Source: Eledone cirrhosa (taxonomy: Eukaryota). From it: a DNA stretch of 64,000 nt. The notes under the pieces were generated by a model that ran no database searches, was not told the origin of the DNA, and was given only the letters and a program-made list of their open reading frames with translations. Shown here one piece after another: positions 1 through 64,000 of this stretch (positions within the stretch are counted from its first letter, which is position 1; each line of letters opens with the position of its first letter). Position numbers and translations under genes: made by a program. Location: NCBI GenBank assembly GCA_964016885.1, contig OZ024741.1, positions 394,568,001 to 394,632,000 of the forward strand, written 5' to 3'.

Positions 1-405
1 TACCTCTTCGGTGATGCCCTGATTAACTTTTTCAAATTTCATTTGAAAAGGAAAATCAGGGTAGAGAGGGAAGTGCTCTCTTCCCAGCATTTTGTTGAAA
101 GATGGGTGAGAGAAGCAAGTATGGCCCGAATGAATGGGCCTACTCTGAGTATGTGTCTGTAAATTAAAGGTGGAAAACTGGGAGAGGGCACTTGCCCTGG
201 TGGTCAGGGCCACTGTGGTCTTTTAATGGGCTTTCTCCACAAATGTCCCTTGGAAGTCTCCCCCCTATTGGGGAATTTTTTCTTTGTTATTTTATTTCAA
301 CCTCTGTTTTTTTACACGCAGAAATGCCCATTTGTACCGTCCTGTATTGTCCTGTACTGTCCTTAATGTCTACTTTATGTGAACCCTTGTGGTTAATAAA
401 GAAAA
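1..405 (+). mobile_element. 3' end of Tx1-like LINE (copy A; ORF2 C-terminus and 3' UTR), cut by the window edge
   Basis: Nearly identical to 5918-6321, the end of copy B; ends AATAAAGAAAA and runs into (ATT)n. Confidence 0.95.

Positions 406-436
<31 letters not shown>
406..436. repeat. (ATT)n spacer between Tx1 copies A and B
   Basis: Pure ATT run seen in the sequence. Confidence 0.98.
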
Positions 437-645
437 GGCGACCTACGTAGGAAATCGTATTATCGTGAGCTCCGCAAAGGTTTGTTATTTCCGTTTGTTT
501 AAAAATTGCCATTTATGGAAAATTTTATTGTAAACTGTTTATAAGCACACATACATTGTTTTCCGAAAAGGACACCCAAAAAGATTGGGGCCTTGTGCCC
601 AAAATTTTAACTTTTATTATTATCCAAAAATTTCTTTGAAAAAAA

Positions 646-2544
646 ATGGCTAATTCCCCTCTGCACGAAGCAGCTGAAAGCCTTCCTCACAAAATAACAC
701 CTCACACCGACACCACCATTGTAAATGTTACTACGTTTGCCAACACAAAAAAAAATATAAGCAGTAGCAATATTTTAAATTTGTCTCAGGCAGACATTCA
801 TTTCCCGCCATTACCAATGACTGCAGGTGTTAAACCCTCCACCACCACCACCACCGCGACAACCACCACCACCACCACCACCACCGCGACAACAGAAACA
901 AAAGAAGAAAAAAATAAATTAACTCGTGACGTCGAAATGAAATCAAGCAAAATGGACTCTTCCCCACCAAAGACGACTGACGTCACAACCACCACAACTG
1001 AAAATAAAATTAATATTAACGATAGCAACAACAACAACAATGACATTATAAAACCGACCCTCAGTTTCGCCATCGTAGCAAAACAATTCGAAGCGTTCAC
1101 GGTAACCCAAGAAGATTTAGAAAATGCCAAACAAATGGTAAAGAAAGATGGGTACAGGGTCAGCCTCACCCCCACCCCCCACCCCCCACCTAATAAAATG
1201 GAGCATCGGCGCCTATGCACCGTGTCGTATAGAACAATAAATGTAAAATCGCGCCGAGTGGAACGGGCATCCGAGTCCCAAATCCAAAAAGCTTTGGGAC
1301 ATGTGTGGGCAAGAAAAACCCACATCAGACGTGGGCAAAAGTATGGAACCGTGGATGTGTTCTTTGAAACACCAGAGGAGGCTAGAGAACACTCCATGGC
1401 CCCATTAAAAAGTGACGACCTCACACTCGTCCCAAGCTATTGTGGCCAGAGACTCGTAAAGATCAGGGTGACCCACGTTCCACCGGCCATCGAAATTCCC
1501 TGGCTAATAGCGGCTGTCCTCACCGGCATCGAAGCCAACACGAAAATAATAGCAGTAGCAAAAGAAAAGCAGGAAAACTGGTCCGGATCTGGGATGGAGC
1601 TCCTGATCCAAGCGGACCAAAAAAGCATTGAGGAGATCCCAGAGGTAATAGACCTCACTGACGGCAGCCACCTCACGGTAATTGTCGAGGGCAGAAGACC
1701 TAGGTGTGTCGTTTGTGGTGAAGGAACCCACCTAAGGGCTTTCTGCCCGCAGGCTAAAAGGTTGAGGCCACCTCTCCTACCCACCCTAGTGACAAAACCA
1801 TCAACACCACCAGTAGCAGAGATGGCAGCAACAACTGTAGCAGCAACAACAGAAGCAACTATAACAGCAACAACCCCAGCAACAGTAGCAAAACCAACAC
1901 CACTACCACCACCAGCAAAACCAACACCACCACCACCCAACGCTTCAGAACTAGCACCAGCGCCTACACCATCCACCACACCACAACCAAAACTAACGGC
2001 TGTGGAGGATTTTCCACTCCCCGGCCTATCACAACTGGAGACAGATTGTGACGACGAGGAGTGGGAAACGATATCCGGAAAAAAAAAAAGAAACCAAAAA
2101 AGAAAAAATTCTCTTCCTTCCCCCTCCAAAAACAAAATACAGAGGGAAACAAATAAACTAAGAAACAAAAAAGTTAGGACAGATATGCCACCATCCACAC
2201 CAGCATCACCAACCCGATCAACCCAAACACCAACACCATCACCATCATTAACCCCAGCACCACCATCACCTACACCACAAAAGTCACCAAAATGCGAAAC
2301 AGAAACAAACCCACAACAAACGCAAACAAAACAAAACAACCAAAACGATACACACTACACAGCATTAAATTTGAACAACAAGCAATTATTACACTACATC
2401 CAACACAACACCAGCATCACAGAAAAAGACAACACAACAACCCCAAAATTCACACCACCTCCACACATACAAATCACTCGCATCACACAGAAAACGTACA
2501 TGACACTAAAACAAAAATTCCCCAAAGACATCGGAGACTTCTGA
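646..2544 (+). CDS. Tx1-like ORF1, nucleic-acid-binding protein with CCHC zinc knuckle and Thr/Pro-rich regions
   Basis: 632 aa with CVVCGEGTHLRAFC (CX2CX4HX4C). The TGA stop is CGA in copy C, and the frame stays open to TAA at 2646, so the ancestral ORF1 was probably longer. Confidence 0.88.
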   Translation: MANSPLHEAAESLPHKITPHTDTTIVNVTTFANTKKNISSSNILNLSQADIHFPPLPMTAGVKPSTTTTTATTTTTTTTTATTETKEEKNKLTRDVEMKSSKMDSSPPKTTDVTTTTTENKININDSNNNNNDIIKPTLSFAIVAKQFEAFTVTQEDLENAKQMVKKDGYRVSLTPTPHPPPNKMEHRRLCTVSYRTINVKSRRVERASESQIQKALGHVWARKTHIRRGQKYGTVDVFFETPEEAREHSMAPLKSDDLTLVPSYCGQRLVKIRVTHVPPAIEIPWLIAAVLTGIEANTKIIAVAKEKQENWSGSGMELLIQADQKSIEEIPEVIDLTDGSHLTVIVEGRRPRCVVCGEGTHLRAFCPQAKRLRPPLLPTLVTKPSTPPVAEMAATTVAATTEATITATTPATVAKPTPLPPPAKPTPPPPNASELAPAPTPSTTPQPKLTAVEDFPLPGLSQLETDCDDEEWETISGKKKRNQKRKNSLPSPSKNKIQRETNKLRNKKVRTDMPPSTPASPTRSTQTPTPSPSLTPAPPSPTPQKSPKCETETNPQQTQTKQNNQNDTHYTALNLNNKQLLHYIQHNTSITEKDNTTTPKFTPPPHIQITRITQKTYMTLKQKFPKDIGDF

Positions 2545-2680
2545 CAAGCACTCTCCAGGAGGATTTATAAGGACATCCTTCCTGAGGAGGCCACAAGCAG
2601 TGAAAAGGATGGAAAAACCGTCCTTCCCCTACGAGAAGTAAGGTAAGTGGTATTTCCCATCTTTTCCACTCCTTTTCAAC

Positions 2681-5600
2681 ATGACCTCACTCAGAATAGG
2701 CAGCATAAATGCGCGTGGCTTGGGGTCGTCATGGAAGCAGGGCCACCTGCTCAACGACCTCAGGTCACTAAACATAGATGTAGTGGCCATCAGCGAGACC
2801 AGAATCTCCGAAGCACAGGCTGTCGCACCGATCTTCGGCGGCTACGATGTGTACGCATCTCCCTTCGGGGGGAGGAGTTGCTGTGCTTTTTCGGAGAGGT
2901 TTGGATCTTGCCATACGGGCCATCTTCCTGGACCCAGAAGGTAAGTTGGTGGTGCTGGACGTGACCAGCGGAGACGGGCAAGCTTTCAGGTTAGTGGCCG
3001 TCTATGCCCCGACAGGAGCAGGGCGGCCTGATTTCTTCCGGCGTCTGGAGACCTTTCTTGGAACGTCCCGCTCTTTAGTGTTAGTGGGCGACTGGAACGG
3101 GATCTTAGGTGCACGCTGGGATTGTGTGGGATTAGTGGATAGGGAAGGAGGGTGCAAGAGTCTCACCAACCTGCTCAGACGTTTTGAACTGTCTGACAGG
3201 TACCGAATGGATTTCCCGAATGTACCAATGTGGACTTGGACAAATCGCATAGGGTCATCCAGATCATATCTAGATAGAGTATTTTGTAGGGAAATAGATA
3301 GGTCTAGCATAGGCTGTCCACAATTCAAGATAGTCAGCTACACGGACCACAAATTCGTGATCTGTGTGCTTGACTTAGATAGGCTTCATAGACGAGGACC
3401 CGGCTACTGGAAGCTAAACGCGTCCTTACCAGCGCGCAAGGCCTACGGAGACCGGATTAGCGAACTAGTTAAGCGGGCGCTGACGGGGGCCATCGTCAAC
3501 AACAAGTGGTGGTTTGCTCTGAAAAGAGCAATTAGAATAGAGTCCATTAGGTTTAGTAAGACTTTAGCAATAGAGAAAAATAGAGCAGAGGGAGAACTAG
3601 TTAGAAAATTAGATGAGGCGCTTAGCAAAGGCATCGCGACCGACGTGCTTGCGGCGAAATTGGCCCTTGACCAATTCTTCAATGCAAAGCACGAAGGCTG
3701 CGTTGTCAGAGCTAGGGTGCGTGCTCTCAGACACGAGGGGACGAAAGCCGTTCAATGGGCCCGAGTGGCGGAGGCGCGTCGTGGCAACAAAGCCACGATC
3801 CGGTCTTTGGTGGACCACGACGGGCGCATGCTACTCGATCCCGGGCAAATGTGTGAAGCTTTTCAGCGACACTTCGCTCAACTGTTCGGGGGCAGTGGCG
3901 GGCCGGATCGAGGGATGGACTTTAGTGTCTACCTCGACGGACTGCCGCGGCTTTCGGCCACTGAGGCGGAGTGTTGCGAAAAGCCGATAACAACCGCTGA
4001 AGTACGGGATGCAATGACTAGTTGCACAAGGGGCAAATCGCCTGGTTTGGATGGTCTGCCCTATGAACTTTACGTACAAATGCCAAACTTGTTCGGAGGC
4101 CTCTTGGCGGACGTCTACTGCAACTGGCAACAGAACGGGAGAATTCCCAGCTCTGTGAGCCGAGGAGCGGTGGCGCTGCTGAGAAAGGATCCGAACAAGG
4201 GGGATAACATAGATAATTTTAGGCCCATAACTCTGCTAAACACAGAGTTCAAGATTTTGGCCAAGGTGCTAGCAAAGAGGTTGGCGCTTGTCGTTGGTGG
4301 TCTGGTGGGAGAGGCACAGACATGCGCCATTCCCGACAGATCCATCCACGACAACCTCCACCTCATGCGATACATCGTAGAGAGGGTAGCTAGGGAACCT
4401 GGCACGGGTGGGTCTTTGATCAATTTAGATCAGTCGAAAGCCTTCGATAGGGTCGACCATCGTTACCTAGCGGCAGTCCTGAGGGCGGCTGGCTTTGGGC
4501 CCGTCTTCAGAGGCTGGATCGCTGCCATGCACAGCGACATCTGCTCTGTAGTGAGAGTGAACGGTCACCTTTCGGAACCGTTCAACATCATGCGCTCGGT
4601 CCGCCAAGGATGTCCCCTCTCGTCCCTATTGTACGTATTGACTCTCGAGCCATTACTGCACAAACTGGAGACGTTGAGGGGGTCCCGCGCGAACTAGGAT
4701 GCGGAAGATCCGTGTCAGCATATGCCGACGATGTCACCGTAGTGGTGTCGAACGCCAAACACATCGAGGCGATCGGCACTACACTAAGAGAATACGAAGC
4801 GGTGACAGGAGCAATGATCAACCAGGAAAAGTCAGTGGGCCTGCAGCTCGGCACCTGGAGAGGCAGGTCCAACAGCGTCGTCGGGCGCTGGACGGACGGA
4901 CCGGTTAAATTGCTAGGGGTCTGGTTCGGTCCAGACCTCCAGACGGACAAAAACTGGGACGAGGTGACGAGCAGGGTGGCTTCTCTCACCCAGAAATGGG
5001 CCGAGAGGAAGCTATCCCTAAAAGGTCGAGCGGAGGTGGCGAATGCGTACATCGCATCCGTCATCTACTACCGCCTGACCGTCGTACCTTGTCCTAAGCC
5101 CCGCCTGACTGCGCTGGAGCGTTTGCTCTTTCGCTTCTTGTGGAAGGGACGCGCTCCGATGGTCAGGCGGTCCATCTGCTGTCAACACCCGCTACGTGGA
5201 GGGCTGGGCATGCCGTGGCTGATGATGCGCAGACACGCGCTCAGGCTACGACATCTCCACCTCTTCCTCGACGGTGATCAGGTGTGGTCGCCGTTTGCAA
5301 GACACGTTTTACCCCAGCTCGTCTCCTTGACGGGGCTGCAGTCCTGGGTCGAGCGAGGACCGAGAGGGAGCGCTTGGAGACTGGAATGTCTTCAGGCGCT
5401 CACAGCCCTCGACCAATCGGGCAATGTGATCGGTGGAAACTCCACCTTGGCGTTCTATAGGGGATTAGTGGAGGGGAAGAGCGACGACGTACTTGGAGAA
5501 ACTCTAGGCGTCGACGAAAATCAACTTGCCAATCTCTTCGGAAGGACTTTCGGGCCGGGGCCTATGGACAACTTCCAGAAATCCCTGGCCTGGCAGTGCT

Positions 5601-6079
5601 ACCGAGGAGCTTTGCCAGTTCGGGATAAACTCTACAGGCATGGAGGTGCCGTCAGCAGGGCATGTCCGAGATGCGCGCAGGGCGACGAAACCGTCCTGCA
5701 CGCACTCGTCCAGTGTCCGAGCATTGCTGACTTGTGGGTTTATGTCGAACACCTGCTGTCACGTGTAGGACGGATCCAGCTATCAGCTGAGTCCATCGTG
5801 AGGATTGCCCCACCCCCTTCCTTTAGCCTGGAAGGGCAGGCAGTTTTTATCTGTCTGGTGGCCATGGCGAAAGAGATAGTATGGTGGACACGTTTGAAAG
5901 GGCTGAAGACAAGCACTTACCTCTTCGGTGATGCCCTGATTAACTTTTTCAAATTTCATTTGAAAAGGAAAATCAGGGTAGAGAGGGAAGTGCTCTCTTC
6001 CCAGCATTTTGTTGAAAGATGGGTGAGAGAAGCAAGTATGGCCCGAATGAATGGGCCTTCTCTGAGTATGTGTCTGTAA
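2681..6079 (+). pseudogene. Tx1-like ORF2 (APE endonuclease, RT, C-terminal zinc finger) with frameshifts near 2870 and 4680
   Basis: APE motifs GSINARG, VYAP, GDWN, SYLDR, TDH. RT motifs KSPGLDG, FRPITLLN, DQSKAFD, QGCPLS, YADD. Zinc finger CPRC..ETVLHALVQC. Confidence 0.93.
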
Positions 6080-6321
6080 ATTAAAGGTGGAAAACTGGGA
6101 GAGGGCACTTGCCCTGGTGGTCAGGGCCACTGTGGTCTTTTAATGGGCTTTCTCCACAAATGTCCCTTGGAAGTCTCCCCCCTATTGGGGAATTTTTCTT
6201 TGTTATTTTATTTCAACCTCTGTTTTTTTACACGCAGAAATGCCCATTTGTACCGTCCTGTATTGTCCTGTACTGTCCTTAATGTCTACTTTATGTGAAC
6301 CCTTGTGGTTAATAAAGAAAA

Positions 6322-6322
<1 letters not shown>

Positions 6323-6379
<57 letters not shown>
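6323..6379. repeat. (ATT)n spacer between two converging 3' ends (Tx1-B and Dong-A1)
   Basis: Pure ATT run. Confidence 0.98.
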
Positions 6380-6450
6380 TGAGTCTCAGTCATTGATGTT
6401 AGTTAACTGGAAAGTTTGTTGAAATGTATATCAAGCCACTACCTGCAGCC

Positions 6451-9400
6451 TCAGATATTCAGGACGTATCGGAGGGTTCTTGCTGTTCCCAGCAAGCATG
6501 CCTTTTGAAGCGTTCCAAAAAGCGTGAAGGGGCCAATTTTCTTTAACCATCCCTGGAAACTTTTTGAGATAGTCCCTAGTGCGCCTATGACAATCGGGAT
6601 CACTTTGACTTCATGGCAGTTCCAAATCCTTTTTACCTCCCACTTTAAGTCCTGGTATCGGTTAATTTTCTCCCTCTCCTTCTCTTGCACTCTCGTGTCG
6701 AATGGGCAGGCCACATCCATAATCAGGCACGATCTTTTTTCTTTGTCCACAACCACCAGGTCAGGTCTATTGTGTTCCAGTTTCTTGTCCGCCTGTATCC
6801 TAAAATCCCACAGCACCTTCACCTGATCGTTTTCTATCACCGCCTCTGGCTTATGCTCATACCACTTCTCAGAATGTGGTAAATTGTTTACTTTGCATAG
6901 GTGCCAGTGGATCACCCTACTCATCACATCATGTCTCCAGCCCTTATAGTGGGTCTGGGCTAGGTGTTTACACTCGGATACAATGTGAGCCACAGTCTCC
7001 TCTCTCTCTCTACAGATCCTGCACAGTGGGCTAGCCTCCTCCTTGTAAATGTGGTGTTTCAACCACTTCGTTTTGAGGGCCTGCTCCTGCGCAGCCATTA
7101 ACATTCCTTCTGTAGCCTTTTTAAGGTCTGCTCTTTTCAACCAGTTCCATGTCTGTGGATCTCTAAATTCAGTTTTCTCAAAGAAGGTACTATGAAGGGA
7201 TTTTTCCTGAAGCTGCTCTTTCTCCTTGATGTTATTTCCTCCTTGGACATCCCCTGGCCTATTGTCCCCTCCTTCAGTACAGTTCTGAGCATTGGCTCCT
7301 TACTATCAGTCACGTATTTGTGTAGGTTGTTTTTCTCCATCTGAACACAGTCCTCTATGCTGATAAGACCTCTTCCACCTTCAGATCTCCTTAAGTAGAG
7401 TCTATCGACATCACTCCTCTTGTGGAACATATTGTAGATAGTCAATAGCTTCCTAGTCTTCCTATCCATTTCTTTTTGTTCAGCAACATTCCATCTCAGA
7501 ATTCCCGCACTGTACCTAATAATAGACACAGCTCGGGAATTTACTGCACTTATGGCATTCCTACTGTTCAGATGTGACTTTAATACGCTCCTTACTCTCC
7601 GAAGGTATTCAGTTCTTATCAATTCCTTCATTTTTTTGTTCTTGATGTCATCAGCCTCCAGAACGCCCAAATACTTGTATCCTTCCTCAGAGTCAATTTC
7701 CTTTATCATCTCACCTGTTGGTATCTGGATTCCGTTACTTCTGCTCAACTTACCCCTCCTCATCACAATGACTCCACACTTACTAATACCAAATTGCATA
7801 CATATATCATTGCTGAAAATACGGACAGTGTCAACAAGCACATCCAACTCCTTCTCACTCTTCCTGAAGAGCTTAAGATCGTCCATGAAGAGGAGGTGAT
7901 TGATGGTAAGCCCTCCCTTTCCCAACCTGTATCCTGCTCTCACTTTTCGCAGTACACTGGTCAGGGGCATCAGGGGGACAAACAACAGAGGGGACAGACT
8001 ATCTCCCTGGAAGATACCTCTCTTGATCTTCACGCTTCCCAAGGATTCTCCAGTTGATGTCAACTCTGTTTCCCAGGACTTCATACTTTTGCCCAACAAC
8101 TGCCTGATGTTATCTGCCACCTTGAAGATCTCCAGGCTTTTGGTGATCCAAGAATGAGGCACCATGTCAAATGCCTTTTTGTAGTCTATCCATGCCATGG
8201 CAAGACCAGTGTGTCTCCTCTTGCAATTCCTCATTACCATCTTATCAATAAGTAACTGGTCCTTTGTACCACGTGACTTCTTTCGGCATCCTTTCTGTTC
8301 GTCCGGTAACAAGTTGTTTGTGTGGAGGTGATGGTAGATTTCCTCAGACATAATGCTTGTCAACAGTTTCCACATTACGGACAGACATGTGATAGGTCTA
8401 TAGTTGGTAACATCATTACCCTTGATTCGGTCTTTCATTATCAGAACTGTGGTACCTTTTGTCAACCACTCTGGTACCTCACCTGACATCAAGCAGTCAT
8501 TGAACATGGTTGTCAGTTTCGGGTGGAGGGATGTTATGTTTTTATTCCAATACCCCTGCGCACCATCTGGGCCAGGTGATTTCCAGTTGGTTAGTTTTTT
8601 GGCCTGCCCCTTAAGAGTTTCAACTGTGATACTCAAATCAGTTTGTTGGTGTGCCTGTTCACTGATCTCCTTCTGTACTGTCTCAATCCACCCTGCCTGG
8701 TCATTATGTTTAACATCCTGCTCCCATATTCCTCTCCAGAATGTTTTAGTTTGTTCCGCCCCAGGGATCAAGTCGTTGCCTCTTTCTTTCCCCTCAAGCT
8801 GTCCAAACAGCATCTTCTGGTTGTTGTCGAACATGCGGTTCTGTCTATACTGGCTGATTCTGTTCTCGCATCGCCTGATTTTTGCACTCTTTGCTACAAT
8901 GCGTTGCTTCAGTTCCTCTATGATAATATTTAGCTTTTTCCTCCTAGTTTTGTACTTTATTTCCAGTCTATTTTTAGTGTCTATGTTTTTTAGTGTCCCA
9001 TTCAGTAGGGACTGAAGCTTTCCAATGTCATTTCTCATTTCCCTGATTTGACCACTCAGTCGTTTCTTCCACCAAGGCTCTGCTCTTTCTTGTCTGTTGT
9101 TTCCTCTCGCTTTTATACCAAGTAGTTTCCTCACCGTATTTGCTGTTGCTTTGGGGATATTGTTGCACTAGTGAAGGCTCCTCGCCTCAAGGTATGGGAT
9201 GACTTTGTTTACCTTAGCTGTTGTTTCTTTTAACTTTTTCCTGTCTACAAATCTTAGGTTCATAGGTCTCCCACTATCATTGTTCAATTCATCTACCACT
9301 AAGTTTAGGATATCTACCAAATCTTGACCTAGCCCGTCAGCATTCACCTCCTCAGTGGCCGTATCTCTGTTCCAGGTATTATTTATCTCAGCATTCAGAT

Positions 9401-9875
9401 CATTGTCTGTTTCGGGTGGTTCCTCCGTTCTCTCGACCTCTTCACCTTCATTTCCCACTGGCTCGTTTGCCTGGCATACTCCACCCTCCATCTCCAAGCT
9501 AATCTCTCTGCTCAGTTCCTCCAGTTCCAGCTCGCTTATCCACCCATTAGTTCTTATTACCCGAGCCTGCCCGGCCAGTTTTTGTTCATCTAATTTAAAT
9601 GGACCAATCTCGTTCTAGATGTTATGCATCCTTTTCCTATAGCCTTTCTCCTTGGGGTTACTCTTCAGGTAACATTGCATAACAGTTCTATTCAATTCTT
9701 TCGTCCAGTTGGTTCTGGTCCCTTTCCTTCTTCTTCTTCCTCCTCCGACACTAGCAGTATTTGGTTGACAGCCAGGTCCCTGCTGCTGAGCCAGGGAGCA
9801 CCTGTTGGGTGAGAGTCTGTCACATGACATTCTAGTCTCCATTTCACCGTTATTCGAACTGTTTAGGTTCGACAT
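6451..9875 (-). pseudogene. Dong-A1 ORF (RT + RLE) with premature stops near 9615 and 9168 and frameshifts near 9150 and 7200
   Basis: Fragments 9615-9875, 9168-9497, 7137-9134 and 6451-7140. Motifs [68 protein letters not shown]. Confidence 0.92.
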
Positions 9876-10204
9876 TTAAACACTCTTATCAAGGATTGGC
9901 GAATGTATGGTTACATAACCACCGGTGAATTACTTGTCTCCGGTGGTTTCGTCACTCCACGTGACTTTTGTGTGGCATTATCACGCTGTAGACGAACCCA
10001 AATAAACAAACAAACAAACAGGCAGAAAAAACCCCAAAAATGAATAAGCATAAGTTTCATTGTAATGTAGTGTCTGAATGTCTGACTTAGTTTTTCCCTT
10101 CCCTTCTCTGTCCGTCCGTTTGTTTTTCTCTTCATTTTTATTTCCTTTACGTTTTTCGTTGTTGCTGTGCTGCTTTTATTTATTTATTTTTTTTTATTTT
10201 GACT

Positions 10205-10796
10205 GGGTCATCAATTCAGTCTATTTATATATTTTGTTGCCTTCCTCTTTTAGTGAGAATTCTACAATGTAGCAGGGGCTAGCGGGAGAGAATAGCAGCG
10301 GTAGTGATATTGAGGCAGCGGCAGAGGTGGTGATGGCGGTGCTGTGCCAGCAGCAACTATCAGGAGGTAGTGGGAGAGAATAGCGGCGGTAGCGATAATG
10401 AGGCAGCGGCGGTGGCGATGTGGTCGTATTACTGTAGCGATGGTGTTGAAGATGGAGTAGAAATTTGAGTCGACTTGACCAGAGTTTTCATCGTGGCAGT
10501 GGTGGTGGCACTGGTGGTGAAATTATCTTTAGTGAAATTATCATTAGACGCGTATATGTGTTGACATATTTTTCTTAATATTGGAATTAAACATTTTGTT
10601 AAAACTAAAACTTGATTTTGATTATTGTTTTTTTTTTTTGATTTTGACCGGGTCATCAATAGTTTTCATCGTGGTAGTGGTGGTGGTATTGGTGGTGAAA
10701 TTATCTTTAGTGAAATTATCATTAGTCGCGTATATGTGTTGACATATTTTCCTTAATATTGGAATTAAACATTTTGTTAAAACTAAAACTTGATTT

Positions 10797-10832
<36 letters not shown>

Positions 10833-11248
10833 TTACCAGGTCATCAATTCAGTCTATTTATATATTTTGATGTTTTCCTCTTTTAGTGGGAATTCTACAA
10901 TGTAGCAGGGGGTAGCGGGAGAGAATAGCAGCGGTAGTGATATTGAGGCAGCGGCAGAGGTGGTGGTGGCGGTGCTGTGCTAGCAGCAACTAACAGGAGG
11001 TAGTGGGAGAGAATAGCGGCGGTAGCGATAGTGAGGCAGCGGTGGTGGTGATGTGGTCGTATTACTGTAGTGATGGTGTTGAAGTTGGAGTAGAAATTTG
11101 AGTCGACTTGACCAGAGTTTTCATCGTGGTAGTGGTGGTGGTATTGGTGGTGAAATTATCTTTAGTGAAATTATCGTTAGTCGCGTATATGTGTTGACAT
11201 ATTTTTCTTAATATTGGAATTAAACATTTTGTTAAAACTAAAACTTGA
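10205..11248 (-). repeat. Tandem duplication inside the Dong-A1 5' leader (about 410 bp unit twice, with a partial copy of about 140 bp between, separated by T-runs)
   Basis: 10205-10615 matches 10838-11248; 10660-10795 repeats the end of the unit. The near-identical ORF calls 10429-10659 and 11062-11253 reflect this. Confidence 0.9.
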
Positions 11249-11659
11249 GGCAATAGTAATAGTAATTATTATTATTATGCTGAGATTGGTGGTGGTGGTG
11301 GTGAAATTGCCGTTATCTGGCTGTTGTGTTTAGTGTACACAGAGGGGTGATGGGGTAGGTGGTGTATCTAGTTTCTGATGTTGGTGAAATTGCTGTTATT
11401 TGGCTGTTCTATATAGTGTAGACAGAGGGGGTTTTCTTCCATTTATAACCATTTTCTATTTTGAATATAAAATGTATAATACAAAATTGAATATTTGAGC
11501 GATATAACAATATATTGTGGATCCGAATTTTTTGGGACTCAAGCTGGATGTTTTATGCAACATTTGTACTAAGAATTGTTATTTCACAATTGATTTAAAT
11601 ATGTTAAAAAATCAAAACTTACGGGAGCGATTTCTCGACCTTCTATCCACCATGTGTGT

Positions 11660-11702
11660 CTTCTTCTTCTTCTTCTTATTATTATTATTATTATTATTAT
11701 TA
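11660..11702. repeat. (CTT)n(ATT)n spacer between the Dong-A1 5' end and the Dong-B 3' end
   Basis: Seen in the sequence. Confidence 0.97.
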
Positions 11703-14700
11703 CAGTTGCATTTATCTTGCTTTATGTTCATACGAGTTATCACCAAGTCACAACCAGTGACCTCAAGAGACAACAAGGTCCGCCATGTTCAAGAAAGAAC
11801 ATACATATTCACACATGCATCTTTAGTGTTTAGACTTGTGATGTACTTATATTGACAGAATCTTCCTTAGTATATGGGCAGTTCCCATTAGTACTATCTT
11901 TTGTATTTCTCCTATACGCGGGTTTCCTGGGATTTGCGATATGTAATCATTAGACCCCTTAGGTATCATTCCCAGAGCGCCTACAACCACTGGTATTGTT
12001 TTAGTTCTCAATTTCCACATTTTTCCAATTTCTATCTCCAGGTCCTTATACTTGCTCAATTTCTCAAATGTTTTTATAGATACATTCTTGTCTATTGGAA
12101 CAGACATATCAATTAGCAGGCATACCCTCTTTTGAAAGTCTTTCAATATTATATCAGGTCTGTTTGCATCTATTTTTCGGTCTGTTTGGATGCTAAAGTT
12201 CCACAAGATTGAGATGTGATCTTTTTCAAGTATGGGAGGTGGTTGATGCTCCCACCAATTCTTTTGATGGGGCAGGTCAAAATGCTTACACATTATCCAA
12301 TGTATGTATTGTGCAGCTCTGTCATGCCTCTTTAGGTATTCGGTTGGAGCTATAGGACTGCACATTGAAATTATATGGTCAATGGTCTCTGGTTGTTTTT
12401 TGCATACACGACATAATGGGCTGCACCCATTTTTTATAATGTTGGCTTGGTAATTTTTTGTTGGCAGACACTGATCTTGTGCCGATATAATCAGTCCTTC
12501 AGTCTCCGATTTCAGTCCAGAGAATGCCAACCACTGATGGGTTAAAGTTTTGTCAATATCAGGATTGTTAGCTCGCTCTGGGTATTTTCCATACAGAGGC
12601 TTTTCTTGCCATTTCTTAGCCAGTTTCTGTAGCAGTTCTTTCTTTGCAGTTACTTTTACCTGCTTTGCTTTTTCTGTGTTTTCCATTTCAGCAGTAAATG
12701 GGACTTCTGAAATTTGTAGTCCATTACTGTATCTTTGTGCATCTTTTGTAATGGAATATGATCTTTTGATGCTTTCGTGTTTCAGAACGAGTTTGATCAT
12801 CCAATCATGTGATTCCCTTGGATATGTAGATAATCCAATTGTTGCAGTTTTCAACGCAATGTCTAACTGGATTAACCCACGTCCTCCTTCTTTCCTAGGG
12901 AGATATATTCTATCTATATTTGCCTTAGGGTGATGCATTCTGTGCATGGTTAAGAATTTTCGAATTTTTGTATCGAGCCAACGGATCTCTGTGCTTGACC
13001 AGTTGATGACATTGTAACTGTAGGTTACTACTGGTATGGCAAGCGTGTTTATGGCATCGATCCTATTCCTTGCATTCAATTCCGTTCTTAAGATTGCTCT
13101 TACTCTGCGGTAACATTCCTTCCTTATCCTTTCCCTCATTGTCGAGTGCTTGATTCCGTCTCCTTCACAAACACCTAGATATTTGTAAGTTTTTTCTTGA
13201 TCAAGTTCTCTTATCACGTTCCCCCGATTAAGATTAATGTCTGAACTCTTCAGCAGCTTTCCTCTGGTGAACGTTGCTTTGGCGCATTTATCTAGTCCAA
13301 ACTCCATTTTAATGTCATCACTGAACTGCTTCACAGTGGATAATAGCCCTTGCAATTGTTCATCATTTTTTGCAAATAGTTTCAGGTCATCCATGTAGAA
13401 CAGGTGATTAATGGTTTTGTCATAGACTTTATATCCATGTTTTGTTTCATTGAGCATTTTACTTAATGGTATAAGTGCGATGCAGAATAAAAGCGGTGAT
13501 AAAGAGTCACCCTGAAAAATTCCACAATTAATATTAACTTCTCCAGCTTCCAGTGATTTTGTTTCACTATTCAAAAGGAGTGTCGTTCTCCATGTCCTCA
13601 TACTGAATGACAAAAACCTCCTGACAACGGGGGATACTTTGAAAATCTCTAAACATTTTTCAATCCAACTGTGTGGCAAACTATCAAATGCTTTTTTATA
13701 ATCTATCCAAGCAATCGATAGATTTTTGTGTCTATTATGACAATCTTCCAGTATCATTTTGTTAACCAGAAGCTGATCCTTACAGCCATATGAGCCTCGT
13801 TTACACCCTTTCTGCTCAATGGGAAATAGGTCATTTGTTATCAGGTGGTCATATGTGTATTCAGTTAGGACTGATGTTAAAATTTTATACATTGTGGTCA
13901 AGCAAGTTATCGGTCTGTAATTTTGGGGATTGTTTGTCTCATCATTCTTCGGAAGCAGGAATGTAATGCCGTTAACTAGCCGTGAAGATATCTTTTATGG
14001 CTCCTTAACTATTTCATTGTAAAGTTGGGCTAACAGCTCATGAGACTCTGTGAAGGCATTTATCCAAAAGTTTTGTATTTTGTCTTTTCCTGGGGATTTC
14101 CATTTGCTGGTTTTTCTTAGAGCCAAGCGCAACTGTTCAACTGTTATATTTTCCCATGTTTGTTCCTCAAGGTGAGCTGTATCTTTCATTTGTCTGTCTA
14201 TCCATGGGGCATGTATGTTATGAACTTTTTCTTCAGCCCAGATCTTTTCCCAGAATTCTTGCACTTCCTCCTTGGGTGGTATTGATTTAGCAGTTATTGT
14301 TGACTTACCAATTTTTCTGTAGAAGTTTCTTTGGTTGTTTTTGAACATATTATGTCCTTATAGAATCTAGATCGTTTTTCAAAGCGCCTTATACGAGCAG
14401 CTTTGGCCGACACTTTTTGCTTGATTATTTCTATCAGCATGTCTATGTCACATGTTGATTTTATACTGTACTTTTTTTTCAATTTTCTAAGTTTAGTTTG
14501 TTTAACATGTTCACCTACTTTATAATTTGTTAAAATTTCTATGTCAGATCGGAGAAGGTTTATTTGGCGATTGATGTTCTCTCGCCAAGTAGATTTCTTG
14601 TGGGAATTCCTTTGTTTTTTTCATCTTCACTCCACATAAGTGAGTGGTGACTTTAGCCGATGCATAATAGAGATGATTTAAATCAGTAATGTTTAGTTTG

Positions 14701-16647
14701 TTTGTGATGATAATGTTTTTGAGAATTATGTTAGTCTTGTGTATTATCTTTTGGTTCTGTTTGGAGTTCTGGATCTTAGGGAGGGTGTCTCGTTGCCCCA
14801 TGTCAGATTCTTTCATTTTCATCCATTCGATCATAATTTCATCCTTCAAGTTGGCAAGTTCATTCTCATTCATTTCTTTATCATTTACGATCTCATTATT
14901 TTCATTTGGAGTTTCATCCTGAGCATGCACTCCCTCCACTTTTTCGATCCTTTCTTTAATTTGTTCTGTTGCCAGTGATTCCGCCCCAACCCTGGGATTC
15001 GAAGTGTTGCAGTTTACCTCGTTTTCACTGACACATGTTTCATTTTCCCTTCGCTGACTTTGTGCTAATAGCTTGATCTGATCAATTTCTATATCAGTTA
15101 GTAACTTTTTTCTTACAATATTTCTTCGTATATTGGCTAGTTTGTTACTGTCAATAGAGCTTCTGTTTTCGGGATGTTTCTTTTTCCAGTTGATATATGT
15201 CTGTTCTGTATTCGATGTATTTGATGGGTAGTACATGGCAGTGTAGAAAGCCTCAAGGACTTCTTTATTATCTTCCCTTGACCATTTTTCTCTCTTTTTC
15301 TTTGGATTTCTTGGTGGTGAGCATGGAGGGCCAACAGTAGGAGTATTCCGGTTATGGGAGGTCTCCAGCTCCGAAGTGATGGGAAGGTTTGAACCATTAG
15401 CTGATTTTTCGACTCCAGTCTGGTTCCTCTCTGAGGGACGCGGCCCTTTTTTACCCGGGTGACGGCCGATCCGGTATGAGATTTTATCATTAGACATTTA
15501 CTTTATTTTGTCGCGTTTTATCCTTATCCGCCAAGGGGTAATCATTTCGTGTTACCACTTCTAGAACGAGTGTCAACCAAGACTAGAGGGGTCGTTCTCC
15601 CCTAGAGACACGGCTATTCCCCGCCGGCCGCCATCCCGGTATTTCTTGGTCATGGGGTTTTCTTTTTGTTGTTTTTTTTAAATTGTTATTATCATGAGTG
15701 GTTCCTTAATGTGAGCATTGCGTGGCTTAAGAATGAAATTATTAATAATTGTCTCCACTCCAGGCACAAGGCCAGCAATCACCCAGTGCATTACAATAAT
15801 ATAATATACTTTTTGTTGTAGTTGGCTGTTATTGTTGTTGGCTATGTCGGTGGTGGTGCCGGGGCTTTTTATATTGTTGGTGAGGAAGGGGTGAGCCAGC
15901 AGTCCCATAGTTGTTGATGTTGACGTTTGGCCGTGGCCAGGCCACTAAGTCAATCTATTTATATCTTTTGCTAGCCTCTCCCTTGTCTAGTGATACCGCC
16001 ACCTTCCCCTTTCTCTCTCAAGTTAACAGGGGAATAGTGGCGGTAGCACTGAAGGAGTGGTGGCGGCGGGGAGATGTGGGAGACAGTAGCGGTGGTATCG
16101 ATACTGAGACAGTGGTGGTGGTGATGTCGATACCGAGGCAGTGGTGGTGGTGATGTGATCGTATTACTGTAGTGATGGTGTTATAGCGGTGGTAGCAATG
16201 AAGGAGTGGTGGCGGCGGTGATGGGATAGTGGTGGTAATGATGGAAGTAGTGAGTGGTGGTGGTGAAATTGCCGTTATCTGGCTGTTGTGTTTAGTGTAC
16301 ACAGAGAGGTGATGGGGTAGGTGTTGTATCTAGTTTCTGGTGTTGGTGAGATTGGTGTTGTTTGGCTGTTCTATATAGCGTAGACAGAGGAGGGGGGGGG
16401 GGTTCTTCTTCCATTTATAGCCATTTTCTTTTTTGAATATACAATGTACAATACAAAGTTGAATATTTGAATATTTGAGCCTTATAACAATATATTTTGG
16501 GTCCGAATTTTTGGGGGCTCAAGCCGGATGCTTTACGTAGCATTTGTACTAAGAGTTGTTATTTCACAAATGATTTAAATATGTTAAAAATTCAAAACTT
16601 GCGGGAGCGATTTCATGACCTTCCGCCACCTCGTGCGTCTTCTTCCC
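11703..16647 (-). mobile_element. Dong/R4-clade RLE element, subfamily B, full length
   Basis: Same domain layout as subfamily A but a clearly different protein sequence and 3' UTR; flanked by (ATT)n on both sides. Confidence 0.88.
11847..15497 (-). pseudogene. Dong-B ORF (RT + RLE) with several frameshifts or stops in the N-terminal half
   Basis: Fragments 14544-15497, 14294-14482, 13995-14348 and 11847-13901. Motifs [70 protein letters not shown]. Confidence 0.92.
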
Positions 16648-16682
16648 TTATTATTATTATTATTATTATTGTTATTGTTATT
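16648..16682. repeat. (TTA)n spacer, slightly degenerate
   Basis: Seen in the sequence. Confidence 0.97.
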
Positions 16683-18799
16683 CCTTGAATCTCAGTCATT
16701 GATGTTGGTTAACTGGAAAGTCCGTTGGATTGAATATCAAGCCACTACCTGCAGCCTCAGATATTCAGGACGTATCGGAGGGTTCTTGCTGTTCCAAGCA
16801 AGCATGCCTTTTGCAGCGTTCCAAAAAGCGTGAAGGGGCCGATTTTCTTTAACCATCCCTGGAAACTTTTGGAGATAGTCCCCAGTGCGCCTATGACAAT
16901 CGGGATCACTTTGACTTCATGGCAGTTCCAAATCCTTTTCACCTCCCACTTTAGGTCCTGGTATCGGTTAATTTTCTCCCTCTCCTTCTCTTGCACTCTC
17001 GTGTCGAACGGGCAGGCCACATCCACAATCAGGCACGATCTTTTTTCTTTGTCCACAACCACCAGGTCAGGTCTATTGTGTTCCAGTTTTTTGTCCGTCT
17101 GTATCCTAAAATCCCACAGCACCTTCACCTGATTGTTCTCCATCACCGCCTCTGGCCTATGCTCATACCATTTCTCAGAATGTGGTAGATTGTTTACTTT
17201 GCACAGGTGCCAGTGGCTCACCCTGCCCATCACATCGTGTCTCCAGCCTTTATAGTGGGTCTGGGCTAGGTGTTTACACTCGGACACAATGTGAGCCACA
17301 GTCTCCTCTCTCTCTCCACAGATCCTGCACAGTGGGCTAGCCTCCTCCTTGTAGATATGGTGCTTCAACCACTTCGTTTTGAGGGCCTGCTCCTGCGCAG
17401 CCATTAGCATTCCTTCTGTAGCCTTTTTGAGGTCTCCTCTTCTCAACCAGTTCCATGTCTGTGGATCTCTAAATTCAGTTTTCTCAAAGAAGGTACTATG
17501 AAGGGGTTTTCCCTTAAGGCTGCTCTTCCTCCTTGATGTTATTTCCTCCCTGGACATCCCCTGGCCTACTGTCCCCTCCTTCAGTACAGTTCTGAGCATT
17601 GGCTCCTTACTATAGGTCACGTATTTGTATAGGTTGTTTTTCTCCATCTGAACACAGTCCTCTATGCTGATAAGACCTCTTCCACCCTCAGATCTCCTTA
17701 GGTAGAGTCTATCGACATCACTCCTCTTGTGGAACATGTTGTAGATAGTCAATAGCTTCCTAGTCTTCCTATCCATTTCTTTCTGTTCAGCAACATTCCA
17801 TCTCAGAATTCCCGCACTGTACCTAATAATAGACACAGCTCGGGAATTTACTGCGCTTATGGCATTTCTGCTGTTCAGATGTGACTTCAATACGCTCCTT
17901 ACTCTCCGAATGTATTCAGTTCTTAACAATTCCTTCATTTTTTTGTTCTTTATGCCATCAGCCTCCAGAACGCCCAAATACTTGTATCCTTCCTCAGAGT
18001 CAATTTCCTTTATCATCTCACCTGTTGGTATCTGGATCCCGTTACTTCTGCTCAACCTACCCCTCTTCATCACAATGACTCCACATTTACCAATACCAAA
18101 CTGCATACATATATCACTGCTGAAAATACGGACAGTGTCAACAAGCACATCCAACTCCTTCTCACTTTTCCCGAAGAGCTTAAGATCGTCCATGAAGAGG
18201 AGGTGATTGATGGTAAGCTCTCCCCTTCCCAACTTGTATCCTGCTCTCACTTTTCGCAGCATAATGGTCAAGGGCATCAGGGCAAGGACAAACAACAGAG
18301 GGGACAGGCTATCTCCCTGGAAGATACCTCTCTTGATCTTCACGCTTCCCAAGGATTCTCCAGTTGATGTCAACTCTGTCTCCCAGGACCCCATACTCCT
18401 GCCTAGCAACTGTCTGATGTTATCTGCCACCCTGAAGATCTCCAGGCTTTTGGTGATCCAGGAATGAGGCACCATGTCAAATGCCTTTCTGTAGTCTATC
18501 CATCCCATGGCAAGATCAGTGTGTCTCCTCCTGCAATTCCCCATTACCATCTTATCAATAAGCAACTGGTCCTTTGTACCACGTGACTTCTTTCGGCATC
18601 CTTTCTGTTCGTCCGGTAACAAGTTGTTTGTGTGGAGGTGATGGTAGATTTCCTCAGACACAATGCTCGTCAACAGTTTCCACATTACGGGCAGACATGT
18701 GATAGGTCTATAGTTGGTAGCATCATTACCCTTGATTCGGTCTTTCATTATCAGAACTGTGGTACCTTTTGTCAACCACTCTGGCACCTCACCCGACAC
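16683..18799 (-). mobile_element. Dong-A copy A2, 5'-truncated; RT-RLE frame open (16757-18799)
   Basis: High identity to the A1 3' half; truncated at SGEVPEW and joined directly to (TAT)n. Confidence 0.93.

Positions 18800-18866
<67 letters not shown>
18800..18866. repeat. (TAT)n spacer
   Basis: Pure run of 67 bp. Confidence 0.98.
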
Positions 18867-18867
<1 letters not shown>

Positions 18868-21842
18868 CTTGAATCTCAGTCATTGATGTTGGTTAACTGG
18901 AAAGTCCGTTGGAATGAATATCAAGCCACTACCTGCAGCCTAAGATATTCAGGACGTATCGGAGGGGTCTTGCTGTTCCCAGCAAGCTTGCCTTTTGAAG
19001 CGTTCCAAAAAGCGTGAAGGGGCCGATTTTCTTTAACCATCCCTGGAAACTTTTGGAGATAGTCCCCAGTGCGCCTATGACAATCGGGATCACTTTGACT
19101 TCATGGCAGTTCCAAATCCTTTTTACCTCCCACTTTAAGTCCTGGTATCGGTTAATTTTCTCCCTCTCCTTCTCTTGCACTCTCGTGTCGAATGGGCAGG
19201 CCACATCCACAATCAGACACGCTCTTTTTTCTTTGTCCACAACCACCAGGTCAGGTCTATTGTGTTCCAGTTTCTTGTCCGTCTGTATCCTAAAATCCCA
19301 CAGCACCTTCACCTGATCGTTCTCCATCACCGCCTCTGGCCTATGCTCATACCATTTCTCAGAATGTAGTAAATTGTTTACTTTGCACAGATGCCAGTGG
19401 ATCACCCTGCCCATCACATCATGTCTCCAGCCCTTATAGTGGGTCTGGGCTAGGTGTTTACACTCGGATACAATGTGAGCCACAGTCTCCTCTCTCTCTC
19501 CACAGATCCTGCACAGTGGGCTAGCTTCCTCCTCGTAAATATGGTGTTTCAACCACTTCGTTTTGAGGGCCTGCTCCTGCGCAGCCATTAACATTCCTTC
19601 TGTAGCCTTTTTGAGGTCTCCTCTTCTCAACCAGTTCCATGTCTGTGGATCTCTAAATTCAGTTTTCTCAAAGAAGGTACTATGAAGGGATTTTCCCTTA
19701 AGGCTGCTCTTTCTCCTTGATGTTATTTCCTCCTTGGACATCCCCTGGCCTACTGTCCCCTCCTTCAGTACAGTTCTGAGCATTGGCTCCTTACTATCAG
19801 TCACGTATTTGTGTAGGTTGTTTTTCTCCATCTGAACACAGTCCTCTATGCTGATAAGACCTCTTCCACCCTCAGATCTCCTTAGGTAGAGTCTATCGAC
19901 ATCACTCCTCTTGTGGAACATGTTGTAGATAGTCAATAGCTTCCTAGTCTTCCTATCCATTTCTTTTTGTTCAGCAACATTCCATCTCAGAATTCCCGCA
20001 CTGTACCTAATAATAGACACAGCTCGGGAATTTACTGCGCTTATGGCATTTCTGCTGTTCAGATGTGACTTCAATACGCTCCTTACTCTCTGAATGTATT
20101 CAGTTCTTAACAATTCCTTCATTTTTTTGTTCTTTATGCCATCAGCCTCCAGAACGCCCAAATACTTGTATCCTTCCTCAGAGTCAATTTCCTTTATCAT
20201 CTCACCTGTTGGTATCTGGATTCCGTTACTTCTGCTCAACCTACCCCTCCTCATCACAATGACTCCACACTTACTAATACCAAACTGCATACATATATCA
20301 CTGCTGAAAATACGGACAGTGTCAACAAGCACATCCAACTCCTTCTCACTCTTCCCGAAGAGCTTAAGATCGTCCATGAAGAGGAGGTGATTGATGGTAA
20401 GCTCTCCCTTTCCCAACCTGTATCCTGCTCTCACTTTTCGCAGTACACTGGTCAGGGGCATCAGGGGGACAAACAACAGAGGGGACAGACTATCTCCCTG
20501 AAAGATACCTCTCTTGATCTTCACGCTTCCCAAGGATTCTCCAGTTAATGTCAACTCTGTTTCCCAGGACTTCATACTTTTGCCCAACAACTGCCTGATG
20601 TTATCTGCCACCTTGAAGATCTCCAGGCTTTTGGTGATCCAAGAATGAGGCACCATGTCAAATGCCTTTTTGTAGTCTATCCATCCCATGGCAAGACCAG
20701 TGTGTCTCCTCTTGCAATTCCTCATTACCATCTTATCAATAAGTAACTGGTCCTTTGTACCACGTGACTTCTTTCGGCATCCTTTCTGTTCGTCCGGTAA
20801 CAAGTTGTTTGTGTGGAGGTGATGGTAGATTTCCTCAGACATAATGCTTGTCAACAGTTTCCACATTACGGACAGACATGTGATAGGTCTATAGTTGGTA
20901 ACATCATTACCCTTGATTCGGTCTTTCATTATCAGAACTGTGGTACCTTTTGTCAACCACTCTGGCACCTCACCCGACACCAAGCAGTCATTGAACATGG
21001 CCGTCAGTTTCGGGTGGAGGGATGTTAAATTTTTAATCCAATACCCCTGCACACCATCTGGGCCTGGTCATTTCCAGTTGGTTAGTTTTTTTGCCTGCCC
21101 CTTAAGAGTTTCAACTGTGATACTCAAATCAGTTTGTTGGTGTGCCTGCTCACCGATCTCCCTCTGTACTGTCTCAATCCACCCTGCCTGGTCATTATGT
21201 CTAACATCCTGCTCCCATATTCCTCTCCAGAATGTTTTAGTTTGTTCCGCCTCAGGGATCAAGTCGTTGCCTCTTTCTTTCCCCTCAAGCTGTCCAAACA
21301 GCATCTTCTGATTGTTGTCGAACATGCGGTTCTGTTTATACTGACTGACTCTGTTCTCGTATCGCCTGATTTTTTCACTCTTTGCTAGAATGCGTTGCTT
21401 CAGTTCCTCTATGATAATATTTAGCTTTTTCCTCCTAGTTTTGTACTTTATTTCCAGTCTATTTTTAGTGCCTATGTTTTTTAGTGTCCCATTCAGTAGT
21501 GACTCAAGCTTTCCTATGTCATTTCTCATTTCCTTGATTTGACCACTCAGTCGTTTCTTCCACCAAGGCTCTGCTCTTTCTTGTCTGTTGTTTCCTCTCG
21601 CTTTTATACCAAGTAGTTTCCTCACCGTATTTGCTGTTGCTTTGAGGATATTGTTGCACTGGTGAAGGCTCCTCGCTTCAAGGTATGGGATGACTTTGTT
21701 TACCTTAGCTGTTGTTTCTTTTAACTTTTTCCTGTCTACAAATCTTAGGTTCATAGGTCTCCCACTATCATTGTTCAATTCATCTACCACTAAATTTAGG
21801 ATGTCAACCGAATCTTGTCCTAGCCCGTCAGCATTCATCTCC

Positions 21843-21843
<1 letters not shown>
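18867..21843 (-). mobile_element. Dong-A copy A3, 5'-truncated; ORF with one nonsense codon near 21068
   Basis: ORFs 21068-21838 and 18929-21052 are colinear with A1; WKSPG in A1 reads WK*PG here. Confidence 0.93.

Positions 21844-21902
<59 letters not shown>
21844..21902. repeat. (TTA)n spacer between two diverging 5' ends (Dong-A3 and Tx1-C)
   Basis: Pure run. Confidence 0.98.
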
Positions 21903-24900
21903 GGCGACCTACGTAGTAAATCGTATTATCGTGAGCTCCGCAAAGGTTTGTTATTTTCAGTTGTTTAAAATTGTCATTTATGGAAAATGTTTATTGTTAA
22001 TGGTATATAAGTGCACATATATTGTTATCTAAAAAGGACACTCAAAAAGATTGGGGCCTTGAGCCCAAAATTTTTATAATTATCAAACAAAAAATTTTTC
22101 TTTGAAAAAAATCATGGACGACTCAGAATCACACCTTCCTCACAAACTAACACCTCACACCGACACCACCATTGTAAATATTACTACGTTTGCCAACACT
22201 AAAAATATAAGCAGTAGCAATATTTTTAATTTGTAGGCAGACATTCATTTCCCGCCATTACCAATGACTGCTGGTGTTGAAGCCGCCACCCCCACCACCA
22301 GCACAGCGACAACAGAAACAAAAGAAAAAAATAAATTATCTCGTGATATCGAAACGAATTCAGCCAAAATGAACTCTTCCACACCGAACACCACTGACGC
22401 CACCACCACCACAACTGCAACTAAAATTAACAATAACAAAAATAACGATAACAACAACAGCAACAATGAGAATAAGAAAACTCTGTCTTTTGCCAGAGTA
22501 TTCCAGGTAACTCAGGGGGAATTAGAAGAAGCCAAAAAAATGGTAAAGATAGATGGGTACAGGGTCAGTGCCCCCCCCCCCACCCCCCACCCCACCTAAT
22601 AAAATGGAACATCGGCGCCTATGCACCGTGTCTTATCGGACGATTAACATAAAATCGCGCCGAGTGGAACGGGCATCCGAGTCCCAAATCCAAAAAGCTT
22701 TGGGACATGTATGGGCCAAAAAAAGCCACATCAGACGTGGGCAGAAATATGGAACCGTGGACGTGTTCTTTGAAACACCAGAGGAGGCCAGAGAACACTC
22801 CATGGCCCCATTAAGAAGTGACGACTTCACACTCGTCCCAAGCTATTGTGGCCAGAGACTCGTGAAGATCAGGGTGACCCACGTTCCACCGGCCATCGAA
22901 ATTCCCTGGCTAGTGGCTGCCGTCCTCGCCGGCATCGGAGCCAACACCAAGATAATGGAAATAGCGAAAGAAAAGCAGGAGAACTGGTCCGGATCTGGGA
23001 TGGAGCTCCTGATCCAAGCGGACCAAAAAAGCATTGAGGAGTTCCCAGAGGTAATAGACCTCACTGACGGCAGCCACCTCACCGTAATCGTCGAGGGCAG
23101 AAGGCCTAGGTGTGTCGTTTGTGGTGAAGGAACCCACCTAAGGGCTTTCTGCCCTCAGGCTAAAAGGTTGAGGCTACGTCTCTTACCCACCCCAGTGACT
23201 CAACCATCAACACCACCAGTAGCAGAAATGGCAGCAACAACTGTAGCAGCAACAACAGAAGCAACTGTAACAGCAACAACCCCAGCAACAGTAGCAAAAA
23301 CAACACCACCACCACCCAACGCGCCAGAACTAGCACCAGCACCTACACATTCCACCACGCCATAACCAAAACCAACGCCTGTGGAGGATTTTCCACTCCC
23401 CGGCTTATCGCAACTGGAGACAGATTGTGACGACGAGGAGTGGGAAACGGTATCAGAAAAAAAGAAAAAAAGAAAAAATCCCCTTCCTTCCCCCTCCAAA
23501 AACAAAATACAGAGGGAAACAAATAAACTATCAAACAAAAAAGTTAGGACAGCTATGCCACCATCCACACCAGCATCACCAACCCCATCACCACAAACAC
23601 GAACACCATCACCATCATTAACCCCAACACCACCATCACCAACACCACAAAAGTCACCAAAAAGCGAAACAGAAACAAACCCACAACAAACGCAAACAAA
23701 ACAAAACAACCAAAACGATACACACTACACAGCAATAAATTTGAACAACAACCAATTATTACACTACATCCAACACAACACCAGCATCACAGAAAAAGAC
23801 TACACAACAACCCAAAAGTTCACACCACCTCCACACATACAAATCACTCGCATCACACAGAAAACGTACACGACACTAAAGCAAAAATTCCCCCAAAGAC
23901 ATCGGAGACTTCCGACAAGCACTCTCCAGGAGGATTTATAAGGACATCCTTCCGGAGGAGGCCAGAAGCAATGAAAAGGATGGAGAAACCATCCTTCCCC
24001 TACGAGAAGTAAGGTAAGTGGTCTTTCCCATTTTTTTCACTCCATTTCAACATGACCTCATTCAGAATAGGCAGCATAAATGCGCGTGGCGTGGGGTCGT
24101 CATGGAAGCAGGGCCACCTGCTCAACGACCTCAGGTCACTAAACATAGATGTAGTGACCATCAGCGAGACCAGAATCTCCGAAGCACGGGCCTTCGCACC
24201 GATCTTCGGCGACTACGATGTGTACGCATCTCCCAGCCGTCCTGGATCGGGGGTGGGGAGGAGTTGCTGTGCTTTTTCGGAGAGGTTTGGATCTCGCCAT
24301 ACGGTCCATCTTCCTGGACCCAGAGGGTAAGTTGGTGGTACTGGACGTGACCAGCGGAGACGGGCAAGCTTTCAGGCTAGTGGCCATCTATGCCCCGACA
24401 GGAGCAGGGCGGCCTAATTTCTTCCGGCGTCTGGAGACCTTTCTTGGAACGTTCCGCTCTTTAGTGTTAGTGGGCGACTGGAACGGGATCTTAGATGCAC
24501 GCTGGGACTGTGTGGGATTAGCGGATAGGGGAGGAGGGTGCAAGAACCTCACCAACCTGCTCAGGCGTTTTGAACTGTCTGACAGGTACCGATTGGATTT
24601 CCCGAATGTGCCAATGTGGCTTGGACAAATCGCATCGGGTCATCCAGATAACATCTAGATAGAGTATTTTGTAGGGAAATAGATAGGTCTAGCATAGGCT
24701 GTCCACAATTCAAGATAGTCAGCTACACGGACCACAAATTCGTGATCTGTGTGCTTGACTTAGATAGGCTTCATAGACGAGGACCCGGCGACTGGAAGCT
24801 AAACGCATCCTTACCAGCGCGCAAGGCCTACAGAGACCGGATTAGCGAACTAGTTAAGCGGGCGTTGACGGGGGCCATCGTCAACAACAAGTGGTGGTTT

Positions 24901-27723
24901 GCTCTGAAAAGAGCAATTAGAATAGAGTCCATTAGGTTTAGTAAGGCTTTAGCAATAGAGAAAAATAGGGCAGAGGGAGAACTAGTTAGAAAATTAGACG
25001 AGGCGCTTAGCAAAGGCATCGCGACCGACGTACTTGCGGCGAAATTGGCCCTTGACCAATTCTTCAATGCAAAGCACGAAGGCTGCGTTGTCAGAGCTAG
25101 GGTGCGTGCTCTCAGTCACGAAGGGACGACAGCCGTTCAATGGGGCCGAGTGGCGGAGGCGCGTCGTGGTAACAAAGCCACGATCCGGTCTTTGGTGGAA
25201 AACGACGGGTGCATGCTACTCGATCCCGGGCAAATGTGTGAAGCTTTTCAGCGACACTTCGCACAGCTGTTCGGGGGCAGCGGCGGGCCGGATCGAGGGA
25301 TGGACTTTAATGTCTACCTCGACGGACTGCCGCGGCTCTCGGCCACTGAGGCGGAGTGTTTCGAAAAGCCGATAACAGCCGCTGAAGTACGGGAGGCAAT
25401 GACTGGCTGCACAAGGGGTAAATCGCCTGGTTTGGATGGTCTGCCCTATGAACTTTACGTACAGATTCCAGACTTGTTCGGAGGCCTCTTGGCGAACGTC
25501 TACTGCAACTGGCAACAGAACTGGAGAATTCCCAGCTCTGTGAGCCGAGGAGCTGTGTCGCTGCTGAGAAAGGATCCGAACAAGGGGGATAACAGATAAT
25601 TTTAGGCCCATATCTCTGCTAAACACAGAGTTCAAGATTTTGGCCAAGGTGCTAGCAAAGAGGTTGGCGCTTGTCGTTGGTGGTCTGGTGAGAGAGGCGC
25701 AGACATGCGCCATTCCCGACAGAACCATCCACGACAACCTCCACCTCATGCGATACATCGTAGAGAAGGTAGCTAGGGAACCTGGCACGGGTGGGTCCTT
25801 TATCAATTTAGATCAGTCGAAAGCTTTCGATAGGGTCGACCATCGTTACCCAGCGGCAGTCCTGAAGGTGGCTGGCTTTGGGCCCGTCTTCAGAGGCTGG
25901 ATCGCTGCCATGCACAGCGACATCTGCTCTGTGGTGAGAGTGAACGGTCACCTTTCGGAACCGTTCAACATCATGCGCTCGGTCCGCCAAGGATGTCCCC
26001 TCTCGTCCCTCTTGTACGTATTGACTCTCGAGCCATTACTGCACAAACCGGAGACGTTGAGGGGGGTCCCGCGCGAACTAGGATGCGGAAGATCCGTGTC
26101 AGCATATGCGGACGATGTCACCGTAGTGGTGTCGAACGCCAAACACATCGAGGCGATCGGCACTACACTAAGAGAATACGAAGCGGTGACAGGAGCAATG
26201 ATCAACCAGGAAAAGTCAGTGGGCCTGCAGCTCGGCACCTGGAGAGGTAGGTCCATGCCATCCAACAGCGTCGTCGGGCGCTGGACGGACGGACCGGTTA
26301 AATTGCTAGGGGTATGGTTCGTCCGGACCTCCAGACGGACAAAAACTGGGACGAAGTGACGAGCAGGGTGGCTTCTCTCACCCAGAAATGGGCGGAGAGG
26401 AAGCTATCCCTGAAAGGTCGAGCGGAGGTGGCTAACGCGTACATCGCGTCCGTCATCTACTACCGCCTGACCGTCGTACCTTGTCCTAAGCCCCGCCTGA
26501 CTGCGCTGGAGCGTTTGCTCTTTCGCTTTTTGTGGAAGGGACGTGCTCCGATGGTCAGGCGGTCCATCTGCTGTCAACACCCGCTACGTGGAGGGCTGGG
26601 CATGCCGTGGCTGATGATGCGCAGACACGCGCTCAGGCTACGACATCTCCACCTCTTCCTCGACGGTGATCAGGTGTGGTCGCCGTTTGCTAGACGCGTC
26701 TTTCCCCAGCTCGTCTCCTTGACGGAGCTGCAGTCCTGCGTCAAGCGAAGACCGAGAGGGAGCGATTGGAGACTGGAATGTCTTCAGGCGCTCACAGCCC
26801 TCGACCAATCGGGCAATGCGATCGGTGAAAACTCCACCTTGGCGTTCTATAGAGGATTAGTGGAGGGGATGAGCGACGACGTACTTGGAGAAACTCTAGG
26901 CGTCGAGGAAAATCAACTAGCCAATCTCTTCGGAAGAAGTTTCGGGCCGGGGCCTATGGACAACTTCCAGAAATCCCTGGCCTGGCAGTGCTACCGAGGA
27001 GCTTTGCCAGTTCGGGATAAACTCTACAGGCATGGAGGTGCCGTCAGCCGGGCATGTCCGAGATGCGCGCAGGGCGACGAAACCGTCCTGCACGCACTCG
27101 TCCAGTGTCCGAGCATTGCTGACTTGTGGGTTTATGTCGAACACCTGCTGTCACGTGTAGGACGGATCCAGCTATCAGCTGAATCCATCGTGAGGATTAC
27201 CCCGCCCTCTTCCTTTAGCTGGGAAGGGCAGGCAGTTTTTATCTGTCTGGTGGCCATGGCGAAAGAGATAGTATGGTGGACACGTTTGAAAGGGCTGAAG
27301 ACGAGCACTTACCTCTTCGGTGATGCCCTGATTAACTTTTTCAAATTTCATTTGAAAAGGAAAATCGGGGTAGATAGGGAAGTGCTCTCTTCCCAGTATT
27401 TTGTTCAAAGATGAGTGAGAGAAGCAAGTATGGCCCGAGTGAATGGGCCTACTCTGAGTATGTGTCTGTAAATTAAAGGTGGAAAACTGGGAGAGGGCAC
27501 TTGCCCTGGTGGTCAGGGTCACTGTGGCCTTTTAATGGGCTTTCTCCACAAATGTCCCTCGGAAGTCTCCCCCCTATTGGGGAATTTTTCATTGTTATTT
27601 TTTTGTTACATCCTCTGTTTTTGTTTTTTTTACACGCAGAAATGCCCATTTGTACCGTCCTGTATTGTCCTGTACTGTCCTTAATGTCTACTTTATGTAA
27701 ACCCTTGTGCTTAATAAAGAAAA
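21903..27723 (+). mobile_element. Full-length Tx1-like element copy C, more decayed (multiple frameshifts and stops in ORF1 and ORF2)
   Basis: Colinear with copy B from GGCGACCTACGTAG to AATAAAGAAAA, followed by a short TATTATTA and unique flank. ORF2 pieces span 24052-27414. Confidence 0.93.
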
Positions 27724-28899
27724 TATTATTACAGTGGTAATAAGATTGTATGCACTATGTTGTACAAATTTTAAGAAAGATTTCATATACAAAAAGCAAA
27801 TAAATTTTTGTTTTAATAAATGACTTTAATACGAGGAAATCTTAATTTTTTAGTATATGTTACATATACATTATGATGCAGATCATCTGCTTTATTTTTT
27901 TTTTTTTTAATCCTATTTTGCTGGCACAAAACCAAAGAGATTCGTTCTTAGAAAAATCAAAGAACGTAGTAGAATTCGATGTTAAATATCAAAATGCTGG
28001 TAGGAAAACTTATCAATCAATGTTTTACTTCAGGTTAATCGTGAACATCATGGATTCATTATTTTAATCATTATTTCTCAGCAGAAACTTAACTTTAATC
28101 AATGCAGATGTGTTTACTGCACTTGGGAATAATTTTCACTGACAGCATGTCAAAAGGAAAATCTGTCAATAATCAGACTACAATGGAAAAAAAAAGTAAG
28201 AAAAGAAATATATTTAAGCTTTAGTTATTGTTTACATTGAACTTATATGAAAAGGGGTTTTATTGATTTGTTTCTCGTTGAAATTTAGCATTACACTTCA
28301 ATATCGACTGACGTCGGATATACCCTCATCACAGTTGTGTTTTATTGATTGATTATTGCAAAAGTTTTGCTTCAACAAAAATTAATTCCTATACGTATTG
28401 TGTGTCATAACGCATAAAATATTTTCATACAGCATATTGGCTGTTTTATATATTAATATAGATATATTTAAAAATGTATGTATAAAGAAGCAGATTGGTG
28501 ACTGTTGCTGCATGGAACTCGCCTAATAAAATGTAACATTGCAATTCAACTAGCTCCATAGCGACGTCGCTAACATAAGAAAATCAATACTGAGTCTTTT
28601 TCACGTGAAACGCATCTGAGAGTTGATTTGATTACTCATTTCACATCTATATAATAATGTTGGGATAGCTACAGCACGATAAACATGAATTTTTGTTTTA
28701 AGTGAAACATTATGATCTTTCCAGAGGCTCTGGTATAATTTTCCGAAAGAAGAACTCTGAATGCCAGGATGTCGCTACTGTTCGACGATTCAAATAGGAG
28801 ACCTGCTGTTCGACGTATCCATGCGGTTCTTCAATATGATTGAGGTCACTGAACGTGTGTCTATTTATACTGCTGCCTTCTAAAAAGGAACACGCCTCC

Positions 28900-29860
28900 A
28901 CAGTTTAGCTCTGTACAGAGACGATGACCTGACAATCACAAGCAACATGAACGGACAAGTTCAGAAAAGATTTAATGAAGATCTTCAAAGAGTTCGGTTT
29001 AACCATTACTGTTACCCCAACTTAACTAAAGTCGACTTCTTGTAACTAAAGACAGGCAAATACTATCCCCACTGGAAGCCTATTGAAGAAACAATTTACA
29101 TCCATAGAAACTCCAATCACTCCAGGCTATAGTTAGAAACCTAGTAAATGGAATTAGTAGAAGTATCTCTAGTTTATCATATGATAGAGATATCTTCAAC
29201 AGGGTGCATCCTATTAAAACGAGACACTAGCAAAAAGTTGTTTTTAGAGAAAAGCTAATATAGATGGAGGATCCTCCGGCCACTCGTAAGAGTCTTAGGA
29301 AGAGAAACATAAACTGGTTCAATCCTCAGTTCAACTGAGACTTCGCGATAAATATAGCTAGCAATTTCAAAATCCTAATTAGACGACATTTCCCAAATAA
29401 CAACGAGTATCATAAGCACTTTAACTCCAATAACGTTAAGGTTAACTACTCCTGCCAAGATCACATAATACAAGAGAGGAAAAAATGCCTCCACCTTATC
29501 GCACCAGCCTACATTTTCTGAATCCCTACTAATTGTCCTCGAGGAGATTCTGTCTCGCAAAAGTCGTGGACATACCACGAGATGGTATTCCAAGGAACTA
29601 CACAGGCCTTACAGTCAATGATTTCAAGAGTTGATTTACCCAGTACATGAACCCTTTCAAGTGCAGGAACAGGAACACTTCCCACTGGCCATGACATACA
29701 TGGACGAGCTGGCGTGTAGTGTGCTTAAAATCTGCCTATTGTGTGCCTTCTTCTCCTGGTGTGTAGACATCCTCATTCCAGCTTCGTCCCATGATGAGGC
29801 CGTCAAAATGCACGATGATTTCAGGAACATTGACTGCCATATAATTTCAAAATAGAGCAT
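28900..29860 (+). mobile_element. Decayed Penelope-like fragments (RT C-terminal half, linker, GIY-YIG start, plus a second RT piece)
   Basis: Manual translation gives LYRDD, KIFKEFGLTITV, YIHRNSNH, RKRNINWFNP and RNYTGLTVNDFK; LAMTYMDEL occurs near 29685. Confidence 0.65.
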
Positions 29861-30189
29861 AAATATAAACATAAAGACTAGTAAATATATGTATCTACGA
29901 TGTGTTACACAATACTTGGTAAGCACATGTCTGTGCTGAATGTGCTGCTGTACTCTGTTTCTGAATGCAGGAGTCGATGTTTCATCAGGCGGTGAAGTAA
30001 CTATGTAGGTGTTTCGCCCCCTTCCACAGTGACACCAGAGCTACTCGGAGCCACCCACTGATGCACAATCATTGGTAAGTCTTCTGTTGTGACTCCGTCC
30101 ACCTCAATGCGTCAGAAAAGCATAAAATTTGATGAGTTTGATGTAATGACTGAGCGAAACGTCTCCATCAATCTGAATGTGTCAGCGCA

Positions 30190-32160
30190 CCAGTCATTTT
30201 CACTTTTGGTCGAGATATAGTTAACTCGTTTTCTCAGCTGCCTTAGATGATACCCTCAAAAGTTGTTTCATTTCCTTTGCCTCCAGTTCAAGGCCCCTGT
30301 AGAGTAAGTCATCCCTGGTTCCGACAAATCCTCTGTCTCCTACTTCTACAGAGAAACAGGATACCTCATATCTACAGGTTTTACACAGTTTGACCAGTTT
30401 CCGGCCTTCCTATTGAATGTATCATCGATGTTTGCCTCCCAAGAGACAGTAAACTTCACCACCTTACTTTCATTGTATCACAAGACGAAGTCGGTTGGTT
30501 TTAATAAGGGAAAAGTGGTATTTGCCATCCAGGTCAACTGAGACCTCCCAGATACCTTCTTCTTTCTTACTGCGGTTGACTTGCAGTGTTCTCCTTCTTT
30601 ACAAAACTTCATTCTACTCTTCTCCATTACTTGTGGTCTCCCGCCGTTCTTCATCACCTTCACCTTCTCTTCCACTGCACCAGCCAGTAATTTAAGCACC
30701 TGAGTATATCACCATGTATATATGTTCTTCAATCCCAGTGGACAACTGTACAGTATGTATTTCATCATTCCAACTTTCCCGCATTTGCACAGAGCATCCT
30801 CTTCTACTATCCAGCATTTCTATTGTTTTGTGCAGGACCTACTATATCTTCATATCCTAGGGTGGTCATGAAGTACCCTGTTGCCTCTGATGCCATCCAT
30901 TTTCTTCCAGTTGTGAGCTCTTTTGGTCCGCACTTTACCAAACTTGTACTGCTCGATTGTTGATGAGATACAAAGCCGCACATGCAAAGATTCGTGTCAA
31001 TCCTAGCCACTTGCGGATATTGATATTGCATTTTCGCTGAATGGTCACAACACCTGTTAGTGCGACTTCATACAACATCAGTAACCACTGCAGTCTGGAA
31101 TACAGTGCAAACTGCATGCACCAGAGCTTAAACTTGCCTGGCAGTAATGTATTGTCTTTCGCTGAAAGTTCATCCTCAGCCATCTTATGAATTCTTAGTC
31201 CCTCACTTCCATAATTGAGTGACCCATAGTACAGCTTCTCTAGACTCTTCAAAGACTTCTCAGCAATCTTTGGTATGTCATGATCGGCAACCTCGTATTT
31301 CACTTATTGTTGCCTTCCTTTATCAAGTGTCACACGACGCGATTTCTTTGCTTTGAAGTGCATTTTCTCCCAACTTAGCTCCTCCAGTCTGTGCAGGATT
31401 TTCATCATTGACTTCTTGTCTTTTGCCAACAATGCTATGTCATCCATTAACGCTTTCTTTAGAAAGCGAATTTTCATTTCATGGGCGTGAAAAGCTGTAC
31501 CTCGCAGGATGAATTCCATTCCAAGCACGGACCATATGGCTGATATTGTTCACCCAGCTGCAATCGTCACCTCCAGCTTGTGTCACGCCGTTGTAAAGTT
31601 ATTTGTGGTAAAATGCATGTAAAATTTCTAATAGATCATCGTGAGTTTCCCTACCTGTGAAGGGATCCAGAAGAGGTCCATGGCAAACTCAAGCAGTTTG
31701 TATGGAACTGACCCGAAAGCATTTGCCAGGTCAAGCCACACAACTGCCAGGTCACTTTTCTCCCTCTTGGCTGTCTGTATGGCATCCCAGATCATGTTCA
31801 CATGTTCTATGCACCCCGATACACCTGAGATACCAGCTTTCTGAACAGTATCATTGATGTAGTCATTAGTCAACATAAATGTCATCACTTGTCTAACAAT
31901 AATCCCCAAGAATACTTTTCTATCTACATTCAGTAGCGAAATTAACCTAAGTGTTGACGGGTTCTGATCCTTGGGAAGGTAGATGCCTTCCGCTCTTGCC
32001 TACCCATCCACAATCAGCTTCTCCTTCCAAGCTCTTCTATGAGTGTGAACCATCATGTTGAGCAGAGTGAAACACTTTTTGTAGACTTTGTATGGCACTC
32101 CATCCTCGCCTAGTGCACTTTTAGATCGTGATTTTCTGATAAAATCCTGGATTTCTTTTA
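30190..32160 (-). mobile_element. Decayed RLE-type non-LTR retrotransposon, Hero-like
   Basis: GVPYKVYKKC, QKAGISGVSGCIEH, VVWLDLANAFGSVP, LMDDI, LPGKFKLWC and the RLE tail VEVGDRGFVG; many stops. Confidence 0.75.
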
Positions 32161-32671
32161 TTCGAAGATTGCACTCCGGATGTTGCCAGCTTTGGTATAC
32201 CCTGCATATATAAAACAGAAAATAGAATGTACTAAAGCAGAGAAAATCCTGTTTTTAGCCAGCTTAATGACATGATACTCATTTTCTATCAATCTTATAT
32301 TCCCTCTTTCTGCCCAGCACACACGCCGTGCGATCACAAACGTTCGCCCACGCATAAAGACACATCAATTTCTATAGACGTGTAATGGAAACTAGAAATA
32401 TACTGTCAATAGTTTTTGTGTTAGTATTTTTCGTGTCGATACTTCTTTATGTAAATATCTATTCTTTAACTCAATTACATTCAGGATGGACATTTTACCG
32501 TATTCTCACATTTTAACAGATTATTCGTAACCAATTTAACAGAAATGAATAGCTTTTAAGAATAGCTTTTAAATCACACAATTTCACTTTTCTCTTGGCT
32601 TGTAAATGTTAAACAGCTTTTATAATAAATGGTAGTTCACAAATATAGGTAGTTACAATTAAAATATTTAT

Positions 32672-33240
<569 letters not shown>

Positions 33241-33455
33241 TGCCAGGAGTTGCGACCGACAGATAGTATTAGCAATTGGAAAGACCAATGGAGACATTGT
33301 TTCCTCGATCCGATTTGACGAGCTCCACTCCACTCGTTAAATGAATGAGGTTTGGGATCTTGTCGATCGACTGTCGATATCCATCAAAGAGCTACGTAAT
33401 TACTTTTACCGATATTACACATTAGTTCGTGTTATGGCTGATTTCTGGATGATAG

Positions 33456-33495
<40 letters not shown>

Positions 33496-33534
33496 TATCT
33501 TCTTCTTCTTCTTCTTCTTCTTCTTCTTCTTCTT

Positions 33535-33564
<30 letters not shown>
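33456..33564. repeat. Compound (CAT)n(CTT)n microsatellite
   Basis: Seen in the sequence; probably a LINE tail. Confidence 0.95.
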
Positions 33565-33565
<1 letters not shown>

Positions 33566-33654
33566 ACCAGTCGCTCACTTGAGAACGAACTACTTGAGCA
33601 TTTGTCACGTGTGATGAATGTTGCTTCTTAATTGCTATTCAATGAGAACATAAC

Positions 33655-33890
33655 TTCTACCACTTAATCATGAGAGGGTCGAGGGGGAAGAACTCTGAAG
33701 CACGGCTTCCAGCGAGTCCTGTCAGAAGCAACCATCTCCAATTGATCCGGCTAGATCCCCAACTGAGACTAGTCGAGCCCATGGATGTTATCCAACTATC
33801 TTGCTCGGGGTCTAACTCTGGGACTTCTGACGGTTGGTTTTGCCATTCCAACAATATGTCTGTGATATCGGAGCTGTGATCTCTCAATTC
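33655..33890 (-). mobile_element. RTE (Expander-like) LINE 3' fragment
   Basis: Manual frame reads SPRVRPRAR..QLGI..LEMVASDRTRW..VLPPRP, typical of RTE C-termini. Confidence 0.6.
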
Positions 33891-34277
33891 AAAGAAATAA
33901 CGGCTCTACTTGGATGATAATCAAACTTTAAAATATTAAAACACCTCTCAATATAAAGGCCTGTTTCATCAAACCTAGAATGTTTTATAAAATAGCTGTT
34001 CAATTGTTCACAACAATTTGAACGTGTTTGTGAGTGAAAAGAAACAACGCAGGGGCAACCCTTTTATCATTCTAATTTTGTAGGTTTCCTTTTTAAAAAC
34101 AGTGATTTGAGTCCAAACCTCAGCTGGTTCCAGCTGACAAGACCTCAAATGGGCCCCTTTTCAAAGTTACAGGACCTCCCCACTTCTTTCACTTCGAAAA
34201 ATCTGGCGCCTTCTTCTAGCACAGAAACAACCATAAATATACATGGTATAAGGAGTATCAGGAACGGAAGTCAATAA

Positions 34278-36181
34278 CACTAGTCAACAAAATTTTGCTT
34301 TTTTTTCTGCTAACCTATGTTTGAGACCTTTTCTTGAGTAATTTGAGTTTGCTGAGTTTAAAAATGACAATGCTTTTTTTCTATTAGCTTAAACTTGGTG
34401 ATCAGGATAAATCGTCGGCCCCGGACAATGTATTGAAAATTTACGACAGTGGACAAAGGACACAAGGAAACAACTAGCGTTTGGCATTTCTAAGGTTTGG
34501 TGGGAGTCAAAGAACTATGCAGAAGATTGCTAATTTTGCCTCACAAAGACTTCTGAAAACTCTACAGAAAATAAGTTACCCAAATCTGGATTCAGCAATT
34601 TGTCCTGTAATTCACTCAGATGAAGTGCCAGTACCCGTTTACACGATGAAATGGATATATGTATTTCAGATGAAAATCATGAACATAACAGTGATGCAGA
34701 CTTTGTAGATACAGCAACCAGGGAACGTGAAAACTTCAACCAGGCAGAACTGAATGATTTAATTAGAGACTTAAGCCTGTCAAAAGAGTTATCAGAACTG
34801 TTAGCTTCTAGACTTAAAGAGAAGCATATGCTGCAGAACGAAAGAAATGTAACTTTTTAGCGGAACAAGGGAAAAAAGATCTCTTGGCATTCTGTAAAAC
34901 TGAAAAAGATTTTGTTTACTGTTGTAATATGATGAGACTGTTAAAAGTGTTGGGTGTTTTATAGTATGATTCTCATGAATGGAAACTCTTTATAGATAGT
35001 TCAAAAAGAATCTAAAATGTGTATTAGTCCATAATAAAAACTTGTTAGGTGCAAGTCCTATTCGTCACTCTGTGCACTTAAAAGAGAAACATGAAAACAT
35101 AAAAGCTGTATTCGATTTACTCAGGTATGATGAACACAAATGGGACATATGTGTGGATCTGAAAATGGTCAACTTTTTACTTGGCCATCAAGGAGGGTAT
35201 ACAAAATATCCGTGTTTCCTGTGTTTATGGGATAGCTAAATGAAAGACAAACATTGGGAACAGAAGCACTGGCCAGTTAGAAAAAGTTTGACTGTTGGGA
35301 AGAAGAATATCATACACCAACCATTTGTTGGGTGAGAGAAAATCATCTTCTCACCCTTTCATATTAAACTAGGACTAATGTAGCAGTTAACGTGGAGGGT
35401 GACTATTTCAAATTCATTTCTACAAGTTATGATAAAATAAGGACTGGTGTTTTTGGCGAGACACAAATCAGAAAGTGAATGAAATGCCAAAGCTTCTCGA
35501 GCTCAATGACTGACGTAGAAAAAAGAGCATGGGATTCATTTGTGTCTGTTGTGAAAGGATTTGGGGCAGCACAAAGGCTGCAAGCTACAAGGATTTGGTG
35601 GAGACATTGCTTGATAGCTTTCATCTTTTAGACTGCAACATGAGCATAAAGATTCATTTCCTCAAGATCCATCTCAATGAATTCCCTGCTAATCTTGGAG
35701 ACGCGAGAAATGAACATGGTGAGTGCTTCCATCGAGATATCAAGGTTATGGAGGAGATATCAAGGTAGATGGAACACACACATGTTGGAGTATTCAAAGA
35801 GAGTGTATAAACATGAAACACTCCAAGCGCTCTTATAAGCGAAAACATGTTCCATGAATATGTTGATCAGTATGCGATTGTTTGTGCTTTAACCATTTTA
35901 TTTGAGAATTAACAAGATGTATTTAATAAAAGGTGATGTTATTTTATATTTCACTCATATCAGATTCTATTGACATTATAACTTATGGTTTCAAGCTATA
36001 AGACTTAGTAATCAATCGGAAGTAAATTATATTATTCATATAGTGCATAATAAAATAGGGATGTTCTATAGAATGAAAACCTGATGTGTTAGGGGGAAAT
36101 GGATGCCATATTTGAAATCAGCATCTCAAAATTAGCTAAAAACAACAAAATCTACGCCAGCAAAATGTGTGTTGACCAGTG
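34278..36181 (+). mobile_element. Chapaev3-like (CMC) DNA transposon with decayed transposase
   Basis: Terminal inverted repeats CACTAGTCAACA and TGTTGACCAGTG, flanked by TAA and TAG. Transposase motifs YPNLDSA, ELNDLIRDLSLSK, VDLKMVNFLLG.QGGYTKYPCFLCLWDS, HIKLGLM, MSIKIHFL, EHGECFH.DI. Confidence 0.8.
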
Positions 36182-36249
36182 TAGTTGATTTTGTTATTGT
36201 CTCTGATCTCTTTGATTCTGTGCTGTATATTCGTGTTAAGATAGGGCCT

Positions 36250-36790
36250 GAGCTGCCAACTGTTAACCATCTAGTTATCTGCATCTTGAGACTACCTAAA
36301 GCCACAAAACTGGCAGGTTCAGGGTGACCTACAGAATAAAGTGGAGAGCATTGGTAGATAAGGAAGTCAGGACCAGGTGCGCAGTTACGATTGCACCTAA
36401 ATTCAGAGAACTCCCTGAGCAAACTGAAGACGTTGAGACAGAGTAGAGATTGTTCAGCTCAGCAGTTTTTGCTTCAGCTGTTGAATGCTGCGGGCGAAAG
36501 AGGCTTGGTGAGGCGCCGGATGGCAGGAAGACTCCTTGGTTCAATTGAGAGGTCAAAGATGCCATCCGAACTAAGAAGAAGGCTTACAAATCTTGGCTTG
36601 GAAATAAGTCCTCCTTCTTGCACTTGCGCTACAAGCAGGCAAGAAGAATCGCAGCAGAGACAGTAAAGGTGTCCAATGTTCAGACATGAGAGGACTTTGG
36701 GATTAAGCTGGAATCTGACTTCAGATCAGCAAATAAAATGTTCTGGCAGACCATACACAGACTTCGTAATAAGATATCGCACCTACAAGG
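36250..36790 (+). mobile_element. RTE LINE internal fragment (EN-RT linker)
   Basis: Manual frame KDAIRTKKKAYKSWL..EDFG..LESDFRSANKMFWQTIHRLR. Confidence 0.6.
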
Positions 36791-38062
36791 TCACCTGTAT
36801 TGTTCATCTTGCTGTATGTGTGTAAAGTATCCGTGTGTGGGATATCCCTGAGTAAATTTGCTTGACTGTTAATTGTTTATTGATTCTTTGTTAATTAGGC
36901 AGGAATATATTATTATATCTTTGTTAATCCTATATTAATAATTTTTTGATAATACATTATTAGATTACTGAAGCTATTTAATACCTTCTTAAAAATACAT
37001 TTTATAATTATTGTCTTTTTGCTTATATATTTTCTTACTCATCATTTTCTTTAATCTTCGAGCCCAACTTGATAAGCTCTTTGAATTGCTCCTTAATTAG
37101 ATTACTTAAATTACTTTATTTATTATACCTAAGTTGTTGTATCTGTTGAAGCAACCCTTTGGAAATTCCTCGGATCTCCCAAAGCCCGTAATTTTTAATT
37201 TGTAATTTTCCTCAATTCATTTATATATATTTTTAAAGGTTCTCTAAAATTTTAATTCTTTGAAGGGTCTTTCGGAAGAGGTTTTTATTAAAAATATTAA
37301 AGGGGCCTTTTCTGAGGGATTTTTTTAAGGCTTTTTGAATTAACCTTTAATTGATTAATTTCTTTCAACTATTTATTTCTTAATTTTTAAAATTAAATTT
37401 AATGTTCAACCTCTTAATCTTTAATTTTTAATCTTGGATATATAAGATTGCTTAATCTTAAATTCATTAAATATTTTAATTTCTGGGTTTGGAACTCTTA
37501 AACTTCAAATCCTAACTTAAATCTTAATCTTTATATTATGGATTCCCTAAATCATTAACTTTATTAACCTCTTAAGTCTTATTGAAAGTTTTTTTCAATA
37601 ATTTTTAATTTTTAATTTTTGAGTTTAGAACTTTCGTAGGGATTATTAAATCTTCGTAAATTTTCTTAAATTTTTTAAGGGAATTTTTTAGGAAACTTTT
37701 TATTTTTTTATTCTCTTAATCTCTTCTGGTTTTTTCGGTTTATTGGGGCTTATAAGCTTTATGCGCTTATTGAGGGATTTTTTAAGGTGCTTTTAAGAGA
37801 TCCCAAGTCTTTTACTTTTAATGCGTAACTTATAAATTCTTTAATTTTTAACCTTCAATCCCTAACTTTTAGGCCCTTTTCAAATTCTCTTAATTCCCTA
37901 TAACCCATCCCTTTTACAACTCCTACAACTAATATAAAAGAGCCCCCTTAGAATATAGACCCCAAATATACAAGCTGAGCTGTTGATGTATACCACGATT
38001 TCAAACTGCTAATCTTGAGTGAAACGTTGATGAAAATAATGAATTTACAATCACCTGTTATA

Positions 38063-38109
38063 TGCCTTGAAAAGTCCCACCATATGATCGGACGAAACGG
38101 CTGTCGGCA
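38063..38109 (+). ncRNA. Minimal type I hammerhead ribozyme motif with U3-A8 core variant
   Basis: TGCC-TTGAAAA-GTCC(loop)GGAC-GAAA-C(GGCT)G-TC-GGCA; stems I, II and III all pair and the cleavage triplet is GUC. Confidence 0.7.
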
Positions 38110-38156
38110 ATAAACTTGTTATAATGTCATAAAAGTTCCTTTGTTCTTTTTCCTTA

Positions 38157-38212
<56 letters not shown>

Positions 38213-38219
<7 letters not shown>

Positions 38220-41200
38220 AAGAATGAAGAGTAACATGGTTGGCTGTACAATAAGGGGCTTTATTTCAAGTACTGACAATTGTTTCATTGATCAGATGAG
38301 TCTAAAGGTCGCTAATCGCTTGAAGTTGCGTCACTCGATCTCCAATACATTATTTACCTCTGATCAATACATCAGAGTACGTAGATATAAAAATAATTCA
38401 CTCGAGTCAAGACATATATAGCCTTCGAACTCGACCTCATGAACATGATAAGTGGAACTAAATTCAAAAAACGGATACATCACAACAAATTGCAAAACGA
38501 CATCAATGCACTACTAAAATAACTACGCAACATCAACGGTATTATAATAAAAGCAGACAAAACATCAAACGTATACACCAGGAGCCTTAATACATACAAT
38601 AATTTTATGCGCCGTGAATTGCACAAAAAATACAAAAAAAAACAACAGAATCTGCACTCACTAGCATTAATAAGGAAGGACTTAGCATAGTAAAAAAATT
38701 GAAAATATCTGATAAAACCGAGCCTCTAACCCCTTGTAACCCCACATTTAACCTAAAGGATCACACAAATAATTTCGAAATAGACCCCACAATTAGATTA
38801 ATATGCCATCGAAGTCGGATATAGGTGGAATTAGCAAGTATATACTAGATAGAGTAATTGCACAAATTAAGGAGAAACTAGTAATTAAGCTATGGTGTAA
38901 CACTAGCGAAGCAATAGACTGGTTCAGCAAAATAGACAGTAGGGAAACATCCAACTTCGTACAGTTCGACATTAATGACTACTACTCATCCATATCCCCA
39001 GTCACCCTGGGTAAAGCGCTAACCTTTGCCCAGAAAAATTCGGACCTTACCTCGGACGAAATTAAAATAATACTAGCTGCTAGGAGGACTATCATTAGAT
39101 TCGAAAATAGTTACTGGGAGAAAAAACAGACAGAATAGCTTCGATATCACAATGGGATCTAAAGACTCAGCGCAGGTAACGGACATGGTGGGAATATATA
39201 TAGCGCACAACTTACATAAGGAATTCAATAACCTCCAGGGAGGAATTTACAGAGACGACACACTCCTTTTAGCCAAAAATTTAAATAATTAAAACATGGA
39301 AAAATTACGAAAAAAACATTAGAGTATTCTTCAACAAACTAGGCCTAGGTATCACTTTCGAACTTAACTCTAAAAGAGCAAATTTCTTAGATGTAACACT
39401 CAACCAAAACACAGGATTAATAGAGCCCTTCCATAAGAATAACGAGAATCTAGCCTACATTAGTTATAACTCAAACCACCCCCGATCCATAATTAACTCC
39501 ATAGCACATAGTATATCCCTCAGAATATCCCGCCTATCTTCTAACCTAGAAATGTTTAACGAACACGCAAACTATTATAACATAGCTTTACATAAGGCTA
39601 GACATAAGGAGAAGCTGGAATACTTACTAGATAGGGACAGCAGCAACAAACCTAACGACAACAACACTACCCGCTCATATAGAAGTAACAAGCATAGGAC
39701 TAAGCATAGAATTAGACAACGAGCACCAAAAATAACTGAACCCCCAAAAACTATAGAAGATCCAGAGATAGAAAATACTTATGGTTCCATCCAATATTCA
39801 ACTCCTCTATAAAAATTAAACTACCTTCTATAATCTTTAAACTAATAGACAAGCACTTCCCTACACTACACAAATACCATAGAATCTTTAATAGAAAAAC
39901 TATAAAACTATCCTACTCTACTGCAGCCAACATAGAATCACACATACGTAAAATCAACCACAAAAATATCTCTAAATAAATTAACCTACCAACATACACC
40001 ATAGCACCAAATACAAAACGCAAACACATAACAACATCACAACCACAAACACATCAGAGCGCATCACAACAAAACATTAATAGGCCTAAATCACAATCCA
40101 CCCACAACAACTTACAAAACTGCAACGGAGAACCTTCACACAGAAAAACCTCAAATTGTAATTGCCACCTACCGGATAAGTGCCCACTACAAAATAGATG
40201 GCTGGATTCGAGTATGGTATACCTGTGTACTGTAGATTCAGGCAACTCTACTTGGCACTACATAGGTTCCACGGCTGGAGAGTTCAAGAAAATGTGGTAC
40301 GTCCACAGACACTCCATGAACAACCGTAGACTGGAGAACTCTATGACGCTCGCCAATAAAATCTGGCAGCTTAAAAACAAGAACCAAGAATATAAGATTA
40401 GCTGGTCAAAATTATCGATAGCAAGGGCCTACAGCAACGGAATGTCCCACTGCGGTCTTTGTAATTTAGAACTACTCCATGGATGCTGCTTAACAGCAAA
40501 ATAGAAAGATCAATTTTCTGTAGGCATAAAATAGCTACCAGATTCACAAACTTCAAACCAACATGATTAGAACCAGCAATCCCAAAATTAGAACTGAATC
40601 ACCTAGATTTTAGCATATAGAATACACACCATCACACTGCTATTAGCTGTCAAATACTTGTATCCCCCAATTAATCTATAATTTATTGCTTTTTCTTTTT
40701 CTTTTATCTGTCACTACATCGGACTCTCTACACGTATCTATCTATATTTCGATTTTGATGTTTCATGTTAGCACTAAACCGACCAAAGAATCCTTATAAG
40801 AACACTTACTCACCACCACCACAAACATACTCTGTACTTACATGCTCTCACTTTTCCTTATTTATTTATATTTTCCATTTTCTTATTTTCTTACTTTTTT
40901 AATGTATCCTATCTTATCTTTTACTTTTTACTTTTTACTTTTTACTTTTTACTTTTTACTTTTTACATCTGTAACTTCTCTACCTATTTACCATATATAT
41001 TTTATTATTGATGTTATTGTTTTGATTATACGCTATTCTTCTATATATGTTTTGCCTCAAGTGAATTGTTTTTATATCTACGTACTCTGATGTGTTGATC
41101 AGAGGTAAATAATGTATTGGAGATCGAGTGACGCAACTTCAAGCGATTAGCGACCTCTAGACTCACCTGATCAATTAAACAATTGTCAATACTTGAAATA

Positions 41201-41249
41201 AAGCCCCTTATTGTACAGCCAACCATGTTACTCTTCATTCTTTCACTAT
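38213..41249 (+). mobile_element. Penelope-like element (RT + GIY-YIG), 5'-truncated, bounded by 209-bp inverted copies of its 3' end (38213-38421 and 41041-41249)
   Basis: FVQFDINDYYSSI, FDITMGSKDSA, GIYRDD, NFLDVTLN and the GIY-YIG region MVYLCTV..YIGST..CGLCNLE; many stops. The inverted repeat is also visible as the twin ORFs 38224-38421(+) and 41041-41238(-). Confidence 0.88.
38270..38380 (-). ncRNA. Hammerhead-like motif in the Penelope terminal repeat with a long stem II insert (more decayed copy at 41082-41192, + strand)
   Basis: Minus strand reads GTACT-CTGATGT-ATTGATCAGA..TCTGATCAAT-GAAA-C(AATT)G-TC-AGTAC; core A9 is T. Confidence 0.6.
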
Positions 41250-41407
41250 TATAACTCCAAGTTTAACCTGCATAGAAATTACCGCGAACTCGCTGCATAA
41301 CTATGGAAACATCTTGTTGAGTCAAACAAAGCCGTGCATTAAAACTATCCACAAAGCCGAGTACTCACAACCTCTAACTGGATTACCTATAACGATAACT
41401 TGTTATC

Positions 41408-41444
<37 letters not shown>

Positions 41445-41454
<10 letters not shown>

Positions 41455-43134
41455 GGAAGATGTCTGTCTATGTGTGTGTATGATTTTTATGCATTTCCAC
41501 ATTTCTCTACCGATTTCGATGATTTTTTTCAAATGTACTCCAAATTTACCAACGGTGGTCAACGCGTAATAAACTTTGCCAAAAATTTCCTGCTTCTATG
41601 AAAAAAATCGATAAAACTAAATACATGCTGTAACCCTCTCTCTTACACGCTTATTCACTCTCACTACTACCCTAAAAAATCTATGAAACTACATACATGT
41701 TGCAACTCTCTCTATATATATCGCACACTCACACATATACATATACATCTAAAGAGAGAAAGGGAGATGTAGAGAGAGAGAGAGAGAGAGAGAGAGTGAG
41801 ATAGGTTGTTATACAGAGAGAGGTACAAGATAATCAGATAGAGAGAGAGAGAGAGATAGAGAGAGAGTGGCGACGAACGCTGGTTCACACACACACACAC
41901 ACACACACAAACACATATATATATAAAGACAGAGAGAGAGGGGGGATCTGCGCGTTCTTTATTGTTCTCCATTCTGTAGAGGAAGAGAGAGAGAGAGGGG
42001 GTATGAGTGAGAGAGAGAGAGAGAGAGAAAGAGAGAAAGAGGGTGGTACGAGAAAAAAGGGAGAGGGTTTGAGAAAGAAAGAAAGTTTAAGCAAAGAATC
42101 GCTGCTTTCAACATTAACGGGATCTTCTGAAACTAAAAAATTCAATCTGTGAACGCAGAATTAAATATTTCGAGAAGCGTTGCAACCGAAAGAAAACAGG
42201 AAAACGATATTTTGGTTCGTGAAGACGTTCCCTGGTAATGAACGGGAAAAAAGCGAGGATAATACGTCGTTATGTGAGCGAGAAGAACAATTTCATGCAA
42301 AGACAAAACCAAGTTTATGGTGTAAATGGAGTCGTTAGACTAATATTCTATTTAAAATAACCGAATGATTTCCAGCCCCGGAGTTTAAGAATGATGTAAA
42401 TAAAATTGTAAACGAAAATGACAGAGGTTATTAAAATAGTTGTTTCTACTTTTAGCACAAGGCCAGCAAATTACCCAATACATTACTGGTACTTTATTTT
42501 GTCGACCCCGTAAGGATGAAAGGCAAAGTTAACCTCAACGGGATTTTAACTTTGCCTTAAAATAGTAAAAGTAAATAGTGAAGATTTAGGCCAGTACATA
42601 CGTATGCGCCGACGGACATACACATACATATACATACGCACACACAAATACATACACACACACACAAACACACACACGCGCGCACGCACGCGTGTGTGTG
42701 TGTAAACCTTATGCATTTCTACAGTATTTTCACCAAACTTAAGACATAGGTTACTTATGTACTCCGGATGGTCATGGGCACTTTCATTTTTCCAGATATT
42801 GATTATAGGGCCCGCCGGCAGATAACCCCTTTTAACCACTTCCTTGGAGTCGACTGAAGCATTGCAGTGCAATGCAACAAAACGTCATAACTTCTAGAGT
42901 TCGCAACCGTTTTTCACAAAACTTGACACATGGGCTACGTTTGTTCTACAGATGAATGTGAACTCTCAGAATTGGCACATATTGAGTGGGGGACCCCTGG
43001 GGGCAGGAACCCGCTTTTGGAAAATGCCGATGATTTTGTAAAAGTATAGTTTTCGAAGCAGCACTGAAGTATTGACATATATGGTATACATAACTGCTAT
43101 TTAATACCCGAGCAACGCCGGGTACCTCTGCTAG
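41445..43134 (+). mobile_element. Non-autonomous Helitron-like repeat(s), probably composite, with internal (GA)n and (CA)n
   Basis: 5' TATATAAAACGGAAGATGTCTGTC after (TA)n; 3' hairpin TACCCG..CGGGTA followed by CTAG at 43131-43134. Confidence 0.6.
42435..42546 (-). mobile_element. SINE 3' fragment of the same family as 58503-58694
   Basis: Reverse complement matches CTTTGCCTTTCATCCTTACGGGGTCGA..AAATAAAGTACCAG..GGCCTTGTGC. Confidence 0.8.
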
Positions 43135-43624
43135 TATATTTATATATATATGTGTATATATATAACTGATGTTGTCTGTGTGCGTGTGTCCTCATTTTTG
43201 CAAAGTCTATCCAAATCCACATTTCTACTCCGATTGTCTTCAAACTAGCATTTATATATTCCTTGCGGTCTAAAGATATTAACTGCAGCTTTTATTTTTC
43301 AATTTTCTGTTGTTAAAGGAGTGTTAGGCGCCGGTTATCCATCTCCGTCGCGCTCTTATAATATCTGTCTGTATACCTGGCTGTCTGCATTACGAAATTC
43401 TGACGAACATTGATGACGTATTATGTTCGCTTTTTTCCGTTCATTGCCAGGGAACGTCTTCACGAACCAAAGTATCATCTTCCTGTTTTCCTTCGGTTGC
43501 AACGTTTTTCAAAATATTTACTTCTGCGTTCACAGATTGATGTTTTTAGTTTCAGAAGATCCCGTTAAGGGTGAAAGCAACGATTCTTTGCTTAAACTTT
43601 AATCTGTTATTTTAATCTATATAT

Positions 43625-43827
<203 letters not shown>

Positions 43828-45573
43828 CTTGGGGTACCCCACTTGTTATTGATGTTTCCTTTGAGAGGGCTCCGTTTGCTGCGACTGTCTGGCTTCTGTC
43901 CTTTAAGAAGTCGTGCAGCCACTCACCTACTTTTCCAGTTATGCCGAGTCCGTGTAGTTTGTGACATATCATTCCGTGGTCGACCCTTGTCAAAGGCCTT
44001 CGCAAAGGCAAGATATATCACGTCCACATGTGAGCTGTCTAGCAGTTGTTTCAGTACCCAGTCGTAGTGATGTAGCAGCTGTGTAAGGCAGCTTCTTCTT
44101 GGACGGAAGCCATGCTGCGTGTTAGTCAGGCGGTCATTTTCCTCGAGGAAAGTGATCAGTTTCTTTCTGATGACTCGCTCCATGACCTTACTGATATGCG
44201 ATGTCAGGGAGACTGGCCTATAGTTTTTGGCCTCCGCTCTGCTACCTCCTTTATGGATAGGCATATTGTGCCTTCTTTCAGGTACTGAAATAACTGCTAG
44301 ACAGCTCACATGTTGGCGTGATATATCTTGCCTTTGCGAAGGCCTTTGACAAGGTCGACCACGGAATGATATGTCACAAACTACACAGCCTCGGCATAAC
44401 TGGAAAAGTAGGTGAGTGGCTGCATGGCTTCCTAAGGGACAGAAGCCAGACAGTCGCAGCAAACGGAGCCCTCTCAAAGGAAACATCAATAACAAGTGGG
44501 GTGCCCCAAGACACAGTCTTGGGACCGCTACTGTTTTTGGTGGCTCTCTCAGACATGCCCTCTGTACTACATACAACAACATCCCTCACTAGCTATGCTG
44601 ATGATACTAAGGTAGCACAGGCAATCAAAAACCTGGCTGACGCTGCCCTTTTACAAGATCTGGATTCTATATACAAATGGGCGGAAGACAACAACATGCA
44701 GTTTAATGCTGCCAAATTCCAAGCCCTTCAATACAAACCTGAAGACACAAATACAGTACAACACAGTTACGAAGGACCAGGAGGGACCGATATCCCCGTG
44801 TCAAAATCGATACGAGACCTGGGTATAGACATGAGCGATGATGCATCTTTTTCCTCACACATCATGAAAGTGGCGACAATGTGCAGACGACTCGCTGGCT
44901 GGATCTTGAGGACTTTCCGGACAAGAGATCGAGACACCATGTTGACACTATGGAGGACATTTGTCCTAAGCCACCTGGACTATTGCTCCCCGTTGTGGTC
45001 ACCCCATAGTGTCAAACTAACCACGGAGCTTGAGGCAATCCAGCGAAGCTATACCAAGAGGATTGCCAAGATGAAGGAGATAAGCTACTGGGAGAGGCTA
45101 AAGGAACTGAACCTCTACTCCTTGGAGCGAAGACGGGAGAGATACGCAGTGATCTACATGTGGAATATGCTGGAGGGACTAGCACCAAACTTTGGCATTG
45201 GGAGCTGGACCAACCGTCGAACAGGACGTCACTGTGTGGTGCCAAAGGTCCCGTCTTCCACATCTAGAATAAGGAGCAGATATTGCAATAGCCTGGGTTT
45301 CAAGGGCCCTCAACTCTTCAACAAGATGCCGAGGGATCTGAGAGATATGCATGGTGTAGAGGTGGATGTCTTCAAGAAACATCTCGACACCTTGCTATCC
45401 AGGATCCCGGATGAGCCCACACCAAGTCACGAGGGAAACCTAAGAGCAGCAGCAAGAAGCTCCCTCTTGCACCAGTGGCCAACCAATACAGGCTGGAGAT
45501 AAAATGTGTAGCAATAAGGGTGATGCCCCAGCATGGCCTCAACCGGATGGCTGGAACAGGTAAAAGAGTAAAA

Positions 45574-45576
<3 letters not shown>
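43828..45576 (+). mobile_element. CR1/L2-group LINE 3' portion with an inverted 5' segment (43828-44266 on -; RT C-terminal ORF 44318-45502 on +)
   Basis: NYRPVSLTS and QHGFR..RSC on the - strand; SGVPQ, YADD, RDLG, HLDYCSPLWSP and LYSLERRRER on the + strand. Confidence 0.85.

Positions 45577-45650
<74 letters not shown>
45577..45650. repeat. (TA)n microsatellite
   Basis: Seen in the sequence. Confidence 0.97.
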
Positions 45651-45656
<6 letters not shown>

Positions 45657-45796
45657 AGAGAATGTATGTATATAGATGAAGCTCTAGCTTGCATTGGCAG
45701 GAATGATTTCAATGTAAACGAAATATAATGAAGTTATTGTTTACATAACCCATCACATGTATTTCGACGAAGTCAGTTCTCGTTATATATTTTATA

Positions 45797-46235
45797 CTAG
45801 CAGTGGTACCCAGCGTTGCACGGAATAAGGTATTTTGGAACGCGGGCCGCCAACAGACCTAATCGTGGAAAAACTGCATGCCTGGACAATATGTAAAGAA
45901 AATAAACCGAATACTCTGATGGCTGGATAATCTTTAAGATTTTCCTGGATGAAGCAGGAAAAATGCAGGTTTTCACCTAATGCGGGCCCTAGGGGATCAA
46001 GAAAATGAATTTTTTTTTATGTGCATAATATGCCTTGAAATTTCGGGGAAATCGACTAGACGTAACGCCTCAAAAAAGGTTGTCAAAAAGTTGAATTGTT
46101 TATGTGCATAACACTCCCTGAAACATAAGTAATACACATGTAAAGTTTGAAAAAAATAGGTTGGATACTTCCCGAGTTTTGGGGATTCAAACTCACAGAC
46201 ACACACAGACAGACATCCTCAGTTATATATATATA
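45797..46235 (-). mobile_element. Short non-autonomous Helitron-like element
   Basis: Minus strand begins TATATAACTGAGGATGTCTGTCTG and ends CCGTGCAACGCTGGGTACCACTGCTAG, like the end at 43105-43134. Confidence 0.7.
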
Positions 46236-47039
46236 GATAATGTACATCTCTGTTTATTAACATTATTCAGTTGAAGGTTATAGTTAATTGATTCAAAATA
46301 ATATAATGTAAACATTATTTTGAATTGATGTCTTAAGCGCAAATTTACACACATACAAACATACACGTCTGTTTAGGCTATTCAACAACACTGGTGCATG
46401 CAAAGTTGCGTACATACATATGTTGAAGGTTGTGAGAAGGTTAAAATTATAGACAAATAAAACAGATGAAAAAGGGAGACATGTATGGACCTGGGTAGGA
46501 ATCGATAATGTGTGTACATAAAGTATTAAACACTGACATAAAAAGCAATTGGTAATTTAGCTTTAGCATATGTTACACAAAGAACGAGTGTAGTAACAAT
46601 GCGCCATTGGCTACCACGCTGCCTTCACTAACTAATATGCTAAAAAAGCAAACAACTTATTGATGGTGTGTCTGCTACTGGGTTTGACTTAGGTAAAAGA
46701 ACTCTCATTCTTTGTCCTTATAATAGTGACAGATTCCTGATGAGGCCAGTAGCTGTTGCAGGCTTGCTGTCTCTATTTATATATTGATATTAAAACCAGT
46801 AAGGAGAGGAATTGTCTCTCTTATATTATAAATACTAGTACGTAACCCATTGTTTTACAGGCGTAATGAGTAATATTTGGTTTCTTCACCAAGCTTTAAC
46901 AAAACTATGGATGATGGACTCTCCCGTCGTATTTTGATGTATGAAGACTCAGTTCCTTTTTTTATGGTTATGCCTTAAATGTCACTTCAGTCCAGCTGCT
47001 GATTTACACATCAAGTTCTTTATACCTTCATGACAGACA

Positions 47040-50000
47040 GTTTTCCATTTTCCAGTCAGCGGCTAGGGTTTCAAAAGTAGTAAGAAGTATGTTCACAGAT
47101 TTAAGATTGCACTTAATTTTAAAAAGGATTTAAGTTTGTTTTTATATCTGAGTAATTATCTGCCTACATTACGTACACCATAATGACGTTGACCTTGGGT
47201 AGGCGACCCTCAGTCATTCGTAGGACATGACTAGTCCATCTAAGTTGGGGTTGCATCAGAAATGATTCAATCCCACCAATGTTGCACCTCGTTGGAGACT
47301 CAGAAAGCACATAACCACAGATAGAGCAAAGACAATATTTGTGGAAGACATCAAGCTTATAAATATGGGTGAGATAAAGTGTCCATGACAAATAAAAGCG
47401 ATGTCAGTACCTCTGCACGATAAACTGCAACTTTCGTTTTCAGGTATATATCCCTGACACGCCATAGAGGATGATGTAGTTTGTTAAAGGTGTCAGTTGA
47501 TGATCTCATCATTCAGGGATGCAGAGGGGTTCACCTTGCTGCCAATATAAGTAAAGGAGTTCACATACTTCTCATCTTTGCCATTAACAATGGTGTGAAC
47601 ATGGGGATGCACGTGCCCCGGCTGTCCCTGGTTAATATTTACTTAATGTTGATTATTAAATCAAAAACCTTACTGGCAAGCGAGAAGGGGTTCATCAATC
47701 CTCGTGCCTCTTTGATCATCAGCAAACAGTAAATTTTGAATAACACTTGTTCATGTAAGTGTTTAACCTTAAAGTGGGTTGAATAGCCCACCTAATGTAT
47801 AGAATTTAAATCTGACACCGATGCCAGCAAAGAGAACAGGAACCATGATACAACCCAGCTTCGTACCATTTGTGACACCAAAGGGTTCAGAGCATTCGCT
47901 ATTTGACATAATTGATGATTTCATGACCCCCGTGAAAAGACATGAGGATAGTCAGCATATTGTCAAGCATGCCAACCTTTTTGAGGATTTTCCAGCAAGC
48001 TTGGTTATTAACAGTGCTAAATGCTTTGATCAAGTCGACAAAAATCATTAACAGCTCATGGTTCATTTCACGAACATTCTCAGCAACCTGACGAGGGGGG
48101 GGGGGGGGGGGGATTAGGACAATGGTACCCCGATCTGCACAGAAACCACATTACTTTTCAGGGTGGACATCATCGATAAGTTTGGATATACGTAATTCTG
48201 TTGAGGATGACACGGGCAAGTATCTTACCAGCAAAACAGAGAAGAGAGATGTCATGACAGTTGTCACAGATCGATTTTTTAACTTTGTTCCTGAAGAGAT
48301 GTATCTCTGAAGTCTTGAGGGACATGTACGACCTTCCAGATTTCCAGAAATAGCTTACGATCCAGTTTTTGAAAATTTTAGGTGGGATACCATCTTTACC
48401 GGGAGCTTTATTTAATGTTGCTTGATAGTGGCTTGTACTTCATTCAACCTTGTATTGAATGCTAATTCGGATACCACTGGCATTTGTGGAATAGATGATA
48501 TTACATCTTCATCTACGTTTGACTTAGCATTTAGGACCTTTTCAAAGTGCTACTTCCACCAAAAGAACATCTAAGCTTTGTCTGTGTATAGGGTTGCACC
48601 ATTAGAGGATAGAATTGGATTTGGTCTGCTCTCCATCGGACCATACACTGTCTTCAAACCATTATAAAAGGCCCTTGAACCCTATTTATCACCAGCTTTC
48701 TTGTAGTTCAGCTGCTTTAACTGGGCATCCTTCATCTTTCCAAGTGAGGACTCTACTTGCTGCTTACAACCTTTATAGGCTTTCCTTTTAGTTGTTCAGT
48801 TTTTTTTTTATCTCCAATCCAAAGCCTGTGTAGGTTATGCATCTTGCTGATAAAATTCTGGGCATCTGAATTGCTTTCATAAAACCAGTCCTGGTGTGTT
48901 TTAATAGGAAATCATAAGATTTCTACGGAGGCTGTATAGGTGGCATCTTTGAATGCTTTCCAGGAAGTCTTAATGTCATCACAAATCTGGACATAGTCGA
49001 GTGATCAGTGAAGTTTTGCAGAAACTTCCAGCATCTTATAAGTAGATCTCAAAGCACCTACATCAACCTTGAAGACGCCTTTAGTTGGAAAGATAAAATG
49101 AAACCTTACTACACAGCAGTGCATGACCCAAGAGATAGCAAGAAGAGTTAAAAGATCAAGTGATTTTGAAATCTTTTAGATCATGCTTGTGTGACATAGT
49201 CAATCATGTCCAATCCTTGGATCTAGGTGTTGTTTGCAAGATCCAGAGAAAGAGTCATGAAACTTTGGGGAATGATGTTAGGGATTTAGCAATGTCAAAT
49301 CTAATAACAAAACCAACACTAGATTATGGTAGTCTTCTTCACCTTTTCCAGACCCTTTTCCTACTTCCATTTGCGATGTGCCAGGGAGTCAGGTTTCACT
49401 TATGCACAGATATCGATATCATATCTACATATTGAGTGCATTGCAAATGAAGGTTAATCTTCGTTCCAGTTAAATACTTTATTTTGACAGCCACAGTTTA
49501 CTGCCAGGTTAAAAGATTGAGCATCATTTATTTAAAGCTCTCTTTCCACCCCTCCCTGTGTAAGAAGAGCAGTGCTATGTCTAAAAAGACCTGCTTTGTC
49601 ATCATCAGAAGACATGAACACTGCAAGCTGCTCATATTTTGTGTATGAACAACCATCACCTGATGGTCACCACAGTGAAGAGCTCCAGCTAAAGACTTCC
49701 TGTAATACCATTTACTTGATCCGGTTGCCTTTCTCTCTCGCCAGTGTGCTTTGTATTAATGATGGGATAGCAAATGGACAGAACTGGTAGAACTGTTGAG
49801 CTACTCACACAAATGGAATGTTTATAGTGGTGAACGCTTGTGTTGAACCAGTCACACTCCTTGGAAATGTTGATAACAAAGGATTGGTGCAAAAGTTTGC
49901 CACGAACCCAGTGAACAACACACCTCAGGTATTGGATGGCCATTGACTGTCAAGAGTTCCTCCATCATTTGACAGGTTTTGTTTTTCCTCGCGCAAGGTG

Positions 50001-50060
50001 TCCGAAAAATCACCCTCCTCACCATGTAAGCTTGATGTACTGGGCTATATGTTACCAATA
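47040..50060 (-). mobile_element. Old RTE (BovB-like) LINE, highly decayed
   Basis: Residual LRWTSHVLRMTEGRLPK, VTNGTKLGCIMVP, FVDLIKAF, HQDWF and PILSSNGATL; boundaries approximate. Confidence 0.6.
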
Positions 50061-51139
50061 GCAGTTAACTGACATGTGGTGGTATATTAGCACCAGATTT
50101 ACATCAAAGGGTTATGGTACAACGAGTCGATACTTTCTATATCGATATTATTGCATTGTATATTCATACTCCCCATTTTCAATATACCGGTAGACTTGCG
50201 AGTGAGCTATTTTAGGCATTCCTCCCTGCCTTCCACTGTCCAAGACTGTCAATGTCCCTGTCGCAGTCGTCATATCAACACGTGAGTTTGTGTCTTGACT
50301 CAAACTTAATTATGGACAGTTAATGCCTTGTCTAATTAATGAGATTGCTTTACTGATGAAGGTCAGCTTCTTAACATTAATAACTATCCATTTAATGATG
50401 GTAATTATTCGGATTTCTCAGTACCAAAAACAGCGCTGTCTAAGAATTTGTTAGAACTATATATTGCTAATGTAATCATAATATAATAAAGGGAGGAATG
50501 TGGGACTGTGTCCTGCATATATGTTTTTATTCCGTTAGTAAAATAAGTTGGATTACTTTGAATATTACATAATTTATGTACTAAATTTCGTAGCTATTGA
50601 TTAAACATAAATATTCTTATATATAATGATTGCTTATTTTAAGATTCACTTATTTTAAAATTTTCAAATGTCAATACTTCCGGTTATGATATAACGGACC
50701 CTATATCATATCGCTTATATAAACATTCATCTATTTGCATCGTTATATCATAACGTTTATATTTCTGTCGCTATTTTTCTCCTTTTTCGTTTTCATTACA
50801 TTTCACCGTAATGCAGTTTATATATAATATCGTCTTTTTTAAATGTATCATGGATTACTTTACTGGTTACAGAAGAGAGTGTAACACAGTCTTCGTTCAA
50901 TTTCTGTGTATATTGTCAATTACGATTTTATTTGAAGTATCATATCTAAATGCATATATACTTGCGTATAATATCAATATGCACTAGCAGAAAACTACCA
51001 GAAGGGTGGTTTTTCTGTTAGTGTAAGTAATATTTTAATGTTCAACTTGATTCTATGATTTTCATGCAAGATATGAATAATGTTGGATTCATAAAATTAT
51101 CTGTATGAGTGCCTTCTTTTTTTTTTTTTTTTTTTCTCG

Positions 51140-51457
51140 AGACAGCTTTCCTCGGGATGTGGGAACCCCGAACGTAAAACTCACATCCAAACTTTTAAAG
51201 GGGTTCCCAAAAGAAACTCCACCAACTATGGAGGTCGAACCACCCGACCTTCACAAGAGCCCAGGAGGTAAGTAAACTTTTCCTCTCTCTTTTAGCCTGC
51301 CAACATAGCCGTATTAAGAGTAGGAAGTTTAAATGTTCGAGGCCAGGAAGCAGGGTCACCTGCTCAACGACTTCAGGTCTCTAGAAATTGATGTAATTGC
51401 CGTCAGCGAGACCAGGATTTTCGACGCGCGCGCATTAGCCTCCATTTTCGACGACTA
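51140..51457 (+). mobile_element. Fragment of a related Tx1-like element (ORF1 end and ORF2 APE N-terminus)
   Basis: RVGSLNVRG..QGHLLNDFRSLEIDVIAVSETRI matches Tx1-B RIGSINARG..QGHLLNDLRSLNIDVVAISETRI. Confidence 0.8.
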
Positions 51458-52285
51458 TTAGATCACGTGTCTAGATATATTTAAGGTGGCCGACAACATC
51501 AGACTGCTATTAAGTAATAGCATGAAAAATTGGGAAGACTCGTTGGGAAGAATGAAAATAAAGAGAGGTATCTTCCAAGGAGATAGTCCGTTGCCTCTAT
51601 TGTTTGTCGTTACCCTCATACCCCGTCCCTCGTATTGAGAAGAGTGAAGGTTGGATATCAACTGGGAAAAGGAGAACTTACCATCAATCACCTTCTTTTC
51701 ATGGATGACCTAAAAATCTTCAGGAAGAACGAGGAGGATCTAAATATACTTGTTAATGCTGTTCGTATTTTCAACAATGACATTGAAGTGCAATTTGGTA
51801 TTAATAGTTGTGGAGTCCTGATAATGAAAGGGGGCAAATTGAAAAGAAGCAAAGCAATCGAGATACCAACAGGTGAGATGATAAAGGAGATTGACACTGA
51901 GGAAATATATGGGTATTTAGGAGTCTTGGAAGCAGATAACATCAGAGACAAAAAGAATAAAGGAGAAGATAAGGTCTGAATACATAAGGAGAGTGAGAAA
52001 TGTACTGAAATCACACCTGAATACTAGGAATGTCATAAGTACTATAAATTCCCGAGCTGTGAATATTATTAGGTATAGTGCGGGAATTCTTAAATGGAAT
52101 GTAAACGAACAAAAGAACTAGATAGAAAGACAAGGAAATTAATGACTATCTACAGTATGTTTCATAAGAGGGGAGATGTTGATAGACTCTACTTAAGGAA
52201 AGCTGAAGGCGAGAGAGGTCTTATCAGCGTTTTCCTCAGAAACAATGCTTGTTAACAGTTTCCACATTACGGACAGACATGTGAT
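51458..52285 (+). mobile_element. Diverged Dong-A-like RT fragment (+), ending in a short inverted piece (about 52232-52285)
   Basis: [44 protein letters not shown]; the terminal piece matches + strand 8340-8393. Confidence 0.85.
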
Positions 52286-52289
52286 TCCG

Positions 52290-54924
52290 GTCACTGAGGT
52301 TTCTCTGCATCTCTTTATGCAGCTGCCAATCTTCCATACACTCTACAACCAGTTTCTCTTATGCCAGGTTTTTCCCTCAGTTTGCTTACACTATGTTGCT
52401 CATGCACACTAACATTGCACATCCATCGGAACATACTCAACTCATTTCTTTTTAGCCTGTGCAAGACTTCTGCAATCAAGGACCATGTTTCAATGCCATG
52501 TAACATTGCAGTTCACACACAGGCATCATACAGTCTACCTTTCACGCTGAGAAAAAAACATTTTGTTGTTAGCAGTGGTAATAGATCTCTAAACTTCTTC
52601 CAGTCTGTTCTTATCCTAGCTATCACACTTTCAGTGAATCCTCTACCACAACCAAGTTAATCACCTAGGTACCAATGGCTGTCCTCAACTTCTAGAGAAC
52701 TTCTCATGCTAGCGTGGAAAGTAGACATTACACAATGATATTCATTAATCTTAAACTCCTCCGTTATTGCCTGCAGCACTATGATGAACAGGAGGGCTAA
52801 GAACAGAGCCCTGGTGAACACCGACCTGTATGCTAAATTCCTCGCTATAGTCATTGCTAATCCTAACTTTGCTGACTGCTCCCCTATACATGGCTTGTAC
52901 AGCTTTCACAAGCCATTCATCTACTCCTAGTTTTCTAAGAGCCTACCAGATTACAGCAAAGAACTCTGTCAAAAGCTTTCTCGAGATCGACGAATGCCAG
53001 GTAGAATGGCTTACTTTTAGCTAGGTACTTTTCCTGTAACTGCCTCACAAGGAAGAGGGCATCAGTGGTGCCTCTTCCTGGTACAAACCCAAATTGCATC
53101 TCATCTAGTTTCACCCGGTCCCTAATCAACTGTGCTATAACTCTTTCTGTTACTTTCATGACCTGGTCCATCAGCTTTATACCTCTATAGTTTCCTCTAT
53201 CTAGTGCATCACCTTTACCTTTGTAGCAGTTGACAATGATGCTACTGCACCAATCTTTTGGTATGACACCTTCTAGTATTACCTGGTTAACAATACGTAT
53301 GGTTATAGTGTGACCTACAGACCCAGATGCCTTCAGCATCTCACCAGCTATACCCAATGGACCGGTTGCTTTCCCCATCTTCATATCTTTGATTGCCTTA
53401 CTTACTACGCTGCTGCTGACTTATACTGCTGGCCCCTCTATAGGGTCTACTTGGGGTAGGGTCTCTTCTTCCCATGCATTCTCCTCATTTAGTAATCTAT
53501 CATAATGGCTCTTCCATGCATCTTTCTTCTCAGCACTTGTGAGGGCAAGCTCAACTTTATCATTCCGGATACACTTCTCTCCAATGACATCACAATTCTC
53601 TCGGACACACTGCCTCGCAATCTTGAACACCTCCCGTTTCTGGTCCCCACGTTGTAAAACATGCTTGAATTTTCTATCCTCTGCTTCCCTCCTAGCTAAG
53701 TATACTTGTCGCCTAGCTTCCCTCTTGGTCTCTATGTAATGTACCCTGCTCCCCCCGTTCTTCCATTCTTTCCATGCCTGTCTCTTGGGCTTAACTGCCT
53801 CATCTACCTTATTGTTCCACCACCAAGTCACTCTCCTCCTGCTTGTGGTCTTACTCCAGCCACAGACCTCATCCATCGCCTCTAGTAAGTTATTTTTTAG
53901 GAACTCCCAGTGCTCTTCTACATTGAATGTCTCTATCTGTTCTTCTTTACTGTCGTAGGCGTTGAGTAAAATATCTTTAAATCTGTTACTGGCTGAGGGG
54001 TCTTTCAGCTTCCAGATCTTTCTTCTTCAGGTTGGCCTGTTTCCAGGTTCGTCTAGTTCTGACCGTGAGGTTGCTGACAACTAAGCTATGTTGGGAGGTA
54101 CATTCCTCACTAGGGAAGGCTTTTGTGTTTACGACCGTCCATCTGTCACGTCCTCTGATGAGGATAAAATCTATCTGACTAGAATGCTCCCCTGATCTAT
54201 AGGTGATCAGGTAGTTGTCGGGTTTTTTGAAGTTTGTGTTACATATCGACATGTCATTGGTGTCGCAGAATTCTAGAAGTCTGAATCCTTCTTCATTTCT
54301 TGTGCCAACCCATGGCCTCCATGGACTCTATTGAAGCCGTCACAGTGTTTACCTACGTGTCCGTTAAAATCTCCTGCGATGATTAGGAAGTCATTGTCGT
54401 TTGTTAGAGCAGTAGTGTGCATTAGGGACTCGTAAAACCTATCCTTAAGTTCGTCTGGCAACCCCGATTGGGGTGCGTAAGCTGATATTATTGTGGTAAT
54501 TGTTTTATTCAGGACTAGTCTGAGTTTAATGATTCTTGCATTTACCCTGTACACTGAGATTACTTTATCTACCCACTTGTCAGCTAGTATACCTGCACCA
54601 CCCATCCCATTGTCATTTCCCACCCAGAAAAATTTGTAGCACTGACTTTTTCCTACAAGGACTCTAGCATACATCAATTTCCTTTCGCTCTAGCATTTCT
54701 ACGATTTCTCCTGCTCTTCCTTTCATTGTGTTTACATTGATGTTACCAACTCGGAGTTTTGGGCATTTGTCGACATTCGTAGGGAAGGGTCGATTTTTGC
54801 AGGGGTGTGTGTGTGCTTCCTGTCTCTGGATTGGGGCTTCACATGGGTGCTTGGTAGCTCGCGGATTCATATTCATTTCATCTATTAATTCAGAGTTGCT
54901 CCAATTTATTCTCAGCTCATCCAT
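52290..54924 (-). mobile_element. RTE-clade LINE, nearly full ORF (APE + RT) with frameshifts and an internal deletion
   Basis: VGNINVNTM, SAYAPQ, AGDFNGHVG, SQIDFIL, WWWN, NYRGIKL, QFGFVPGRGTTDA, FVDLEKAFD, MLHG.ETW. Confidence 0.88.
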
Positions 54925-56839
54925 AAATAACGGTAGGAAAATTCAGGGCTAGAAAAACAGTGGTGGTGGTAATAATGGCAGGGTGTGTTGGGCTGGGATG
55001 GGGGAGGAGAGAGTTAGGTAGTAGTAGAAATGGCAGGGTTTGTTGGGGTTGGTAGTGGGGGGAGGGGGCGGTTGTGAGGTAGGTAGTGTGAGGTAGGTAG
55101 CCAAGTCATGGCCTGTAGCCTTTGATGGCAAAATAGACAGATAGAGAGGCAGCATGGTAGAGAAAATGAGGGTAACAGAATAAATGTGTTGTGGAAGCTA
55201 GCGAAGTGATAAATACAGCAATAATTGTGAGTAGAACATTTGCAATTGGGGAAATAGAGGGATACCTGAAAGATTTGTATGGATGGATGGATGGAACGTG
55301 GTTAAGCAGCTCTAGTGATTCATTTTAGCCTTTCAGAGTCAAGTGTGTCTTATCTCTTCAATAACTTCAAGATGAGTAAGGGAGGAATGGGTGAGAGGGA
55401 AAGGGAGGTAATAGGTGGCTTAGAGATAGACAGAGAGAGAGAGACAGAGAGAGGGTAGCCATCATAGTGAGTCTCTGTTATAAATGATGTAAAGACAGTT
55501 TGAGGGAAGGCTGAAACAGTTCAGTCCTTAATCTGATATGTAAGATCTCAATCAACAATTTTGTTCATTCATATAACTCGGCCTCAAACATCTAAAAAAA
55601 TTTATTTAATTTCATTATGCATCACATGACCAACCTAAGTCTGTGCTTCAAGGTTAAACTCCAAAAAAGATGATTTTACTGTGTCTATTTTATATTAATC
55701 ATATCATCATTAATGAAAACAATTGAAATATTTAAACAGATCTGCTATATCACTGTCTATAGGTTTTCCAGGTGATCTTGTGATCAGTAAATACATAAAC
55801 ATTTGTTCTGACAACACAAACACTGCCAGTTTGGTAGACATCTGTTGATCTTATCACAGTCATCTTCAACTACAGCATCTAAATGTATCTAAATTGCTAG
55901 CACAGGACCCATTATCTGTATTAATGTCATATTCTGATATGCTATTCACATAAATCAAACAACTTGTTTTTTCCTCTGTTATTCTATTAAATTATGCAGT
56001 AAGTAAATGAATGTAATAACATGGCATTGACACTACATATAAAATGATTACTAAACAAGTTAAATCCAGATATATAATAACATTTATAAGCTATTCCCCA
56101 CAATCTATTATTAGGTTCAACACAATCTTTCATATCAAAGATTTTATATATATATTGCTTCCAAGCTGCCTGTCCACCCACACTGAAAATAAACCGCCCA
56201 CTCTTTTTCTTTTCTTTTTGTTTTGCCCAATTAGAAACAACATCCTCTTTCAAGTTTAATAGCTTCTCTTGAACATATACTCCAATATGTACATCAGAAA
56301 CACTTTGCCATAAGATTCAGAGAAAACCTTATTTATCTTAAACTTATTAAATGTAATTACTTTAAATGATTGATCCTAAAAAGACCAAATAGTATTGAAG
56401 AGATTGAGTTTTCTTTTCAGAGCTAAAAATAATAAATCCTGTGCCTTTATGGAGCTTTAATTTTTTTGTTTTAAATACAAAGAGAATGCTTCGATATTTC
56501 TAAACAAACACCAAAGTATAAGATCATATTAAAGAAAAGCTACCTCATGGTAAATATATTAGAAGCATAAATACAAAGTCTTTTGTTACTTTGTAAAATA
56601 TCAGAAAAATACATCTAAGGACACAATGTAATTAAATAAATTCATAATAAAAATTTAATATAACATAGACAATTCTTTTTTAAATAATGTGTAAAACAAT
56701 GTATATGTTTGAAAATTATCAGTCTAAATATAATAACTTTCAGATAAATTGTTCTTTATAACTGTAGATTCAAACAATCACAATATGCATTGTTGTGAAG
56801 TAAACATTGGTGAAAGAAATTAATATATCAGTTTTCTGT

Positions 56840-57004
56840 TTATCTGTGTGGTGTTTTTTCACTGAATGGATAAACTGTCATTACTTCACCCATTCCTTTT
56901 GTTTGACCTTCCCGAAAAAGAAGCTGGGCGCCTATGCGAATATATTCTGGCTGTTTTATCAGATGAAATGTCACTCTAGCCTTTTCATTTGTTTTAATAG
57001 CTTC
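56840..57004 (-). CDS. GTPBP2: GTP-binding protein 2, last coding exon
   Basis: Acceptor ttttatccag, then EAIKTNEKARVTFHLIKQPEYIRIGAQLLFREGQTKGMGEV..stop; matches GTPBP2 domain III (PEYL..G..LLFREG.TKG.G). Confidence 0.9.
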   Translation of the reverse strand, partial: EAIKTNEKARVTFHLIKQPEYIRIGAQLLFREGQTKGMGEVMTVYPFSEKTPHR

Positions 57005-58502
57005 CTGGATAAAATAGAAAAGTGGCATCAGAATAACATAAGAAAAGCTAACAAAATTGAAGTCAAAATACAAATAGCAGGTTTCCAGATAAACATTTTT
57101 AACAGTTAAATATTAACAAAAATAAAAAGCAAAATTTGAACATAAAAGAATATTTGGTTTCAACTGCACGCTATACAAATTGCCACTTGTGGTTAGTGAG
57201 AATTAAGTATTGTTGCCAGGGATATGAATTGCCAAAACTTGAGTTGGTAGGCCAGCACTTTAGCCAGTTGTGATTCTCAATCTTTAAAAGGAGTTCTAAC
57301 AGTTTTCTAACATTCTTTTAGTCATGGCTTTAGTAATAATTCTGCATATTATCAATGAATGGAAGAGTATACATAAAGTGTTAAATTAAGCTTTAATTCA
57401 TTAGGATTGAAACAGGAATTAAAGTACTTCTTTCTAAAGAGTGAGAATGTGTCCACTTTCTATCTTAAACTTACATCTTCGATAGCTTCTCCAATTCGAA
57501 TTCTACTCATCAAATGAGTATTTTAAGTAAGTGTATCATTAAAAGAATAAGATAACTGCATAGTGTTATTAAAATAAATGATTCACCATGATACACCAGC
57601 TTAAAACCCAAAGTCTTCAACATACAAATACCATACAACCAACCAATTCAGAATGTAAAAACATGGGCCCAGAAGAGACAGGTGTGTGGTATATCTGCAG
57701 TTAATAAATTAGGAACTACTCTTAAACATTTCATTAGTGACTTAATAACAAAGACATATGCAAAGGCTACTAAATTTTCCACTATAAAGACAATATTTAT
57801 CTCGTCTTTCACATAATATTCAACATCGATTAATGTCCATTTTCCACACTAACATAGATTAGACGAGTTGTCCTGTGAGACAAGCCAGGTCGGATGACTG
57901 TGTCTTGCTCACACAGAACTGACTTTGGTTTCTATGGCTGAATGCCCTCCTAACGCCAACCACATTTACAGTGTGCACTGGGTGATTTTTGTCATGACAC
58001 AAGAAAACTACAAAGAATTGTAACAGGAGTGTTTTTATAGATTTATCTTTGTAAAGTTTCACAAGAGTTATTAATTTCTATCAAGGCTATCTGGACCATT
58101 TAACTAAGCAGTATTTAGAGAAAAAAAGTGCATATGTTTGTGACCCGCTCCGGATATTTTATTTAAATAAAAAACTTCAGTGGATTACGAGAGTGGCAAA
58201 TATGATAAGCACTAACAGCACTCTGTGCATGTACCTGCTAAAACAAATGTTAGATAGCCTTTAATGGGTTGTTTGGTCACTACAAAAAAGTTTGTTGTCA
58301 TCTCATGCATGAAATAAAAATCAGCCTGACAGTACTTACTGCTCTCCAAACTACTGAGTACAGCCAGAAATTGCAAATGAAAGAAATGAAATGAAATAGC
58401 CCAGCAAGAACTCAATCCAGCTCTAATTGAATCTAACACATTCGAGTAAGGTGAGCCACATAACAAGAGTGGATTTTGTTCCTCTGAAGTTCATTATTAT
58501 TT

Positions 58503-58694
58503 AGGGCGGTGGATTGGCAGTATCGGTAGAGAGTTGGACGCCATGCTTTCCAGCATAGTTACGTCCCTTTACGATCTGAGTTCAAATCCCGCCGAGGTTG
58601 ACTTTGCCTTTCATCCTTACGGGGTCGATAAAATAAAGTACCAGTAATGCACTGGGTAATTGCTGGCCTTGTGCCTAAAGTAGAAACAATTATT
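58503..58694 (+). mobile_element. tRNA-derived SINE in a GTPBP2 intron (antisense to the gene)
   Basis: A box TGGCAGTATCGG, B box GAGTTCAAATCC, central GCCTTTCATCC..GGGGTCGATAAAAT and an ATT-type tail. Confidence 0.85.
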
Positions 58695-58708
58695 TAGTGT
58701 TAACTTAC

Positions 58709-58870
58709 TTTATCCATTCTGACAATTTTTACAGTTTGTCTGACATTACCAACATGTATTGTTGTTTGGAAACCAGTTGATATATGTTTAGCATGAAATA
58801 AAACATAGATATTTGCATCAAATTCAATACATGCGTAGGGTGATGATTCTGGGCTGACTAAAACCATTCC
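58709..58870 (-). CDS. GTPBP2: GTP-binding protein 2, penultimate coding exon (54 codons, phase 0/0)
   Basis: Acceptor tttacag, GMVLVSPESSPYACIEFDANIYVLFHAKHISTGFQTTIHVGNVRQTVKIVRMDK, donor gtaagt. Not called in the ORF track. Confidence 0.92.
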
Positions 58871-59119
58871 CTGTAAAAAGAGAAAATTTGTTAATTAAAA
58901 AATATAATGAAAGTGCCAAACTGATATGACATTTTTCATTGTAAGATTAATACTCTCAACTTTGGTATTTACAACAGCACATATACCACTCCCAACACTT
59001 TCCTTTATCCATTAATAAGATAAATCTTCATATTTCATATCACAATATCTTCCTTATTATCTATTCTGGAACATTTCAAACTTCAACAGTTGTTATGTAT
59101 ATATGCTTAATTACTCTCT

Positions 59120-60005
59120 CTGTCATCGTCATCATCATAATTTTACATCCATTTTTACATGCTAGCATTTGTAGGGCAAGTCATCACAGTCCAAGACTAG
59201 ATGGATTGGAGAAGCACATCTTGCTCATATGTTCCATAGATTGGCATGGTTTCTATAGTGGAATGCCCCTCCTAATGCCAACCACTTTACAGAGTGTACT
59301 GGGTGCATTTTATCAAGGTATTAGATGCATTTTATGGTGGTACCAACACTAGAGAGGTCGTCAAGTCCTCAATAAGGCCAAAGGGTCCTCTCTACTGTAT
59401 GTTGTCTGGGCTTTACTGATTGTTTTTCATCATGACACCAACACTAGAGAGGTTGTAAGCTAGAATGACCTCTCCACTATATTTAGTTTCCAATCCATCA
59501 CCCCATTTACTTTCGCTGTTACAAGCATTGTAACACCTGTCAACACACTCCTATGTCATCTCATTTGTGAGGTTCAGTTTCTTGATGTCATTTTTGTTCT
59601 GGTGGCTTCATCATGTCTTCTTTGGTCTCCCTTTTCTACAGGTTTCATCTACTTCAATTTCTCAGCACTTCTTTATACAATTCTTGCATCCATCCAAGTT
59701 AACAGCAGTATGATTAGTAACGTAATTAAGGATATGAGGACAAGCAAAGCATCTGGACTGTCATGGATAATTGCTGAGATGTTGAAAGCATCTGGAATGG
59801 TGGGGCATACCATGGTCACCCGGATAGTAAACCAAGTAATACAGTAGCAGCAGCATCGTTAACTGCTACAAGGGAAAAGGAGATGCTCTAAATAGAGAAA
59901 ACTATAGAGGCATTAAGTTAGTTGACCAGGTCATGAAGGTCAGAGAAAAAGTTATTGCACAGCTGATTAGGGACTGAATTGATCTAGATGAAATGCAGTT
60001 TGGAT
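59120..60005. mobile_element. RTE 3'-UTR remnant (-) and RTE RT fragment (+, about 59690-60005)
   Basis: CAT-rich tail followed by CATGCTAGCA; IAEMLKASG and YKGKGDAL..NYRGIKL as in 52935-53384. Confidence 0.7.
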
Positions 60006-60027
60006 GGTGGGCCACACTTTGACCACA

Positions 60028-61240
60028 TATCATCATCATCATCATCATCACCGTTTTACATCCGTTCTTCCACGCTAGCATGGGTTAGATGGGTTGTCCT
60101 GTTGTGTGCAGTGTCTGGTCGGCTGACCATGCCTTGCTCATACAGGAACTGATCTGGCTTGATTTCTACAGCTGGATGCCCTTCCTAACACCAACCTCAT
60201 TTACAGTGAGTGCTGGGTGCTTTTTCGTAGCGCCTACACATCCACTTTACAGTGTGGGCTGGGTGCTTTTTTGCCGTGGCACCTCCACGACCACCTTGCA
60301 GTGGGGGGGTGTGGGGGCATATTGTCTATATGCTTCAGCTTGTACCCATGGGAGGTCAGGTACTCTGTATTACTGCGTGACGCGAGAGGTCACGGTCGTG
60401 TCATCGCCTTTGAGAGGTGTAATTGGGTAAGGTCGGCTTTTATCACCTCATCCCAGGTCATCTTGGGTCTCCCCACTCCGCGGTTTCCATCGACTTCTAG
60501 TGCTCTGCACCTTTTTATGGAGCTGTCATCCTTCATACGCATCACATGTCCCTACCAACGCAACCGCCTCTCATTTGATTCCTCTTATCCCTAGTCTCTC
60601 TCTCAATTCATTTATGCTTTGTCGTTCGCGTATATTACTATTACACATCCATCGGAGCATGCAGGCTTCGTTTCTCTCTAATCTACGTAAGTCTTCCACC
60701 TTCAGCGCCCAGGTCTCACTACCATGCAACATCGCTGTTCGGATACACGCATCATACAGTCTGCCTTTCATTTTGAGGGAGAAGCTTTTTGCAGCTAGCA
60801 GTGGCAGTAGTTCCCTAAACTTCTTCCATCCTGTTCTTACCCTAGTTATTGTACTTTCTGAACACCCACCTCCGCTGCTAATTCGGTCACCTAGGTAGCA
60901 GAAGCTGTCTACTGTTTCTACAGAGCCCTCCCAGAGATTGGTGGTACTTGTTTCCTGTGGCTGTTTGCTGCTTGCTGTCCCAGCACAGCTGCTGCATGTG
61001 AAGCCTACATTCTTAATTAAGCTTCCTGAGATCCCGCTACATCTCTTGTGTACCCATTGTTTGCATTTGTGGCAGAGAATGGAGTTCCTACCTACACTTT
61101 TCCTACATACTGAGCAAGGCCATTTCCCTGAGGGGATCTGGCTTCTGTCTTCTCGTCTACTTACAAGGACCTTAGTCTTTGTCATGTTGACTTTGAGACC
61201 CTTTCTTTCTAGTCCCTGCTTCCAAGTTTGGAATTTCTTC
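60028..61240 (-). mobile_element. RTE LINE 3' end with a PHD-like finger inside the RT C-terminal region and an (ATG)n tail
   Basis: ORF 60571-61185 reads KTKV..CSVC..CHKC..HKRC..CSSC..FCYLG..MLHGSETW. Confidence 0.85.
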
Positions 61241-61329
61241 TCTTTTGGAAGCTGTCATACCCAATGACTGTTGCTGGAGATAGCATTTGTGGTGGTAATG
61301 ATGATGATGATGTTCATGCCAACATAATC

Positions 61330-62400
61330 ATTACTCTTGCACAATACATCCCATTCCTTATATACTCAGCTGTTCTCTCAGCTCACTTGTGCTCCATCAT
61401 TCATGCACACTAGAGCATGCATACTTCATTTCTTTCCAGCCATCACAAATCTTCTGCATTTGTGGTTCACATCTTACTACCATAACAGTTCCAACACAAA
61501 CATCATACAATCTGCCCTCTACTCCAAGGGAAAATATCTTTGTTTCCAACAAAAGCAACAGCGCCCTGAACTTCTTCTACCCCATTCTCATGCTAGCTAC
61601 ATTTTCAGCACACCAATCTCCATCTACATAGCAAAAGTTATCTACTACATATAGTGAGTCTTCTGAGTATCTGAGAGTTTATTTCATGAGTAGCCCTATT
61701 GTTGATTACTCCTGTGTACCTGTTACATATCAAGTCTACTTTCTCTGTCAGTCTGCCTGTGATCTTCCTATACCTCTTGAGCATCTATTATACATACTGG
61801 GTAAAGCATATTAAGTTCCTACTTATGCTTTTTCTGCAAATTGAACATGGCCATTTCTCTGATTGTAGCAGAGTCCTATCCTCTTTCCTACTTACTAAAA
61901 CTTTAGTCTTTGCTGGTTTTACTTTGAGGTCTTTTGATTCCAGATTTTGTTTCTATATTTGCAGCTTCTGTTATGACGGCCAGAGCACCAGCATACACAA
62001 ATTCCCACAGAGAACCAGCCTTGAATTCCTGTTATGCCACCGATAAATAGGTGAGGTAAAAACTGAGCCTTAGTGGACTCCTACCTGCTAATTAAATTCA
62101 TCACTGTACTCATTACTAACTTTTATCTTTTTGGCTATACCTCTATTACTAGCTTCCAAAATACCCAGCAAATTACAGAGAGTGGGACCCTGACAAAGGC
62201 ATTTTCCAAGTTAATGATAAATATAGGGGTTACTCTTAGCTAAGTACTTCTGCATTTGTCTCATTAGGAAGATGATATCCATAGTATTTCTCCCTGACAC
62301 AAAGCCAAACTGCAACTTTCAAAATTAAGTCTATCCCTAATTAGTTGTGCTATCATTCTGTGACCTTCATAACCTGATCAAACAATTTGACACCTCTATA
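61330..62400 (-). mobile_element. Older decayed copy of the same RTE family
   Basis: Residual QFGFV, YLAKS.P, ENAF and KTKVLVSRKE motifs. Confidence 0.65.
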
Positions 62401-62828
62401 AGTTAGATTAAAAACTTACCCTTCATTCCTCCTTTCCCCCTCCACCACATAACACCTTAACCTTCTTTCTTCTCGTCTCCTCTATCCATCAAGGATCAAT
62501 AAACCCTTGTGTTTTCTCTCCTCTTCAAATTTTCTATATAAACTCAAACCAACATAATTTAATACTTTGGAAAATATGTGTTTGTACTAAAACACTGGTA
62601 CAAATGTAAAGTAATTCAAAATAAATTACACTACACTCTACTAAACTCAAGTATTGAGTCCTTTATTTCAGTGAAAGTCTTGGGAATAATATAGATGAAT
62701 AGATAGAAAGACAGAATGATAGTGAGTGAATGAAAAAAGGAATGCATGATAGACAGAAAGAGAGTGAGAGAGACTGGAGTAAAAGATATGAAATGAAAAC
62801 TAAGAATGGGTAATAATATATTACCAAC

Positions 62829-63000
62829 CTTTCGAAGAGATTCACGTTCAATATTAAATAGTGCTACAGTGGCTGACTGTCCTGCTTGAATTAACCGACA
62901 AGGAAGACGATTACGATGAACTGTCTTAACAGTAACATGGTGAAATTCTCCATCTGACATAGGTCCCAACATTAAAGAGTCACTTTCCCGAATAGAACCG
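62829..63000 (-). CDS. GTPBP2: GTP-binding protein 2, internal exon (domain II)
   Basis: Acceptor tttttatag, one carried-over base, GSIRESDSLMLGPMSDGEFHHVTVKTVHRNRLPCRLIQAGQSATVALFNIERESLRK, donor gttggt. It joins in frame to GMV of the next exon (LRK|GMV). Confidence 0.92.
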
Positions 63001-63411
63001 CTATAAAAATAATAAAATAATTACAAATATAATGTAATAAGTGCTACATGTATTGAATATTATATTCTTATGGTTAATCAAACAAATTAACCATCTTGTG
63101 TCAAACCATTTCCAAACTACACTCACAGCCACTTCATGGAATTCTTTGAAAACAGTAGAGCAACTTAAAAATGATATGCTCCTATTAAATGATTGACAGT
63201 TGTTTTGGTTGTTTATGTTCCGAATTTAAATCCTGTCATGGTTATTTTTGCTCTTTGTTCTTCAGGCATCAATAATCAAATACTGGAGACAATTTAATTG
63301 AGTAAACTCTACCTCCAAATATCTCACCTTGCATTATAAACAATTATTAGTGCATTTTCTTACAGCAGTGTGTTGTTCCACACCATGGTACTTACTATAC
63401 ACAACCAAATT

Positions 63412-63608
63412 GGACTAGACAATTTAATCAGTGAATAAATTGTTTAGTCCATAACATTGCACACACACGTCCTTGTCGAAACAGCATGGTGCATTCAACA
63501 CATGCGTCATTCAACCACTAAATGAACATATATTTCTCTGTATATCAGGACAATATGACAGGGTTGTAATGATGCTAGAAATAGCACCATGCTGTTTCAA
63601 CAAGGACC
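63412..63608. repeat. Inverted-repeat, MITE-like element
   Basis: Hairpin GGACTAGACAATT..AATTGTTTAGTCC, and a 24-bp inverted pair GTCCTTGTCGAAACAGCATGGTGC / GCACCATGCTGTTTCAACAAGGAC. Confidence 0.55.
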
Positions 63609-63837
63609 ATGGCCTGTATGCTATCTATTGAATATTATCCCTACTTTCAAAGAATGATGGAACAACATTCTTAATTTATTGAGATAATTAGTATTGTTTC
63701 TTAATTTCAGAAACTACAGTTGGGGATATTATATGAGTGAAACAGACATATTTTAGATTTTGGCTTAAGTTAAATATATTTAAATACTTATCTGATTTGA
63801 TGTCTATCTATAGTAGAGACAAATAACTTTATATATA

Positions 63838-64000
63838 TCATCATCATTGTTTAACGTCCACTTTCCATGCTAGCATGGGTAAGACAGGTTGTCCCATTTG
63901 AGGCAAGTTGGGTCAGGTGACTGTGTCTTCTCATACAGGAGTGTTTTGGGCTCAGTTTCTACAGCTGAATGACTTTCCTAATGCCAACCACATTTACAGT
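63838..64000 (-). mobile_element. RTE 3'-UTR-type repeat with a CAT tail
   Basis: TCATCATCATTGTTTAACGTCCACTTTCCATGCTAGCATGGGT matches about 60030-60085. Confidence 0.7.

Follow-up and report, generated by a model that had tools for sequence, protein, structure and literature searches.

The 64,000-nucleotide stretch of Eledone cirrhosa DNA analysed here (the window) opens within one of many mixed arrays in which Tx1-like LINEs with ATT on the sense strand and R4/Dong-type elements with AAT on the sense strand have very probably accumulated as one target-primed insertion after another entered the same repeat. An earlier note on this DNA had described a mixed array of more than 27 kb; leftward extension confirmed it and enlarged it to approximately 59 kb, comprising 14 LINEs and one SINE, with approximately 31 kb left of the window and the left start at C2:394,536,977. 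The elements within positions 1–27731 follow the order Tx 3′ end (+), Tx (+), Dong-A (−), Dong-B (−), Dong-A (−), Dong-A (−) and Tx (+), and the features are as follows.

1–406, +: 3′ end of a Tx1-like LINE of full length (family TxA) that starts 5,492 bases left of the window; 98.6% identical to 437–6322
407–436, +: (ATT)10, separating two Tx copies
437–6322, +: full-length Tx1-like LINE; ORF1 646–2541 (CCHC knuckle), ORF2 2681–6076 (APE, RT, CCHC) with two frameshifts
6323–6379, +: (ATT)19, with a Tx 3′ end on one side and a Dong-A 3′ end on the other
6380–11677, −: full-length Dong-A (RT, CCHC, PD-(D/E)xK endonuclease), ORF broken; long leader with internal duplications and (ATT)4 at 11265–11276
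11678–11701, +: (ATT)8 preceded by (TCT)6, flanked by a Dong-A 5′ end and a Dong-B 3′ end
11702–16649, −: full-length Dong-B; protein 41% identical to Dong-A, first 430 bases (5′) 86% identical to the Dong-A leader
16650–16685, +: (ATT)7 and a GTT-interrupted Dong-A tail
16686–18798, −: 5′-truncated Dong-A
18801–18866, +: (ATT)22
18870–21843, −: 5′-truncated Dong-A; open frame of 712 codons plus one stop upstream
21846–21902, +: (ATT)19, joining the 5′ end of a truncated Dong to that of a full-length Tx
21903–27723, +: full-length Tx1-like LINE, more decayed; 92% identical to 437–6322
27724–27731, +: two ATT units that close the array on the right, with unique DNA beyond
58502–58694, +: SINE copy of ~190 bp (same SINE as in the arrays), with an ATT-starting direct repeat at both sides

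The seven elements and their ATT polarity had been read correctly, the APE-type elements lying on the plus strand and the RLE-type elements on the minus strand. All seven tracts of at least three ATT units in positions 1–27731 read ATT on the plus strand, and no tract of at least three AAT units was found anywhere in the 64-kb window. Only six of the seven separate elements, because the tract at 11265–11276 sits in the Dong-A leader. The claims that abutting elements have only microsatellite between them and that none is nested in another hold inside the window; outside it, near-cognate targets, junctions without ATT (one at window −25,588, in the left part of the array) and nesting (in other sampled regions) do occur. 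The ATT flank on the right of the array amounts to only the two units before unique DNA.

At least five diverged families, with differing truncation points, are represented in the array. The copies in the window are unlike in family, truncation point and identity (92–98.6%), and dispersed copies show 92.4–98.2% identity, indicating separate insertions rather than duplication. The adjacent Tx pair (the 1–406 element and 437–6322) may nevertheless be a local duplication, as the closest copy to 437–6322 is its left neighbour, by a small margin (98.6% versus 98.2%). The likeness of this pair would also suit an origin of the whole array in events at the microsatellite (tandem duplication or unequal crossing-over) or in an assembly join, as would the internal junctions, which had no bridging read or contig and where read placement on 6150–6560 passed over the repeat. 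We consider such an origin highly unlikely in view of the diverged families and truncation points and of the same junction grammar in 15/15 other regions. Moreover, a 2,848-bp contig of run X1 (which may be the assembled sample) crosses the right border and shows no difference from it, and raw reads from three other samples (one study) run on from the Tx 3′ end into ATT.

The idea of a single special microsatellite did not survive; instead, the pattern is a genome-wide habit of several families. Mixed arrays were present in 13 of 15 sampled 40-kb regions. On C1, 20 Tx 5′ ends out of 100 had a Dong-B 3′ end within 10 kb, without exception in the same ATT polarity; the chance expectation was 1.7 (uniform) or 2.3 (shifted) on average and 8 at most in 2,000 trials each, and Tx/Dong clustering thus exceeds chance. 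For the initial 30 Tx 5′ ends of C1, the neighbours were 12 Dong, 10 Tx-group and one SINE element, the other seven having none in the element library. In 600 kb sampled at even spacing, 7 of 10 tracts of at least eight units touched these LINEs, and the adjacencies there were in the expected polarity in every case (17/17).

The flanks elsewhere in the genome agree with this. The earlier note had named non-ATT flanks or random orientation as one result that would undo its reading, and the pattern found was the opposite: 2,167 of 2,308 exact full-length Tx 5′ ends were directly preceded by TTATTATT, and 60/60 sampled Dong-type 3′ ends (Dong-A 30/30, Dong-B 30/30) faced ATT in the polarity opposite to Tx. 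A T stood immediately before the first G in 2,298/2,308 full-length Tx 5′ ends, and the remaining 10 still had an ATT tract upstream. Full Dong 5′ ends had an ATT flank in fixed polarity in 26/30 cases. Because truncated copies cannot carry an RNA leader, 5′-truncated copies at ATT count for targeting. Truncated Tx ends were recounted from 27 rows, of which five split by a SINE or an inversion were dropped, and internal fragment borders were kept out; 13 of the 22 true ends adjoined ATT, three lay at (TTC)n or (GTT)n, one at an ACT-rich tract, one at an AAT tract of the wrong polarity and four in other DNA. Truncated Dong ends, counted by eye with three internal deletions per family left out, adjoined ATT in 10/10 (Dong-B) and 15/21 (Dong-A) cases. 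The ATT run was missing after 5 of 45 Tx 3′ ends, and site specificity is not absolute.

The left edge of some arrays is a truncated Tx without upstream ATT. Such edges would fit insertion without sequence-specific cutting, in which elements enter AT-rich DNA broadly, make their own ATT tails and survive or accumulate in arrays. The Dong-A tails point the same way, since they are partly templated; independent Dong-A copies share the same GTT interruptions in their tails. However, tails do not explain ATT at the full-length and truncated 5′ ends of both classes, nor the polarity of neighbours, and Tx and SINE copies at imperfect sites have no tail beyond the duplication. The upstream ATT of the full-length Tx 5′ ends, including the 10 without a preceding T, largely refutes this explanation, to which we give very little weight.

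It is rather doubtful, though well worth weighing, that targeting is real but the ATT before full-length Tx copies was copied from RNA, with transcription beginning in the upstream tract or running through it, and with an (AUU)n leader that anneals to the target; this would add to insertion into the repeat more than replace it. The Tx 5′ junction has a fixed phase in both the T before the first G and the preceding TTATTATT, whereas SINE duplications range over 10–19 bp. The 21903–27723 copy has (ATT)19 upstream and only two units downstream. Upstream target sequence has also been reported in the R2 RNA of many species (PMC3774820). On the other hand, the phase could equally be fixed by a duplication length that is a multiple of three or by short-homology joining, and tract lengths change after insertion. 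Some tract DNA is probably RNA-copied. The claim that the tract at 21844–21902, lying between two 5′ ends, must be target-derived was therefore too strong, given the GTT interruptions common to independent Dong-A tails and the fixed phase at Tx 5′ junctions.

Insertion of both classes into a shared ATT repeat was supported with these refinements. Beyond the observed part of this explanation, namely the flanks, the polarity, the co-clustering and the ATT-starting 10–19-bp duplications (of the SINE and one Tx copy), the target-primed reverse transcription model would have the AAT strand nicked by the APE enzyme, at the point where an AAT ends, and the ATT strand by the RLE enzyme, so that the two classes would prime on opposite strands. 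Roughly five ATT units would be duplicated by an APE insertion, Dong would supply an AAT/AAC tail of its own, and a tract would in this way be left on each side of every insertion. The 21903–27723 copy speaks against this, as its downstream 15 bases are not repeated upstream in the manner of a 15-bp duplication. Mixed stacks likely form as every insertion provides its successors with additional landing site; the arrays, holding most long tracts, would draw further insertions by preferential attachment, and cooperation between the APE and RLE classes would not be needed. A 15-bp target duplication surrounds one Tx fragment nested inside another Tx, and the ATT-starting 10–19-bp target duplications suggest how the target is renewed.

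These duplications were seen mostly at the short SINE, which likely depends on the Tx enzyme and founds new ATT sites. A non-pure repeat of 10–19 bp flanked 11 of 31 complete SINEs and began with ATT in all 11, and at least two ATT units lay upstream of 26/40 complete SINEs compared with 296/9,080 background windows. A hairpin with a CTTGT loop and differing stems was kept in 49/50 Tx and 77/89 SINE 3′ ends. Plain alignment of SINE and Tx 3′ ends was weak, with the score equalled by 20–58 of 1,000 shuffles (64 for Dong-B). ARAGORN found no tRNA in the window, and an Rfam search returned nothing relevant.

The labels “Tx1” and “Dong” are provisional, founded on architecture and target rather than on a tree including named references; no named reference occurred among 47 Tx homologues or their clusters, and the Dong homologues bore no informative names. 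Tx elements have an ORF1 with a CCHC knuckle and an ORF2 with APE, RT and a C-terminal CCHC; ORF2 is intact (1,139 residues) in copies L191 and L167. Among solved retrotransposon proteins, the Tx RT was closest to human L1 ORF2 (E = 1.7e-52, against 3e-21 for R2), which assigns the family to the L1 group; this RT comparison does not yet give a Tx1 placement within it. The single Dong ORF gave RVT_1 matches for RT, CxxC-H-C, RHD and NRPD...D...E...K motifs are present in both Dong-A and Dong-B, and among solved structures R2 proteins come closest, the alignment taking in the endonuclease stretch. The 3′ ends of Dong-B numbered 2,321 by pattern search. A W-containing N-terminal motif, which we take to resemble the R4 motif, is visible in both translations; Pfam gave no match on the Dong-B N-terminal frame. 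A single ORF with RT, a C-terminal CCHC finger and a PD-(D/E)xK endonuclease, together with TAA on the sense strand, agrees with the R4 clade.

The R4/Dong clade has, at the N terminus, a Myb/SANT-like domain and no zinc fingers (PMC7998251). Dong elements target (TAA)n in insects, molluscs and cnidarians (PMC7998251, PMC3812793), and at their 5′ junction the sense strand reads TAA (PMC3774820). Bombyx Dong, DongAg, snail DongBg and ostracod Dong1/2 likewise have a single ORF with RT and a restriction-like endonuclease, whereas the Eledone pair combines divergent proteins with nearly alike leaders and shares its tracts with an APE group. Bombyx Dong carries an HDV-like ribozyme at its 5′ end (PMC3774820); none was found here by two weak tests, an Rfam search and a custom descriptor run without positive control.

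Among APE elements of the L1 group, Kibi at (TC)n, Koshi at (TTC)n and crocodilian Tx1 families at (TTCC)n/(TTTC)n are microsatellite-specific (PMC4494074). The Eledone Tx elements are of the same kind, a few copies lying at (TTC)n; their (ATT)n unit differs by one base from that of Koshi. SART and TRAS occupy one simple repeat, the Bombyx telomeric repeat, in opposite orientation and form arrays (PMC10088271), but both are R1-clade and confined to chromosome ends, whereas the arrays seen here are interstitial, occur at many sites and are formed by two endonuclease classes. Keno (APE, Tx1) and Utopia (RLE) evolved in parallel to the same target in U2 snRNA genes (PMC4640811); they use the same site and 3′ flank of a low-copy gene, in contrast to the presumed use here of opposite strands of a repeat that would lengthen at every insertion. 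Already published are thus the (TAA)n target of Dong, a single repeat occupied by elements of opposite orientation, and APE with RLE at one site. No description of an (ATT)n-specific Tx1-like group was found in the literature searched, which did not cover Repbase, and (ATT)n is likely a new target for Tx1-type endonucleases.

Microsatellite targeting is usually viewed as low-harm, but in this genome it sustains young copies by the thousand and arrays tens of kb long. A wider reading, to which we lean slightly less than evenly, is that an undescribed (ATT)n-specific Tx1-like radiation, its SINE and two Dong families constitute a target ecosystem that renews itself, in which one repeat is both read, on opposite strands, and made by two unrelated endonucleases, full-length Tx RNAs carry a repeat leader, and array neighbours swap leaders. 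Accounting for ~5% of the DNA sampled and for the majority of long ATT tracts in the 3-Gb genome, it would make microsatellite targeting a driver of genome growth and not a low-copy safe harbour. The long ATT tracts of Eledone cirrhosa are poor single-copy markers and likely assembly breakpoints. The arrays putatively allow APE and RLE enzymes to be compared side by side, in nature, on opposite strands of one repeat, and the intact Tx ORF2 copies are suited to a nicking assay. The same two groups are listed as recently active in Octopus vulgaris (Dong-R4, five families and 1,129 insertions; L1-Tx1, 13 families and 421), where TE hotspots were noted; the available part of that report gives no target sites or mixed arrays (PMC13282606). 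ATT-targeted arrays could account for some of the TE hotspots that large mollusc genomes are reported to contain.

The mixed LINE array in this window is genuine, follows a pattern that is general across the genome, and can be explained mechanistically. Self-comparison, ORFs and Pfam bore out the seven strand-opposed elements that the earlier note had described at 1–27731 of the window (G000:C2:394,568,001–394,632,000; genome 3.0 Gb), namely three APE-type LINEs (Tx) on the + strand and four RLE-type LINEs (Dong-A and Dong-B) on the − strand. The single tract polarity that it had claimed held as well, with 7/7 (ATT)≥3 tracts in 1–27731 reading ATT on + and no (AAT)≥3 tract in the whole window. 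The tract at 11265–11276 was internal to a Dong-A leader, and the right end of the array carried only two ATT units. Leftward extension through sixty kb of flank, proposed in the same note, enlarged the array to approximately 58.8 kb, starting 31,023 bases left of the window with a short ATT tract and comprising nine Tx-like LINEs, five Dong-type LINEs and one SINE, with decay greatest in the leftmost members. Only microsatellite separated the elements within the window, as claimed, but the junction at −25,588 (bases left of the window) was without ATT. Outside the array, further Dong-like fragments (27–62% protein identity) lay at −47,153 to −39,299 (L064–L065). At 51346–52231 a decayed Tx ORF2 fragment ran directly into an RT fragment of Dong type, both on one strand and without an ATT tract. 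Two further stretches (43825–44513 and 60571–61254) held an RT fragment that includes an inverted piece of 234 bp and a frame with a PHD finger, as is typical of ORF1 in other LINEs.

The + elements encode an ORF1 with a CCHC knuckle and an ORF2 with APE, RT and CCHC domains. The nearest solved structure to the intact ORF2 of one copy (L191; 1,139 residues) was human L1 ORF2, which places these elements in the L1 group; the provisional label “Tx1” fits their architecture and targeting. The − elements encode a single ORF with RT, CCHC and PD-(D/E)xK endonuclease domains, have R2 proteins as their best solved relatives, and fit R4/Dong by architecture and TAA target, a label likewise provisional. 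At least four more Tx-like families were present at −31,023 to −5,526 (L061–L064), with different 5′ ends each starting with G after an ATT tract, conserved ORF2, and diverged leaders and ORF1. Dong-A and Dong-B have a common 5′ leader (window 11292–11702 and 16254–16680; L237–L266) despite 41% protein identity, and over its last 380 bases A–B pairs averaged 86% identity, reaching 97.9%. A leader tree (29 sequences, with L257, L258 and L260 omitted) did not keep the families apart, showing three changes, at least two of them forced by supported branches, which suggests that Dong-A and Dong-B exchanged leaders.

Flanks elsewhere in the genome, which the earlier note had proposed to tabulate, were ATT with fixed polarity. 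For the Tx family of the window, exact patterns found 2,308 full-length 5′ ends, 2,167 of them (93.9%) directly after TTATTATT; only 10 lacked a T before the first G, and an ATT tract preceded 10/10 of these. The same type of count gave 7,210 Tx 3′ ends, 2,321 Dong-B 3′ ends and 1,689 matches to the shared Dong 5′ end. ATT flanked Tx 5′ ends in 30/30 of the best 30 of 40 matches (window copy included) and in 30/30 of the first 30 on contig C1, Dong-A 3′ ends in 30/30 of the best 30 of 40 matches (again with the window's own copy) and Dong-B 3′ ends in 30/30. Dong 5′ ends lay at ATT in 26/30 cases, the others being at TTC/ATC runs (two), at two units (one) or at none (one).

In full-length Tx the ATT before the 5′ end may be a leader copied from RNA, which we hold to be somewhat less likely than not; this is suggested by full-length 5′ junctions being almost perfectly in phase and by the lack of the expected duplication at the last window copy (21903–27723). 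For ATT as the target, 5′-truncated copies are informative because they are unable to carry an RNA leader. True 5′ ends lay at ATT in 10/10 truncated Dong-B and 15/21 truncated Dong-A copies (counted by eye; three internal deletions left out per family), and in 13/22 truncated Tx copies (27 rows, five dropped as internal splits), with the other Tx ends at (TTC)n or (GTT)n (three), an ACT-rich tract (one), wrong-polarity AAT (one) and other DNA (four). The absence of nesting reported for the window was correct there and does not extend to C1:24,835,300–24,836,060 (L199–L200), where a Tx 3′ fragment was truly nested, reversed, inside a second Tx; the insertion site, in the AAC-rich ORF1, is a near-cognate (GTT)n stretch, and the accompanying 15-bp duplication begins with ATT.

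Mixed arrays are the rule in this genome. In the first 84.7 Mb of C1 (72 Dong-B 3′ ends), 20/100 Tx 5′ ends had a Dong-B 3′ end within 10 kb, all 20 with the same ATT polarity, against control means of 1.7 and 2.3 and a maximum of 8 in 2,000 trials; within 20 kb, 30/100 were paired, 28/30 with the same polarity. Regions of 40 kb surrounding the Tx sites that come first on C1 had the same junction grammar in 15/15 cases, and 13/15 held a mixed array. Together with the window region, these showed an ATT run at 31/31 full Tx 5′ ends, 40/45 Tx 3′ ends, 28/28 Dong 3′ ends and 4/4 full Dong 5′ ends. In a small sample of 60 evenly spaced 10-kb stretches of C1–C4, these LINEs made up 5.0% of bases and touched 8/22 tracts of at least five units and 7/10 of at least eight, and 17/17 adjacencies, SINEs counted, were in the expected polarity. 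Two more repeats (loci L067, L077 and L111; L116, L117 and L292) ended in ATT runs and appear to be seeds for arrays, and many “free” ATT tracts may have originated as the tails that other retroposons left.

Duplication does not account for the array, since its members belong to different families, are truncated at different points and vary in identity. The copy at 437–6322 shared 98.6% and 92.1% identity with its array mates and 92.4–98.2% with 11 dispersed copies; the adjacent pair (98.6%) is narrowly the most similar and may be a local duplication. On C2, L018 and L019, 600 kb apart, had an identical upstream junction and are probably a segmental duplication. An assembly artefact was rejected on bridging at the right border and at the Tx 3′ end, internal junctions being unbridged: a 2,848-bp contig of sequencing run X1, possibly the assembled sample, spanned the right border with zero differences, and three further samples, all of a single study, had raw reads in which the Tx 3′ end continued into ATT.

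Precedent exists for each ingredient. In insects, molluscs and cnidarians (TAA)n is the target of Dong (PMC7998251; PMC3812793), which has a ribozyme at its 5′ end (PMC3774820). Microsatellite targets given for the Tx1 clade are (TC)n, (TTC)n, (TTCC)n and (TTTC)n (PMC4494074), and the Tx1L endonuclease is sequence-specific (PMC1950540). SART and TRAS insert into a single telomeric repeat, each facing the other way (PMC10088271), and Keno (APE) and Utopia (RLE) have a common U2 site (PMC4640811). Octopus genomes contain active or expanded Dong-R4 and L1-Tx1, the target being unstated in the text covered (PMC13282606; PMC8967140). PMC3747384 gave nothing further on the (ATT)n target, and neither an (ATT)n-specific Tx1 element nor mixed APE/RLE microsatellite arrays were found in the literature searched, Repbase apart, a gap that may reflect access. 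What appears to be new is a Tx1-like group specific for (ATT)n, two endonuclease classes paired on opposite strands, and the scale.

The SINE accounted for 95 matches and 2.3% of 600 kb sampled; the copy in the window was:
58502–58694, SINE copy (approximately 190 bp), found at many other loci too

It probably uses the Tx enzyme, because ATT units lay upstream of 26/40 complete SINEs versus a 3.3% background and because Tx and SINE 3′ ends share a CTTGT-loop hairpin, kept with three different stems in 49/50 Tx ends, 77/89 SINE ends and 20/37 unassigned ends; plain end-to-end alignment of SINE and Tx was weak. Duplications are readable where the target is imperfect: 11/31 complete SINEs, inserted at minimal ATT sites, had non-pure direct repeats of 10–19 bp, 11/11 starting with ATT, and neither imperfect-site SINEs nor the nested Tx had a tail beyond the duplication. 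Under target-primed insertion (TPRT), the APE enzyme would nick the AAT strand after AAT, the Tx RNA end would anneal via AUU, and a second cut approximately 15 bp off would duplicate some five units. Dong would nick the ATT strand, since it faces the opposite way, and the GTT interruptions common to Dong-A copies beside their 3′ ends suggest a tail copied from RNA. In this model every insertion would leave two tracts, and arrays would therefore gather most long tracts and enlarge by preferential attachment. A second CTTGT-loop hairpin, resembling that of the Tx 3′ end, was present in the Tx leader at window 587–600.
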